Origin: an uncultured archaeon
Lineage (GTDB): Archaea > Iainarchaeota > Iainarchaeia > Iainarchaeales > Iainarchaeaceae
Direction: 5' to 3'
Assembly (NCBI GenBank): GCA_964577555.1
Contig: CAZNZM010000004.1
Coordinates: 1 to 32,000 of the forward strand
Length of the DNA: 32,000 nt
The translations under genes and the position numbers were made by a program. The notes beneath the pieces were generated by a model. That model ran no database searches. It was not told the origin of the DNA and saw nothing but the letters and a program-made list of their open reading frames with translations. Shown here one piece after another: positions 1 to 32,000 of this stretch (position 1 is its first letter; every line of letters begins with the position of its first letter).

Positions 1-167
1 AAAAAAAATAATTAAAAAAAAATGACAAAAAAAGCAGCTAAAACAAAAAAAACAAAATCAATTTAAAAAAAAATAATTAAAAAAAATAAAAAAATGTCTA
101 AAAAAAAACAAATTACCTAAAAACACGACCCGCAAAAAAAATGCTAAAAAAAACTAAAAAAATAAAA
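1..167. repeat. A-rich, T-poor intergenic block cut by the window edge. It holds copy 1 of a ~145-nt direct repeat; copy 2 is at ~2991-3134.
   Basis: The string 'ataattaaaaaaaaatgacaaaaaaagcagctaaaacaaaaaaaacaaaatcaatttaaaaaaaa ... atgtctaaaaaaaaacaaattacctaaaaacacgacccgcaaaaaa..tgctaaaaaaaactaaaaaaa' is present in both places. Copy 1 carries an extra ~20 nt ('ataattaaaaaaaataaaaa'), and there are small A-run length differences. Confidence 0.85.
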
Positions 168-1190
168 CTACTTCTTTGAATTTTTACCAACACTAACCCG
201 CTTGGCCTTAACACTCTTGCCAACAAGGGATTTGACAACAGGAGCATATTTTTTCAACAAAGCCGCGACTTCAGAACTATCATAATCCTTCTTCATAATT
301 GTTTTTGCAAGCTCTGAAAGCTCCATTGGAAAAATAAATTTAGTACTTTTGCCTTCGCCAAGCTTTTCAAGAGCGCGAACATAATAATAGGCAAGAGCCT
401 TGTCACTGAGTTGTTCAGCTGCAGCTCTTACAGCTTCTATCTCGGCTTTGTGAGCTTCAGCAGACTCCATGCGCGCAAGCTTTCTTTGAGTAGCGGCTTG
501 CTTCTCATGCATTGAATCAAGCACAGACCTTGGAAGTTGAATATCCTTTATTATAGCTTCCTCAACATTCACGCCCCAATTAACAGCCAAATTCTCAAGC
601 CTCTGCCTAATATCCTTATTAAGCCCCTCAATATCAGATATCAATTCACCCACATTATAAGAACCAGCCTTGTCCCTGATAAGTCCAATCATATACTGCT
701 TTGAAGCCAATACATAATCATCAACTTTAGTAACACTATTTATTATTGACTGATTGTCACTGTTTATCTTCAAATAAACAACAGCATCAACAGTCACTTC
801 AATATTGTCCTTTGTGACAACCTCCTGCTTTGGAATATCAATAGTTTTTGTCCTCAAATCAACCAATATATATTTTTCAAAAGGGGGAAAAACAATAGTC
901 CAACCCGGCCCAGCAACCCTGCTTACCTTTCCAAGAGTAAAAACCACGGCTCTTTCATACTCCAAAAGCTTGAGAATAAAATCATACTTTGCAATCAAAT
1001 AAAGAACCACTACAAGAGGAACAAGCCAATAAAGATTAGCCAACAAAAAACTTTGATACCGAAAAACCAAAAAAGCAACAATAATAATCGCCAAACCCAC
1101 AAAGAAAAAAACATTCCGCTTAAACAAATCATCGCCATTCTTATCTCCATGCACTGAATGACCCGCATTATTATGAACATTGCCCGACAA
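168..1190 (-). CDS. SPFH/band-7 family membrane protein (stomatin/prohibitin homologue)
   Basis: 340-aa ORF with N-terminal TM helices. The SPFH core reads 'ERAVVFTLGKVSRVAGPGWTIVFPPFEKYILVDLRTKTIDIPKQEVVTKDNIEVTVDAVVYLKI', followed by an Ala/Glu-rich coiled-coil tail. The ORF opens with TTG at 1190 and has no nearby in-frame ATG, so the start is uncertain. Confidence 0.9.
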   Translation of the reverse strand: MSGNVHNNAGHSVHGDKNGDDLFKRNVFFFVGLAIIIVAFLVFRYQSFLLANLYWLVPLVVVLYLIAKYDFILKLLEYERAVVFTLGKVSRVAGPGWTIVFPPFEKYILVDLRTKTIDIPKQEVVTKDNIEVTVDAVVYLKINSDNQSIINSVTKVDDYVLASKQYMIGLIRDKAGSYNVGELISDIEGLNKDIRQRLENLAVNWGVNVEEAIIKDIQLPRSVLDSMHEKQAATQRKLARMESAEAHKAEIEAVRAAAEQLSDKALAYYYVRALEKLGEGKSTKFIFPMELSELAKTIMKKDYDSSEVAALLKKYAPVVKSLVGKSVKAKRVSVGKNSKK

Positions 1191-1204
1191 AACAAAACGC
1201 CTCT

Positions 1205-1237
1205 AAATTTATAACCCAAATATCCATTTATATATTA
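1205..1237. promoter_or_regulatory. Divergent promoter spacer with two TATA-like boxes
   Basis: A 68-nt spacer lies between divergent genes. 'aaatttataa' (~1205-1214) sits ~20 nt from the minus-strand start at 1190. 'atttatatatta' (~1226-1237) sits ~25-30 nt upstream of ATG 1259. The spacing fits archaeal leaderless or short-leader mRNAs. Confidence 0.45.
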
Positions 1238-1258
1238 CGTTTTATACAATATGATAAC

Positions 1259-2503
1259 ATGAATAATTCAGAAAACATCTTAGTAGTTAATGTAGATAGA
1301 GACAACGACCTTGGAAAAAAAACAGGAATACAAGGCCCAGTAATTGGCAGAAAAGCATGCATAAAAGCAGCTGCAACACTGGCTCTCAAAGACCCAACAG
1401 AATCAGATGCAAACAGCATATTCGGCGCAGTAAAAAAATACGACGAAATAAAACAACACGCAAACGTTGAAATAGCAATATTAACAGGAGTAGGAAAAAC
1501 AGGATTCGAATCAGACCACAAAATAATAGAACAACTTGAAGCAGTGCTTGAAAAATTCCCAGCCACAGGCTTCGTACTCGTAACAGACGGAGCCGAAGAC
1601 GACCAAATAATCCCAATACTCCAAGGAAAAGGCCAAATAATTTCAAAAGAAACAATAATAGTCAAACAAGCCAACGAAGTGGAAAGCACATACTACACAA
1701 TCAAACAAGCACTACAAGACCCAGACTTTGCCAGAACATTCCTGCTAGTGCCAGGAATAATAATTTTACTATGGGGCATACTCGCATACATAGGACAAGA
1801 AAAACTCTTTTTCACAAGCATGCTACTAATAGGAGGATCATACCTAATACTAAAAGGCAGCGGACTTGAAAACAAAATAGTCGCAGCAATAGAATCATTA
1901 ATAAAAAGCATATCGCTGCAAAGAGTAAGCTTTCCAATATATCTTCTCACAATAATTCTTTTCCTCTTCGGAATATACCAAACAATAATAGAAATAACAA
2001 TAAACAGACCAATAACAATTTCAATATACGAAGCAATAGGGCAAATAATTCTCTATCTTGCCTTAAGCACAATATCTTTTATAATAGGAAAAATAGTTGA
2101 CGCAATACAACTCAAAAAAGCATACTACCTCAGAAAATACTTCCTATCAGGCTCAGCAGTTTTCATAATATGGTTTACACTAGACTCGGCAAGACAAGTA
2201 CTTGCAAACAAACCATACGCAGACTTAAGCTGGTTCGGGCTAAACATGATGGCAGCAACAATACTGGCATACGGAGCATACAAAGTCTCACAACTACTAG
2301 ACATGAGAAAAAAAATAACAAAAATGCTAATAGGCCTGCCAGTTTACAGCAAAGACGGAAAATGGATAGGCAACGTGGAAACAGTAAAGAAAAAACAAGG
2401 AATAGAATACAAATCCAACAAAACAGGAAAAACAAACCAATTACAAACAGGGGAATTCACTCTAAGCGAAGGAAAAATCATAATACAAACAACGCAAAAA
2501 TAA
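1259..2503 (+). CDS. Archaeal polytopic membrane protein, DUF373-like N-terminal domain with a PRC-barrel-like C-terminus
   Basis: 414-aa ORF. The soluble N-terminus 'ILVVNVDRDNDLGKKTGIQGPVIGRKACIKAAATLALKDPTESDANSIFGAVKKYDEI ... LVTDGAEDDQIIPILQ' matches my recollection of the DUF373 signature. About 6 TM helices follow. The C-terminus 'LIGLPVYSKDGKWIGNVETV' resembles a PRC barrel. The family name is from memory and was not searched. Confidence 0.6.
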   Translation: MNNSENILVVNVDRDNDLGKKTGIQGPVIGRKACIKAAATLALKDPTESDANSIFGAVKKYDEIKQHANVEIAILTGVGKTGFESDHKIIEQLEAVLEKFPATGFVLVTDGAEDDQIIPILQGKGQIISKETIIVKQANEVESTYYTIKQALQDPDFARTFLLVPGIIILLWGILAYIGQEKLFFTSMLLIGGSYLILKGSGLENKIVAAIESLIKSISLQRVSFPIYLLTIILFLFGIYQTIIEITINRPITISIYEAIGQIILYLALSTISFIIGKIVDAIQLKKAYYLRKYFLSGSAVFIIWFTLDSARQVLANKPYADLSWFGLNMMAATILAYGAYKVSQLLDMRKKITKMLIGLPVYSKDGKWIGNVETVKKKQGIEYKSNKTGKTNQLQTGEFTLSEGKIIIQTTQK

Positions 2504-3198
2504 AAATCGGTTTCAAACAAAACAAAACCAAAAACAAAAAAAACTACTACAAAAAAATAATAAAAAATAAAGTTGCCAAAAAAAACAACATTGGCTCAAA
2601 AAAACCAAACCAAAAACAAAAAATAAAAAAAAACGCCAAAAAGAATAAAAAACTACAAAAATTGACTAAAAAAACAAAAAATACGCTAAAAAACAGATTG
2701 ACAAAAAAACAATTCAAAAAAATGGAAAAAAATTGGCTCGCCAAAAAAAAACAAAAAATGACAAAAAAATCAACCAACAAAAAAAAGAATCAAAAAAAAA
2801 AGCAAAAAAAACTAGCCAAAAAAAACAACATTGGCTCAACAAAAAAAACCAAGCCAACAAAAACAAAAAAAAATAAAACAAACCCACAAAAAAAATGGCT
2901 CACAAAAAACAATCACAAAAAAATGACTAGCAATACCGAAAAAAACAAAAAAAAAGCAAATTTAAAAAAAAACATCAAACAAAAAAAACCAAGAAAAAAA
3001 ATAATTAAAAAAAAATGACAAAAAAAGCAGCTAAAACAAAAAAAACAAAATCAATTTAAAAAAAAATGTCTAAAAAAAAACAAATTACCTAAAAACACGA
3101 CCCGCAAAAAATGCTAAAAAAAACTAAAAAAAATTTAAACAAAATAAAGATCAAAAAAAAGAATTTCAAAAATTAAAAAAAAACAAGAAGAAAAAAAA
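2504..3198. repeat. Long A-rich/T-poor intergenic mosaic repeat block at a convergent gene junction
   Basis: ~695 nt with no credible ORF. It is built of recurring words: 'a(a/t)tggctca(c)aaaaaaaac', 'aatgacaaaaaaa', 'actagccaaaaaaa', 'ttgacaaaaaaa'. Sub-segments recur elsewhere: ~2751-2825 matches ~19122-19195, ~2917-2960 matches ~8191-8235, and ~2991-3134 matches 1-163. Confidence 0.85.
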
Positions 3199-5136
3199 TC
3201 AGGCAGGACTGACAACCTTGCCAACCTTCAAACCCGACTTTGAACTCCTTCCTTTCAAAGAAATTATTTTATCCAAATCCACAAGAAGCTTACTTTTTTC
3301 AGGACAATCCAAAAAAGCGTTTTCAAGAACATCATAAATTGAAGAAACAGGAACAAGCTTTATTTTTTTCAAATAATCAGCAGGCAACACAATATCACCA
3401 ACATTCGATTTTGGAATAATCACTTCCTTAAAACCTGCATTTATCGCAGCAAGAACTTTTGCAGAAACACCCCCAACAGGCAAAACCTCGCCCCTCACAC
3501 TCAAAGAACCAGTCATTGCAAGACTTTGCTTTACAGGAATCCTTTCCAAAGCAGAAATAACTGCAGTAGCAACACTCACTGAAGCCGAATCACCTTCGAC
3601 ACCACTATAAGACTGCAAAAACTGAATATGCAAATCATGTCTAGAAATATCCTTTCCAGAAAGCTTCTTAACCAAAGCAGAAACATTCTGAACCGCTTCC
3701 CTAGCAATTTCACCAAGTTTCCCAGTGGCAATAAGTTTGCCTTCAGCACTAGATTGCGCAGGAGCTATTTCAGCCTCAATAGGCATTACAAGCCCAGCAT
3801 CACCATCAGCCATAACAGCAAGCCCATTAACCCTGCCAACAGCAAAGCCCTCACTCAAATAAACATCATAATCCTTCTTCTCCTCAATCATCTTATTCAC
3901 GATTTGCTGCTCAAGAGTCCTAGCACTCATTTTAGCCTCAATAACATCCTGCCTTAAAACAAGCTCATGCCCCTTCTCCTTAGCAATATCGCCAGCGGCC
4001 CTTACAAGACCGCCCAAATCCCTCAACTTCAAAGTAAGCTTATTCTTCCTGCCAGCGCGCCTTCTCGCCTCAAAAATAATCTCATCAACAGCATCCATTG
4101 AAAAATGAGGAATCTTACCATCCTTTTTGACTTCCTGAGCAACAAACTGAACAAGCTTCTTCCTATTAACTTCATTATCATCAACATCAATATTCATGTA
4201 AATCTCATAACCATAACCCCTAATACGAGAACGAAGAGCAGGATGAACCTTTTCCAAATCATGATAATTCCCAGCAGCTACAAGAACAAAATCACAAGGA
4301 ATCGGCTCAGTACGAGTCATGGCGCCAGAACTTAACTCGCTCTGCCCAGTAATAGAATATTTCTTCTCCTGCATTGCAGTAAGAAGCTCCTGCTGAGACT
4401 TTTGAGACAAAGTAGCAATCTCATCAATAAAAAGAACACCACCGCTTGCACGATGAATCATGCCAGGCTCAACACGAAGATGAGCAGGCGTACCAAGACC
4501 TCCACTCTGCAAAGGATCATGCCTAACATCGCCAAGCAAAGAACCAGCCCTCGCACCAGTAGCATCAAAAAAAGGAGCAACCTTTTTACCAGCATTATTA
4601 ATAAGCAATTTAGGAATAGCAACACCAGAACGCATCTTCATCTGAGAACCAAGCACAAAACCAATCATCAAAAAAGCCCCAACAATAAGCGTAGCAGCAT
4701 AAACAACATCAGGAATAAACTTGAGCTGCCAAACAACCCAACTAAGAATAAACCAACCAAAAGGAAGAATCATGCCCAAAAGCCTAGCATTATCATCCTG
4801 AGCCTTAGCCTCAAGCTTTGCTTGTTCAACAATCCTCTGCCCTTCGCCAGCACGAACAACACGCACAAGAGGATTATTCTGGTCATCATCATTAGGATAA
4901 ATAAGCACATCATTAAGCTTATTCAAAGGCATAATCTCAGCCATAGCCTTTGCCAAAAGAGACTTGCCAGTGCCAGGCTGACCAACCAAAAGCACATTCC
5001 TTTTCTGTGCAGCAGCCTTGCGAATAAGTTCAACAGACTTATCCTGCCCAATAACCTGATCAATCAAAAGCTTAGGAACTTCAACATCAGCAGTTGACTT
5101 TATATCCTTCAACTTCACATTTTTAGACTTTGACAT
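3199..5136 (-). CDS. lonB: Archaeal membrane-bound ATP-dependent Lon protease (LonB type)
   Basis: 645 aa. Walker A is 'GQPGTGKS'. A TM hairpin is inserted in the AAA+ module ('[45 protein letters not shown]'). The C-terminal Lon protease domain carries '[19 protein letters not shown]' and '[21 protein letters not shown]'. ATG at 5136. Confidence 0.95.
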
Positions 5137-5191
5137 ACAAAAGAATAAGCAAGAGAATAATTAAAATAACTTATCAAATGCTAAAAAACAA

Positions 5192-5761
5192 CTAAATTCT
5201 TGCAGATTTTCCAAAATAACCTCTCCTCTTTATTTTCTCGGTCTCAAAACGCAAATAACCAGGCAAATTAAACTTTCTAGGATCCAAATTTGAACCAACA
5301 ACATCCAATTTCCGATTAACAAAAACATACTTGTAATTAGTAATCAAATAATAAAAACCAAAAGCAACTAATTTTTCTTTTTCTGATGAAAAACCCGGAG
5401 AACCTACATCAAAAGGGCCAGGATCAAAATACTTTTTAACAGCAAAATAATAATCAGTCAATTCACGAGCAACAGCCAAAGCATTAGACCTCACAATCCT
5501 ATTACCTCTCTTAAAACCTTTAATAACACCAAAAACACCCCCCAACATAGTTCCCAAAAGACTCGCACCAACCTTATACTTTTCAGGAAAAGAAAAATGC
5601 ACAACCGGAAGACTTCCAACAGCAGAAAAACCGGCGCCAATAACACCAGCATACTTTGCAGATTCATACCTATCCAAACGAGCACCTCTCAACTGATCAA
5701 GAACAGAAACAAGTTTTACAGGCAACTCGCCAACAAGAACCCTTTTTACCTTGCGAGACAT
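5192..5761 (-). CDS. Hypothetical protein with two glycine-zipper-like hydrophobic segments
   Basis: ORF 5192..5773 opens with TTG. The first ATG, at 5761, gives 'MSRKVKRV...'. The Gly-rich segments are 'AGVIGAGFSAVGSLPVV' and 'ASLLGTMLGGVFGVIKG'. I recognise no family. It lies between the repeat protein and lonB on the same strand. Confidence 0.6.
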   Translation of the reverse strand: MSRKVKRVLVGELPVKLVSVLDQLRGARLDRYESAKYAGVIGAGFSAVGSLPVVHFSFPEKYKVGASLLGTMLGGVFGVIKGFKRGNRIVRSNALAVARELTDYYFAVKKYFDPGPFDVGSPGFSSEKEKLVAFGFYYLITNYKYVFVNRKLDVVGSNLDPRKFNLPGYLRFETEKIKRRGYFGKSARI

Positions 5762-5824
5762 AAAAAAAACCAAAACAATAAAAACAAATCAAAAATAATA
5801 AACTTTCGACAAAAAATACTAAAA

Positions 5825-6721
5825 TTACTCGCTAATCTTCAATGCATGCCTAACAACGCTTCTTACAAAAGCAACTATTTCCTTCTCATCTCCCTTTTTC
5901 AAAAGCCTTAAAAAATTCTTGGAAAAAACCATTTTCCTAAACGCAGAATCATGAATTGCGCCACCATACTTGCCCCTGCCAACAAAAACAAGGCGTTTAA
6001 ACACAGGATTTCTAACCAAAAAAACAAAAATGGGATAAGAAAACAAATTCCTAAAATCATCATACTTAAGCGCACTCCTCACATTCGAATCACCAAACAC
6101 TTCCAACAAAACAGGATTAGCAAAATCAACCTTTACTTTATCATAAAGAAAATTTACAAAATCATGATCCTGAACCACGCCTCTAACTTCAGGATAACCA
6201 AGCAACTTTACAACCACAGGATAAGCAAGAGACTTTATAAATTCAGGATAACGAAGAGCCTTAACAACCTCAGGATAACAAAGCACCGCCCTAAACCCAG
6301 AATCATTAAGAGCAATTATAAATTCAGGATAACGAAGAGCAGCCCTAACATTACTATTATCAAGCAAATTTAAAAAATCGGAATCGCGAAGAGCAGCCCT
6401 GAACTCGCTATATTGAAGAGCATTGACAAACTCAGAATAACGAAGCAAAATCCTTGCCTTAGGATTAAGAAAAAAATCCAAAACACTATTATCATTAACA
6501 AGCAATTTTACAAATTTAGAATCGCCAAGCAACCTCCTAAACTCAGAAGAACCAAGCAACCTTAAAAAATTAGAATTATTAAGCAAATATAACGCCTTGG
6601 GATTGCGAAACAACACCGCTCCAAGCTTAGGATAACGCTGCAAAAACTTAGCAAAATAACTAACTCTCCCTCTTCCGCGCTTTCCTTTTAAATTTCTTTG
6701 TTCTGCTCGCCTTGAAATCAT
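5825..6721 (-). CDS. Hypothetical protein made of ~24 tandem nonapeptide repeats, consensus [Y/D/N]-[P/S]-[E/D]-F-x-x-[L/A]-L-x
   Basis: ORF 5825..6742 opens with TTG. The ATG at 6721 gives 'MISRRAEQRNLKGKRGRGR...'. Residues ~37-252 read as 9-mers: 'YSEFVNALQ YSEFRAALR DSDFLNLLD NSNVRAALR YPEFIIALN DSGFRAVLC YPEVVKALR YPEFIKSLA YPVVVKLLG YPEVRGVVQ DHDFVNFLY ...'. The DNA shows a 27-nt periodicity (recurring 'tcaggataacgaagagc'). Confidence 0.7.
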   Translation of the reverse strand: MISRRAEQRNLKGKRGRGRVSYFAKFLQRYPKLGAVLFRNPKALYLLNNSNFLRLLGSSEFRRLLGDSKFVKLLVNDNSVLDFFLNPKARILLRYSEFVNALQYSEFRAALRDSDFLNLLDNSNVRAALRYPEFIIALNDSGFRAVLCYPEVVKALRYPEFIKSLAYPVVVKLLGYPEVRGVVQDHDFVNFLYDKVKVDFANPVLLEVFGDSNVRSALKYDDFRNLFSYPIFVFLVRNPVFKRLVFVGRGKYGGAIHDSAFRKMVFSKNFLRLLKKGDEKEIVAFVRSVVRHALKISE

Positions 6722-6931
6722 AAAACACCAACTCAAAAACAATTAATTACAATTAATTAAATCTGCAACACTTATAAATTCATTTTCACAAAAAAAAATT
6801 TCAAAAACCTCCAAAACAAAAACAAATTATAAAAGAACCAAAAAAAAACATTTTTGACAATTAAACAACAAAAAAACCTTTCAAAAGCAAAAAAGGGTGG
6901 TTTTTAATTTTAAAGCCAAGAAAATTATAAT

Positions 6932-7846
6932 ATGACGGACAAAATAAAAGTTGTTTTTCTTGGAACAAGCGCAAGCACGCCGACAAAAGAAAGAAACCTA
7001 AGCAGCATAGCCATTAGATTCGAAGGGGAATGGCTCTTATTCGACATACCGGAAGGCACACAAAGACAAATGATGAAAGCAAAAGTCAGTTACTTGAAAA
7101 TAAACAATATTTTCATCTCACACTTCCACGCAGACCACTTCTTAGGATTAGGCGGATTGCTCGCAACAATGAACATACATGGAAGAGACTGGCCGCTCAC
7201 AATATACGGGCCAAAAGGAATACAAGAAAAAGTAAAACAAACATTGGAATTGGCAATGCTTGAACCACTATTTGAAATAAAATGCATAGAAGTCAAAAAA
7301 GGAAAAATACTTGAAAGAAAAAAATACTTCATAGAAGCATTTCCATTAAAACACGAAATAAACTGCTTTGGATACTTTTTCAAAGAAACAGACAAAAAAG
7401 GAGAATTCAACAGACAAAAAGCAATAGAATTAGGCATACCAATAGGCCCTTTATTCAGAGAACTCCAAGAAGGCAAAAAAATAAAAGTGAACGGAAAAAT
7501 AATAAAACCAGAAGAAGTACTAGATGAAACCAAAGGAAGAAAAGGAAAAAAAATATCAATAGTGTTCGACACACTACCAACAAAACAATACTACAAAGCA
7601 ATAGAAGAATCCGACATACTAATCCACGAATCCTCTTTTTTGGAAGAAAAATCAAGCAGAGCAAAAGAAACAATGCACACAACAGCATTGCAAGCAGGGC
7701 AAATCGCAAAAGAAACAAAATGCAAAAAACTAATACTCACACATCTAAGCGCAAGACACAAAGAATCGGATAAATTTGAAAACGAAGCAAGAAAAGAATT
7801 CCACAACGCAATAGTGGCAAAAGACCTCATGGAAATAGAAATTTAA
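6932..7846 (+). CDS. rnz: Ribonuclease Z (tRNA 3' endonuclease), short form
   Basis: 304 aa. N-terminus 'KVVFLGTSASTPTKERNLSSIAIRFEGEWLLFDIPEGTQRQMM', metallo-beta-lactamase motif 'ISHFHADHFLGLGGLL', and 'LTHLSARH' near the C-terminus. A TATA-like 'tttttaatttta' sits ~20-30 nt upstream. Confidence 0.9.
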   Translation: MTDKIKVVFLGTSASTPTKERNLSSIAIRFEGEWLLFDIPEGTQRQMMKAKVSYLKINNIFISHFHADHFLGLGGLLATMNIHGRDWPLTIYGPKGIQEKVKQTLELAMLEPLFEIKCIEVKKGKILERKKYFIEAFPLKHEINCFGYFFKETDKKGEFNRQKAIELGIPIGPLFRELQEGKKIKVNGKIIKPEEVLDETKGRKGKKISIVFDTLPTKQYYKAIEESDILIHESSFLEEKSSRAKETMHTTALQAGQIAKETKCKKLILTHLSARHKESDKFENEARKEFHNAIVAKDLMEIEI

Positions 7847-8440
7847 AACGAAAAAAAAAGCTCACAAAAAAATACCAAAAAAAACAGCTAGCCAAAAAAA
7901 AATTTATGACACAACAAAAATAAGCATACTAAAAAAACAAGTTTACAAAAAAATTTTAATGACAAAACAAAAGACAAAAAAAACAAATTACAATTAAAAA
8001 AACAAAAATCGCCAAAAAATTGGCTCACAAAAAAAACAACTTGACAAAAAAATGCCAAAAAAAAACAATGACAAAAAAAATGGCTCACAAAAAAAACAAC
8101 TTGACAAAAAAATGCCAAAAAAAACAATGACAAAAAAAATGGCTCACAAAAAAAACAACTTGACAAAAAAATGCCAAAAAAAACAATGACAAAAAAATGG
8201 CTAGCAATACCGAAAAAAACAAAAAAAAGCAAAAAAAAGCTAGTCAAAAAAAACAATTAAAAAAAATAAATTGACTTGAAAAACAAACAATAAAAAAAAT
8301 AAAAAAAACAGCCAAGAAAAAAAACAGCCCGCCAAAAAAAACAATTAAAAATATAGAAAAAATTGGCTCAAAAAAAACATTAATTAAAGAGAAACGAATT
8401 ATTTAATCTTTCAAAAAACAAATAAATTAATACCAAAAAA
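7847..8440. repeat. Long A-rich/T-poor intergenic mosaic repeat block between two + strand genes
   Basis: ~590 nt with no credible ORF and the same word set as the other blocks. ~8239-8370 recurs at ~19181-19328. ~8191-8235 recurs at ~2917-2960. Confidence 0.85.
8015..8205 (+). repeat. Tandem array of ~3.3 copies of a 58-60-nt unit
   Basis: The unit 'tggctcacaaaaaaaacaacttgacaaaaaaatgccaaaaaaa(aa)caatgacaaaaaaa(a)a' begins at ~8021, ~8081 and ~8140, with a truncated variant copy ('tggctagcaatacc...') at ~8198. Copies differ only in A-run length. A diverged single unit is at ~19321-19385. Confidence 0.9.
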
Positions 8441-8449
8441 GTGTTTTAT

Positions 8450-9172
8450 ATGCAAGCAGTAATATTCGCAGCAGGAAAAGGAATAAGGCTAAAGCCAATA
8501 ACAGACATAATCCCAAAATGCATGGTAAAAGTAAAAGGAAAACCAATGATGGAATGGATACTTGACACAATAATACCATTAGGCATTGAAGAAATATACC
8601 TGATAGTTGGATACAAAAAAGAAATAATTGAAAACCACTTTGGCGCGGAATACAAAGGAACAAAAATAAACTACATAGTCCAAAAAGAACAAATGGGCAC
8701 TGCACACGCCCTAAGCCTTGCAGAAAAATTTGTAAAAAAAACTTTTTTAGTAATAAACTCAGACGTCTTGATAGGCAAAAACGACATGAAAAAAGCAATA
8801 GAAACAGACGAGTTCGACCAAGCAGACGCAATAATACTTGGCAAAAAAGTGACAAACCCGTGGAGATTCGGAGTCCTGAAAACCCAAGGCAACAAAATAA
8901 TAGACATAGTTGAAAAACCAAGAATAGGCGAAGAACCAAGCAACTTAATAAACTCAGGCATCTACAGATTCAACCAAGACATTTTCAAAGCAATAAAAGA
9001 AACAAACAAGTCAATCAGAGGGGAATTCGAACTTGTAGAATCAATAAAAAAATACATTGCAAAAGGAAAAAATGTTGAATACAGAATGATTGAAGGAATG
9101 TTCATACACGTCTCCGACATAGAAGACCTAAAAAAAGCAAATTCAATACCTGACAACGAATTCTTGGCTTAA
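8450..9172 (+). CDS. Sugar-1-phosphate nucleotidylyltransferase (NTP_transferase domain only)
   Basis: The ORF opens with GTG at 8441. The ATG at 8450 gives 'MQAVIFAAGKGIRLKPITDIIPKCMVKVKGKPMMEWILD', the canonical G-x-G-x-R-L signature of RmlA/GlmU-type nucleotidyltransferases. 'QKEQMGTAHAL' follows. Substrate cannot be determined. Confidence 0.85.
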   Translation: MQAVIFAAGKGIRLKPITDIIPKCMVKVKGKPMMEWILDTIIPLGIEEIYLIVGYKKEIIENHFGAEYKGTKINYIVQKEQMGTAHALSLAEKFVKKTFLVINSDVLIGKNDMKKAIETDEFDQADAIILGKKVTNPWRFGVLKTQGNKIIDIVEKPRIGEEPSNLINSGIYRFNQDIFKAIKETNKSIRGEFELVESIKKYIAKGKNVEYRMIEGMFIHVSDIEDLKKANSIPDNEFLA

Positions 9173-9178
9173 AAAAAA

Positions 9179-9862
9179 TCAAAACTTGAAAACCTGACCA
9201 GGCTTAAGAATAACAGGCACAGTCTTCAAAACGCTCTTCTCAATGCGATACTTGAAATCAAGAGGATCAGCCATTATAGTGTCAAAAGAATTATAATGCA
9301 TGGGAATAACATATTTAGGCTTCATCGTTTTGGTGGCTTTTACAGCATCAATCACATCCATTGTAGAATTGCCACCAATAGGAAGTATTGCCACATCACT
9401 CTTTACAGAGGAAAAAGAATCAAGCAAAGAAGTATTGCCCGCAAAATAAACAGACTCCCCATCTTTTGAAAAACAAAAACTAATAGGATAAAACGAATTA
9501 GGATAATGAGCCTCCTTGATCTCAATCTTCAAACCCTTATAAGTGAAAACATCACCAGACATGACCTTATGCTTGAGCCCTGAAGAAATTTTCAACTCGT
9601 TAAGAACAGATTCATGAGCAACCACAACCGAATTATCCCTTTTAGCAATAGTCTCAACCAATTTTTTATCAAAATGATCAAAATGCTCATTGCTAACACA
9701 AATCAAATCAATCCACTTAAGCTTATTCACACCAACAGGACACCTCAAATTAACCTTAAAATTCAAATCGCCTTGCGGAACCTCCATAAAAGGATCCACC
9801 AAAACATCAACACCATTGAATGAAAGGCGAAAAAACGAATGCCACAAATACTGTATCTTCAT
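9179..9862 (-). CDS. Metallo-beta-lactamase-fold hydrolase (UPF0173-like)
   Basis: The ATG at 9862 gives 'MKIQYLWHSFFRLSFNGVDVLVDPF...'. It carries a degenerate HxHxDH motif, 'CVSNEHFDHFD', and has the typical ~225-aa size. Its stop is 6 nt from the convergent + gene stop. Confidence 0.75.
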   Translation of the reverse strand: MKIQYLWHSFFRLSFNGVDVLVDPFMEVPQGDLNFKVNLRCPVGVNKLKWIDLICVSNEHFDHFDKKLVETIAKRDNSVVVAHESVLNELKISSGLKHKVMSGDVFTYKGLKIEIKEAHYPNSFYPISFCFSKDGESVYFAGNTSLLDSFSSVKSDVAILPIGGNSTMDVIDAVKATKTMKPKYVIPMHYNSFDTIMADPLDFKYRIEKSVLKTVPVILKPGQVFKF

Positions 9863-9971
9863 CAAATCTATATAGAAAAACAATTCTTTTGTATTTATAT
9901 CTTTTCATGCTGATCAAATACAGCGAAACCTCAAAAAAATATTTATAATAACATAAACACCAAAGTCCTAT

Positions 9972-10778
9972 ATGAAAAAACCTTCAAAAAAAATAATGAT
10001 AAAAAAAATAATGAATTTTGCAACACTAATTATGATTATAATAACCACAAACACCATTCTTGCCGTAAAATCCGAAAACCTTGAAATAAACATAGAATTG
10101 GAAAAAACAGGGGGCGCAAAAATAACAGAAAATTACAAACTGAGTTTTATAAGCGAAATTGACTCGGATAACTTCAAAAAAAGCGCAATAAAAAACGGTT
10201 CAAGCTTTTTGGCGTGGCAAGCAGAATACGAATTCATAAAAAAACACATAAACGCGGAAAACCTAACAAGCAACACTACAATAGCTTATGAAGAAAACAC
10301 AAATATTTTAACCCTAAGCTATGTTGAAAAAAACCTTGCAGAACTCACAAAACAAGAACAAAGAGCAGATTACTTTAAAATAGATGAAAAAAAACTATCA
10401 GCATTCAACGAAAGAGGCAGCATCACGATACCTGAAAACACAAAAATAACAATAACACTGCCGCCAAACTCTGAAGTCATTACAACAAACTTATCGCCGA
10501 AAGTAAAAGTGTTCGGCAACCAAATAATACTGCAAGGAATTACAAGCAACTCAATGACAATAAACTACATCCTGAACAAACCAATAATCGGTGAAGGAAA
10601 CGACATTATAAAAGGCGTGCCAAACGCTTACATAATAATCGCAATAGCAACAATAATAATAATATTAATACATCTCAACAGGGACGAATTTGAAAAAAAA
10701 ATAGAAGAGTTCATAGTAGAACACTCAGAAATAAAAGCAAAAAGAACGTCTGAAGAAATAGACTTTGATTTGGATTAA
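9972..10778 (+). CDS. Hypothetical surface protein with an N-terminal signal/anchor and a C-terminal TM anchor
   Basis: 268 aa. N-terminus 'KKIMNFATLIMIIITTNTILAVKSE', C-terminal TM 'AYIIIAIATIIIILIHL' followed by an acidic tail, and several N-x-S/T sequons. I recognise no family. Confidence 0.65.
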   Translation: MKKPSKKIMIKKIMNFATLIMIIITTNTILAVKSENLEINIELEKTGGAKITENYKLSFISEIDSDNFKKSAIKNGSSFLAWQAEYEFIKKHINAENLTSNTTIAYEENTNILTLSYVEKNLAELTKQEQRADYFKIDEKKLSAFNERGSITIPENTKITITLPPNSEVITTNLSPKVKVFGNQIILQGITSNSMTINYILNKPIIGEGNDIIKGVPNAYIIIAIATIIIILIHLNRDEFEKKIEEFIVEHSEIKAKRTSEEIDFDLD

Positions 10779-10797
10779 AAAAAAACTATTTTTTTTT
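10777..10797. terminator. Candidate bidirectional oligo-T terminator, A9-CTA-T9, embedded in two convergent gene ends
   Basis: The sequence is 'taaaaaaaaactattttttttt'. The T9 run directly follows the + gene stop (10776-10778) and also encodes the KKK tail of the minus-strand PIN gene. The A9 run is T9 on the minus strand, directly follows the PIN stop (10786-10788) and overlaps the + gene stop. Oligo-T tracts are the known archaeal intrinsic termination signal. Confidence 0.5.
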
Positions 10798-11196
10798 GAC
10801 GGAAAAAGTCCTCGATCTTTTTATTTCACCTTGTGCAACAGAAACAAAACGAGCCTTGAATTTTTTCAAAACATTCTGAACACTATAATCATCAGTCACA
10901 ACAACAAAATCCTCACCTCTGCTTTTGAATTCCGCCGCAAGAGCAACAATTGAAATATCGGACTCGCTAAGCTTGGTCCCAGATCTTTCACATTCTGAAA
11001 TAGTTTTTTGAATTGAAAGCGGACAAGGGTCTTGAACCACAAGCAAACCCGAAGAAACTGCGTTTCCTGCAAGGCTCTTGCTCCTAAAATCCTTCCACTC
11101 GCTAAAAACCTTTGAAGTAGTATAATAACTATTTTCCCTGCTAAAAACAAAAGACTCTGAATTAAGCAAAGCAGAAGCATCAAGAATATAAATCAT
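10786..11196 (-). CDS. PIN-domain ribonuclease (Nob1-like PIN, no zinc ribbon seen)
   Basis: Only the last 136 aa of ORF 10786..11478 look real. The ATG at 11196 gives 'MIYILDASALLNSE...'. 'LSESDISIVALAAEF' and 'FVVVTDDYSVQNVLKKF' resemble the Nob1/PIN acidic-residue motifs. The upstream extension is poly-F/C junk from T-rich sequence. Confidence 0.7.
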   Translation of the reverse strand: MIYILDASALLNSESFVFSRENSYYTTSKVFSEWKDFRSKSLAGNAVSSGLLVVQDPCPLSIQKTISECERSGTKLSESDISIVALAAEFKSRGEDFVVVTDDYSVQNVLKKFKARFVSVAQGEIKRSRTFSVKKK

Positions 11197-11253
11197 AAAC
11201 GATACCAAGCATTGAAGTATTTTAATAGTATTGATACACAAAATAAATTCAAT

Positions 11254-12723
11254 ATGGAAGACAGTGGTCTTAAAGACATAGTAGTACAACTTAGCGAAAT
11301 AGAAAGAAAAACACTGGCAACATTGAACAACAAAGGCAAAAGCGAAAAAGAAATAGCAAAAGAAGCAAACATAAACACTGATTCTGCACGCAGGGCAATA
11401 AATTGGCTGGCTCAAAAAAAATTGGCGCAAATAAACGAAAAAAAAATCAAAAAAACAATAATTACAAAAGAAGGACAAAAAGCCCTAGAAGAAGGATTGC
11501 CAGAAACAAAAATGCTCAAAACCCTAGAAAACTACAAAGAATTGACTTTCAAAGAACTAATGAAAAAAGCAAACCTTACAGAACAAGAATTCAGCGTGGC
11601 TTTAGGAATAAACAAGAAAAAAGCCTTCATAATAATATGCAAAGAAGGCAACGAAACAAAAATCAAAACAACAGAAGTGGCTAAAGAATTTTCAACAAAA
11701 AAAACGGAAGAAGAAAAATGCTTACAAGAAATAGCGACAACAGAAAAAACGAATGACATGGAAACACTAAAACAACTATGTGCAAGAGGACTTGCAGAAG
11801 AAAAAGAAGAAATTGAAAGACAAGCAACAATAACACAAAAAGGCGAAGAAGCACTCAAAATGAAAGAATTTTATGAAGAAAGAAAATACAACATTCAAGA
11901 CCCTGTCCCGGAATTATTCATAGGAAAAAAACAACCATACATACAATTTCTCAACATTATAAGAAGAAAACTCACAGAATTAGGGTTTAAAGAAATGGAC
12001 TCGCCACTCATAGTCCATGAATTCTACAATTTTGACGTCCTGTTCCAGCCACAAAACCACCCGGCAAGAACATGGACAGACACTTACCAACTAAAAAATC
12101 CAAAAATTGGAAAACTAACAAACAGAAAAGCAGTACAAGCAGTAAAAGCGGCGCATGAAAATGGTGGAGTTTCAGATTCAAAAGGATGGAGATACAATTG
12201 GAGCGAAGAAATAGCCTCAAAAATCATGCCAACAGCACACGGAACAGCACACAGCGCAAGACAATTAACAAAAGGAGTTGAAATGCCGGGAAAATACTTT
12301 GCAATAGCAAGATGCTTCAGACCAGACGTACTGGATGCAACACACTTAATAGAATTCAACCAAACAGAAGGATTCATAGTAGGAGAAGAACTAAACTTCA
12401 GGCACTTGCTTGGAATGTTAGAACAATTCGCAACAGAAATAGCAGGAGCAAAACAAGTAAAATTCATTCCGGACTATTACCCTTTCACAGAACCATCCGT
12501 ACAACTCTCAGCAAAACACCCTTCATTAGGTTGGGTAGAACTCGGCGGAGCAGGAATGTTCAGACCTGAAATATTGACAAACCTAGGAATAAAAGGACAA
12601 GCAATAGCATGGGGCATAGGAATAGACAGGCTAGCAATGTTCAAATTAGGAATAAAAGACATAAGATACCTGTTTTCAGACGACCTAAACTGGCTAAGAA
12701 AAACCCCAATGCTGATAGAATAA
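11254..12723 (+). CDS. pheS: Phenylalanine--tRNA ligase alpha subunit, archaeal type
   Basis: The ORF opens with TTG at 11212 and the first ATG is at 11254. N-terminal winged-helix repeats are followed by the class II core: 'FQPQNHPARTWTDTYQL', 'AHGTAHSARQL', 'RCFRPDVLDATHLIEFNQTEG', 'GAGMFRPEIL'. Confidence 0.95.
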   Translation: MEDSGLKDIVVQLSEIERKTLATLNNKGKSEKEIAKEANINTDSARRAINWLAQKKLAQINEKKIKKTIITKEGQKALEEGLPETKMLKTLENYKELTFKELMKKANLTEQEFSVALGINKKKAFIIICKEGNETKIKTTEVAKEFSTKKTEEEKCLQEIATTEKTNDMETLKQLCARGLAEEKEEIERQATITQKGEEALKMKEFYEERKYNIQDPVPELFIGKKQPYIQFLNIIRRKLTELGFKEMDSPLIVHEFYNFDVLFQPQNHPARTWTDTYQLKNPKIGKLTNRKAVQAVKAAHENGGVSDSKGWRYNWSEEIASKIMPTAHGTAHSARQLTKGVEMPGKYFAIARCFRPDVLDATHLIEFNQTEGFIVGEELNFRHLLGMLEQFATEIAGAKQVKFIPDYYPFTEPSVQLSAKHPSLGWVELGGAGMFRPEILTNLGIKGQAIAWGIGIDRLAMFKLGIKDIRYLFSDDLNWLRKTPMLIE

Positions 12724-12736
12724 AAAGGTGAAAGAA

Positions 12737-14380
12737 ATGCCAACAATTGAAATAAGCAAAAAAGACTTTGAAAAACTTTACGGAAAAAAACTCACAACAC
12801 AAGAAATAGAAAATGCTTTAACTTACGTAAAAGGAGAAATTGAAAGTATTGAAGAAGACACAATAAAAATAGACATCAAAGAAACCTTAAGACCTGACTT
12901 GTGGAGCACAGAAGGAATAATCAGAGAAATAAAAGCAAGAACCGGAATGGAAAAAGGAATACCAGAATACAAAACGCAAAAATCACAACTGCAAATACAA
13001 ATAGAAAAAAGCGTAAAAGAAGTAAGGCCATGCACAGTAGCAGCAATAGTAAAAGGAATCAAAATAACAGAAGAACTACTTATACAAATAATACAACTCC
13101 AAGAAAAAATACATATGACATATGGAAGAAAAAGAAAAGAAGCCGCAATAGGAATTTACGATTATGACAAAATAAAAGGAAACATAAAATATTACGGCGC
13201 AAACCCGACAGAAAAAAAATTCATTCCATTAGAATACAAAAACGAAATGAATTTAGAAGAAATACTCGAAACACACCCAAAAGGAAAAGAATATGCTCAC
13301 CTACTCAAGGGACACAAATTATACCCGATTTTTGAAGACGAAAAAGGAAACGTACTTTCAATGCCCCCCATCATAAATTCCAACTACTCTGGAAAGGTGA
13401 CCAAAGAAACAAAAAACCTATTTATAGAAGCAAGCGGGTTCTCAAACGAAACATTAATGCCGGCACTAAACACAATAGCAATGGCATTGGCAGACAGAGG
13501 AGGAAAAATAGAAACAGTAACCATCATAGACCCAGACGGAAAAAAAATAACCACGCCAAACTTTGAAAACAAAAAAATAGAAATAGACATACAAAACATG
13601 AAAAAAATAACAGGCATGCAATTAGAAGAAAAAGAAATAACAGAACTATTGGAAAAAGCAAGATACAAAATCACAAAAAAAACCGACAAAAAAATACAAT
13701 TAGAATATGGAAATTACAGAAACGACATTTTACACGAAGTTGACGTATTCGAAGACATATTAATAGGATACGACTACAACAAAATCAAGCCAGAAATACC
13801 AAAAATGGCAGTAACAGGAAACGAAAAAAAAGAAACAAAAATAATTGACAAAGCAAGAGACGTATGCATAGGAATGGGATTACAAGAAGTACTCACATTC
13901 ATCCTAACCTCAAAAGAAAAACAAGAAAAAATGGTAAAATTAGAAAATGAAGAATTTGTAGAAATAGCAAACCCGGTTTCAGCAAATTGGGCAGTGCTAA
14001 GAAAAAACCTCTACCCGGAACTCCTAGAATTCCTCTCAAAAAACAAATCAAAAGAATACCCGCAAAAAATATTTGAAGTAGGCAAAACAGTTGAACTTGA
14101 CAATACAACAGACACCAAAACAACAGAAAAAAACAAAATATGCATCATGGTATCGGCAAAAGACACAGGATTTACACAAGCAAAATCAATGTTAGAAGCA
14201 ATTGCAAGAGAATTCAACAAAAAAATACAGATAAAAGAAACAAAAAACCCGAGCCTGAAAAAAGGCAAATGCGCAGAAGTCACCGGAGAATTAAAAGGAA
14301 TAATAGGCGAAATTTCAGAACAAGTACTCACAAACTTTAACATAGAAATGCCAACAATCATGATTGAAATAGAAATTTAA
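12737..14380 (+). CDS. pheT: Phenylalanine--tRNA ligase beta subunit, archaeal type
   Basis: The ATG at 12737 is preceded by 'aggtga' ~7 nt upstream. N-terminus 'MPTIEISKKDFEKLYGKKLT ... RPDLWSTEGIIREIK', the B3/4 region, and the typical ~545-aa size. It lies 13 nt downstream of pheS. Confidence 0.95.
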   Translation: MPTIEISKKDFEKLYGKKLTTQEIENALTYVKGEIESIEEDTIKIDIKETLRPDLWSTEGIIREIKARTGMEKGIPEYKTQKSQLQIQIEKSVKEVRPCTVAAIVKGIKITEELLIQIIQLQEKIHMTYGRKRKEAAIGIYDYDKIKGNIKYYGANPTEKKFIPLEYKNEMNLEEILETHPKGKEYAHLLKGHKLYPIFEDEKGNVLSMPPIINSNYSGKVTKETKNLFIEASGFSNETLMPALNTIAMALADRGGKIETVTIIDPDGKKITTPNFENKKIEIDIQNMKKITGMQLEEKEITELLEKARYKITKKTDKKIQLEYGNYRNDILHEVDVFEDILIGYDYNKIKPEIPKMAVTGNEKKETKIIDKARDVCIGMGLQEVLTFILTSKEKQEKMVKLENEEFVEIANPVSANWAVLRKNLYPELLEFLSKNKSKEYPQKIFEVGKTVELDNTTDTKTTEKNKICIMVSAKDTGFTQAKSMLEAIAREFNKKIQIKETKNPSLKKGKCAEVTGELKGIIGEISEQVLTNFNIEMPTIMIEIEI

Positions 14381-14609
14381 AAAAAACAAATTCAAAAAAA
14401 AGCTAGAAAAAAAACCCGACTTTCAAAAAAAATAATGAATTTTAAAAATAAAAAAACAAAAAAAATAAATGGCTAAAAAAATAAGAACACAAAAACCAAA
14501 CAAAAAAAAGACAAAAAAAATCGCTTAAAAAAAACCACTCAAAAAAAACAAGCTAAACCGACAATCAAAAGCAAAAAAAATGAAACCAAACAAAAAAATA
14601 ACACAAAAA
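14381..14609. repeat. A-rich/T-poor intergenic block at a convergent junction
   Basis: ~230 nt with the same composition and words ('aaatggctaaaaaaa', 'gctagaaaaaaaa') as the other blocks. No credible ORF. Confidence 0.7.
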
Positions 14610-16001
14610 TCAAAACAATTTTGTTTGCTTGGAAACATCATCCGAATTCTTCTGCTTTGAAACAGAACTAGATTCGTTCAAACCATCATCTTCAAACCTG
14701 AAAGAATTTGAAAAAAACCTCGGCTTTGACAATTTCGCTTTAAGTTCTTGCGCATCCGCAAAAATAGATTGCACAACTTTTGTTTCAGGGCTTTTCCCCA
14801 ACAAAAAACCAATCTCGTTCTCGTCAAAATCAAAAACAGCGGAAAGAGAAACTGCATTCTCACGCTTGCTGAAAATGTCTTTAAGAAAAGGCAAATCAGA
14901 TTTCATAACTTCTTTAGAAGAAGAGTGAATTTTTGAACCTATTTTCTTACCCAATTCTCTTTTCAAAGAACGCAAAGGAGAAGACTTTGAAAGAGTTGAA
15001 AGCAAAGAAGGAAATTGATAAGCCACAAAATCAAAATTAGGCCCGGATTTTGAAAGACAAACACCTTCAGCTGCAAGCTCAGTACTATAAGCCAAAAAAC
15101 CCCAATGCTGACGCCTATAAATCCTGCCATTAAAAACATCAGAACGGGAAAGCGTATCAAAAGCATTAGCCACATCAACAGGATTTTTATATTGCCGCGG
15201 AATATTTTCATCAACCCAATTGAAAAGCATGTCAGGGCTTAGATCCGAACGCAACCTAGCTTCCCTTGCATCAGAAAACAATTTACCCCTAAAAATAGAC
15301 TTCATGACTTCAAATACTTTCTGCTGTCTCTCGCGCGACGCAACCAATTTCACAGCATCTATAGAAACTTTTCCTGAAAAAGAAACAGACTGCAAATCCA
15401 AAAGAGCGGAACGCATATCACCACCAGAGTTTTTGGCTAGCTCTTCAACAGCCTCATTGTCAAACGGAACTTTTTCAAGAAAAAGAATTTCACGAAGCCT
15501 TTTAGCAATCGAAACATAATTTATTTTTTTGAACTCCAAAACCTTACACACAAAACGCAATTGAGAAACACTTTTTTCCGAAAAAATGTCATTAGCAGTG
15601 AGCATTATAGGATTAAAAGAATTTTTTATCAAAGAAGCCACTGCACCAACCCCGCCCCTGTCAACAGACGACATGGCATCAATCTCATCAATCAATATAA
15701 GGCGCTTTGAACCTGAAAAAGAAGAATTTTGCGAAGCAGCCCCAACCACCCTTTCAATAACATCCTTGGACCTCAAATCAGAACTATTCAACTCCAAAAT
15801 ACTCCAACCAAATTTTTTCGCAACCAAATAAGCAAGACAAGTTTTGCCAGTCCCAGTATAACCCCAAAGAAGAAGAGGCGGCAACCTCTCTCCAGAATTC
15901 CAAAGTCTAGCCCATTCCAGCACAGAATCCAAAACTTCGCTATTACCAATGAATTCGCGCTCAGTTATTGGAAAATATTTATCAGTCCAAAGCATACTCA
16001 T
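14610..16001 (-). CDS. rfcL: Replication factor C large subunit
   Basis: The ATG at 16001 (or 15995) gives 'MSMLWTDKYFPITEREFIGN'. Walker A 'LLLWGYTGTGKTCLAYLVA', 'ELNSSDLRSKD' and Walker B 'LILIDEID' are present. The 13-aa 5' extension in the ORF track looks spurious. Confidence 0.9.
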   Translation of the reverse strand: MSMLWTDKYFPITEREFIGNSEVLDSVLEWARLWNSGERLPPLLLWGYTGTGKTCLAYLVAKKFGWSILELNSSDLRSKDVIERVVGAASQNSSFSGSKRLILIDEIDAMSSVDRGGVGAVASLIKNSFNPIMLTANDIFSEKSVSQLRFVCKVLEFKKINYVSIAKRLREILFLEKVPFDNEAVEELAKNSGGDMRSALLDLQSVSFSGKVSIDAVKLVASRERQQKVFEVMKSIFRGKLFSDAREARLRSDLSPDMLFNWVDENIPRQYKNPVDVANAFDTLSRSDVFNGRIYRRQHWGFLAYSTELAAEGVCLSKSGPNFDFVAYQFPSLLSTLSKSSPLRSLKRELGKKIGSKIHSSSKEVMKSDLPFLKDIFSKRENAVSLSAVFDFDENEIGFLLGKSPETKVVQSIFADAQELKAKLSKPRFFSNSFRFEDDGLNESSSVSKQKNSDDVSKQTKLF

Positions 16002-16045
16002 AACAAACCAACAACAAAACAATAAAAATAAATTTGCCAAAAAAA

Positions 16046-17158
16046 TTATAATACGCCCCTAGGAATCCTGCTTACAAACTCCCTAGTATTGCCTTTATGC
16101 CCCAAAGAAATATTTTTTGACGAAATAAAATTTCGCCTTTCCAAACTTGAAAGTATTTCCCTGAGCCTGCGCTCTTTTAACTTGCCATTGAATTTTTTTG
16201 AATAAATTTCATAAATTTTGCCAGAAGTTATTGGCTGATTGTTTGAAATTATTTTCACAATAACAAATTCATCAGAAGACAAATGCTTCAAACCTTTCAC
16301 CAAAGAAGCTGAATCAACCTGCTCAAAAGCTAATTTCAAATGCGAAAGAGAAACCCTTGGCGAATTTTTTGATTCGGCAATACGGCCAGCCCTAAGCAAC
16401 GACTCTATTGCAATCCTGCAATCCCCTCCAAGTTTTGCAGCATGCGCAGCAGCAACCCCAATAACATCAGGCTCCAAAACACCACTGCAAAAAGCAAGCG
16501 AAGCCCTATTTGAAAGAATTGACTTCAATTGGCTTGGAGAATAAGGCTCAAAATTAACAACATGCCCCGCAAGAGAACTCCTTATACGCGAATCCAAGTG
16601 AGAAATAAGAGAAACATCATTAGAAATCAATATAACGCCTATGAAATTGGCACCATACTCAAAAAGACGAACCAAATCATACAACAATTTTTCCCCTTCA
16701 ACAGAAGCAACAAGCTGATCAACTTCATCAAGAACAACTATAGGAGTATAACTTGATTTAGGGAGAAATTCCAAAAGCTTTGAAAAAATCTCGTCAGTAC
16801 CAAAACCCCTGCGAGGCAAGGCAGCACCTACAAAATTTGCAAGAGCAATTAAAACAGAAGACCGAGAATTATACTCAAAACAATTCAAGTAAATGGATTT
16901 CACACGGCTATTAGTTTCCTCAAGCTGCGAAAGAACATACCTTGCACAAACAGTTTTACCCACGCCTGTCGGCCCAACCAAAAAAACATTAATGGGCTTC
17001 CGATTTTCAAGCAAAGGCCTAAAACAATAAGCAATAGACTCCAATTCGCTTTCACGCCCAGGCAATTTATCAGGAATAAAATCAGGATAAAGGCAACTCT
17101 CGTCAAGAAAAATAGTATTCTCTTTCCCGAACCTTGAAAAAAGATTTTTGCCAGACAT
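16046..17158 (-). CDS. cdc6: Orc1/Cdc6 replication initiator
   Basis: 370 aa. 'LPGRESELESIAYCFRPLL', Walker A 'LVGPTGVGKTVCARYVL', Walker B 'VVLDEVDQL' and a C-terminal winged helix ('ITSGKIYEIY ... LREILSSLERRNFIS'). It lies 44 nt upstream of rfcL on the same strand. Confidence 0.95.
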   Translation of the reverse strand: MSGKNLFSRFGKENTIFLDESCLYPDFIPDKLPGRESELESIAYCFRPLLENRKPINVFLVGPTGVGKTVCARYVLSQLEETNSRVKSIYLNCFEYNSRSSVLIALANFVGAALPRRGFGTDEIFSKLLEFLPKSSYTPIVVLDEVDQLVASVEGEKLLYDLVRLFEYGANFIGVILISNDVSLISHLDSRIRSSLAGHVVNFEPYSPSQLKSILSNRASLAFCSGVLEPDVIGVAAAHAAKLGGDCRIAIESLLRAGRIAESKNSPRVSLSHLKLAFEQVDSASLVKGLKHLSSDEFVIVKIISNNQPITSGKIYEIYSKKFNGKLKERRLREILSSLERRNFISSKNISLGHKGNTREFVSRIPRGVL

Positions 17159-17270
17159 AATTAAAAAATACGATCAGCGAATTAAAAACCATTACACTTG
17201 GGCAAAAAAAGCAGAAAAAAACCACAAAAAAATGAAATCATTAAAAATACTTAACACAAGAAGAATTACT

Positions 17271-17606
17271 ATGTCAAGCGGACATGACAGCCACGGACAT
17301 GGCGAAAGCCACTCGGAAACCAAGACAAAAGACAAAAACAACATGTTTGACGAAACAATTGACAAACTCGCAAAAAGAATTGAAAACTACATAACAGGCG
17401 GAATAAGCAAACTAATAGCAGCAATACTTTTTCTAATCACAATAGGCGCGGCATATGGCTACCTAGCAGCAAGCAGAGGAGAACCAATAGCAGAATATTT
17501 TATAATAGCACCAGCAGTAGCAGGACTTATAGCATATTACAACAGATCTTTTGCAGTAATACTATTTATCATTCTAGTAGCAATACTTTTACTAGTACCG
17601 TTATGA
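17271..17606 (+). CDS. Small membrane protein with a His-rich N-terminus
   Basis: The ATG at 17271 gives 'MSSGHDSHGHGESHSETKTKDK...', followed by three hydrophobic segments. An alternative ATG is at 17232. A TATA-like 'ttaaaaatactt' sits ~20-30 nt upstream of 17271. The gene ends 9 nt before the ArsR-type gene. Confidence 0.55.
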   Translation: MSSGHDSHGHGESHSETKTKDKNNMFDETIDKLAKRIENYITGGISKLIAAILFLITIGAAYGYLAASRGEPIAEYFIIAPAVAGLIAYYNRSFAVILFIILVAILLLVPL

Positions 17607-17615
17607 GGCAATAAA

Positions 17616-18164
17616 ATGCCGCAAGAAATCACAATAGCAACACAAGAATTGAAAGCACTTGCTTCAGAATCAAGAACAAAAATACTCAAAAACCTAAACG
17701 AACGAAACCACACACTTTCAGAACTTTCAACAAAACTAAACATGACACCCCCAACAATAAAACAACACATCAAAATACTCATGAACTGTGGCTTAATAGA
17801 ATTAATAGACGAAGGCAGAAAATGGAAATACTATACGCTTACAAAAAAAGGAAAACAAATACTCAAAACAAACGAAACAAATTCAAAAATATTCATACTA
17901 CTTTCAGCAACAATCATATTAGGAATAATGGCAATAGCAATGCTTTTCCTATACAATAACACTACGCCAATGCAAAGCGCGCAAATTCAAAAAGAAAAAT
18001 GGCAAGAAAAAACAAACATACAAACAAACTACAACTTAGAAACAAACAAAATCCAAGAAGAACAAAAAATAGAAACAAAAGACACAAACGCTAACGAAGA
18101 ACAAGAAACCTGCACACTTACAAAAGAAAAAGAATGCACAGACAAAAATGAGACAAAAAAATAA
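17616..18164 (+). CDS. ArsR-family winged-HTH regulator fused to a C-terminal TM helix and a low-complexity tail
   Basis: 'LKALASESRTKILKNLNERNHTLSELSTKLNMTPPTIKQHIKILMNCGLIELIDEGRKWKYYTLTKKG' is a classic ArsR/SmtB wHTH. It is followed by the TM helix 'IFILLSATIILGIMAIAMLFLY' and a Q/E/K/T/N-rich tail. 'gagg' lies ~8 nt upstream of the ATG. Confidence 0.8.
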   Translation: MPQEITIATQELKALASESRTKILKNLNERNHTLSELSTKLNMTPPTIKQHIKILMNCGLIELIDEGRKWKYYTLTKKGKQILKTNETNSKIFILLSATIILGIMAIAMLFLYNNTTPMQSAQIQKEKWQEKTNIQTNYNLETNKIQEEQKIETKDTNANEEQETCTLTKEKECTDKNETKK

Positions 18165-18317
18165 CAAAAATTGTTAAAAAAATACTCAACAAAAAAACAA
18201 TTTTTAAAACCAAACACCAAAAAAACCAAAACAAAGAAAATAAATTTGATCGCCTCACAAAAAAACAATTAAAAAAAATAAAATCGCCCAAAAAAATGGC
18301 TAGCAAAACAAAAAAAT
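18165..18317. repeat. A-rich/T-poor intergenic block
   Basis: Same composition and words as the other blocks ('aaaatggctagcaaaac', 'aaaatcgcccaaaaaaa'). Confidence 0.65.
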
Positions 18318-18319
18318 AA

Positions 18320-18350
18320 TATTCGTCAATCAACGTAATATTTAAATTTG
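18320..18350 (+). promoter_or_regulatory. Pilin promoter: the 11-mer 'tattcgtcaat' directly upstream of a TATA-like box
   Basis: 'tattcgtcaat' (~18320-18330) is identical to one arm of the 22-bp palindrome at ~21094-21115. 'taatatttaaattt' (~18337-18349) is centred ~29 nt upstream of ATG 18372. Confidence 0.5.
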
Positions 18351-18371
18351 TTTTCTATTAAATAAACAATA

Positions 18372-18563
18372 ATGCAAAACAAAGAAAGAGCCCAAGTATC
18401 TTTAGAAATGATAATAATAATCGCAGCACTAGTGGCAATAGTACTACTGCTTGTAAATCAACTGCAAAAAACAGCAGAACAAGGGGCGAAAGCAATTGAC
18501 AAAAAAGCAACAACAATTTTCAAAGAAATTGAAGACATCAAACAAAGCACAAATAACACTTGA
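18372..18563 (+). CDS. Small archaeal type IV pilin-like protein (class III signal peptide)
   Basis: 63 aa. 'MQNKERA|QVSLEMIIIIAALVAIVLLLV' has a short basic leader, Ala at -1, Glu at +5 and a ~20-aa hydrophobic helix, followed by a short polar tail. Confidence 0.8.
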   Translation: MQNKERAQVSLEMIIIIAALVAIVLLLVNQLQKTAEQGAKAIDKKATTIFKEIEDIKQSTNNT

Positions 18564-18924
18564 ATTCATGCTAATACTTGCCGCATGCATAGCATTCATA
18601 TCGGTTTTTACAACTATGGCAATTAAAATACAAGAAATGGCAAAAAATTCTATTAATGAAAAAAACATAGAGATGACAACAAAAAAAATTTCTAATGCTG
18701 CAAAAACACTAACAATGCTTGGAGAAGGATCTTCAATAAAATATACAAACATTGGCGAAGCTAAAATTATTCAAAAAGGAAAAAAATGCATCATTGAAAC
18801 AACACACAATAAAACAAAATACTTTGAATTAGAAGAAATCAACTGCCAAAATGAAATAGAAACAAAAAACAAAACAATCATAATCAAAAAAAACCAAGGA
18901 AAAATAACAATCCAGGCAAAATAA
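18529..18924 (+). CDS. Type IV pilin-like protein (class III signal peptide)
   Basis: ORF 18496..18924. An in-frame TTG at 18529 would give 'MKTSNKA|QITLEFMLILAACIAFISVF' with Glu at +5. The ATG at 18496 would give a 17-aa leader. With either start the gene overlaps the preceding pilin gene by 35 or 68 nt in another frame. The ectodomain has 2 Cys. Confidence 0.7.
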   Translation: MKTSNKAQITLEFMLILAACIAFISVFTTMAIKIQEMAKNSINEKNIEMTTKKISNAAKTLTMLGEGSSIKYTNIGEAKIIQKGKKCIIETTHNKTKYFELEEINCQNEIETKNKTIIIKKNQGKITIQAK

Positions 18925-19455
18925 AAAAAAACAAAAAAACAAACAACAAAAAAACAAAAAAAACACTCGAATTGCAAAAAAAACAACCCACCAAACAAAA
19001 AACAAAAAATAAAAAAAATCAACTCACAAAAAAAAACAAAATCCAAAATTAAAAAAAACAAAAAAACAATGACAAAAAAAATGGCTCACAAAAAAAACAA
19101 ACCAAATTAAAAAAAAAAAAACAAAAAATGACAAAAAAATCAACCAACAAAAAAAAAGAATCAAAAAAAAAGCAAAAAAAACTAGCCAAAAAAACAATTA
19201 AAAAAAATAAATTGACTTGAAAAACAAACAATAAAAAAAATAAAAAAAAACAGCCAAGAAAAAAAATAATTCAAAAAAAACAGCTCGCCAAAAAAAACAA
19301 TTAAAAAAATATAGAAAAAATCGGCTCACAAAAACAAACAACTTGACAAAAAAATACCAAAAAAAAGAAAAATGACAAAAAAACGGCTCACCAAAAAAAA
19401 CAAACAAAAAAAACAACCTACCAAACAAAAAACAAAAAAAAACAAAAAAATGAAT
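18925..19455. repeat. Long A-rich/T-poor intergenic mosaic repeat block at a convergent junction
   Basis: ~530 nt. It contains copies of modules seen at ~2751-2825, ~8239-8370 and ~8060-8100, plus one diverged copy of the 60-nt tandem unit (~19321-19385). The ORFs here are poly-F or poly-K artefacts. Confidence 0.85.
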
Positions 19456-19794
19456 TCAAAGAGACAAACCTATTTCAACACTATAAAAACCACAATTAAG
19501 TTCAACAAAATCAAAAACCTCACCAACACCGCCAGAAACAACCTCCCTGCCACCAAACCAAAGAGAATAATTTCCAACGCCAAGAAAAAAATCAGCGTCA
19601 GATTTAAGTTCATCAACACCAACACCACAACCAGAATAACTCCAAACAACCAACAAATCCCTAATTTTTTGTATTTTAACCAAATTAACCAAACCTGAAT
19701 TATTATGCAAAAAAAAACCCGAAGCGAAAAATAAAAGAAAAACCAAAAGCAAAAAACACAAAACCGACTCAAAAGAAAAAAAACCCCTATTCAC
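19456..19794 (-). CDS. Pilin-like protein, 4th gene of the minus-strand pilin operon
   Basis: 112 aa with a GTG start. 'MNRG|FFSFESVLCFLLLVFLLFFA' has Gly at -1 and Glu at +5. The ectodomain has 2 Cys. It overlaps the upstream gene by 8 nt. Confidence 0.65.
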   Translation of the reverse strand: MNRGFFSFESVLCFLLLVFLLFFASGFFLHNNSGLVNLVKIQKIRDLLVVWSYSGCGVGVDELKSDADFFLGVGNYSLWFGGREVVSGGVGEVFDFVELNCGFYSVEIGLSL

Positions 19795-20239
19795 TGCAAA
19801 CCACTACACCCAAAACGCCTTTTTTATCAATATAATGCTCCAACAAAACAAACCTTTCAAACACAACACAATCGCCCTTTACAGAATCAAAATAAAATTT
19901 CTTCCCATTTTTACCAACCAAATACAAAGCAGAAACCGAATACTTGCCAAAATAAGAAGGCCTGGCTTTGGAAAGCAACGAAACATCAACAACATTTGAA
20001 AACAACCGCTTTTTTTCGGAATCAAAATAAGCAGAACCAAGCAAAGAATTTTCCAAATCCCTATTCTTAACCAAAGATTCAGAAATTGAAAAACCAAACA
20101 AAAACAATTCATTATTGACAATTTCATCAGAATACCATTGCAAAGCCCCGACAACAAAATACACTATCAAAAGAAAACCAAAAAAAACGAAAAGAAAAGA
20201 AACCAAAGAATCAAAAGAAAAAAACAAACCCTTAACCAT
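19787..20239 (-). CDS. Pilin-like protein, 3rd gene of the operon
   Basis: The real start is probably Met-96 of ORF 19787..20524 (ATG at 20239), giving 'MVKGLFFSFDSLVSFLFVFFGFLLIVYFVV', which parallels the 'MNRGFFSFES' of its neighbour. The ectodomain has 2 Cys. It overlaps the upstream gene by 8 nt. The 95-aa 5' extension overlaps a better ORF and is low-complexity. Confidence 0.65.
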   Translation of the reverse strand: MVKGLFFSFDSLVSFLFVFFGFLLIVYFVVGALQWYSDEIVNNELFLFGFSISESLVKNRDLENSLLGSAYFDSEKKRLFSNVVDVSLLSKARPSYFGKYSVSALYLVGKNGKKFYFDSVKGDCVVFERFVLLEHYIDKKGVLGVVVCSE

Positions 20240-20540
20240 AATGCAACCTTCCCTTGAAAAAATACTTGCCTGATAAAGAAAAAACCAAACGATAAAAAGC
20301 ACCATCAAAAACTTTTTTTGAAGAAAAAAAACCAGAACACTTTTCAGGCAACAAAATATAACCATCTGAATGAGAAAAAAACAAATTTCCAATAGAAACA
20401 CAAACAGACAAACTTGACTTATAAGAAAGGGAATCAATAGCTGAAGAAAAACCGGACAAAAAATCTCTCTCAACAACCAATAATACGCTAACAACACAAA
20501 AAATGCACAACAAAGCAACAACAAAATCCAAAGAAATCAT
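20232..20540 (-). CDS. Pilin-like protein, 2nd gene of the operon
   Basis: 102 aa. 'MISLDFVVALLCIFCVVSVLLVV' has Asp at position 5 and no basic leader. There are 2 Cys after the helix. Its ATG overlaps the upstream stop (ATGA). Confidence 0.6.
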   Translation of the reverse strand: MISLDFVVALLCIFCVVSVLLVVERDFLSGFSSAIDSLSYKSSLSVCVSIGNLFFSHSDGYILLPEKCSGFFSSKKVFDGAFYRLVFSLSGKYFFKGRLHYG

Positions 20541-21064
20541 GGCAATGACACCACAACAGATTGCGAATAACCCTTAGGAAGTCTAAAAAAAGAAGTATAA
20601 TCCCCTTGCTTTATTTCAGCACAAGGAAAAAAACCCTCAATAGTTCCAGAAATAAAATACTTCAAAACAACAAAATTGCCAGACCGAAAAACAATAAACT
20701 TAGTGGCAGAGGCAAGCAAAGGCAATGACAAAGGAAAAATTTTTTTTACGCCAAAAGGAGAATCAACACAAAGACTGATTGAACCAAAATTTGAATTCAA
20801 CACGTTGAACAAAGAATAATCAATAAACGACTTGGCAACGGAAGAATCAATAGGAAAGACTGCAGAACCGCGAAGCGCATTGCCAACAGCCAAATCTATA
20901 GAAACCTCAGCCTTGGTTCGCAAAAAATCAGCAGAAGAAACCGAATAAGCCAAATATTCAGACATTTGCAAATCCGAAAAAACAAAACTTGAAAAATAAT
21001 AAACCAAAAAAATTACTTGAAAAGCAAAAAGCAACAAAACAGAACCGGAAAAACCTTTAAACAT
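20537..21064 (-). CDS. Pilin-like protein, 1st gene of the operon
   Basis: 175 aa. 'MFKG|FSGSVLLLFAFQVIFLVYYF' has a short basic leader ending in Gly and then a hydrophobic helix. The ectodomain has 2 Cys. Confidence 0.65.
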   Translation of the reverse strand: MFKGFSGSVLLLFAFQVIFLVYYFSSFVFSDLQMSEYLAYSVSSADFLRTKAEVSIDLAVGNALRGSAVFPIDSSVAKSFIDYSLFNVLNSNFGSISLCVDSPFGVKKIFPLSLPLLASATKFIVFRSGNFVVLKYFISGTIEGFFPCAEIKQGDYTSFFRLPKGYSQSVVVSLP

Positions 21065-21093
21065 AAAAAAAACACCTACAAAAAACTTTAAAA

Positions 21094-21115
21094 TTATTCG
21101 TCAATTGACGAATAA
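21094..21115. promoter_or_regulatory. Perfect 22-bp palindrome (candidate operator) in a divergent promoter spacer
   Basis: 'ttattcgtcaattgacgaataa' equals its own reverse complement. It lies ~30-50 nt upstream of the minus-strand pilin operon start (21064), next to the TATA-like 'aataattttaaag' on the minus strand. It is also ~50-70 nt upstream of the M50 protease start (21163). Confidence 0.6.
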
Positions 21116-21162
21116 AGTTATTAGTTGGATTTTTATGCTTTTTCAAATTAAAAATAAAAAAC

Positions 21163-21780
21163 ATGGAAAAAAAAGAAATCAAAGACATACTAATAAGCTG
21201 GATAACAATAAGCTTTGCATTCTCATGGATAGGCTTGCAAATATTCAGCCCAAAAGGAATGATAGAATTTACAATAAATTTTTTAATAATCGCAATAGCT
21301 GTTGGCAGCGGATTCATACTCCACGAACTAGCACACAGATATATTGCAATAAATTTCGGAGCAAAAGCAAAATACATTGCATGGAAAGAAGGATTACTAT
21401 TAGCAGTCGCACTAGCAATAATAACAAACGGGACATTCGTATTTGCAGCCCCAGGAGCAGTATATGTCTATGGAAAAAAAATCCTAACAAAACAAAACGG
21501 AATAATATCAATAGCAGGACCAGTAACAAACATTTTAGTAGCACTTGCAGCAAGCATAATAGGAATACTGCTAAGCCCAACAGGTTTAATACTAACAATA
21601 ATAAAAAGCACAATAATGGTCAACTTCTTCTTAGCAGCCTTCAACCTAATCCCCATAGGACCGCTTGACGGAAAAAAAGTATTCCTGTGGAGCAAAACAG
21701 CTTGGACAATAACAATACTAACCGCAATATCCGGAGTAATACTCAACGAACAATATTTCCAAATAATAGGACTAGCCTAA
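21163..21780 (+). CDS. Site-2 protease family zinc metalloprotease (peptidase M50)
   Basis: 205 aa and polytopic. 'FILHELAHRYIAINFGAKAK' supplies the HExxH motif. 'FNLIPIGPLDGKKVF' supplies the NxxPxxxLDG motif. Confidence 0.9.
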   Translation: MEKKEIKDILISWITISFAFSWIGLQIFSPKGMIEFTINFLIIAIAVGSGFILHELAHRYIAINFGAKAKYIAWKEGLLLAVALAIITNGTFVFAAPGAVYVYGKKILTKQNGIISIAGPVTNILVALAASIIGILLSPTGLILTIIKSTIMVNFFLAAFNLIPIGPLDGKKVFLWSKTAWTITILTAISGVILNEQYFQIIGLA

Positions 21781-21852
21781 AAAAAACAAACTATAAATAT
21801 AAATTTTACAACAACACACAAAAATTAATAAAGCAATAAAACACCCAAATTA

Positions 21853-22521
21853 ATGATGAAAAAAACAAAATCAACTATAATAATCACAGGAATAATCATT
21901 CTTACAATATTGGGACAAGGCTGCTTGAAAGAAACAATTGAAAAAAAAGACAAAAACGAAGCTTGCAAAGAAATAATATGCAAGGAAAAATGCGACGGCA
22001 CAACACTAAATTATGACGGAAAATGCATTGAAGGAAAATGCTATTACGCAATAGAAACATACTCGCCAAAATGCAAATCAGCACCACCAGCAGACACCAT
22101 AATCCCAAAAAAACCAGAATACGCTTTTGACACCAAACTACTGCTATGCGACTACGACAAAGCAATGAAAAAATACACCTTAATCTACCAAATAACAAAC
22201 AAAAGCGAAAAAACAATACAACACGGCTCTACAATATGGCTCAAAGTTCTTCAAACAGAATACGCATCACCAAGAACAATACAAAACACATACAAACCTG
22301 GAAAAATACTATGGGAAGAAATGAAAATCAATTATCTTGACAAATCTTACATAGGACAATCATGGCAAATAAGAGACGTGAATTCAGACCAACCACTTGA
22401 TTTCCAATTAATATTCTGCGAACCAAACTTTTCTGAAAAAAACAAATGCGACACATACAACGGCTACCTATTAACAAGCGGAAACATACTTGAAATATGC
22501 AAACAAAACAAAACAACATAA
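21853..22521 (+). CDS. Cys-rich putative lipoprotein
   Basis: 222 aa. The signal 'MMKKTKSTIIITGIIILTILGQGC' ends in a lipobox-like Cys, and 10 further Cys follow. I recognise no family. Confidence 0.65.
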   Translation: MMKKTKSTIIITGIIILTILGQGCLKETIEKKDKNEACKEIICKEKCDGTTLNYDGKCIEGKCYYAIETYSPKCKSAPPADTIIPKKPEYAFDTKLLLCDYDKAMKKYTLIYQITNKSEKTIQHGSTIWLKVLQTEYASPRTIQNTYKPGKILWEEMKINYLDKSYIGQSWQIRDVNSDQPLDFQLIFCEPNFSEKNKCDTYNGYLLTSGNILEICKQNKTT

Positions 22522-22897
22522 AAAAACTCGAATTTGCAAAAAAATGACAAAAAAAACAGCTAGCCAAAAAAACAAAACAAAAAAAATACAAAAAAATAAT
22601 TCTATTTGAAAAAAAATAAATAGGCTCGCAAAAACAAACAACAAAAAAAACCAATGACAAAAACAAAAAAATAATTCAAAAAAAGTTCACACAAAAAAAC
22701 ACAATAAAAAAAACACTCGGCTTACAATCCCAAAACAAAAAAACTAGTACAAAAAAAATCAAAAAAAAACAAATTCTAAAAAAAATGGCTCACCAAAAAA
22801 AACAACTGGCTCGGCGCAAAAAAAAATCAATGACACAAAAAAACAAAAAAATAATTCAAAAAAATTAGAGAAAATTAGCTAAAAAAAATAAAAAAAA
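22522..22897. repeat. A-rich/T-poor intergenic mosaic repeat block at a convergent junction
   Basis: ~375 nt with the same words as the other blocks ('aaaatggctcaccaaaaaaaac', 'cagctagccaaaaaaac'). It has an internal direct repeat, 'caatgaca..aaaaa..caaaaaaataattcaaaaaaa', at ~22641-22681 and ~22828-22863. Confidence 0.8.
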
Positions 22898-25087
22898 CTA
22901 TCTGACATAACTTGGCTTAAAAGCCTGTGCAACAGAACTCTTGAAAGCATCATACGCTTCAATTGTTTCCTTAGAAATAGAAGGCAAGATTTTTTGCATC
23001 GCCATTTCAAAATGATGCGGCTTGATTTCAGCCTGCTTGAAATCAGCCTCTTTCATAGCAAACAACGCAGCCTCTCTAATCAAACCCTCAAGATCTGCAC
23101 CACTATAACCTTCAGTTTTCCTTGCAATTTCCTCAAGCGAAACGCTTTTAGAAAGAGGCACGTTTTTAGAATGAATCTTAAGTATTGCAAGCCTAGCTGG
23201 TTCGTCGGGAGCCGGAACTTTAATCAATTTATCAATCCTGCCTGGACGCATAAGAGCAGGATCAATCAAATCAGGCCTATTAGTAGCAGCCACAAAAACC
23301 ACTCCTTTAAGCTCCTCAATACCATCAAGCTCGGTTAAAAGCTGATTAACCATACGTTCGTTCACACCAGCATCAGTATTAATACCGCGTCTTGCAGCAA
23401 TACTGTCAATTTCATCAAAAAAAACAACAACAGGGGAAACCTGCCTTGCACGCTGAAAAACCTTTCTAATACCCTTTTCAGATTCGCCAACCCACATGCT
23501 TATAAGCTGAGGACCCTTAATCGAAATAAAATTAGCCTCAGACTCAGTTGCAATGGCCTTTGCAATAGCAGTCTTGCCACAACCAGGAGGGCCATAAAGC
23601 AAAACACCGGAAGGCGGCTTTATACCCATTTTCTGAAAAGCATCAGGATTTTTCAAAGGCCACTCAATTGCTTGCTTAAGCTCATTCTTCAAATCATCAA
23701 GACCGCCAATATCAGACCACTTAACATTAGGCACCTCAATAGTAACCTCCCTCAAAGCAGAAGGTTGAACATCCTTCAATGCCTCAAGAAAATCCTCCTT
23801 TTTAACCTCAAGACTTTCAAGCACATCCTCAGGAATAGTTTGCTCCTCGAGATTTATCTTTGGAAGATACCTGCGCAAAGCCTTCATGGCTGCCTCTTTA
23901 GCGAGAGCTTCAAGATCAGCTCCGACAAAACCATGAGTAACGGAAGCAAAATAATCCAAATCAACATTTTTCGCCAAAGGCATACCTCTAGTATGAATCC
24001 TCAAAATATCAAGACGACCCTTTTTAGAAGGCACGCCAATATCAATTTCCCTATCAAAACGACCAGGCCTACGCAAAGCCTCATCAATACTATTAATCCT
24101 ATTAGTAGCACCAATAACAATTACCTGACCACGAGCCTCCATACCATCCATTGCGGAAAGAATCTGAGCAACAACCCTTCGCTCAACCTCGCCAACAACC
24201 TCGTCACGCTTAGGAGCTATAGCATCAATCTCATCAAAAAAAATGATTGAGGGAGCATTCTTCTCAGCCTCCTTAAAAACCTCTCTTATTCTCTCCTCGG
24301 CTTCGCCAACAAACTTACTCATAATACTTGGAGAAGAAATCGCAATAAAATGAGCCTGAGTCTCATTAGCAACAGCCTTAGCCAACAAAGTCTTCCCAGT
24401 ACCAGGAGGCCCATAAAGCAAAACACCCTTAGGCGGATTTATGCCAAGCCTCCTAAAAATTTCAGGGTGCTTCATAGGAAGCTCAATCATCTCCCTAACC
24501 TTTTGAATCTGCTCATCAAGACCGCCAATATCCTCATAAGAAATCCTAGGAATGCCACCAAGAGCATCCTTCACAGGCTCCTCCTTAAGCACAAACTGAG
24601 TAAAATCAGTAACCTTTACAATACCCCTTGGATTAGTATCAATAACCTGATAAATAAAACCAGAACCAAAAACAGAAATCAAAACCTGATCACCCTTATT
24701 CAAAGGCCTGCCAATAAAATTCTTCTTCAAAATCCTGTCATAACCAGAAGCAATAATCCTAACATCCTGAGTAGGAGCCAACACAACCCTCTTAGCCTCA
24801 GAAAACTCAGCTTTCCTCACACTCACCTTATCGCCAAGAGCAACACCAGCATTACGCCTAATCAAATTATCCATCCTAATAATTCCCTTGCCTTCATCCT
24901 CCTGCCTAGCAGGCCAAATAACAGCAGCAGTACTCTGAGAACCCCTAATCTCAACAATATCCCCAGAAGTCACGCCAAGCTCCTCTTTAGTCCGCCTATC
25001 AAGAGTAATTATATTACGCCCAACATGAGAAGGATCAGGCTCTTCAACCCTCAAAACAACTTCCTTTTTAGGCTTGCCAGATAACAT
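22898..25087 (-). CDS. cdc48: Cdc48/VCP-type AAA+ ATPase (N domain plus D1 and D2)
   Basis: The ATG at 25087 gives 'MLSGKPKKEVVLRVEEPDPSHVGRNIITLD...'. There are two Walker A motifs ('GPPGTGKTLLAKAVA' and 'GPPGCGKTAIAKAIA') and two Walker B motifs ('IIFFDEIDAIA' and 'VVFFDEIDSIA'). The 30-aa 5' extension in the ORF track is spurious. Confidence 0.95.
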   Translation of the reverse strand: MLSGKPKKEVVLRVEEPDPSHVGRNIITLDRRTKEELGVTSGDIVEIRGSQSTAAVIWPARQEDEGKGIIRMDNLIRRNAGVALGDKVSVRKAEFSEAKRVVLAPTQDVRIIASGYDRILKKNFIGRPLNKGDQVLISVFGSGFIYQVIDTNPRGIVKVTDFTQFVLKEEPVKDALGGIPRISYEDIGGLDEQIQKVREMIELPMKHPEIFRRLGINPPKGVLLYGPPGTGKTLLAKAVANETQAHFIAISSPSIMSKFVGEAEERIREVFKEAEKNAPSIIFFDEIDAIAPKRDEVVGEVERRVVAQILSAMDGMEARGQVIVIGATNRINSIDEALRRPGRFDREIDIGVPSKKGRLDILRIHTRGMPLAKNVDLDYFASVTHGFVGADLEALAKEAAMKALRRYLPKINLEEQTIPEDVLESLEVKKEDFLEALKDVQPSALREVTIEVPNVKWSDIGGLDDLKNELKQAIEWPLKNPDAFQKMGIKPPSGVLLYGPPGCGKTAIAKAIATESEANFISIKGPQLISMWVGESEKGIRKVFQRARQVSPVVVFFDEIDSIAARRGINTDAGVNERMVNQLLTELDGIEELKGVVFVAATNRPDLIDPALMRPGRIDKLIKVPAPDEPARLAILKIHSKNVPLSKSVSLEEIARKTEGYSGADLEGLIREAALFAMKEADFKQAEIKPHHFEMAMQKILPSISKETIEAYDAFKSSVAQAFKPSYVR

Positions 25088-25139
25088 AAAAATAAAAAAA
25101 ATAAATCTAATTTTAAAACCATGCCATGCAAAAAAAAAA

Positions 25140-25955
25140 TTAATTAAAATCTCCAACAAACAAACTAATACCGCCATTAGGCAACAAAGAAACTATCTCA
25201 TCAAGCCGAGAAGAAAAATCAACACCAAATTTTACAGAAAACTTTGCAACAACCTTCTTTGCAACCTCGCCCTTAGACTCCCTGCCAAAACCCAAAAAAA
25301 CATGATAATCACAACGAGACTTAACAGCAGAAGGCGGACCAGACATCAATTCAAAATCACTGCCAACCTTCTTGCAACCAATAGCAAACTCCAAAGGCGT
25401 CCTTTTGAACCAAACCCTCTTACCATAAACCATAAAAGCTCCAAGCCCAATTGCTTCACCAGAAGGAGATCTTTTAGTTACTTGTTCAGGCTTTGCAGAA
25501 TAAACATCAATACCTGAAATCTGCTCCTGCCAAGCCTTAGAAAACACAGCAGCAAAAACAGCGGCTTCCCTCATAGAAATTTCCCCCGGTTGCCTTCCAT
25601 CACACTTCAACACAACATGCGAAGCACCATGAATATCAGCATGAAAATAAACATCATCAGGCTTCATAAACTTGTTAACCAAATCCTCATTGCTCTTAGC
25701 ATCACGACCTCCAATAACAAGAAAACCCTCACTAGTAAAAAACCAATGAAAACGCTCAAACCACTTTCTCTCACGCTTCTTCAAAACCTGTTTCCCCTTT
25801 GCTTTATGTTCAGCCACTCCAACAATTTTAGAATCCAAAACAGACATGCCAACAGAAAGCCCGTCAAGCTTCCTCTTCCACTTCTTGGCAAGCTCATAAT
25901 AAGCAGCAGCATTTTCATTAACAGATTTTGTAAAATCCAATTCAAGCATCATCAA
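25140..25955 (-). CDS. NFACT-R (DUF814) domain protein, matching only the C-terminal half of Rqc2/FbpA-type NFACT proteins
   Basis: 271 aa. 'LDFTKSVNENAAAYYELAKKWKRKLDGL' is followed by 'RKWFERFHWFFTSEGFLVIGGRDAKSNEDLVNKFMKPDDVYFHADIHGASHVVLK', the DUF814/NFACT-R signature. No NFACT-N domain is present. The gene ends 52 nt upstream of the cdc48 start. Confidence 0.8.
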   Translation of the reverse strand: MMMLELDFTKSVNENAAAYYELAKKWKRKLDGLSVGMSVLDSKIVGVAEHKAKGKQVLKKRERKWFERFHWFFTSEGFLVIGGRDAKSNEDLVNKFMKPDDVYFHADIHGASHVVLKCDGRQPGEISMREAAVFAAVFSKAWQEQISGIDVYSAKPEQVTKRSPSGEAIGLGAFMVYGKRVWFKRTPLEFAIGCKKVGSDFELMSGPPSAVKSRCDYHVFLGFGRESKGEVAKKVVAKFSVKFGVDFSSRLDEIVSLLPNGGISLFVGDFN

Positions 25956-26479
25956 TCAAAACCCTTTGAACGCCTAATAGCCCTTATCATCGACTCAGTC
26001 CTAGAATCAGATTTATATAAAGGATCAGTTATATAAAAAATTTCCCTAGCCTTAAAAAGATCGGAAATACCTGAAATTGACTCAAAATATTTTTTCCTAA
26101 TGTCAGTATTATAAGAATCAACATCATTGTAAATGTGCCTGCTAATAAAATTAAAATTGTCGTGACCTATTATGCCGGACAAAAAATACAAATTATCATC
26201 CTTTCTCACTTGCTCGACAAACTTCTCAAGAACCGACTTCTTAGTCAAATCAAGCTGAAGCAACGAAACAACTTCAAGCTTATAACCAAGCTTCCTAAAA
26301 TCAGCCTTCGGTCCATAACCAACAACCAAACCCTGCTTTGCAAGAAAATCAAGAGAAGACTTAACAGTAGCCTTATGATAACCAGTATATTTTTGAATAG
26401 CCCTGATATTAGGCACAACAGCACCAGGCTTCAACAAAGCAGCAAGAATATTCAACCTGACCTCGTCATCCAATTTCAT
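25952..26479 (-). CDS. Lrp/AsnC-like transcriptional regulator (wHTH plus a small alpha/beta C-terminal domain)
   Basis: Met-13 of ORF 25952..26515 gives 'MKLDDEVRLNILAALLKPGAVVPNIRAIQKYTGYHKATVKSSLDFLAKQGLVVGY', an Lrp-style N-terminus. The C-terminal ~100 aa fit a RAM-like domain. ATGs at 26515 and 26491 are also possible starts. The stop overlaps the next gene's ATG (ATGA). Confidence 0.55.
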   Translation of the reverse strand: MKLDDEVRLNILAALLKPGAVVPNIRAIQKYTGYHKATVKSSLDFLAKQGLVVGYGPKADFRKLGYKLEVVSLLQLDLTKKSVLEKFVEQVRKDDNLYFLSGIIGHDNFNFISRHIYNDVDSYNTDIRKKYFESISGISDLFKAREIFYITDPLYKSDSRTESMIRAIRRSKGFD

Positions 26480-26644
26480 TACAACAGCCATAAAACAAAA
26501 ATAAGTATGATACATTAAAAAGACTTTTTAATGTCCAAAAAAGACATTCAAAATTGGCTAATCTATATAAACTTCACAATAAGCAAAACTAATTGTAACG
26601 AGAAAAAGGGGGAATCCAATCCTAAGAAAAAAACAGAAAAGTTT

Positions 26645-26692
26645 GGAACGGGGTTAAAGCTCACCAAGCTAAAAAAACAACAACCCCGTTCC
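26645..26692 (-). terminator. GC-rich hairpin flanked by T-tracts, downstream of the pilus-locus operon
   Basis: 'ggaacggggtt' (~26645-26655) and 'aaccccgttcc' (~26682-26692) form a perfect 11-bp stem around a ~26-nt loop. On the minus strand this lies ~65 nt after the stop at 26757 and is followed by 'ttttctgttttttt'. Confidence 0.5.
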
Positions 26693-26756
26693 ATCCAACC
26701 CAAAAAAAACAACACATAATTGAAACACAAAAAGCAAAAAAAATTCAAAAATACTT

Positions 26757-28532
26757 TCAAGACTCTTTTAAATTATCATAAACTGAAACCCTGATAGAAA
26801 TCTTAACAGAATTTGACACACCCTTGTCATTAGAAACAGTAAGAAAAACATTGTGGTCACCAACATCATTAACACTAAAAGTTTTGGAAAAAGTTTTGCC
26901 TTCAACAGGCTCAGAATCATCAACCCTCCAAACCCAAGAAACAATTTTATTGCCAAGAGGATCAAAAGAATTGCTCCAAAAATCGACATCAACATCATTG
27001 CTTTCAGAAGTTATTATTACCGGATTTAGCGGAGAAAAACCTATCAAAGCAACAGGCTTCAAAGACAAAGGAGAAACAGAAACAACATCATACGGCTCCT
27101 GTTTTTTATAAACCCAAATCTTAACCTCTCTTTGAGTCCCATCCTTCAACGGCAAAGTCTTATTCACAACATACCTTTCCGCATTATCCTTTTTTGTACC
27201 AAACTCAAACTTCTTGCCAACAACAGCATCAATCGTTGAAATTATGCTCTCTTTCAACAACGAAATGTCACAACCACCTGAACTACAATCAATAATATTT
27301 CCCTTGCTTACTCCGTCACCGCCTGCAAGCAACGCCATATGCTCCTTTATCTTGTTAATAGTTTCAGGGTTTGAATGCAAACCGGAAGAAGGAAAAGAAA
27401 CACAATTAAGTTTGCCATTACAATCAACACAATCATTCGAAGTAACACAAAGATTGCCGACAGAATCGCAAATAGGCGGAGCTCCATTGCCTTTAGGATC
27501 GGTAAAAATCGGAACAACTCTATAATCATAATTCTTAAGAACAGAAATAGCGTGATTCACAAAAACAAGAGAACGATTGCCATTACTCAAATTACAAGTT
27601 TTATAATAAACCCTAACGTTACTGCCAGTTTCTTGATAACTATAAGGAGTATCAGACTCAGAACCAGAACTCAATTCATCAGAAGCCGGAAATATAAAAG
27701 TCACGGTTGGAAACTCCGACTCCATCCTTGCCTCTGGAACTTCCTTGGCAACATAAGCCGAAGCAGTAGCCCAATCCTCGTAAAACTCTCCTTTAAGAAT
27801 GTTCATATCTGGACTGCAATTAGACATGCAACAAATACGGGCTGGAAACTTGTCAACACCAACAAAATAAGGGCTTTGTGGGTTTTTAAGCGAATCCACA
27901 AAATACTTATTATAAATACCAACCCCCAAAGAAGGACAAACATTGCCTGTGTTTGTCACAGGTATTTTATGGTCGGCTTCAATATAAGAACAATCAATAT
28001 CAATACTGGTACAATCAAACGAATTATTAGTATTGGTTTTTAGAATGAAAACTTTCTCTTCAAAAATAAAATCCCCCTTGGTGCGAAAAAAAGACTTTAT
28101 GTCAGGGATTATAACATTCAATTTGTCAATATCGTCACGCATGCTGTCAGAACCATCGACAATGAAATAAAGCCTTATTTTCATTTTAGGCGGAATAATC
28201 TCCATATAATAATTTTCTTTCCCATAAATAGAGTCAAATATTTTTTCAACAATCTCCTTTCTATTAACATTTTGCCCATAATAATTGAAATCATAAGACC
28301 ATGAATATATCATGTCACCCATCAACTGTGCAACACTCATCTTAATGGTTGGTTCTTCAATCTGCAAAATCTCTCCAAAATCTGCTGAAATACGATGCTG
28401 TTCAAAAGCAATCTTATTGCTTTCAAAAACCTTTACGGCTTGGTCAAGCTGATTGAATTGAATCAAAGCCCAACCAGAAAGAAGCATGACAACAATAATT
28501 ACTATTGCAATAATATCTGAAACCGCAGACAT
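26757..28532 (-). CDS. Pilin-anchored vWA-PKD protein (candidate pilus tip adhesin)
   Basis: 591 aa. The N-terminus 'MSAVSDIIAIVIIVVMLLSGWALIQ' is a pilin-type helix with Asp at position 6 (the S-x-V-S-D motif, +5 counted from Ser-2). 'RLYFIVDGSDSMRDDIDKL' is a vWA beta-strand with a DxSxS MIDAS motif (nt ~28143-28157). A Cys-rich middle region brings the total to 14 Cys. The C-terminal PKD-like domain reads 'FWSNSFDPLGNKIVSWVWRVDDSEP...HNVFLTVSNDKGVSNSVKISIRV' (nt ~26784-27056). Confidence 0.85.
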   Translation of the reverse strand: MSAVSDIIAIVIIVVMLLSGWALIQFNQLDQAVKVFESNKIAFEQHRISADFGEILQIEEPTIKMSVAQLMGDMIYSWSYDFNYYGQNVNRKEIVEKIFDSIYGKENYYMEIIPPKMKIRLYFIVDGSDSMRDDIDKLNVIIPDIKSFFRTKGDFIFEEKVFILKTNTNNSFDCTSIDIDCSYIEADHKIPVTNTGNVCPSLGVGIYNKYFVDSLKNPQSPYFVGVDKFPARICCMSNCSPDMNILKGEFYEDWATASAYVAKEVPEARMESEFPTVTFIFPASDELSSGSESDTPYSYQETGSNVRVYYKTCNLSNGNRSLVFVNHAISVLKNYDYRVVPIFTDPKGNGAPPICDSVGNLCVTSNDCVDCNGKLNCVSFPSSGLHSNPETINKIKEHMALLAGGDGVSKGNIIDCSSGGCDISLLKESIISTIDAVVGKKFEFGTKKDNAERYVVNKTLPLKDGTQREVKIWVYKKQEPYDVVSVSPLSLKPVALIGFSPLNPVIITSESNDVDVDFWSNSFDPLGNKIVSWVWRVDDSEPVEGKTFSKTFSVNDVGDHNVFLTVSNDKGVSNSVKISIRVSVYDNLKES

Positions 28533-28955
28533 TCAAACACCTTTAAAGCAAAAATAAACCCGGCCAAGGCATTTTTGCCCCTTACTATTAATAATATTCA
28601 CGACGTAAGAATATTTCCTTTCACAAGAATCATTATTGCCTATTGCCCAAGACTTTTCACTACAACCAAGAAAATTTTCCATTTTGACAACATAACCGGA
28701 AACAACAGGAGTAGTACAATTAGAATTAATGCCAAACCTATCAAACTTGTTTTCGTCAAAAGTGCCAATGCAACGAAAAACAAAATCCCTTACTTGCCCG
28801 CTTTCCTGAAGAGGCTTTATTGAAGGAGTAAGCTGATTTACCGGAACAATAGAAGAATAACCAATATAAACAAGAAACAAAACAACAAAAACAATTATGA
28901 CAACAAGCATAAAAGTTGAAATCATAGAATAAATGCCTCTACAATCCATTGACAT
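28533..28955 (-). CDS. Cys-rich pilin-like protein
   Basis: 140 aa. 'MSMDCRG|IYSMISTFMLVVIIVFVVLFLVY' has a basic leader ending in Arg-Gly and then a hydrophobic helix. There are 6 Cys after the helix. The stop abuts the next gene's ATG (28532). Confidence 0.7.
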   Translation of the reverse strand: MSMDCRGIYSMISTFMLVVIIVFVVLFLVYIGYSSIVPVNQLTPSIKPLQESGQVRDFVFRCIGTFDENKFDRFGINSNCTTPVVSGYVVKMENFLGCSEKSWAIGNNDSCERKYSYVVNIINSKGQKCLGRVYFCFKGV

Positions 28956-29367
28956 CTATTCTGCCCCCGTTTTTTCTGTTCACCAAAAGCTCGGTTACAT
29001 AAGCAAGGTTAATGCTCAAATTAGAATCTGTACTGCAAAGCAAGATTCTGCATTGCATTATCTCGCCTGAATCAAAACAAATATTATTATCCCTAACCAA
29101 AAACAAGCCTTTTTCAGTCAAAGGATTATACTTATACTTGAAATTATAAGAAGCACAAGCATCATTAATCAAAGTCTGCATTTTAGTAACATCATTCTGA
29201 ACCCGCTCGGCTTCAGGCCTCAAATTCTTGAAATTACCCAAAAGCCACATAGAAGCAAGCAATATAGCAGTTATAACTGCCAACCACAAAACAACATCTG
29301 ACACCAAACTAGCCTTTGAATTCAAATTCAAAACATTCAAATCAGGCTTTGCACTCAATTTTAACAC
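28939..29367 (-). CDS. Cys-rich pilin-like protein
   Basis: 142-aa ORF with a GTG start. An in-frame TTG at ~29325 would give 'MNSKA|SLVSDVVLWLAVITAILLAS' with Asp at +5. There are 4 Cys after the helix. The N-terminal helix is paralogous to that of the 29342..29800 product. Confidence 0.7.
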   Translation of the reverse strand: MLKLSAKPDLNVLNLNSKASLVSDVVLWLAVITAILLASMWLLGNFKNLRPEAERVQNDVTKMQTLINDACASYNFKYKYNPLTEKGLFLVRDNNICFDSGEIMQCRILLCSTDSNLSINLAYVTELLVNRKNGGRIDVNGL

Positions 29368-29800
29368 CGCCCTTAACCCTTAAAAAAGAACAAGTAAAAT
29401 CAGTTACTGAAAAAGCTTCCCTGTGAAAAGTAGTGTCAAGGTTCAAATCATAATCCTGCGGAGGACAAGAACATTTTACACAATTACTACTGCCTTGAAA
29501 CTCCATACAAATTTTACTGCCAGAAGACCTGGCAAAAACAACAGAACCGCTTGCAAGAGGAAACTTTTCAGACAACAAAGTGTCAACAGCAGAATTGCAA
29601 ACAAATTCGCACTTCTGCCCCATTCTTGCAAGCGAATTTTTTATTTGCTGGAGTTTTTGTTGATCAGAACCGGTAGAAACCAAATTAGCCACTATTAAAA
29701 GCCCAAAAACAGCTGTTATTACGCCAACATAGAGCCAAACAGCCTGATCCACAAAATCTCCCCAAAATGAAAGCAAATATAGACATTCATGAACATTCAA
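29342..29800 (-). CDS. Cys-rich pilin-like protein
   Basis: 152-aa ORF with a TTG start and no in-frame ATG at the 5' end. '...SFWG|DFVDQAVWLYVGVITAVFGLLIVANLV'. There are 8 Cys after the helix, including 'SNCVKCSCPP'. The start is uncertain. Confidence 0.65.
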   Translation of the reverse strand: MNVHECLYLLSFWGDFVDQAVWLYVGVITAVFGLLIVANLVSTGSDQQKLQQIKNSLARMGQKCEFVCNSAVDTLLSEKFPLASGSVVFARSSGSKICMEFQGSSNCVKCSCPPQDYDLNLDTTFHREAFSVTDFTCSFLRVKGGVKIECKA

Positions 29801-30356
29801 TGTCTATTGCACCATCGCCATCGCTGTCAAATGCACTGGAAAACCAATGAAACTTTTTATCATCATCAGACAAACCAGCATAACACCCGCCAGGCTTGAT
29901 GAATTGCATCAAAAGCTCGGTGGCTTCCTCTCTTGACTTGCCTTCTCTTTTCCAATAATTGCAAAGAAGATCCTTGCACGAAGACATATTCAAATTGGAA
30001 GAGCCGCAAGAAGTCAAAAGAGAACAATAAACCTTGTCGTCACAAACACCAACCCCTGCCTTGAAGCCAGTATTATTATACGACGGAAGAGCCCCCTGCT
30101 TCAAACGAAAATCAAAAGATTTTATGCAAAACTGCGCCAAACTATCAGCATCTCCAGCAGCACACAACCTTGAACATTCAGTCTTGCCACTGGAAATCTT
30201 GTTTTCAAAAGCGGCTTTATCCTGCTCCTCCTGAATTTTAGTGCCCTGCTCCTTGAACTGCTGAGAAACAAGCTGCAAAACCAGCATTGCAACAGCCAAA
30301 AGAACAAAAAGCACAATGAATATTTGAATTGCCATTTCCATTCCTTTCTGATTCAT
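29787..30356 (-). CDS. Cys-rich pilin-like protein with a C-terminal acidic D-x-D-G-D-G loop
   Basis: 189 aa. 'MNQKG|MEMAIQIFIVLFVLLAVAMLVLQLV'. There are 10 Cys after the helix. The C-terminus is 'FDSDGDGAIDIECS'. Its ATG overlaps the upstream stop (ATGA). Confidence 0.75.
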   Translation of the reverse strand: MNQKGMEMAIQIFIVLFVLLAVAMLVLQLVSQQFKEQGTKIQEEQDKAAFENKISSGKTECSRLCAAGDADSLAQFCIKSFDFRLKQGALPSYNNTGFKAGVGVCDDKVYCSLLTSCGSSNLNMSSCKDLLCNYWKREGKSREEATELLMQFIKPGGCYAGLSDDDKKFHWFSSAFDSDGDGAIDIECS

Positions 30357-30763
30357 GTTTTTACCTCCACTTTACCTTTATCAACATTCCAATTTATAAA
30401 AAAAGTTTTTACGCTTGCTTTCTCAACATTGCCAAGCACGTTGACATCGCCAACCAAAGCAACCAAATTCTCAGGAACAATATTATACGGTTCGTTAGAA
30501 TGAACAGTAAAACAAATACCGCTATGCAAATTCACACCATAATTCTTATTATAACACTCTTTTATCAAAGCAACCACTTCCCTGTCCGAAACAGAAGTAA
30601 CATCAATAAGATCAGCTCCTGTTGGCGGCTTTTTATCCCCACCAAAAAAACCCAAAATAGAATTCTTTCCAGCACCTATAAGATCCTGACTGAAATTAAT
30701 TACAAGAGTGCCAACTACCAAAACTATGAACAAGGTTATTATCAATTGAACAGGCATCTCCAT
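30353..30763 (-). CDS. Pilin-like protein
   Basis: The ORF opens with GTG at 30775. The ATG at 30763 gives 'MEMPVQLIITLFIVLVVGTLVINF', which shares the 'MEM-x-x-Q' start with the mature end of the next gene's product. It has 2 Cys. A 116-nt spacer upstream holds the TATA-like 'tttaatttaaatatttt' on the minus strand. Confidence 0.7.
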   Translation of the reverse strand: MEMPVQLIITLFIVLVVGTLVINFSQDLIGAGKNSILGFFGGDKKPPTGADLIDVTSVSDREVVALIKECYNKNYGVNLHSGICFTVHSNEPYNIVPENLVALVGDVNVLGNVEKASVKTFFINWNVDKGKVEVKT

Positions 30764-30891
30764 AAAAAAAACCACTCAAAACAAGAATAAAACGATTTCA
30801 AAATATTTAAATTAAACGCTTAAAGAACTTTCCAAAAAAACAAACTTGTCCTATAAACAACAAAAAAATAATGACGATTAGGCAAAAAAAA

Positions 30892-31323
30892 TCAAGTTAT
30901 TTTCAACGCATGATTCCCGTTTTCATTGCAAGAAATATTTAAAATCCTTGGCAAAACAAGCGGCGGATTGTCAATCAAAATGCGACAATCAGTACAATAA
31001 TTCATTTTTCTAAAAAAATTATTCAATTTAGCTTCGTCGAGCTCCCCAATTTTGTTGCCATCAAAAGACTCGTCAAGAAGAACAACATTGCCGCAATCCT
31101 TATAAACTTCGCCAAACTGGCACTCTTGCCAACAATAATTAAGCTTTGCCGCAAACTTTGGAAAATTAACTTTGGTTAGGCTTGGTCCGTTGGCAGGAGG
31201 AATAAACATGTTCCTTACAGTATCACCAATCTTGTTAAAATCAAATTGAAAAACAAAAGCGGTTATCAAACCAGCAACTATAATAGTGAAAAAAAGAAAA
31301 CCAACAATTTCAATTGTTTCCAT
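30892..31323 (-). CDS. Cys-rich pilin-like protein (leaderless type)
   Basis: 143 aa. 'METIEIVGFLFFTIIVAGLITAFVF' has Glu at position 5 and no basic leader. There are 6 Cys after the helix. Confidence 0.7.
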   Translation of the reverse strand: METIEIVGFLFFTIIVAGLITAFVFQFDFNKIGDTVRNMFIPPANGPSLTKVNFPKFAAKLNYCWQECQFGEVYKDCGNVVLLDESFDGNKIGELDEAKLNNFFRKMNYCTDCRILIDNPPLVLPRILNISCNENGNHALKIT

Positions 31324-31327
31324 AACA

Positions 31328-31405
31328 TCACTTCAACATGCTTGTAACATACAATATAATCGCTCCAAAAGCTATTACTGCAATAATAACTTCAATCACA
31401 ACCAT
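31328..31405 (-). CDS. Candidate 25-aa micro-ORF encoding only a pilin-type helix (speculative)
   Basis: My own translation of the 93-nt spacer gives 'atggttgtgattgaagttattattgcagtaatagcttttggagcgattatattgtatgttacaagcatgttgaagtga', that is MVVIEVIIAVIAFGAIILYVTSMLK. Glu is at position 5, as in 'METIE' of the next gene. The T-rich minus strand readily produces hydrophobic ORFs by chance. Confidence 0.25.
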   Translation of the reverse strand: MVVIEVIIAVIAFGAIILYVTSMLK

Positions 31406-31416
31406 TATTGTTTGAT

Positions 31417-32000
31417 TCACCTGACAAGCACCCCTTTGAAAATAATTTCAGTGAAAGCATAATAACCGCCAAACAACAAAGCACTATAAATCAAAAAAGA
31501 AATGGCAAGATTCTCGTAAATGGTTTTTGCAATTTTATATTTGTCCGTGCCATCCCTTATATTTGAAAGAAAAAGAGAAAGTATAATAGAAGTTTCAATA
31601 AAATACGCGCCAACAATTATCTCAAGAATAGTAGGAGGAATTATGTCTTTTATCTTCACAAGCTCAAGATTAATAGGATTACTTCCAACACTTGTCAATA
31701 CTTCATTAATCTTCTGCTTAATGAATTCAAGAGACATGACAATAGCAGCAGCCATTACAGTAGCAGTGGTTGCCAACAAAGGAGCCAACACCGTGACGGA
31801 AATACTTACAATAGAAACCGTTTCAGCCAAAAGAGTTTGAATATAATCATCCAACTTGTAAGTTGAAAGAGTCTGCTCCCTTATCATCTTGGCTGATTTG
31901 GCCGCGCTTTTCTGGTCAATCTCGGTAAAAATAACTATCCTCTTAATAATTTGAACCATGCGCCTTGAAGGTGCAACAGAAGGCAAAAACTTTTCAACCA
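31417..32000 (-). CDS. C-terminal part of a polytopic membrane protein, possibly a FlaJ/TadC/PilC-type pilus platform protein (5' end outside the window)
   Basis: The reading frame stays open to the window edge; the TTG at 31986 is only the ORF finder's start. There are at least 3 long hydrophobic segments separated by a soluble stretch. The family is inferred only from its position directly upstream of a row of pilin-like genes. Confidence 0.4.
   Translation of the reverse strand, partial: VEKFLPSVAPSRRMVQIIKRIVIFTEIDQKSAAKSAKMIREQTLSTYKLDDYIQTLLAETVSIVSISVTVLAPLLATTATVMAAAIVMSLEFIKQKINEVLTSVGSNPINLELVKIKDIIPPTILEIIVGAYFIETSIILSLFLSNIRDGTDKYKIAKTIYENLAISFLIYSALLFGGYYAFTEIIFKGVLVR

Follow-up and report, generated by a model that had tools for sequence, protein, structure and literature searches.

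Genes and features of the locus

The window that we analysed is a 32,000-nt piece of chromosome (contig CAZNZM010000004.1) from a DPANN archaeon of the Iainarchaeia/Diapherotrites group, and it is the reverse complement of positions 23173-55172 of contig Ga0394875_0000821 in JGI 3300037501. Gene-level analysis of the window used 40 JGI gene calls; the wider analysis covered 70.7 kb, made up of the full 55.6-kb contig and the opening 15 kb of the one that follows. The host is a small hot-spring archaeon, and a sister strain comes from a 40-52 C spring.

The plus strand encodes a DUF373 membrane protein (1259..2503; A111 C29 G15 T17 at fourfold degenerate sites), an RNase Z-like protein and an NTP-transferase (6932-7846 and 8450-9172; fourfold AT skew +0.79 and +0.61), a hypothetical 268-aa protein (9972..10778; +0.54), PheS and PheT (11254-12723 and 12728-14380; +0.68 and +0.82), a group at 17148..18924 made up of hyp152, an HTH regulator, a 63-aa pilin with a class-III signal and hyp118 (+0.47 to +0.71), and an M50 peptidase-like protein followed by hyp222 (21163..22521; +0.83 and +0.57).

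On the minus strand lie a Band 7/SPFH gene (168..1190), with T81 and A22 at the fourfold sites of its coding strand and the lowest bulk AT skew of the window; lonB (3199-5136), hyp189 and hyp298 (together 3199..6721), whose coding-strand fourfold sites are dominated by T (T218 A23 in lonB); a metallo-beta-lactamase-fold gene (9179..9862; plus-strand fourfold AT skew +0.78); a PIN_6 domain gene (10786..11196; +0.61); the RFC large subunit (14610-15995) and orc1/cdc6 (16046-17158); four small genes at 19456..21064, including one for a 112-aa F/V/G-rich protein (+0.58 to +0.91); CDC48 (22898-25087; coding-strand T228 A26), NFACT-R (25140-25952) and hyp179 (together 22898..26491); and, at 26757..32000, a run of genes encoding a 591-aa protein with a PKD domain, six small pilin-like proteins and a 622-aa protein of which only the start lies here (+0.54 to +0.76). 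The gene for the 622-aa protein extends beyond the end of the window into a T2SSE ATPase cluster, and hyp298 contains 27-nt (9-aa) tandem repeats.

Bulk composition

The plus strand of the window contains 13900 A, 6975 T, 6854 C and 4271 G (43.4%, 21.8%, 21.4% and 13.3%), for an AT skew of +0.332, a GC skew of -0.232 and a parity violation (|A-T| + |G-C|) of 29.7% of bases. Across 2-kb windows AT skew is always positive (+0.14 to +0.57) and GC skew always negative. In overlapping 500-nt windows, AT skew falls below zero in 3 of 316 (minimum -0.04, at 201-900) and GC skew rises above zero in 14 of 316 (maximum +0.08), mostly at 11.3-14.0 kb in and around pheS/pheT (11254..14380), where bulk GC skew is closest to zero. 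A first-pass annotation of this DNA had described the plus strand as A/C-rich and T/G-poor regardless of gene orientation, citing two 60-nt hand counts. Both counts are exact (A25 T15 C13 G7 at 3601-3660 and A30 C14 G8 T8 at 12061-12120), and the bias is stronger than the annotation had estimated. Its view that the asymmetry is unusual for an archaeon is also supported, since the excess is 81 C and 216 A per kb in the window compared to the 7-8 excess G per kb cited for archaea (PMC12999951); the strand bias far exceeds any reported in the archaeal surveys that we consulted.

Neutral sites follow the physical strand

Fourfold sites are A.648, C.144, G.093 and T.116 in plus-strand genes (n=1113) and A.111, C.104, G.114 and T.671 on the coding strand of minus-strand genes (n=3443). 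In binomial tests of A vs T the two gene sets give p = 2e-100 and a value below machine precision. Read on the plus strand, these are AT skews of +0.70 and +0.72 (+0.72 and +0.74 for the two orientations over 70.7 kb), which ties the bias to the physical strand rather than to transcription. The first-pass annotation had named a weak fourfold skew, or one tracking transcription, as evidence against its claim, and we found neither. Taken singly, all 40 genes have plus-strand skews at third positions of +0.40 to +0.78 for AT and -0.09 to -0.78 for GC; pooled, third-position A-T is +0.50 in plus-strand genes vs -0.39 in minus-strand genes, and G-C is -0.14 vs +0.17. At fourfold sites GC skew is modest (-0.22 and -0.05 in the window, -0.05 to -0.29 overall), and it is strong only at twofold sites and at all third positions pooled (-0.48 and -0.52). 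Twofold sites are NNR A899/G47 and NNY C491/T139 in plus-strand genes, and NNY T1690/C268 and NNR G1448/A671 in minus-strand genes, a pattern in which the plus strand favours both G->A and T->C. A+G at fourfold sites is ~0.75-0.78, a strong transversion bias towards A.

Neutral sites are at a strand-specific equilibrium, with A ~0.65-0.68, C 0.14, T 0.11 and G 0.09 on the plus strand, and the two strands have long been under very different mutation pressures to which gene direction is irrelevant. It had been proposed that the locus runs against the rule of purine-rich coding strands; the coding strand of minus-strand genes is T/G-rich as claimed, but with A+G at 0.50 it is not purine-poor.

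Damage or repair of the non-transcribed strand, coupled with biased gene orientation, could also generate skew, and bulk composition does have a coding-direction component, with an AT skew of ~+0.45 over plus-strand genes vs ~+0.15 over minus-strand genes. At fourfold sites, however, the coding-direction component is -0.02 vs a strand component of +0.70, gene orientation over 70.7 kb is balanced (34 plus, 36 minus), and the strongest skew is in intergenic DNA. On these grounds we ruled out transcription coupling, to which we give practically no weight.

Intergenic blocks

Pooled intergenic DNA on the plus strand is A.62, C.155, T.16 and G.064 (AT skew ~0.6), which matches the fourfold sites and is read as the neutral equilibrium. 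A-rich blocks lie between convergent genes at 2504..3198 (A.68, C.15, T.11, G.06), 14381..14609 between pheT and the RFC large subunit (A.69, T.11, G.06), 18925..19455 (A.71, C.16, T.08, G.05) and 22522..22897 (A.65, T.13, G.07). The block at 18925..19455 is the most extreme, with 500-nt AT skew up to +0.77 and GC skew to -0.61, and it has modules in common with 2504-3198, 7847-8449 and 22522-22897. The block at 7847..8449 (A.64) includes a tandem repeat of 59 nt x 3.2 at 8014-8202 (97% matches), made of ~15-nt CAAAAAAAA-type modules that also occur in the other blocks. A JGI-called 218-aa Lys-rich ORF at 2362-3018, without a Pfam match, is probably spurious. Two first-pass claims about such sequence do not hold: the large blocks are not nearly T-free on the plus strand, as they contain 8-14% T and their rarest base is G (4-8%), and long antisense stop-free ORFs are not special to the plus strand, occurring at roughly equal frequency, 1.35/kb opposite plus-strand genes vs 1.0/kb opposite minus-strand genes.

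The A-tract-rich spacers, with their ~15 nt period, could be structural, as might be expected if selection on one strand (for purine loading, nucleoid structure, cheaper nucleotides or codon adaptation) had shaped the composition. We consider such selection very improbable. Composition is identical at the fourfold sites of both orientations and in spacers, and conserved proteins are forced into opposite amino-acid replacements, which is apparently costly. Because genes of one strand give A-rich mRNAs and those of the other give T-rich mRNAs, a property of transcripts or of translation cannot be the target.

Sister strains and relatives

Contigs 100% identical to the window strain were found in assemblies from four other samples (L002, L005, L006, L049), and sister strains from other metagenomes, at 87% (L048) and ~90% (L053) nucleotide identity, have the same asymmetry and polarity. 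We found no evidence that assembly, sequencing or chimerism created the pattern. The identical contigs, the shared asymmetry of strains 10-13% diverged, and the 70 of 70 genes with intact reading frames and conserved domains all oppose an artefact, and read damage could not single out one strand of an assembly; we ruled this explanation out and consider its probability negligible.

If the strands mutated symmetrically, A<>G would equal C<>T, and A<>C would equal G<>T. At 1785 shared fourfold sites compared between the window strain and L053 (plus L048 for TopA and AsnC), we counted 155 A<>G vs 32 C<>T and 159 A<>C vs 40 G<>T. Estimated plus-strand rates, relative to C>T = 1, are G>A 6.4, C>A 5.0, T>A 3.8, T>G 2.6 and T>C 2.1, with every change towards A elevated; these were calculated from pairwise differences with reversibility assumed, and do not represent polarised mutations. 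In 14 of 16 GTDB relatives the Orc1 locus has the polarity of the window relative to orc1, with a strand-linked AT skew (S) of -0.02 to -0.36, the exceptions being L017 (+0.11) and L018 (+0.01). The nearest relative that is not extreme (TopA 73% identical, syntenic) has S(AT) -0.12 and S(GC) +0.11.

Search for a polarity switch

We found no polarity flip in the window, in the rest of its 55.6-kb contig or up to 15 kb into the next one, and no 1-kb window over these 70.7 kb has an AT skew below zero. There is no switch on either side of orc1/cdc6 in the window, nor in the Orc1 locus of any relative, which bears out and extends to 70.7 kb the first-pass observation that the bias does not flip around this gene. 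The start of this orc1/cdc6 gene and the divergent hyp152 overlap by 11 nt, which leaves no intergenic space there for an origin. Along 42 kb the skew did not change detectably with position (slope p = 0.20 and 0.76), and no other positional signal emerged.

Comparison with known systems

Vertebrate mitochondria have heavy and light strands of asymmetric composition and share with the window an A/C-rich, G-poor strand, C->T plus A->G on the opposite strand, and strand-dependent codon and amino-acid usage. The window differs in being part of a cellular chromosome with housekeeping genes, in its strong transversion bias to A and in its lack of a detected positional gradient over 42 kb.

Separate codon usages with replication-associated asymmetry are known in Borrelia burgdorferi, Treponema pallidum, Chlamydia trachomatis and C. 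muridarum (PMC2089121). As in those bacteria, G/T-rich and A/C-rich strands occur whatever the gene direction, third positions are affected most and codon usage is strand-distinct. Here, however, the genome is archaeal, the effect is much stronger and mainly A/T, and no origin or terminus switch is seen in 70.7 kb; in C. muridarum third-position T-A is +0.099 vs +0.052 (leading vs lagging) and G-C is +0.090 vs -0.064 (PMC2089121).

Chromosome-wide G/C disparity has been described in CPR bacteria, namely Ca. Chazhemtobacterium aquaticus Ch65, Collierbacteria and Beckwithbacteria (PMC7143001). Ch65, which has a small genome and came from a thermal aquifer, has 29.8% C vs 15.0% G with A about equal to T, and its closed genome has no switch (PMC7143001). 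Both are uncultivated small-celled lineages of warm habitats in which one strand is strongly enriched irrespective of gene distribution as a lineage-specific trait, but ours is an archaeon in which the A/T disparity dominates (43.4% vs 21.8%, against 21.4% vs 13.3% for C/G), and 70.7 kb is known as opposed to a closed genome. Within the same phylum, the DPANN archaeon Ca. Forterrea multitransposorum (Diapherotrites) also has a replication-type skew, an ordinary bacterial-type cumulative GC-skew curve, reported only as an assembly check, with the origin adjoining a cdc6 gene (PMC5905446). The skew of our window is instead extreme and mainly A/T, and its orc1/cdc6 is not at a switch.

Proposed mechanism

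We think that the asymmetry is probably an extreme, lineage-specific amplification of replication-linked mutational asymmetry and that the window lies within one replichore. The strand-specific mutational or repair asymmetry proposed in the first-pass annotation, independent of orientation, is supported by skews of ~0.7 at fourfold sites and ~0.6 in intergenic DNA, with the same sign in both orientations. Judging from composition, G->A, C->A, T->A and T->C are elevated on the plus strand, equivalent to C->T, G->T, A->T and A->G on the minus strand. This pattern would correspond to the damage spectrum of single-stranded DNA: deamination of cytosine to uracil and of adenine to hypoxanthine, oxidation of guanine, and base loss, after which a polymerase puts A opposite the lesion. 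Such a spectrum suggests that the minus strand is the lagging-strand template, repeatedly exposed; by bacterial convention this T/G-rich strand would count as the "leading-strand sequence", forks would run from high to low window coordinates, and the origin would lie elsewhere. Because no origin or terminus switch was seen in the 70.7 kb, we infer the replication link and the fork direction by analogy with bacteria and Ca. Forterrea. The asymmetry is mainly A vs T, unlike the G/C-dominated replication skew of bacteria, the sole orc1/cdc6 seen is not at a switch, and there is no positional gradient over 42 kb, all of which count against a replication reading.

Alternatively, a single polarity could extend round the whole chromosome through unidirectional or strand-displacement (mitochondrion-like) replication that leaves one strand long single-stranded. 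C->T and A->G are paired on one strand as in mitochondrial DNA, and the parity violation is about twice that of Ch65 (~15%), a proposed one-direction replicator (PMC7143001). The 70.7 kb without a flip and an orc1/cdc6 off any switch also fit, but 70.7 kb is probably less than 10% of the genome, so both models would predict a stretch without a flip. The two-armed skew of Ca. Forterrea and the lack of a detected gradient over 42 kb also argue against a single polarity, which we regard as possible but rather unlikely.

For replication-linked asymmetry within a replichore, the relatives have this polarity too, but at an amplitude 5-10 times lower, which suggests that this lineage amplified a clade-wide asymmetry. 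Likely amplifiers would be poor repair of sites that are deaminated, oxidised or abasic, or prolonged exposure of single strands in a slow-growing warm-spring organism.

Consequences for codons and proteins

The first-pass annotation had noted opposite protein compositions on the two strands, with a pilin pair as an example; the counts are exact (K7 and F1 in the 63-aa protein, K3 and F15 in the 112-aa protein), and the effect is real and directional when checked against orthologues in the loci of 17 relatives. In plus-strand genes V>I outnumbers the reverse by 453 to 142 and R>K by 266 to 41; in minus-strand genes A>S does so by 343 to 94 and A>V by 156 to 70. Codon choice, stop codons and amino-acid replacements are biased oppositely on the two strands, which also differ in their supply of oligo-T terminators. 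Since the plus strand is about two-thirds A at free sites whichever way a gene points, the codons used by genes on one strand are nearly the opposite of those used on the other, and amino-acid usage differs too.

Base composition and gene content

The window corresponds, in reverse complement, to positions 23173-55172 of contig Ga0394875_0000821 (contig 821; 55,643 bp) of JGI metagenome 3300037501. Its + strand contains 13900 A, 6975 T, 6854 C and 4271 G (43.4, 21.8, 21.4 and 13.3%; G+C 34.8%), which corresponds to an excess of 216 A and 81 C per kb, an AT skew of +0.332 and a GC skew of -0.232. In every 2-kb window the AT skew is positive (+0.14 to +0.57) and the GC skew negative; among 316 overlapping 500-nt windows, the AT skew falls below zero in three (minimum -0.04) and the GC skew rises above zero in 14 (maximum +0.08). 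The two 60-nt hand counts in the first-pass annotation were exact on recount.

From JGI gene calls and Pfam matches we built a map of 40 genes over window coordinates -470 to 41,323. Band7, LonB, the RFC large subunit, Orc1/Cdc6, CDC48, NFACT-R, a T2SSE ATPase and TopA are encoded on the - strand, and DUF373, RNase Z, an NTP transferase, PheS, PheT and an M50 peptidase on the + strand. The small hypothetical genes of the window had no significant Pfam match, and no Rfam-family RNA gene was found in it. The TopA homologues and Orc1 loci that we retrieved carry the source labels Candidatus Diapherotrites or Iainarchaeum, and the organism is therefore a DPANN archaeon.

Several of the genes have features of their own. 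A 298-aa hypothetical protein (5825-6721, - strand), for which a Pfam search gave no significant match, consists mostly of 27-nt (9-residue) tandem repeats, with a TRF period of 27 or 54 at 6185-6575. CDC48 (22898-25087) is intein-free and 729 aa long; in L047, the closest relative without extreme skew, with a TopA 73% identical, CDC48 (10175-13843) has 1222 aa and includes Intein_splicing and LAGLIDADG domains, and inteins are also present in several TopA homologues of the clade. There are two type IV pilus/archaellum-like clusters with T2SSE/FlaI ATPases, T2SSF/FlaJ and a FlaK peptidase, one at window positions 17148-21064 and 26757-32000, continuing to about 36176, and the other at 10001-14451 of L051, a contig of the same strain, and 55-2181 of L054, the start of the neighbouring contig. 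Both contain many small proteins with class-III signal peptides, and because there is one cluster per strand, paralogous pilin-like proteins differ greatly in composition.

The skew follows the physical strand

At 4-fold degenerate sites, + genes have a composition of A.648, C.144, G.093 and T.116, and - genes, read on their own coding strand, of A.111, C.104, G.114 and T.671, so that A makes up.65-.68 of these sites on the + strand in either case. Referred to the + strand, + genes have a 4-fold AT skew of +0.70 and - genes one of +0.72; decomposition assigns +0.70 to the strand and -0.02 to coding direction. The corresponding 4-fold GC skews are -0.22 and -0.05. Over all third positions the AT skew is +0.71 and +0.58 and the GC skew -0.48 and -0.52 in + and - genes, and both skews keep the same sign in all 40 mapped genes. 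Intergenic sequence (A.62, C.155, T.16, G.064) matches the 4-fold sites in composition, and therefore the neutral sites are at a strand-specific equilibrium.

The first-pass annotation had described the + strand as A/C-rich whatever the gene orientation, and this is confirmed; the skew at 4-fold sites is neither weak nor tied to transcription, being decisively close to +0.7 with the same sign in both orientations. The strand linkage at neutral sites supports the reading given in that annotation, a strand-specific asymmetry of mutation or repair. In bulk sequence the AT skew is about +0.45 and the GC skew about 0 over + gene regions, and about +0.15 and -0.3 over - gene regions; this gap is the ordinary coding-strand effect added to the strand effect.

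A transcription-coupled skew, driven by gene orientation, is ruled out by the nearly even orientation of the genes (34:36) and by the constant sign of the third-position and non-coding skew. We do not observe the general archaeal pattern of a skew that tracks gene strand bias and reverses with gene direction (PMC12999951). Gene-orientation bias and artefact are both rejected as explanations.

Extent of the asymmetry

Contig 821 was completed with a contig from another JGI sample (L049 and L051), which is 100% identical in a 10-kb overlap, and the rebuilt contig has exactly 55,643 bp. A cluster member led to the neighbouring contig Ga0394875_0000611 (64,251 bp) of the same metagenome, the first 15.1 kb of which were added as L054; the adjacency and orientation of this contig rest on L053, a sister-strain contig that spans the junction. 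On the left, a look-up with Band7 for an extension of the contig end gave only one 2.5-kb contig. The 70.7 kb examined contain 34 + genes (29.7 kb) and 36 - genes (32.8 kb), with 4-fold AT skews on the + strand of +0.72 and +0.74, respectively. No 1-kb window of the 70.7 kb has a negative AT skew, and there is no sign switch within it, of the origin type or any other. The orc1/cdc6 gene (16046-17158, - strand), which overlaps its divergent neighbour by 11 nt, lies within uniformly skewed sequence; the earlier observation that the bias does not flip, here included, thus holds for the window and for the 70.7 kb. Over 42 kb we found no slope of skew with position (p = 0.20 and 0.76), a span in which a genome-scale gradient might not show.

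One gene has no strand bias. The FlaK preflagellin peptidase (Peptidase_A24), about 1-2 kb past the end of contig 821 (L054 1060-2181; L053 15230-16351), has a 4-fold AT skew of +0.11 in L054 and -0.09 in L053, with neighbours at +0.6 to +0.9. This points to an inversion or horizontal acquisition older than the split of the strains and still short of equilibrium.

Mutation spectrum and possible mechanism

At 2-fold sites, + genes have 899 NNA vs 47 NNG codons and 491 NNC vs 139 NNT, and - genes have 1690 NNT vs 268 NNC and 1448 NNG vs 671 NNA. On the + strand this corresponds to A/G ratios of 19 and 6.3 and C/T ratios of 3.5 and 2.2 for + and - genes, and therefore G->A and T->C are both favoured there, despite a G+C of only 35%; the equivalents on the - strand are C->T and A->G. 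Since purines make up 74-78% of the 4-fold sites of the + strand, transversions towards A must also be favoured.

We compared 1785 4-fold sites shared by the window strain and the roughly 10% diverged sister strain in L053, with the sister-strain locus L048 added for TopA and AsnC. The differences comprise 155 A<>G vs 32 C<>T and 159 A<>C vs 40 G<>T, pairs that are expected to be equal under strand symmetry. With reversibility assumed, the relative + strand rates are 6.4 for G>A, 5.0 for C>A, 3.8 for T>A, 2.6 for T>G and 2.1 for T>C, and are low for C>T (1.0), A>G (1.0) and A>T (0.4). The overall drift is from all bases towards A on the + strand and towards T on the - strand. When TopA substitutions were polarised across three taxa, using the 73% relative as outgroup, saturation was too high for the result to be of use, and polarised counts would in any case be uninformative at compositional equilibrium.

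This spectrum would fit lesions on a - strand exposed as single-stranded DNA, namely deaminated C (uracil) and A (hypoxanthine), oxidised G and abasic sites, with A inserted opposite them (or C opposite hypoxanthine). The most likely explanation is a spectrum of replication-linked single-strand damage, most of which this lineage would leave unrepaired. The whole window would then belong to a single replichore, and the - strand would be the leading-strand sequence; we infer the link to replication, the chemistry of the lesions, the deficit in repair and, by analogy, the direction of the fork. The main alternative, which we consider unlikely, is a single polarity around the whole chromosome, produced by unidirectional or strand-displacement replication in which one strand would stay single-stranded for a long time. 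One and the same strand favours C->T together with A->G, as in a mitochondrion-like asymmetry, and such a chromosome would be the archaeal, A/T-type counterpart of mitochondrial DNA and of the CPR bacterium Ch65; in the literature searched we found no description of this mode of replication for an archaeal chromosome. For Ch65, replication in one direction has been proposed, with chromosome-wide frequencies of 29.8% C vs 15.0% G and 27.9% A vs 27.3% T (PMC7143001). Unlike Ch65, where the disparity is confined to G and C, the window has an A/T gap (43.4 vs 21.8%) that exceeds its C/G gap (21.4 vs 13.3%). The Diapherotrite Ca. Forterrea has a normal two-armed GC skew with an origin beside a cdc6 gene (PMC5905446).

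Effects on codons and proteins

Codon usage is nearly opposite between the strands. In + genes, lysine is encoded by 376 AAA and 9 AAG codons, glutamate by 285 GAA and 4 GAG, asparagine by 132 AAC and 37 AAT, and arginine by 64 AGA and 6 AGG; in - genes the numbers are 271 AAA and 414 AAG, 234 GAA and 278 GAG, 42 AAC and 342 AAT, and 48 AGA and 213 AGG. TAA is the stop codon of 24/34 + genes, and the 36 - genes end with TGA (22), TAG (9) or TAA (5). The preferred isoleucine codon is ATA in + genes (298/410, or 73%) and ATT in - genes (430/566), in which ATA has a share of 22%. Heavy use of ATA requires an agmatidine-modified tRNA-Ile2; a scan of the window and of four extension loci (~85 kb in all) revealed no tRNA gene.

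Products of + genes are enriched in T, I, E and K and those of - genes in V, R, S, D and F; valine makes up 3.5% of the former vs 9.5% of the latter. A comparison with orthologues was made against the loci of 17 relatives, and the replacements in the window strain are directional and opposed between + and - genes. In + genes we counted V>I 453 vs 142, R>K 266 vs 41 and A>T 151 vs 45, and in - genes A>S 343 vs 94, A>V 156 vs 70 and T>S 144 vs 64 (forward vs reverse). Such replacements would follow from G->A on the coding strand of + genes and, for - genes, from changes to T on theirs.

Spacers, terminators and gene prediction

Five A-rich spacers (2504-3198, 7847-8449, 14381-14609, 18925-19455 and 22522-22897) are unusually long, at 230-700 nt, and contain 64-71% A. 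Four of them lie between convergent genes, and the one at 7847-8449, between two + genes, includes a 59-nt tandem repeat in 3.2 copies (8014-8202, 97% matches). The spacers share CAAAAAAAA-type modules of roughly 15 nt, with motifs such as TGGCTCAC, CTTGAC and ATGAC, and a scan of viral contigs gave no match to the spacer motif. Tiny or Lys-rich ORFs are called in these spacers, for example at 2362-3018 (218 aa), an ORF with no significant Pfam match.

Across the window, runs of at least seven T number 7 on the + strand vs 240 on the - strand. A T7-T10 tract, the usual terminator signal in archaea, closely follows the stop codon of most - genes, and for most + genes (DUF373, RNase Z, pheT, hyp118, hyp222, M50) there is no run of more than four T within 60 nt.

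The asymmetry misleads gene prediction. Past the window, at coordinates 36383-38440 (5111-7168 of L049), the JGI call is one 685-aa + strand ORF and the Logan caller gives four - strand ORFs of 94-212 aa. The codon-position composition of the 685-aa ORF fits real + genes (third position A.59, C.24) and the four - ORFs translate to F/S/L-rich low-complexity sequence, and therefore the 685-aa gene is probably real. Its product would be Cys-rich, with an N-terminal hydrophobic segment.

Distribution among relatives

Contigs from four other samples (L002, L005, L006 and L049) are 100% identical to the window strain and carry the same sequence. Both sister strains have the polarity of the window. 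In L048 (IMG 3300035183; TopA 91% identical in amino acids and 87% in nucleotides), S(AT), the strand-linked component of AT skew, is -0.80 in TopA orientation, and in L053 (about 89-91% nucleotide identity) the per-gene 4-fold AT skew on the + strand is +0.57 to +0.97, FlaK excepted. L053 comes from IMG 3300010938, a co-assembly of Chocolate Pots hot-spring cores, Yellowstone, at 40-52 C (PMC6137239). In the next relative, the syntenic L047 with a G+C of 47%, S(AT) is -0.12 and S(GC), its GC equivalent, is +0.11.

An Orc1 scan of genome contigs gave 16 Iainarchaeia loci from GTDB with 44-65% identity, none closer and none extreme; their S(AT) ranges from +0.11 to -0.36, and 14/16 have the polarity of the window relative to orc1. 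The best match in a TopA scan of metagenome contigs was 57% identical, with no close relatives; contig 821 itself was absent from the matches. Per-gene 4-fold skews in the relatives' loci gave no convincing sign switch, beside orc1 included. Given that the sister strains are extreme and the relatives mild with a like polarity, we infer that an A/T-type asymmetry present across the clade has been amplified recently, and to an extreme, in this lineage.

Significance

Four bacteria are known to use codons differently on their leading and lagging strands; in one of them, C. muridarum, third positions have T-A values of 0.099 vs 0.052 and G-C values of 0.090 vs -0.064 (PMC2089121). The effect in these bacteria is far weaker than in the window strain, whose neutral-site skew of about 0.7 is far above the C. 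muridarum values. In archaea, the excess of G is 7-8 per kb vs 23-25 in bacteria, and a 2026 survey concluded that strand-specific mutational skew is largely absent from archaeal chromosomes (PMC12999951), a generalisation that an archaeon with a neutral-site A/T skew of about 0.7 contradicts. In the literature searched, we found no description of such an asymmetry in DPANN archaea. An A/T skew of about 0.7 falls in the range of animal mitochondria. What we describe is an archaeal, A/T-dominated and extreme form of an already known phenomenon.

The strain is a natural system in which the sequence itself gives direct access to the strand-specific spectrum of damage and repair in archaeal replication, and comparing its repair and polymerase gene content with that of mildly skewed relatives could reveal which activities usually keep this spectrum in check. 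Its single genome combines two codon dialects with two amino-acid compositions, and strand-dependent protein composition of this kind could distort DPANN phylogenies and composition-based binning.

What the first reader, a model, noticed from the sequence alone, without database searches (positions are those of the whole stretch)
2504..3198. A family of long, single-orientation, A-rich intergenic mosaic repeat blocks (~2.6 kb of this window)
Seven blocks consist almost only of A-runs punctuated by a small vocabulary of words. The blocks are 1-167, 2504-3198, 7847-8440, 14381-14609, 18165-18317, 18925-19455 and 22522-22897. The words are 'TGGCTCA(C)', 'ATGACA', 'TTGACA', '(A/G)CTAGCC', 'ATGCC' and 'CAGCC'.

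The blocks share long, near-identical modules in different combinations:
- ~2751-2825 matches ~19122-19195.
- ~8239-8370 matches ~19181-19328.
- ~2917-2960 matches ~8191-8235.
- 1-163 matches ~2991-3134.

All copies are in the same orientation. Each of the six blocks whose upstream flank lies within the window follows the 3' end of a + strand gene; the flank of block 1-167 is outside the window. Five blocks also follow the 3' end of a minus-strand gene, where they read as oligo-T terminator tracts.

Spacers of 200-700 nt are unexpected next to 4-8-nt gene overlaps in the same window. Their function is unknown. Possibilities include shared terminator modules, protein-binding arrays, recombination-shuffled satellites, or templates for U-rich or A-rich RNAs.
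Basis: seen in the sequence. Interest (0 to 1): 0.7.

Follow-up and report, generated by a model that had tools for sequence, protein, structure and literature searches.

The report
One-way A-tract spacer arrays, DPANN archaeon
Long A-rich spacers after genes in a tiny uncultured archaeon are real, fast-changing non-coding DNA whose composition and single orientation match this chromosome's extreme strand bias at neutral sites, and which read as stacked transcription stop signals on one strand only.

Summary
Seven non-coding blocks (62-71% A) are at the stated coordinates, all A-rich on the + strand, and the four claimed shared modules are real (95-100% identical, far above word-preserving shuffles). 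Only four blocks share long modules. The other three share only the architecture: A runs peaking at 7-8 nt, separated by short words.

The window is from a Diapherotrites (DPANN) archaeon with extreme strand asymmetry. Four-fold degenerate sites are about 65% A on the + strand in genes of both orientations, the same as the blocks. Composition and single orientation therefore look like the neutral mutational equilibrium of this strand.

The blocks are recent expansions. A relative with 87-90% identical genes has unalignable blocks of other lengths at the same junctions. Unskewed relatives have spacers from -4 to 44 nt there. Growth was by slippage, tandem duplication and copying between blocks.

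On the - strand the blocks carry 209 T4+ tracts, the archaeal terminator signal; on the + strand they carry 3. Minus-strand genes have T5-10 tracts right after the stop, and plus-strand genes mostly have none.

Best reading, inferred and not shown: mutation-driven, one-way terminator/insulator spacers. Coding, structured RNA, hairpin or mobile elements, an origin, phased bending and assembly artefact are rejected or unsupported. An orientation-locked word, YGGCTCRC, remains unexplained.

The parts
1..167 (+). Block 1, right-hand end only. It lies between the contig end and the 3' end of the Band_7 gene (168-1190, - strand). In the source contig it continues at least 471 nt to the left, for at least 638 nt in total.
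   Evidence: A 0.713. L055 positions 1-638 show the extension, which includes an internal duplication of about 340 nt. Positions 1-162 equal 2994-3132 at 139/139 aligned columns.
2504..3198 (+). Block 2 (695 nt). Convergent junction between DUF373 (+, ends 2503) and LonB (-, stop codon at 3199-3201).
   Evidence: A 0.681. 55 T4+ tracts on the - strand and 0 on the + strand. Shares modules with blocks 1, 3 and 6. The same junction is 18 nt in the unskewed relative L060.
7847..8440 (+). Block 3 (594 nt). Tandem junction between tRNase Z-like (+) and NTP transferase (+). From 8369 to its right-hand end it is the conserved promoter-proximal region of the downstream gene.
   Evidence: A 0.645. 8369-8440 aligns with L003 and the rest does not. 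TATA-like 'attatttaat' lies upstream of the start.
8014..8202 (+). Tandem repeat inside block 3: a 59-nt unit repeated 3.2 times. The unit is TGGCTCAC-A8-CAACTTGAC-A7-TGCC-A8-CAATGAC-A8.
   Evidence: TRF gives 97% matches and score 355. A profile of the unit finds further copies at 19320-19380 (E 1e-10) and 22784-22835 (E 0.005).
14381..14609 (+). Block 4 (229 nt). Convergent junction between pheT (+) and the RFC large subunit (-).
   Evidence: A 0.686. No long module is shared. The same junction is 83 nt in L003, 18 nt in L025, a 4-nt overlap in L060 and 44 nt in L061.
18165..18317 (+). Block 5 (153 nt). Tandem junction between a wHTH regulator (+) and a class-III-signal pilin-like gene (+).
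   Evidence: A 0.621. Confirmed at 100% identity in a contig from another metagenome (L059) and in a Logan contig (L058). It holds the only T5 tract on the + strand of any block, at 18201.
18925..19455 (+). Block 6 (531 nt). Convergent junction between the second pilin-like gene (+) and a 112-aa gene (-).
   Evidence: A 0.712. 19060-19334 matches 8118-8376 at 237/250, and 19113-19194 matches 2743-2824 at 81/81. RNA folds no better than shuffles on either strand. The orthologous spacer is 370 nt in L003 and is unalignable.
22522..22897 (+). Block 7 (376 nt). Convergent junction between a 222-aa gene (+) and CDC48 (-).
   Evidence: A 0.649. No long module is shared. Carries four GGCT[CT] words, at 22623, 22719, 22787 and 22808.
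8082..8088 (+). Representative copy of the orientation-locked word YGGCTCRC. The context is A6-8, Y, GGCTCRC, A5-8, CAA(A)C. Other GGCT[CT] copies start at 2593, 2735, 2833, 2897, 8022, 8141, 8365, 19083, 19323, 19385, 22623, 22719, 22787 and 22808.
   Evidence: 15 GGCT[CT] sites in the window blocks and 7 in the L003 blocks, with no reverse-complement copy of GGCTC in the window blocks. GGCTCAC occurs 8 times in blocks and 0 times elsewhere on either strand.
3191..3198 (-). T8 tract on the - strand immediately after the LonB stop codon. This is a canonical archaeal U-tract terminator signal and forms the right edge of block 2.
   Evidence: The sense strand downstream of LonB reads TGA-TTTTTTTT.
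22890..22897 (-). T8 tract on the - strand immediately after the CDC48 stop codon. It forms the right edge of block 7.
   Evidence: The sense strand downstream of CDC48 reads TAG-TTTTTTTT.

Best explanation
The blocks are non-coding, unstructured 3' intergenic spacers of a Diapherotrites (DPANN) archaeon whose chromosome has an extreme strand-specific base composition.

1. **Composition and orientation (shown).** The blocks have the composition that unconstrained sites reach on this strand. A-richness and single orientation therefore most simply reflect the strand's mutational equilibrium rather than a property of a repeat element.
2. **Growth (shown for the pattern, inferred for the mechanism).**
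   - The blocks are built from A runs of about 8 nt separated by short words.
   - They expanded recently through homopolymer slippage, tandem duplication and homology-driven copying between blocks.
   - Such copying can only work between sequences that are A-rich on the same strand, which would keep the orientation uniform.
3. **Function (inferred).**
   - On the minus strand each A run is a T7-9 tract, the canonical archaeal U-tract terminator signal. A block therefore acts as a one-way stack of terminators for leftward transcription.
   - Rightward transcription from the + strand genes meets no U-tract. Most of these genes have no U-tract terminator of their own.
   - For them the block is a long, signal-free run-off zone. 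It separates them from the convergent or downstream neighbour and gives factor-dependent or spontaneous termination room to act.
For: **Composition equals neutral sites**
- Four-fold degenerate sites, expressed on the + strand, are A .644 / C .148 / G .093 / T .115 in + genes and A .663 / C .117 / G .104 / T .116 in - genes.
- The blocks are A .62-.71 / C .11-.17 / G .04-.07 / T .09-.16.
- Another skewed Diapherotrites genus (L029) has pheT on the T-rich strand. Its intergenic A-tract-plus-word sequence lies on the A-rich strand, so orientation follows the strand skew and not the gene.

**Recent expansion**
- L003 has 87-90% identical genes. It has blocks at the same junctions, with other lengths and unalignable interiors; only the gene-proximal edges are conserved.
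- Syntenic relatives with little skew have spacers of 18, -4 and 44 nt at pheT/RFC, and 18 nt at DUF373/LonB against 695 nt here.

**Copying mechanisms**
- A 59-nt unit is repeated 3.2 times at 97% matches.
- There is a duplication of about 340 nt in the extension of block 1.
- Modules between blocks are 95-100% identical. They differ mostly by A-run length and by indels of 14-21 nt.
- These modules are significant against word-preserving shuffles.

**Terminator reading**
- 14 of 15 - strand genes have a T5-10 tract starting 1-9 nt after the stop. Most + strand genes have none within 80 nt.
- T4+ tracts in the first 50 nt after the stop average 3.2 for - genes and 0.64 for + genes (Mann-Whitney p = 6e-5).
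- The blocks carry 209 T4+ tracts on the - strand and 3 on the + strand.
- A-run lengths peak at 7-8 and stop at 9-10, including in blocks without shared modules: 19 and 20 observed against 4.4 and 2.9 under a geometric model. From general knowledge, this matches the 8-9 bp RNA-DNA hybrid of an elongating polymerase.
- In Methanococcus maripaludis, termination efficiency rises with the number of U4 tracts. aCPSF1 binds U-tract RNA, and changing U to A abolishes that binding (PMC8716108).

**Placement**
- All six blocks with a visible left flank follow + strand genes.
- The spacers after - strand genes in tandem that were measured are about 50-116 nt.
Against: - No transcript data exist, so termination or run-off is not shown for either strand.
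- A single T8 is enough for a minus-strand gene, as the 50-nt tandem spacers show. Tens of tracts are therefore excess, which fits neutral expansion as well as it fits function.
- The run-off idea is not general.
  - Three convergent junctions in the same contig are only 6, 7 and 24 nt long.
  - In the equally skewed L029, A-sense genes have 3' spacers from an overlap to 143 nt.
- The association with + strand 3' ends rests on six blocks. Rough own estimate: p about 0.002-0.02, depending on which junctions count as eligible.
- Block 5 lies where no minus-strand transcription is expected to arrive.
- The G+T-rich word YGGCTCRC runs against the mutational bias, and it recurs in both the window and L003. 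The explanation does not account for it.
- The replication direction behind the skew is inferred, not shown. No skew switch is visible in the 41 kb examined.
Confidence: 0.5

Rival explanations
1. Purely neutral junk. The blocks are minisatellite-like low-complexity DNA that inflates by slippage and ectopic recombination in a genome with extreme mutational skew. They have no role beyond the single terminator tract next to each minus-strand gene. Their placement reflects only where extra DNA is tolerated.
For: - Block composition equals that of four-fold degenerate sites.
- Interiors are unalignable with, and differ in length from, those of a relative with 87-90% identical genes.
- Unskewed relatives, and most junctions of the equally skewed L029, do without them.
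- Tandem and dispersed duplications are present.
Against: - The A-run length distribution has a sharp mode at 7-8 with a cut-off near 10. It is not a geometric decay, even in blocks without shared modules.
- Non-A bases cluster into recurrent G+T-rich words that oppose the mutational bias.
- No block follows a minus-strand gene in a tandem junction, although extra DNA should be tolerated there too.
Confidence: 0.25
2. Arrays of binding sites for a lineage-specific factor. The orientation-locked word YGGCTCRC, often preceded by (A/T)TGAC plus A7-8 and followed by A5-8-CAA(A)C, would be recognised on DNA or on the A-rich RNA. The factor could be a non-canonical terminator or processing signal for the + strand genes, or a chromatin or segregation protein. 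The A runs would then be spacers.
For: - GGCTC occurs 14 times in 2.75 kb of blocks (0.025 expected) and 4 times in 1.1 kb of L003 blocks (0.03 expected). No reverse-complement copy occurs in the window blocks.
- GGCTCAC is absent from the other 29 kb on both strands.
- The extended context is shared between copies in blocks that are not otherwise alignable, in both genomes.
- Every block carries at least one GGCT-type or related word.
Against: - Several copies belong to duplicated modules, so they are not independent.
- The word is absent from the intergenic regions of the other skewed genus, L029. Any such function would therefore be very recent.
- No candidate factor was identified, and the word keeps no fixed distance from stop codons.
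- The motif AAAAAWTGGCTCACMAAAAAA gave only 21 + 21 single matches in two very large public collections. All lie in sequence that does not resemble a block, which fits a lineage-private sequence.
Confidence: 0.12
3. By-product of, or buffer for, replication-transcription conflict. If the T/G-rich minus strand is the leading strand, + strand genes are head-on to the fork. The blocks then sit exactly where the fork first meets head-on polymerases. Fork stalling there would promote slippage and template switching, or the spacers could be selected as buffers.
For: - All blocks lie at 3' ends of + strand genes, and none lies in a tandem minus-strand or a divergent junction.
- About two thirds of the coding sequence is on the T-rich strand: 17.3 kb against 9.0 kb.
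- A Diapherotrite with a bacterial-type cumulative GC skew and an origin next to cdc6 has been described (PMC5905446).
- The observed duplications and indels are the kind that template switching produces.
Against: - Replication direction is inferred from skew only.
- L029 has the same skew and gene-strand bias but no expanded blocks.
- Three head-on 3' ends in this contig have spacers of 6-24 nt.
Confidence: 0.08
4. A mobile or hairpin-based intergenic repeat, such as a MITE, a REP/BIME-like element or an IS200/IS605-derived element, that inserts in one orientation.
For: - Dispersed, near-identical modules occur in intergenic regions.
- From general knowledge, single orientation relative to replication is known for some elements that target single-stranded DNA.
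Against: - No inverted repeats in three of the four large blocks. Block 3 has one 9-nt palindrome and one weak pair, which lies in the promoter region.
- Folding is no better than shuffles on either strand.
- Modules have no defined ends, no terminal repeats and no target duplications. Shared segments have different boundaries in each pair.
- No transposase gene was found in the 41 kb examined.
Confidence: 0.02
5. Assembly artefact of low-complexity sequence, or a gene product: a lysine-rich peptide, or a structured A-rich or U-rich RNA.
For: - Contigs break inside the blocks.
- One 170-codon open frame lies in block 2.
Against: - Sequence is 100% identical across assemblies, and across a second metagenome for block 5.
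- The open frame has p = 0.016 in one of 14 tests, and the other blocks show nothing.
- There are no Rfam or tRNA matches.
- The minimum free energy is -7.4 kcal/mol for 531 nt, z = +0.89.
Confidence: 0.03

Closest known systems
Archaeal U-tract (oligo-dT) terminators, including multiple consecutive tracts, acting with aCPSF1/FttA
   Same: - T5-10 tracts start 1-9 nt after the stop of 14 of 15 minus-strand genes.
- On the minus strand the blocks are made of the same signal.
- In Methanococcus maripaludis more U4 tracts give more termination (PMC8716108).
   Different: - Known terminators have one to a few tracts within tens of nucleotides. These blocks have 13-55 T4+ tracts over 150-700 nt.
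- Two blocks lie where no minus-strand gene ends.
- All blocks follow + strand genes, for which they provide no U-tract at all.
Bacterial intergenic mosaic repeats (BIME/REP, and BOX, RUP and Correia elements; named from general knowledge)
   Same: Dispersed, modular, non-coding repeats in intergenic regions, often at gene 3' ends. Modules are combined differently at each site.
   Different: - Those elements are defined by palindromic or hairpin-forming units and occur in both orientations.
- The blocks have almost no inverted repeats and no predicted structure.
- They have one orientation only, and their interiors are not conserved even in a close relative.
Minisatellites / VNTR-type intergenic tandem repeats (for example mycobacterial MIRU; from general knowledge)
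   Same: - Head-to-tail units of tens of nucleotides: 59 nt repeated 3.2 times, with weaker arrays of 59-84 nt.
- Length differs between close relatives.
- Growth by slippage or unequal exchange.
   Different: Most of each block is not a regular array. It is a quasi-random string of A7-9 runs and varied words, and modules are also copied between distant loci.
Strand-asymmetric organelle genomes (vertebrate mitochondrial A+C-rich L strand and G+T-rich H strand; from general knowledge)
   Same: One strand is A+C-rich and its complement is G+T-rich at neutral sites, whatever the gene orientation. Non-coding spacers take the same extreme composition.
   Different: This is a cellular archaeal chromosome carrying Orc1/Cdc6 and RFC genes. 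The cause of the asymmetry is unknown, and A:T is about 5.6:1 at four-fold sites.
Poly(dA:dT) tracts at eukaryotic promoters and gene ends (nucleosome-excluding; from general knowledge)
   Same: Homopolymeric A tracts are concentrated in intergenic DNA at gene ends. Archaeal histones could in principle be excluded in the same way.
   Different: - Chromatin proteins could not be tested here.
- The tracts are absent from the divergent, promoter-only spacers, which are 39-53% A.
- They show no helical phasing.

Membership tests
Archaeal U-tract intrinsic / aCPSF1-assisted terminator | A run of at least 4-5 T on the non-template (sense) strand shortly downstream of the stop codon | tested here: met
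   Met for the minus strand only. 14 of 15 - strand genes have T5-10 starting 1-9 nt after the stop. The blocks hold 209 T4+ tracts on the - strand and 3 on the + strand.
Archaeal U-tract intrinsic / aCPSF1-assisted terminator | Transcript 3' ends map at or just after the U-tract | not testable with these tools
   No transcript data are available for this uncultured organism.
Archaeal U-tract intrinsic / aCPSF1-assisted terminator | Lies at the 3' end of a transcription unit read in the T-tract sense | tested here: inconclusive
   True for five blocks (1, 2, 4, 6 and 7). Blocks 3 and 5 lie between + strand genes.
REP/BIME, MITE and other hairpin-based intergenic repeats | Palindromic units or terminal inverted repeats that can form stem-loops | tested here: not met
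   No inverted repeats in the window at seed 14. At seed 6, three of the four large blocks have none, and block 3 has one 9-nt palindrome and one weak pair. Folding z-scores are +0.89 and -0.25.
REP/BIME, MITE and other hairpin-based intergenic repeats | Discrete element with defined ends, found in both orientations or with target-site duplications | tested here: not met
   Shared segments have different boundaries in each pair. All are in one orientation, and no T-rich block exists.
Minisatellite / VNTR | Head-to-tail copies of a unit of about 10-100 nt | tested here: met
   Met for parts of the blocks only. 8014-8202 is a 59-nt unit repeated 3.2 times at 97% matches. Weaker arrays of 59-84 nt lie in blocks 2 and 6.
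Minisatellite / VNTR | Copy number or length varies between close relatives | tested here: met
   229 vs 83 nt at pheT/RFC, and 531 vs 370 nt at the pilin junction, against L003, whose genes are 87-90% identical.
Archaeal replication origin (ORB elements and an unwinding element next to orc1/cdc6) | Inverted ORB repeats flanking an AT-rich region, with a switch in strand skew | tested here: not met
   No inverted repeats. Cumulative GC skew is monotonic over the window, and composition stays the same in the 9.3-kb extension. The orc1/cdc6 gene at 16046-17158 has only a 50-nt spacer on one side and an overlap on the other.
Structured non-coding RNA (any Rfam family, tRNA or tmRNA) | Match to a covariance model, or folding better than shuffles | tested here: not met
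   0 Rfam matches at gathering score. 0 tRNA or tmRNA genes. Folding is no better than shuffles.
Protein-coding low-complexity (lysine-rich) gene | Open reading frames longer than composition-matched chance, recurring across blocks | tested here: not met
   Only block 2 has a long frame (170 codons, p = 0.016, one of 14 tests). All other blocks are within shuffle expectation.
Phased A-tract (intrinsically curved) DNA | A tracts repeating at about 10-11 bp | tested here: not met
   Spacing between A runs is broad, with median 15 and range 7-43. Autocorrelation is negative at lags 5-11 and at most 0.08 at lags 13-16.
CRISPR array | Identical direct repeats alternating with unique spacers of similar length | tested here: not met
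   The only regular array is the 59-nt tandem repeat, which has no spacers.

The most novel reading that the evidence does not exclude
The blocks would be one visible symptom of an unusual chromosome biology in some Diapherotrites.

- One strand would spend long periods single-stranded or unrepaired, as in mitochondrial-type asymmetric replication. That would drive neutral sites to about 65% A on one strand.
- U-tract terminators then become hard to keep for genes on the A-rich strand.
- The lineage would have evolved, or drifted into, an alternative. Long A8-tract arrays would act as weak cumulative terminators or run-off zones. The orientation-locked word YGGCTCRC would serve as a new strand-specific signal for termination, RNA processing or priming.
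Probability: 0.15. Interest if true: 0.8.

Novelty: new variant of a known kind. Interest (0 to 1): 0.5.

Why it matters
DPANN archaea are thought to have small, tightly packed genomes, yet about 8% of this region is rapidly turning-over low-complexity DNA.

- **Mutational skew reshaping gene architecture.** An extreme strand-specific bias (A:T about 5.6:1 at four-fold sites) appears to leave one gene orientation with textbook terminators. The other orientation has almost none and is followed by long spacers. If transcript mapping confirms this, the lineage would be a natural experiment. It would show how archaea end transcription without U-tracts, and how replication-linked mutation constrains regulatory signals.
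- **The skew itself.** I found no description of it in the searched literature. It bears on how these uncultured archaea replicate and repair their DNA.
- **Practical consequences.** The blocks break short-read assemblies, and gene callers place spurious small genes in them.

Tried and rejected
- **Coding potential.** Longest open frames on both strands were compared with word-preserving shuffles. Only one nominal hit appeared (block 2, p = 0.016 of 14 tests), so this was rejected.
- **Structured RNA.** No Rfam matches at gathering thresholds, no tRNA or tmRNA, and RNA folding of block 6 on both strands is no better than shuffles.
- **Hairpin or mobile elements.** Inverted-repeat searches at seeds 14 and 6 found essentially nothing.
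- **Helical phasing of A tracts.** No 10-11 nt period, only a weak and broad 13-17 nt quasi-period.
- **Replication origin next to orc1/cdc6.** No skew switch, no ORB-like inverted repeats and no large spacer beside the gene.
- **Distribution of the signature motif.**
  - AAAAAWTGGCTCACMAAAAAA was scanned in the genome contigs and metagenome contigs collections.
  - Each scan gave 21 single matches, all in unrelated sequence (local A 0.27-0.57).
  - Neither collection returned the source contig or L003, so the scans say little about close relatives.
- **A dispersed 59-nt unit as the basic element.** A profile search found only 5 significant copies, so the blocks are not arrays of one unit.
- **The repeat finder on the whole window.** The output was dominated by low-complexity self-matches at 60-68% identity and was not usable for defining modules. 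I replaced it with local alignment against shuffles.
- **One contig look-up failed** because the ORF start I chose was not the called start.
- **Literature.** Searches for A-tract arrays or extreme AT skew in DPANN or Diapherotrites found nothing relevant. This is not proof that it is unreported.
Full report
**Source of the window.** The genes are archaeal. They include LonB, Orc1/Cdc6, the RFC large subunit, archaeal-type PheRS alpha and beta, CDC48, tRNase Z-like, and proteins with class III signal peptides. The PheRS beta subunit's named relatives are almost all 'Candidatus Diapherotrites archaeon' MAGs. The window lies on JGI contig Ga0394875_0000821 (55,643 bp). Fetched stretches of that contig are 100% identical to it.

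**Check of the observation.**
- The seven blocks are at the stated coordinates and sum to 2,745 nt.
- They are 62-71% A, 11-17% C, 9-16% T and 4-7% G.
- No 60-nt stretch of the window exceeds 50% T, so there is no inverted block.
- I aligned every block pair locally. I compared the scores with 100 shuffles that keep each A run and each word intact, and with first-order Markov shuffles.
- Four pairs stand far above both controls.
  - 1-162 vs 2994-3132, 139/139 aligned columns, with 21-nt and 2-nt indels;
  - 2743-2824 vs 19113-19194, 81/81, with two 1-nt A-run changes;
  - 2889-2960 vs 8165-8233, 66/69;
  - 8118-8376 vs 19060-19334, 237/250.
- The other 17 pairs are within the shuffle range. 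Blocks 14381-14609, 18165-18317 and 22522-22897 therefore belong to the class only by architecture.
- Block 1 continues at least 471 nt beyond the window, for at least 638 nt in total, and contains a duplication of about 340 nt.

**Artefact question.**
- A contig from a different metagenome (L059, JGI 3300043267) is 100% identical over window 16877-18765, which spans block 5.
- Contigs from a second assembly (Logan, run SRR12686701) are 100% identical wherever they reach: L002, L056 and L058.
- L002 and L056 end inside blocks at both ends, and L058 at its right end. That is the expected behaviour when true repeats branch an assembly graph.
- I could not establish whether that run is the read set behind the JGI contig. 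The full interiors of the large blocks rest on one assembly.

**Internal anatomy.**
- A-run lengths are not geometric. Counts for lengths 4 to 10 are 22, 22, 18, 51, 72, 22 and 1.
- The mode at 7-8 persists in the three blocks without shared modules: 19 and 20 observed against 4.4 and 2.9 expected. It also persists after removing duplicated parts.
- Spacing between runs is broad, with median 15 nt. There is no 10-11 nt phasing.
- Non-A bases cluster into words.
- The outstanding word is YGGCTCRC.
  - GGCTC occurs 14 times in the blocks (0.025 expected from base composition), with no reverse-complement copy there.
  - GGCTCAC occurs 8 times inside the blocks and 0 times on either strand in the other 29 kb.
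  - Its context extends to A6-8, Y, GGCTCRC, A5-8, CAA(A)C.
- A 59-nt unit of four words is repeated 3.2 times at 8014-8202. As a whole unit it has only two further significant copies.
- The blocks are not coding.
- They match no Rfam family or tRNA.
- They fold no better than shuffles on either strand.
- They have essentially no inverted repeats.

**The key context: an extreme strand asymmetry.**
- The whole window is A .434, T .218, C .214, G .133. The skew has the same sign everywhere, and composition stays the same in a further 9.3 kb of the contig.
- At four-fold degenerate sites, expressed on the + strand:
  - + strand genes are A .644, C .148, G .093, T .115;
  - - strand genes are A .663, C .117, G .104, T .116.
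- Unconstrained sites are therefore about 65% A on this strand whatever the direction of transcription. That is the composition of the blocks.
- The simplest reading is that A-richness and single orientation are the strand's mutational equilibrium, not a feature of a repeat element.
- A second Diapherotrites lineage (L028-L030, for example GCA_038889715.1, 59% PheRS-beta identity) has the same magnitude of skew. There pheT is on the T-rich strand. Its intergenic regions show the same A-tract-plus-word texture on the A-rich strand, but with other words and lengths of only about 60-170 nt.
- Closer syntenic relatives at 61-63% identity have little skew: AT skew is 0.07-0.11 against 0.33 in the window.
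- A bacterial-type cumulative GC skew with an origin beside cdc6 has been reported for one Diapherotrite, Ca. Forterrea (PMC5905446). A replication-linked cause is therefore plausible, but it is inferred here.

**Evolution of the blocks.**
- L003 (JGI Ga0137716_10013290) has genes 87-90% identical to the window in nucleotides. It has A-rich blocks at the same junctions and in the same orientation.
- Their lengths differ: 83 vs 229 nt at pheT/RFC, and 370 vs 531 nt at the pilin junction. Their interiors cannot be aligned. Only the gene-proximal edges and the pilin promoter are conserved.
- In relatives with little skew the same junctions are compact. pheT/RFC is 18 nt, a 4-nt overlap, and 44 nt. 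DUF373/LonB is 18 nt against 695 nt here.
- The blocks are therefore recent expansions of this skewed lineage.
- The near-100% identical modules must be younger than the split from L003. They differ mainly by A-run length and by indels of 14-21 nt. That is the signature of slippage, tandem duplication and homology-driven copying.
- Because homology exists only between sequences that are A-rich on the same strand, such copying would preserve orientation. This last step is inference.

**Relation to transcription signals.**
- 14 of 15 minus-strand genes have a T5-10 tract starting 1-9 nt after the stop.
- Most plus-strand genes have no T5+ within 80 nt. Their stop is followed by A runs.
- T4+ tracts in the first 50 nt after the stop average 3.2 for minus-strand genes and 0.64 for plus-strand genes (p = 6e-5).
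- The blocks carry 209 T4+ tracts on the minus strand, of which 145 are T7-9, and 3 on the plus strand.
- In Methanococcus maripaludis, U-tracts are the terminator signal, and efficiency rises with their number. aCPSF1 binds U-tract RNA and loses binding when U is changed to A. A minority of units without U4 tracts still terminate with aCPSF1's help, by an unknown route (PMC8716108).
- The blocks are thus strongly one-way. They are a stack of canonical terminators for leftward transcription and a signal-free stretch for rightward transcription.
- All six blocks with a visible left flank follow plus-strand genes.
- The non-operonic tandem spacers after minus-strand genes that were measured are 50-116 nt. 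Divergent spacers are 57-189 nt and only 39-53% A.

**Most likely explanation (confidence about 0.5).**
- The blocks are mutation-shaped, slippage-expanded 3' spacers.
- They work as terminators for the minus strand. For plus-strand genes that lack U-tracts, they are run-off or insulating distance.
- Composition, turnover and the asymmetry of signals are shown. The termination and insulation roles are inferred.
- The main weaknesses are these:
  - The number of tracts is far more than a terminator needs.
  - Convergent junctions of 6, 7 and 24 nt exist in the same contig.
  - The equally skewed L029 manages without large blocks.
  - The YGGCTCRC word is unexplained.
- A purely neutral reading (0.25) differs only in denying any role to the excess length.
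- The other rivals are a factor-binding array centred on YGGCTCRC (0.12), a by-product or buffer of head-on replication-transcription conflict (0.08), a mobile or hairpin element (0.02), and an artefact or gene product (0.03).

**Comparison with known systems.**
- On the minus strand the blocks work like archaeal U-tract terminators, but they are an order of magnitude larger than any described terminator region.
- They resemble bacterial mosaic intergenic repeats in being modular and dispersed. They fail those families' defining test, which is palindromic units.
- They partly meet the definition of minisatellites.
- The closest analogue of the background skew is the strand asymmetry of vertebrate mitochondrial DNA.
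- I class the finding as a new variant of known kinds.

**Literature.** I found no description of such arrays, or of this degree of AT skew, in DPANN archaea in the searchable literature. That is not proof of absence.

Noticed in passing
whole window 1-32000 and 9.3 kb beyond it (L052); also L003 and L028-L030: Extreme strand compositional asymmetry that does not depend on gene orientation. Four-fold degenerate sites are about 65% A and 11.5% T on the + strand in both + and - genes (A:T about 5.6:1). Codon positions 1 and 2, and so amino-acid usage, also differ between genes on the two strands. A second Diapherotrites genus has the same skew, and closer relatives (61-63% PheRS-beta identity) have little. 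I found no description of this in the papers searched.
   Followed up: partly
window about 21094-21115 and about 18318-18345: A perfect 22-bp palindrome, TTATTCGTCAATTGACGAATAA, lies in the divergent promoter region between the 175-aa gene (-) and the M50 peptidase gene (+). A related imperfect copy (ATTCGTCAATCAACGTAAT) lies just upstream of the TATA-like box of the pilin-like gene and is nearly invariant in L003. It looks like a shared operator. The wHTH regulator gene at 17616-18164 is nearby.
   Followed up: no
window 5825-6742 (- strand gene), repeats at about 6158-6586: This gene contains a 27-nt (9-codon) periodic repeat of about 10 copies at 60-77% identity. No convincing Pfam family matched (only a sub-threshold Med31 hit). 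It is probably a lineage-specific repeat protein.
   Followed up: no
window 10779-10800 and 9173-9178: Two convergent gene pairs are separated by only 6-7 nt. The T9 terminator-like tract of the + strand 268-aa gene lies inside the last codons of the opposing PIN-domain gene. The stop of NTP transferase (+) abuts the stop of the MBL-fold gene (-), whose T8 tract lies inside the NTP transferase gene's 3' end.
   Followed up: partly
window 16046-17158 (Orc1/Cdc6) and 14610-16040 (RFC large subunit): An orc1/cdc6 gene sits next to the clamp-loader large subunit. There is no adjacent large spacer, no ORB-like inverted repeats and no change in skew, so this copy does not mark an origin within the 41 kb seen. 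Its start overlaps the divergent 152-aa ORF by 11 nt, which suggests that one of the two starts is mis-set.
   Followed up: partly
L025 20540-21626 and L060 20402-21647, compared with window 22898-25177: The CDC48 genes of two unskewed relatives carry an intein with a LAGLIDADG endonuclease (Pfam Intein_splicing and LAGLIDADG_3). The window's CDC48 (called at 729-759 aa) has none among its best Pfam matches.
   Followed up: no
blocks in L001, L055 and L057 (same contig); for example L055 39-496 and window 8052-8260: Automatic gene calls place small ORFs of 29-45 aa inside the blocks, and one of 218 aa across the DUF373 stop into block 2. They are lysine-rich or phenylalanine-rich translations of A or T runs and are almost certainly spurious.
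   Followed up: partly
window 18372-18924: Two small tandem genes have class III (archaeal type IV pilin-like) signal peptides. One of 63 aa has the motif QVSLEMIIII. The second, called at 118 aa and scanned as a 142-aa ORF, gave a weak Class_IIIsignal Pfam hit below the curated cut-off. The pair is flanked on both sides by A-rich blocks.
   Followed up: no

Follow-up and report, generated by a model that had tools for sequence, protein, structure and literature searches.

We analysed a window consisting of the first 32,000 nt of contig CAZNZM010000004.1 (assembly GCA_964577555.1), from an uncultured archaeon of the Iainarchaeaceae. Seven tightly packed genes, numbered 1 to 7 in reading order, occupy the minus strand at 26757-31323, and all seven ORFs are where the initial annotation had placed them. 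The 116-nt spacer between genes 1 and 2 and the overlaps of 4, 14, 26, 17, and 0 nt among the six ORFs that follow were also reproduced. Two starts had to be moved, however, as genes 2 and 4 begin later than the longest ORF, at ATG 30763 (MEMPVQ, 136 aa) and GTG 29752 (MDQAVW, 136 aa); both corrected starts coincide exactly with those of the longest ORFs in L008, a close relative. In each product, a single segment is strongly hydrophobic, an N-terminal helix within the first 45 residues, and the ectodomain that follows is in most cases Cys-rich. Nine housekeeping proteins encoded in the window contain 0-1.6% Cys, compared with 1.5-5.9% in the seven products, whose Cys content points to extracellular domains. 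The initial annotation could name no family for the six smaller proteins, and our Pfam and NCBIfam searches likewise gave no match for any of them, gene 1 included. These six products appear pilin-like, and their ectodomains may have a pilin fold.

Gene 1 (30892-31323, minus strand) encodes a leaderless, pilin-like protein of 143 aa with 6 Cys that begins METIEIV, with Glu at positions 2 and 5. An in-frame stop lies four codons upstream with no start codon between, and orthologues begin MEVVEIV, MEAVELIV, and METIEIIV. Oligo-T runs end archaeal transcription, and the three T7-8 runs that we read directly after gene 1 (30834-30891, minus strand) resemble such terminators. The spacer also contains the TATA-like box noted initially, TTTAAATA (30804-30811, minus strand), 40 nt before the ATG of gene 2, which probably serves genes 2-7 as an archaeal TATA promoter. 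L014 has an additional gene, of 247 aa, at the gene 1/gene 2 junction, which fits two transcription units. On this reading gene 1 closes the ATPase-platform transcription unit, and its product is a candidate shaft or first subunit.

Upstream of gene 1, the ORF cut by the window's edge (31417-32000, minus strand) encodes the last 194 aa of a polytopic membrane protein of 622 aa (identical to P0121). Its gene continues directly past the window's end on the same contig and follows a secretion ATPase gene (T2SSE, PF00437, 68.6 bits), so the ATPase and a probable platform, as the initial annotation expected upstream, are both present. The best NCBIfam matches of the ATPase are FlaI and TadA, and the bindosome ATPase BasE is among the closest (90 bits). 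The 622-aa protein itself is below Pfam thresholds. Across its family, Spore_III_AB matches occur in 18 of 38 members and T2SSF matches in 2 of 38. The protein has an internal two-fold repeat, and Foldseek locally matches its AF2 model (pLDDT 84) to SpoIIIAB and to the cytoplasmic domain of OutF. It comes after the ATPase in every locus holding an ATPase. Judging by these family and model matches, it is probably a very divergent GspF/TadC/FlaJ-type platform.

Between the platform gene and gene 1, we read a conserved 30-aa ORF with one hydrophobic helix, MNQTIMVVIEVIIAVIAFGAIILYVTSMLK (31328-31420, minus strand), which had been missed initially. It starts with a GTG that shares bases with the stop codon of the platform gene (GTGA), and equivalents are present behind that gene in L008 (30 aa), L013 (37 aa), and L011 (93 aa).

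Genes 2-6, all on the minus strand, fall into two types. Gene 2 (30353-30763) is leaderless, with at most four codons upstream, none leader-like. Its orthologue in L011 does have a leader, MNQKG↓MEMAIQ (the arrow marks the boundary), and hhalign aligns residue 1 of the gene 2 family with residue 6 of the gene 3 family at 96% probability. Gene 3 (29787-30356; 189 aa, 10 Cys) has the class III-like leader MNQKG↓MEMAIQ, a GGAGGT 7 nt before its ATG, and a C-terminal DSDGDG acidic loop; its K/R-G/A boundary is kept in L013, L011, L014, and L015 despite differing leaders. Gene 4 (29342-29752; 8 Cys) is leaderless and starts MDQAVWLY, in line with orthologues that start MEQAVWLY, MEQPIWLF, and MEQVVWTY and have no in-frame upstream start codon. 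Gene 5 (28939-29367; 142 aa, 4 Cys) has a class III-like leader ending NSKA↓SLVSDVV, with Asp at +5, and its orthologues read KG↓SITNE, KG↓SISSE, RG↓SSVST, and KA↓SSMGN. Gene 6 (28533-28955; 140 aa, 7 Cys) has the class III-like leader MSMDCRG↓IYSMIS and no acidic residue near the mature N-terminus. Gene 6 leaders vary between 7 and 17 aa in length, but in at least five lineages K/R-G always immediately precedes the helix.

Class III-like K/R-G/A leaders are found only on genes 3, 5, and 6. The prepilin-type features initially ascribed to every product are present in a mixed form; these three have the conserved boundary, and genes 1, 2, 4, and 7 are leaderless yet carry Glu or Asp at position 5 or 2. 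This split had not been noticed before. The boundary is kept at gene positions 3, 5, and 6 in every lineage compared, with leaders that vary in length and sequence, and hhalign places Met1 of the leaderless products on the +1 residue of the processed paralogues. No in-frame start codon lies upstream of gene 7 in six of seven loci. Among 103 sequences of the gene 7 family, 90 are leaderless (58 of these with E or D at position 5) and 8 have an MKKG- or MRKG-type leader before the same N-terminal sequence. The leaderless starts are real, and over half of the pilin-like parts are unusual in being made without the leader peptide that pilins normally carry. The leaderless subunits also lack a basic N-terminal flank to fix an N-in topology, a point about their insertion and orientation that counts against the filament reading. 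A search for a prepilin peptidase (Peptidase_A24) came up empty both in the window and, in every relative, out to 10 kb from the locus, which likewise counts against that reading.

Gene 7 (26757-28532, minus strand) encodes a leaderless protein of 591 aa with 14 Cys, and an in-frame TGA directly precedes its ATG. In the AF2 model (pLDDT 87.3, pTM 0.84), a long N-terminal helix and a small module are followed by a vWA-like domain that has Cys-rich insertions, then by a beta-sandwich, and finally by the PKD domain. According to DSSP, residues 2-56 (28365-28529) form one continuous modelled helix (pLDDT 87-97), which is as long as one would expect for alpha-1 of a type IV pilin. Residues 108-445 (27198-28211) form the vWA-like alpha/beta domain, which the initial annotation described as a vWA with an intact DxSxS MIDAS motif. 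The fold and the DGSDS motif (residues 126-130, nt 28143-28157) bear this out; the region models as an alpha/beta domain at pLDDT 87, and it also includes DWAT (253-256) and a conserved SDE motif (284-286). However, the MIDAS Thr is T/S in only about half of the family, and there is no vWA match to gene 7 in Pfam or NCBIfam, so the assignment rests on fold and motif. Foldseek matches the domain to integrin beta I-like domains (E = 8e-5 at probability 1.0; probabilities of 0.99-1.0 overall) and also to the Sec23/24 trunk. In a 61-member alignment, D126 is conserved in 57, S128 in 54, S/T130 in 58, and D285 in 54. Several vWA-type Pfam families weakly match 2-5 family members each, and NCBI names one member "VWA domain-containing protein."

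The PKD domain proposed initially was confirmed at residues 516-582 (26787-26987) by PKD_4 (28.5 bits, cut-off 27) and by Foldseek matches to the ColG and PrtV PKD domains (TM 0.83-0.85). The gene 7 family comprises 101 representative clusters at 50% identity. Its N-terminal module is kept and its C-terminal adhesion domains are swapped among PKD, Laminin_G_3 lectin, beta-helix, Ig-like, and peptidase modules, the pattern expected of adhesins.

Could genes 1, 2, 4, and 7 instead encode anchored monotopic proteins, comparable to FlaF/FlaG or PilN/PilO, in a static envelope complex or as a tethered adhesin, with only genes 3, 5, and 6 being true pilins? FlaF and FlaG (ArlF/ArlG) also combine an N-terminal helix with the lack of a class III signal peptide inside a type IV filament operon, and FlaF demonstrates that such a pilin-like archaeal protein can stay monotopic in the membrane, outside the filament, and bind the S-layer (PMC4425475), which counts against the filament reading. 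Furthermore, whether a gene is leaderless depends strictly on its position in every lineage, a hint at a distinct role. FlaF itself is a small beta-sandwich stator with no sequence or fold match to the locus products. Against anchored proteins, the acidic residue in the pilin N-terminal helix is a known inter-subunit contact, and a plain anchor leaves its conservation in a membrane helix, at position 5 or 2 (58/90 in the gene 7 family), unexplained. To our knowledge, neither a conserved Glu5 nor equivalence to processed paralogues has been reported for FlaF. Leader-bearing and leaderless members also coexist in single orthologous families with the same sequence past the boundary, and the gene 7 helix is 55 residues long, not ~25. 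We consider anchored proteins a distinctly unlikely explanation.

The gene order is kept down to 28% identity of the gene 7 protein. The arrangement of ATPase, platform, mini-ORF, six small genes, and big gene occurs in contigs labelled Diapherotrites/Iainarchaeum, Woesearchaeota, Nanoarchaeota, and Altiarchaeota. L008 (~85% identity), L013 (Woesearchaeota, 28%), and L014 (Altiarchaeota label) share the same order from platform to big gene, and L011 and L015 (Nanoarchaeota) have a rearranged form. As a point against the filament reading, two Iainarchaeum contigs, both short, have the last four genes without a flanking ATPase. Because gene set and order recur in distant lineages, the locus is not due to chance, and the probable pilus-type surface machine, ending in a large sticky vWA-PKD protein, is widely conserved in tiny DPANN archaea. 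The lack of family matches for the six small proteins, together with sub-threshold vWA and platform matches, would be expected if these were unrelated secreted or membrane proteins beside a secretion ATPase, with ordinary signal anchors and a spurious vWA likeness. We disfavour this and find it very hard to credit, as these genes stay linked to the ATPase-platform pair across DPANN phyla, the K/R-G/A boundaries and Glu5 pattern are conserved, and Foldseek gives integrin beta I-like domains a probability near the maximum. The initial interpretation had been made to depend on the ATPase and platform, the vWA fold, synteny, and prepilin features; our examination of these four points refuted none, and the interpretation is supported.

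We think it probable, with some reserve, that the locus is the subunit half of an archaeal type IV filament system, whose products form a tip or priming complex presenting a modular vWA adhesin. The ATPase and two-repeat platform would extract the pilin-like subunits from the membrane and stack them via their N-terminal helices. The seven fixed-order genes would supply a stoichiometric priming or tip complex, as with minor pilins plus PilY1, GspHIJK, or CpaJ/K/L. The short basic leaders of genes 3, 5, and 6 would be cut after K/R-G/A by a prepilin peptidase encoded elsewhere, and the products of genes 1, 2, 4, and 7 would be made already "mature," with Met1 at +1 and Glu/Asp at 5 or 2. The long helix and small module of gene 7 may act as carrier, and the vWA-like domain (with its DxSxS metal site) and PKD as effector. 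At the distal end, gene 7 could bind a surface ligand in a metal-dependent manner, plausibly on a host cell.

Gene 1 might supply the shaft, as might a canonical archaeal class III pilin of 63 aa, MQNKERA↓QVSLEMIIII (QxSxE), encoded outside the locus at 18372-18563 on the plus strand (PF04021 Class_IIIsignal, 26.0 bits versus a cut-off of 23.7). Its mature form is ~56 aa, and it is a candidate shaft pilin. Its presence in the window implies that a class III secretion route operates in this genome. A long shaft may not be needed, though, if the seven subunits, perhaps with gene 1 repeats, build no more than a short stalk, similar to a pseudopilus or bindosome, and use it to push the vWA-PKD adhesin across the S-layer. 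T2SS pseudopili and the Sulfolobus bindosome are thought to work likewise, and functionalised machines of this kind are described in the archaeal TFF literature (10.64898/2026.04.22.720090). The seven different subunits in fixed order, the lack of an obvious abundant major pilin in the operon, and the BasE match all fit such a stalk. However, gene 1 is transcriptionally set apart and keeps Glu5 as a polymerising subunit would, the canonical short class III pilin lies only 8 kb away, and nothing in the sequence tells a short filament from a long one. We regard the stalk as unlikely, if realistic.

Comparison of the preferred tip complex with PilY1/TadG tip complexes, and the host-attachment role, seem reasonable by analogy. 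Pilin-vWA tip proteins are known in bacteria, namely PilB (PMC8179133) and CpaL/TadG (PMC11870444). PilB resembles gene 7 in joining a bulky vWA-like domain, in which a DxSxS metal-site motif is present, to a small pilin carrier whose N-terminal helix is long. Its gene lies among those of further minor pilins, and modelling lets PilB fit nowhere but at the tip of the filament (PMC8179133). The leader of PilB is a canonical class III one of 7 residues, and a bacterial N-methylation motif is present, whereas gene 7 is leaderless and matches no pilin HMM. Gene 7 also differs in a vWA too divergent for Pfam, in Cys-rich insertions followed by a beta-sandwich and PKD, and in having six fixed-order partners rather than two. 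TadG and Caulobacter CpaL likewise contain a pilin-like module and a vWA interrupted by an inserted region, but CpaL has a predicted G/A-X4-F/E cleavage site (PMC11870444) that gene 7 lacks, and no sequence similarity between CpaL/TadG and gene 7 was detectable. The archaeal ATPase is about equally close to TadA and FlaI, and the Tad system has two minor pilins versus six here.

The type IVa minor pilins with PilY1, and GspHIJK, are also encoded as a block of several different low-abundance pilins, closed by a large adhesin in which a vWA may be present. GspK/PilX-type subunits lack the acidic residue, as does gene 6. However, PilY1 is not a pilin and has a C-terminal beta-propeller, for which a domain search of gene 7 gave no match, and bacterial minor pilins are, as far as is known, all peptidase-processed, unlike genes 1, 2, 4, and 7. 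Closer to home, the available parts of two archaeal TFF surveys (PMC4858521; 10.64898/2026.04.22.720090) describe systems in which one ATPase and a platform go together with several putative minor pilins rich in Cys and with a large adhesin-like protein. In the available part of Makarova et al. 2016 (PMC4858521), vWA proteins occur in archaeal pilus loci only as cytoplasmic regulators of the ArnB type. Neither there nor in the available part of the MacSyFinder census (10.64898/2026.04.22.720090) are a pilin-anchored vWA family, a position-specific leader/leaderless pattern, or the unrecognised platform family described.

The initial annotation also passed over the 18.4-21.1 kb region, which holds, besides the class III pilin, a second operon of four pilin-like genes outside the seven-gene locus (19456-21064, minus strand; ORF overlaps of 4, 8, and 8 nt). 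None of its products has a Pfam family. They are 175 aa (MFKG↓FSGS), 102 aa (MISLDFVV, leaderless), 150 aa (MVKG↓LFFSFD), and 112 aa (MNRG↓FFSFES) in length.

We read the minus strand between 26757 and 32000 as the cut end of a membrane protein (31417–32000) followed by seven consecutive ORFs, here called genes 1 to 7 in the order of transcription (26757–31323). The longest ORFs measure, in order, 143, 140, 189, 152, 142, 140, and 591 aa. The initial annotation described a 116-nt spacer and overlaps of 4, 14, 26, 17, and 0 nt, and all of these were recovered exactly. Each product has one strongly hydrophobic segment in its first 45 residues and none elsewhere, in agreement with the pilin-type N-terminal helix assigned to it. 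The products had also been called Cys-rich, and their Cys content is indeed 1.5–5.9%, against 0–1.6% in nine housekeeping proteins of the window. The rest of the window consists of ordinary archaeal housekeeping genes, including LonB, PheRS alpha and beta, RFC, Cdc6, CDC48, and NFACT. Two starts were corrected, that of gene 2 to the ATG at 30763 (MEMPVQ) and that of gene 4 to the GTG at 29752 (MDQAVW). The longest possible ORFs in L008, a relative's locus that is ~85% identical, start exactly at these corrected positions.

Directly after gene 1, the spacer carries three T7–8 runs, and the TATA-like box reported there is a TTTAAATA box 40 nt before the ATG of gene 2. On account of these runs and this box, the locus probably forms two transcription units, one comprising the ATPase (see below), the membrane protein, a mini-ORF, and gene 1, and the other genes 2–7. 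The mini-ORF (31328–31420, minus strand) encodes 30 aa with a single helix, and its GTG start overlaps the stop codon of the membrane protein. Equivalents of 30, 37, and 93 aa lie 3′ of the same gene in three other lineages (L008, L013, and L011, respectively). Genes 6 and 7 share a reading frame, with only a TGA between them (TGA ATG, 28530–28535, minus strand). Read-through of this TGA was considered and appears unlikely from the sequence, as the two genes overlap out of frame in other loci and TGA ends other genes here.

The proteins of the window are also found on a 55.6-kb JGI contig, which continues past coordinate 32000. A secretion ATPase had been sought upstream of this point, and a 555-aa T2SSE ATPase lies directly there on the same contig (PF00437, 68.6 bits, cut-off 24.9). 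Its best NCBIfam alignments are FlaI (120.6 bits) and TadA (120 bits), both under the equivalog cut-offs. Immediately ahead of the ATPase (5148–6365 of L001, the window's own contig beyond 32000) are the genes for two soluble coiled-coil proteins, 218 and 183 aa long. They have no family matches, are kept in L011 as proteins of 207 and 188 aa, and may serve the machine as accessory components in the cytoplasm.

The remainder of the membrane protein (622 aa in all) also lies directly beyond 32000, and its gene always adjoins that of the ATPase. Its relatives are 37–72% identical, are labeled Diapherotrites, Micrarchaeota, or Woesearchaeota, and are all “hypothetical” wherever the source gives a name. 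The window's protein has no match to Pfam T2SSF, and only two of the 38 members of its own family do (best E = 0.03). Spore_III_AB, which we take to be a GspF-like cytoplasmic domain, is matched by 18 of the 38 (best E = 5e-7). The N-terminal and C-terminal halves align with each other as an internal repeat (E = 1e-4 over 202 columns), as expected of a two-repeat platform family. Searches against PDB sequences with the single sequence and with the profile gave nothing useful, and a global Foldseek search with the AF2 model (pLDDT 84) gave nothing significant. The only high-probability Foldseek matches were local, to SpoIIIAB (0.98) and to cytoplasmic domain I of OutF (0.87). OutF is a type II secretion platform. 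We treat the 622-aa protein as a putative, very divergent platform of the GspF/PilC/TadC/FlaJ type that lacks a T2SSF family match.

Gene order is conserved in relatives. L008 repeats the whole locus. A Woesearchaeota locus (L013), in which the big protein is only 28% identical to gene 7, has the ATPase, a platform of 621 aa, an ORF of 37 aa, small genes of 143, 132, 195, 134, 132, and 137 aa, and a big protein of 467 aa. A locus labeled Altiarchaeota (L014) shows the same order, with an additional gene inserted where the window has its spacer. In L011 (big protein 34% identical), the pilin block and the ATPase-platform block are both there but swapped, and in a Nanoarchaeota locus (L015), the blocks are divergent. 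Two short Iainarchaeum contigs (L004 and L005) hold the last four genes only, with unrelated flanking genes. Every small gene has orthologues specific to its position, and their Cys residues are conserved. In hhalign comparisons among the six small families, likeness is confined to the N-terminal helices, and no relationship was detectable between ectodomains from different positions.

The extra gene in L014 (6631–7374) encodes a soluble protein of 247 aa, possibly HTH-like. It is inserted between pilin genes 1 and 2, exactly at the place of the window's terminator-promoter spacer. In L013, two large proteins are encoded beyond the big vWA protein (7586–10405 and 12770–17584). One, of 939 aa, is extremely Cys-rich with an internal Hint/intein-like domain; the other is a giant that carries FG-GAP and Laminin_G_3 domains and is at least 4521 aa long. 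They may represent additional surface or adhesion factors.

Gene 7 had been described as a pilin-type helix fused to a vWA domain and a PKD domain. A word-index homologue search found only four relatives for gene 7 and three for gene 5. An exhaustive search with residues 1–500 of gene 7 gave 101 representative clusters, 44 with E below 1e-10, and nearly all align from residue 1–4. This exhaustive search was required to make the extent of the family visible. Family members are labeled Diapherotrites/Iainarchaeum, Woesearchaeota, Nanoarchaeota, and Altiarchaeota, and one carries the NCBI name “VWA domain-containing protein.” A family alignment of 61 sequences was used for an AF2 model (pLDDT 87.3, pTM 0.84) and for motif counts. 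The model predicts a single helix (residues 2–56), a small alpha/beta module (61–112), an alpha/beta domain with low-confidence Cys-rich insertions (~108–445), and beta-sandwiches (453–585).

The PKD domain was confirmed by PKD_4 (28.5 bits, cut-off 27; residues 524–582) and by Foldseek matches to the PKD domains of ColG, ColH, and PrtV (E = 7e-6, TM 0.83–0.85). It is the only domain that Pfam and NCBIfam find in the seven proteins. The vWA assignment held at the level of fold and not at that of sequence families. Foldseek against the PDB ranks integrin beta I-like domains second (E = 8e-5, probability 1.0), after PKD domains and before the Sec23/24 trunk; integrin beta I-like domains and the Sec23/24 trunk are vWA-type folds. 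A Pfam or NCBIfam vWA match is absent from the window protein, and vWA-type matches among the 61 members are all sub-threshold: VWA_4 in five (best 0.0034), TssR_VWA in four, VWA in four, and Integrin_beta in two. With the family profile, the significant matches among PDB sequences were to PKD only, and the integrin alpha-L I-domain scored E ~0.2.

The DxSxS metal-site motif claimed for this domain is present in full in the sequence, as D126-G-S128-D-S130 together with T256 and D285. Among the 61 sequences, D126 is conserved in 57, S128 in 54, S/T130 in 58, and D285 in 54. At the MIDAS Thr position, 256, 18 sequences have T, 13 have S, and 20 have A, so that T or S stands there in about half. 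We accept a predicted vWA-like fold with a DxSxS site for gene 7, which stays below the threshold for Pfam VWA. What is appended at the C-terminus differs within the family, and these additions include PKD, Laminin_G_3 lectin, beta-helix, and Ig-like domains as well as peptidases. The C-terminal beta-propeller of PilY1 (PF05567) has no match in gene 7 or in the 61 family members.

The prepilin features of the seven products proved to be position-specific. In all lineages, the proteins at positions 3, 5, and 6 (the slots of the corresponding genes) always have a leader of variable length and sequence, with K/R-G/A directly before the helix; leaders at position 6 include MSMDCRG, MKLFNYTQSKRG, and MRTTKSKYEENKTKNKG. 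At positions 1, 4, and 7, and usually at 2, the helix starts directly: METIEIV or MEVVEIV (position 1), MEMPVQ or MELPIQ (2), MDQAVW or MEQAVW (4), and MSAVSD, MSVVEN, or METIEN (7). Thus, in the window, class III-like leaders are borne out for genes 3, 5, and 6, while for genes 1, 2, 4, and 7 a leader is impossible or absent. None of the seven matches PF04021 (Class_IIIsignal, QxSxExxxL at the cleavage site). The leaderless starts are not an artefact of gene calling, which is ruled out by upstream in-frame stops or missing start codons. The ATG of gene 7 follows directly on an in-frame TGA, a stop lies four codons ahead of gene 1 without an intervening start codon, and the big gene has no in-frame upstream start in 6 of 7 loci.

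Of 103 members of the gene 7 family, 90 are leaderless, and 89 of these begin with M; E (39) or D (19) stands at position 5, and N or D (67) at position 6. In eight other members, an MKKG-, MRKG-, or MKG-type leader precedes the same sequence, e.g., MRKG/MIDKIF versus MIDKIL (slashes mark the predicted boundary between leader and helix). Likewise, the position-2 protein of L011 reads MNQKG/MEMAIQ, versus MEMPVQ in the window. With hhalign, residue 1 of leaderless families falls on residue 6 of a processed family (probabilities 96% and 75%). These family members, the L011 protein, and the hhalign register argue that the start of a leaderless protein is equivalent to the N-terminus that a pilin has after processing. 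The buried Glu/Asp is conserved in the leaderless subunits, as it is in bacterial type IV pilins. Gene 6 is without the acidic residue, which recalls the top subunit of bacterial tip complexes.

The ATPase identity, the conservation of the locus, the leader pattern, and the gene 7 fold, all established here along with the variability of the C-terminal modules, support the type-IV-pilus-like character first claimed for the locus. The reading with the most support is a type IV filament system in which seven subunits, encoded in a fixed order, make up a priming or tip complex that terminates in a modular pilin-vWA-PKD adhesin. Subunits would be extracted from the membrane and stacked through their N-terminal helices, and the gene 7 adhesin would sit at the tip. 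In leaderless subunits, the mature +1 position would be taken by the initiator Met (or by residue 2), with Glu5 in place. The vWA-like domain would bind its ligand in a metal-dependent manner, and gene 7 could thereby mediate host attachment. A short pseudopilus or bindosome-like display stalk is a rival to a filament, and the leaderless proteins might instead have a static, anchored role. Their helices have no basic flank to orient them in the membrane, which we count as a weakness of the filament reading, together with the failure to find a prepilin peptidase in the regions scanned (see below), and FlaF, a pilin-like protein without a signal, stays monotopic (PMC4425475). The register with processed pilins and the conserved Glu/Asp fit subunits of a filament. 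Returning to the filament system, we suggest tentatively, at somewhat less than even chances, that it is a distinct DPANN filament lineage in which 4 of 7 subunits, the vWA adhesin included, are leaderless and enter the filament unprocessed, and in which the vWA-plus-variable-domain tip is the host-recognition determinant of these episymbiotic archaea.

The machine type and the pilin-vWA logic are already known. Functionally closest to gene 7 are PilB of S. sanguinis (PMC8179133) and TadG/CpaL (PMC11870444), pilin-vWA fusions placed at the filament tip with minor pilins. These are bacterial and have class III leaders, whereas gene 7 is archaeal and leaderless. Where PilB/CpaL-type pilins have an alpha-1 helix of ~50 residues and a small beta module, gene 7 has a predicted helix at 2–56 and a small alpha/beta module; it lacks the leader and a pilin-HMM match. 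Loci that combine minor pilins with adhesins are on record in archaeal censuses, e.g., a DUF2341/PilY-like adhesin in methanogens and in subsystem 4A; the accessible portions of these censuses mention no pilin-anchored vWA family, no such platform family, and no position-specific leader pattern. A literature search on leaderless type IV pilins returned nothing relevant. New to the literature searched are the DPANN-wide seven-subunit module, the unrecognised platform, and the leaderless Glu5 subunits.

To our knowledge, processing by prepilin peptidase is currently treated as a defining step for all type IV filament subunits, and the position-specific mix of leader and leaderless subunits challenges that rule. 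How DPANN archaea recognise and hold their hosts is, as far as we know, largely unclear, and this locus is a concrete, conserved candidate for host attachment. Its presumed distal protein retains the vWA core, while the C-terminal binding domains are exchanged from one lineage to another, as would be expected of a specificity determinant. Archaeal pilus censuses probably undercount this system because the platform, six small subunits, and adhesin, “hypothetical” in every database entry seen but one, are missed by Pfam. Furthermore, Tad pili probably derive from archaeal systems, and an archaeal pilin-vWA protein bears on the origin of bacterial TadG/CpaL.

The window holds other pilin genes on both strands. 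On the plus strand, a 63-aa class III pilin (18372–18563; MQNKERA/QVSLEMIIII) matches PF04021 at 26.0 bits (cut-off 23.7) and, weakly, Flp1_like. A second pilin of 142 aa (18496–18924, plus strand; ..SNKA/QITLEF) reaches 21.2 bits and so falls short of the cut-off. Since the listed coordinates make the two ORFs overlap by 68 nt, the QITLE ORF probably starts later. On the minus strand, four pilin-like genes without family matches overlap by 4, 8, and 8 nt (19456–21064) and encode 175 aa (MFKG/FSGS), 102 aa (MISLDFVV), 150 aa (MVKG/LFFSFD), and 112 aa (MNRG/FFSFES). Three have K/R-G leaders and the 102-aa product is leaderless with Asp5, the same mix as in the main locus; BLAST of this cluster against the seven genes gave no significant match. 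The canonical class III pilin and this second operon indicate that the genome uses the class III route. Peptidase_A24 (PibD/FlaK/EppA) was not found among the window ORFs scanned or among genes within 10 kb in the relatives' loci, nor was the GxGD(V)K motif by a regex over the window and all loci. The PF04021 pilin implies that a prepilin peptidase exists in the genome. Judged by its sequence, the 63-aa protein is a plausible candidate for a shaft pilin encoded apart from the operon, in line with the stand-alone major pilins reported from archaea (PMC4858521).

A 222-aa Cys-rich protein (21853–22521, plus strand) with a lipobox-like N-terminus (..ILGQGC) and no family match is encoded between the second pilin operon and CDC48. 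Additionally, a ~530-nt non-coding tract (18925–19455) lies where the pilin genes converge and where the GC content of the window is lowest (0.276 over 18–20 kb). It is extremely A-rich on the plus strand, where GGCTCAC recurs and degenerate units (e.g., CAAAAAAAC) follow one another periodically, and on the minus strand it forms a long series of oligo-T runs.
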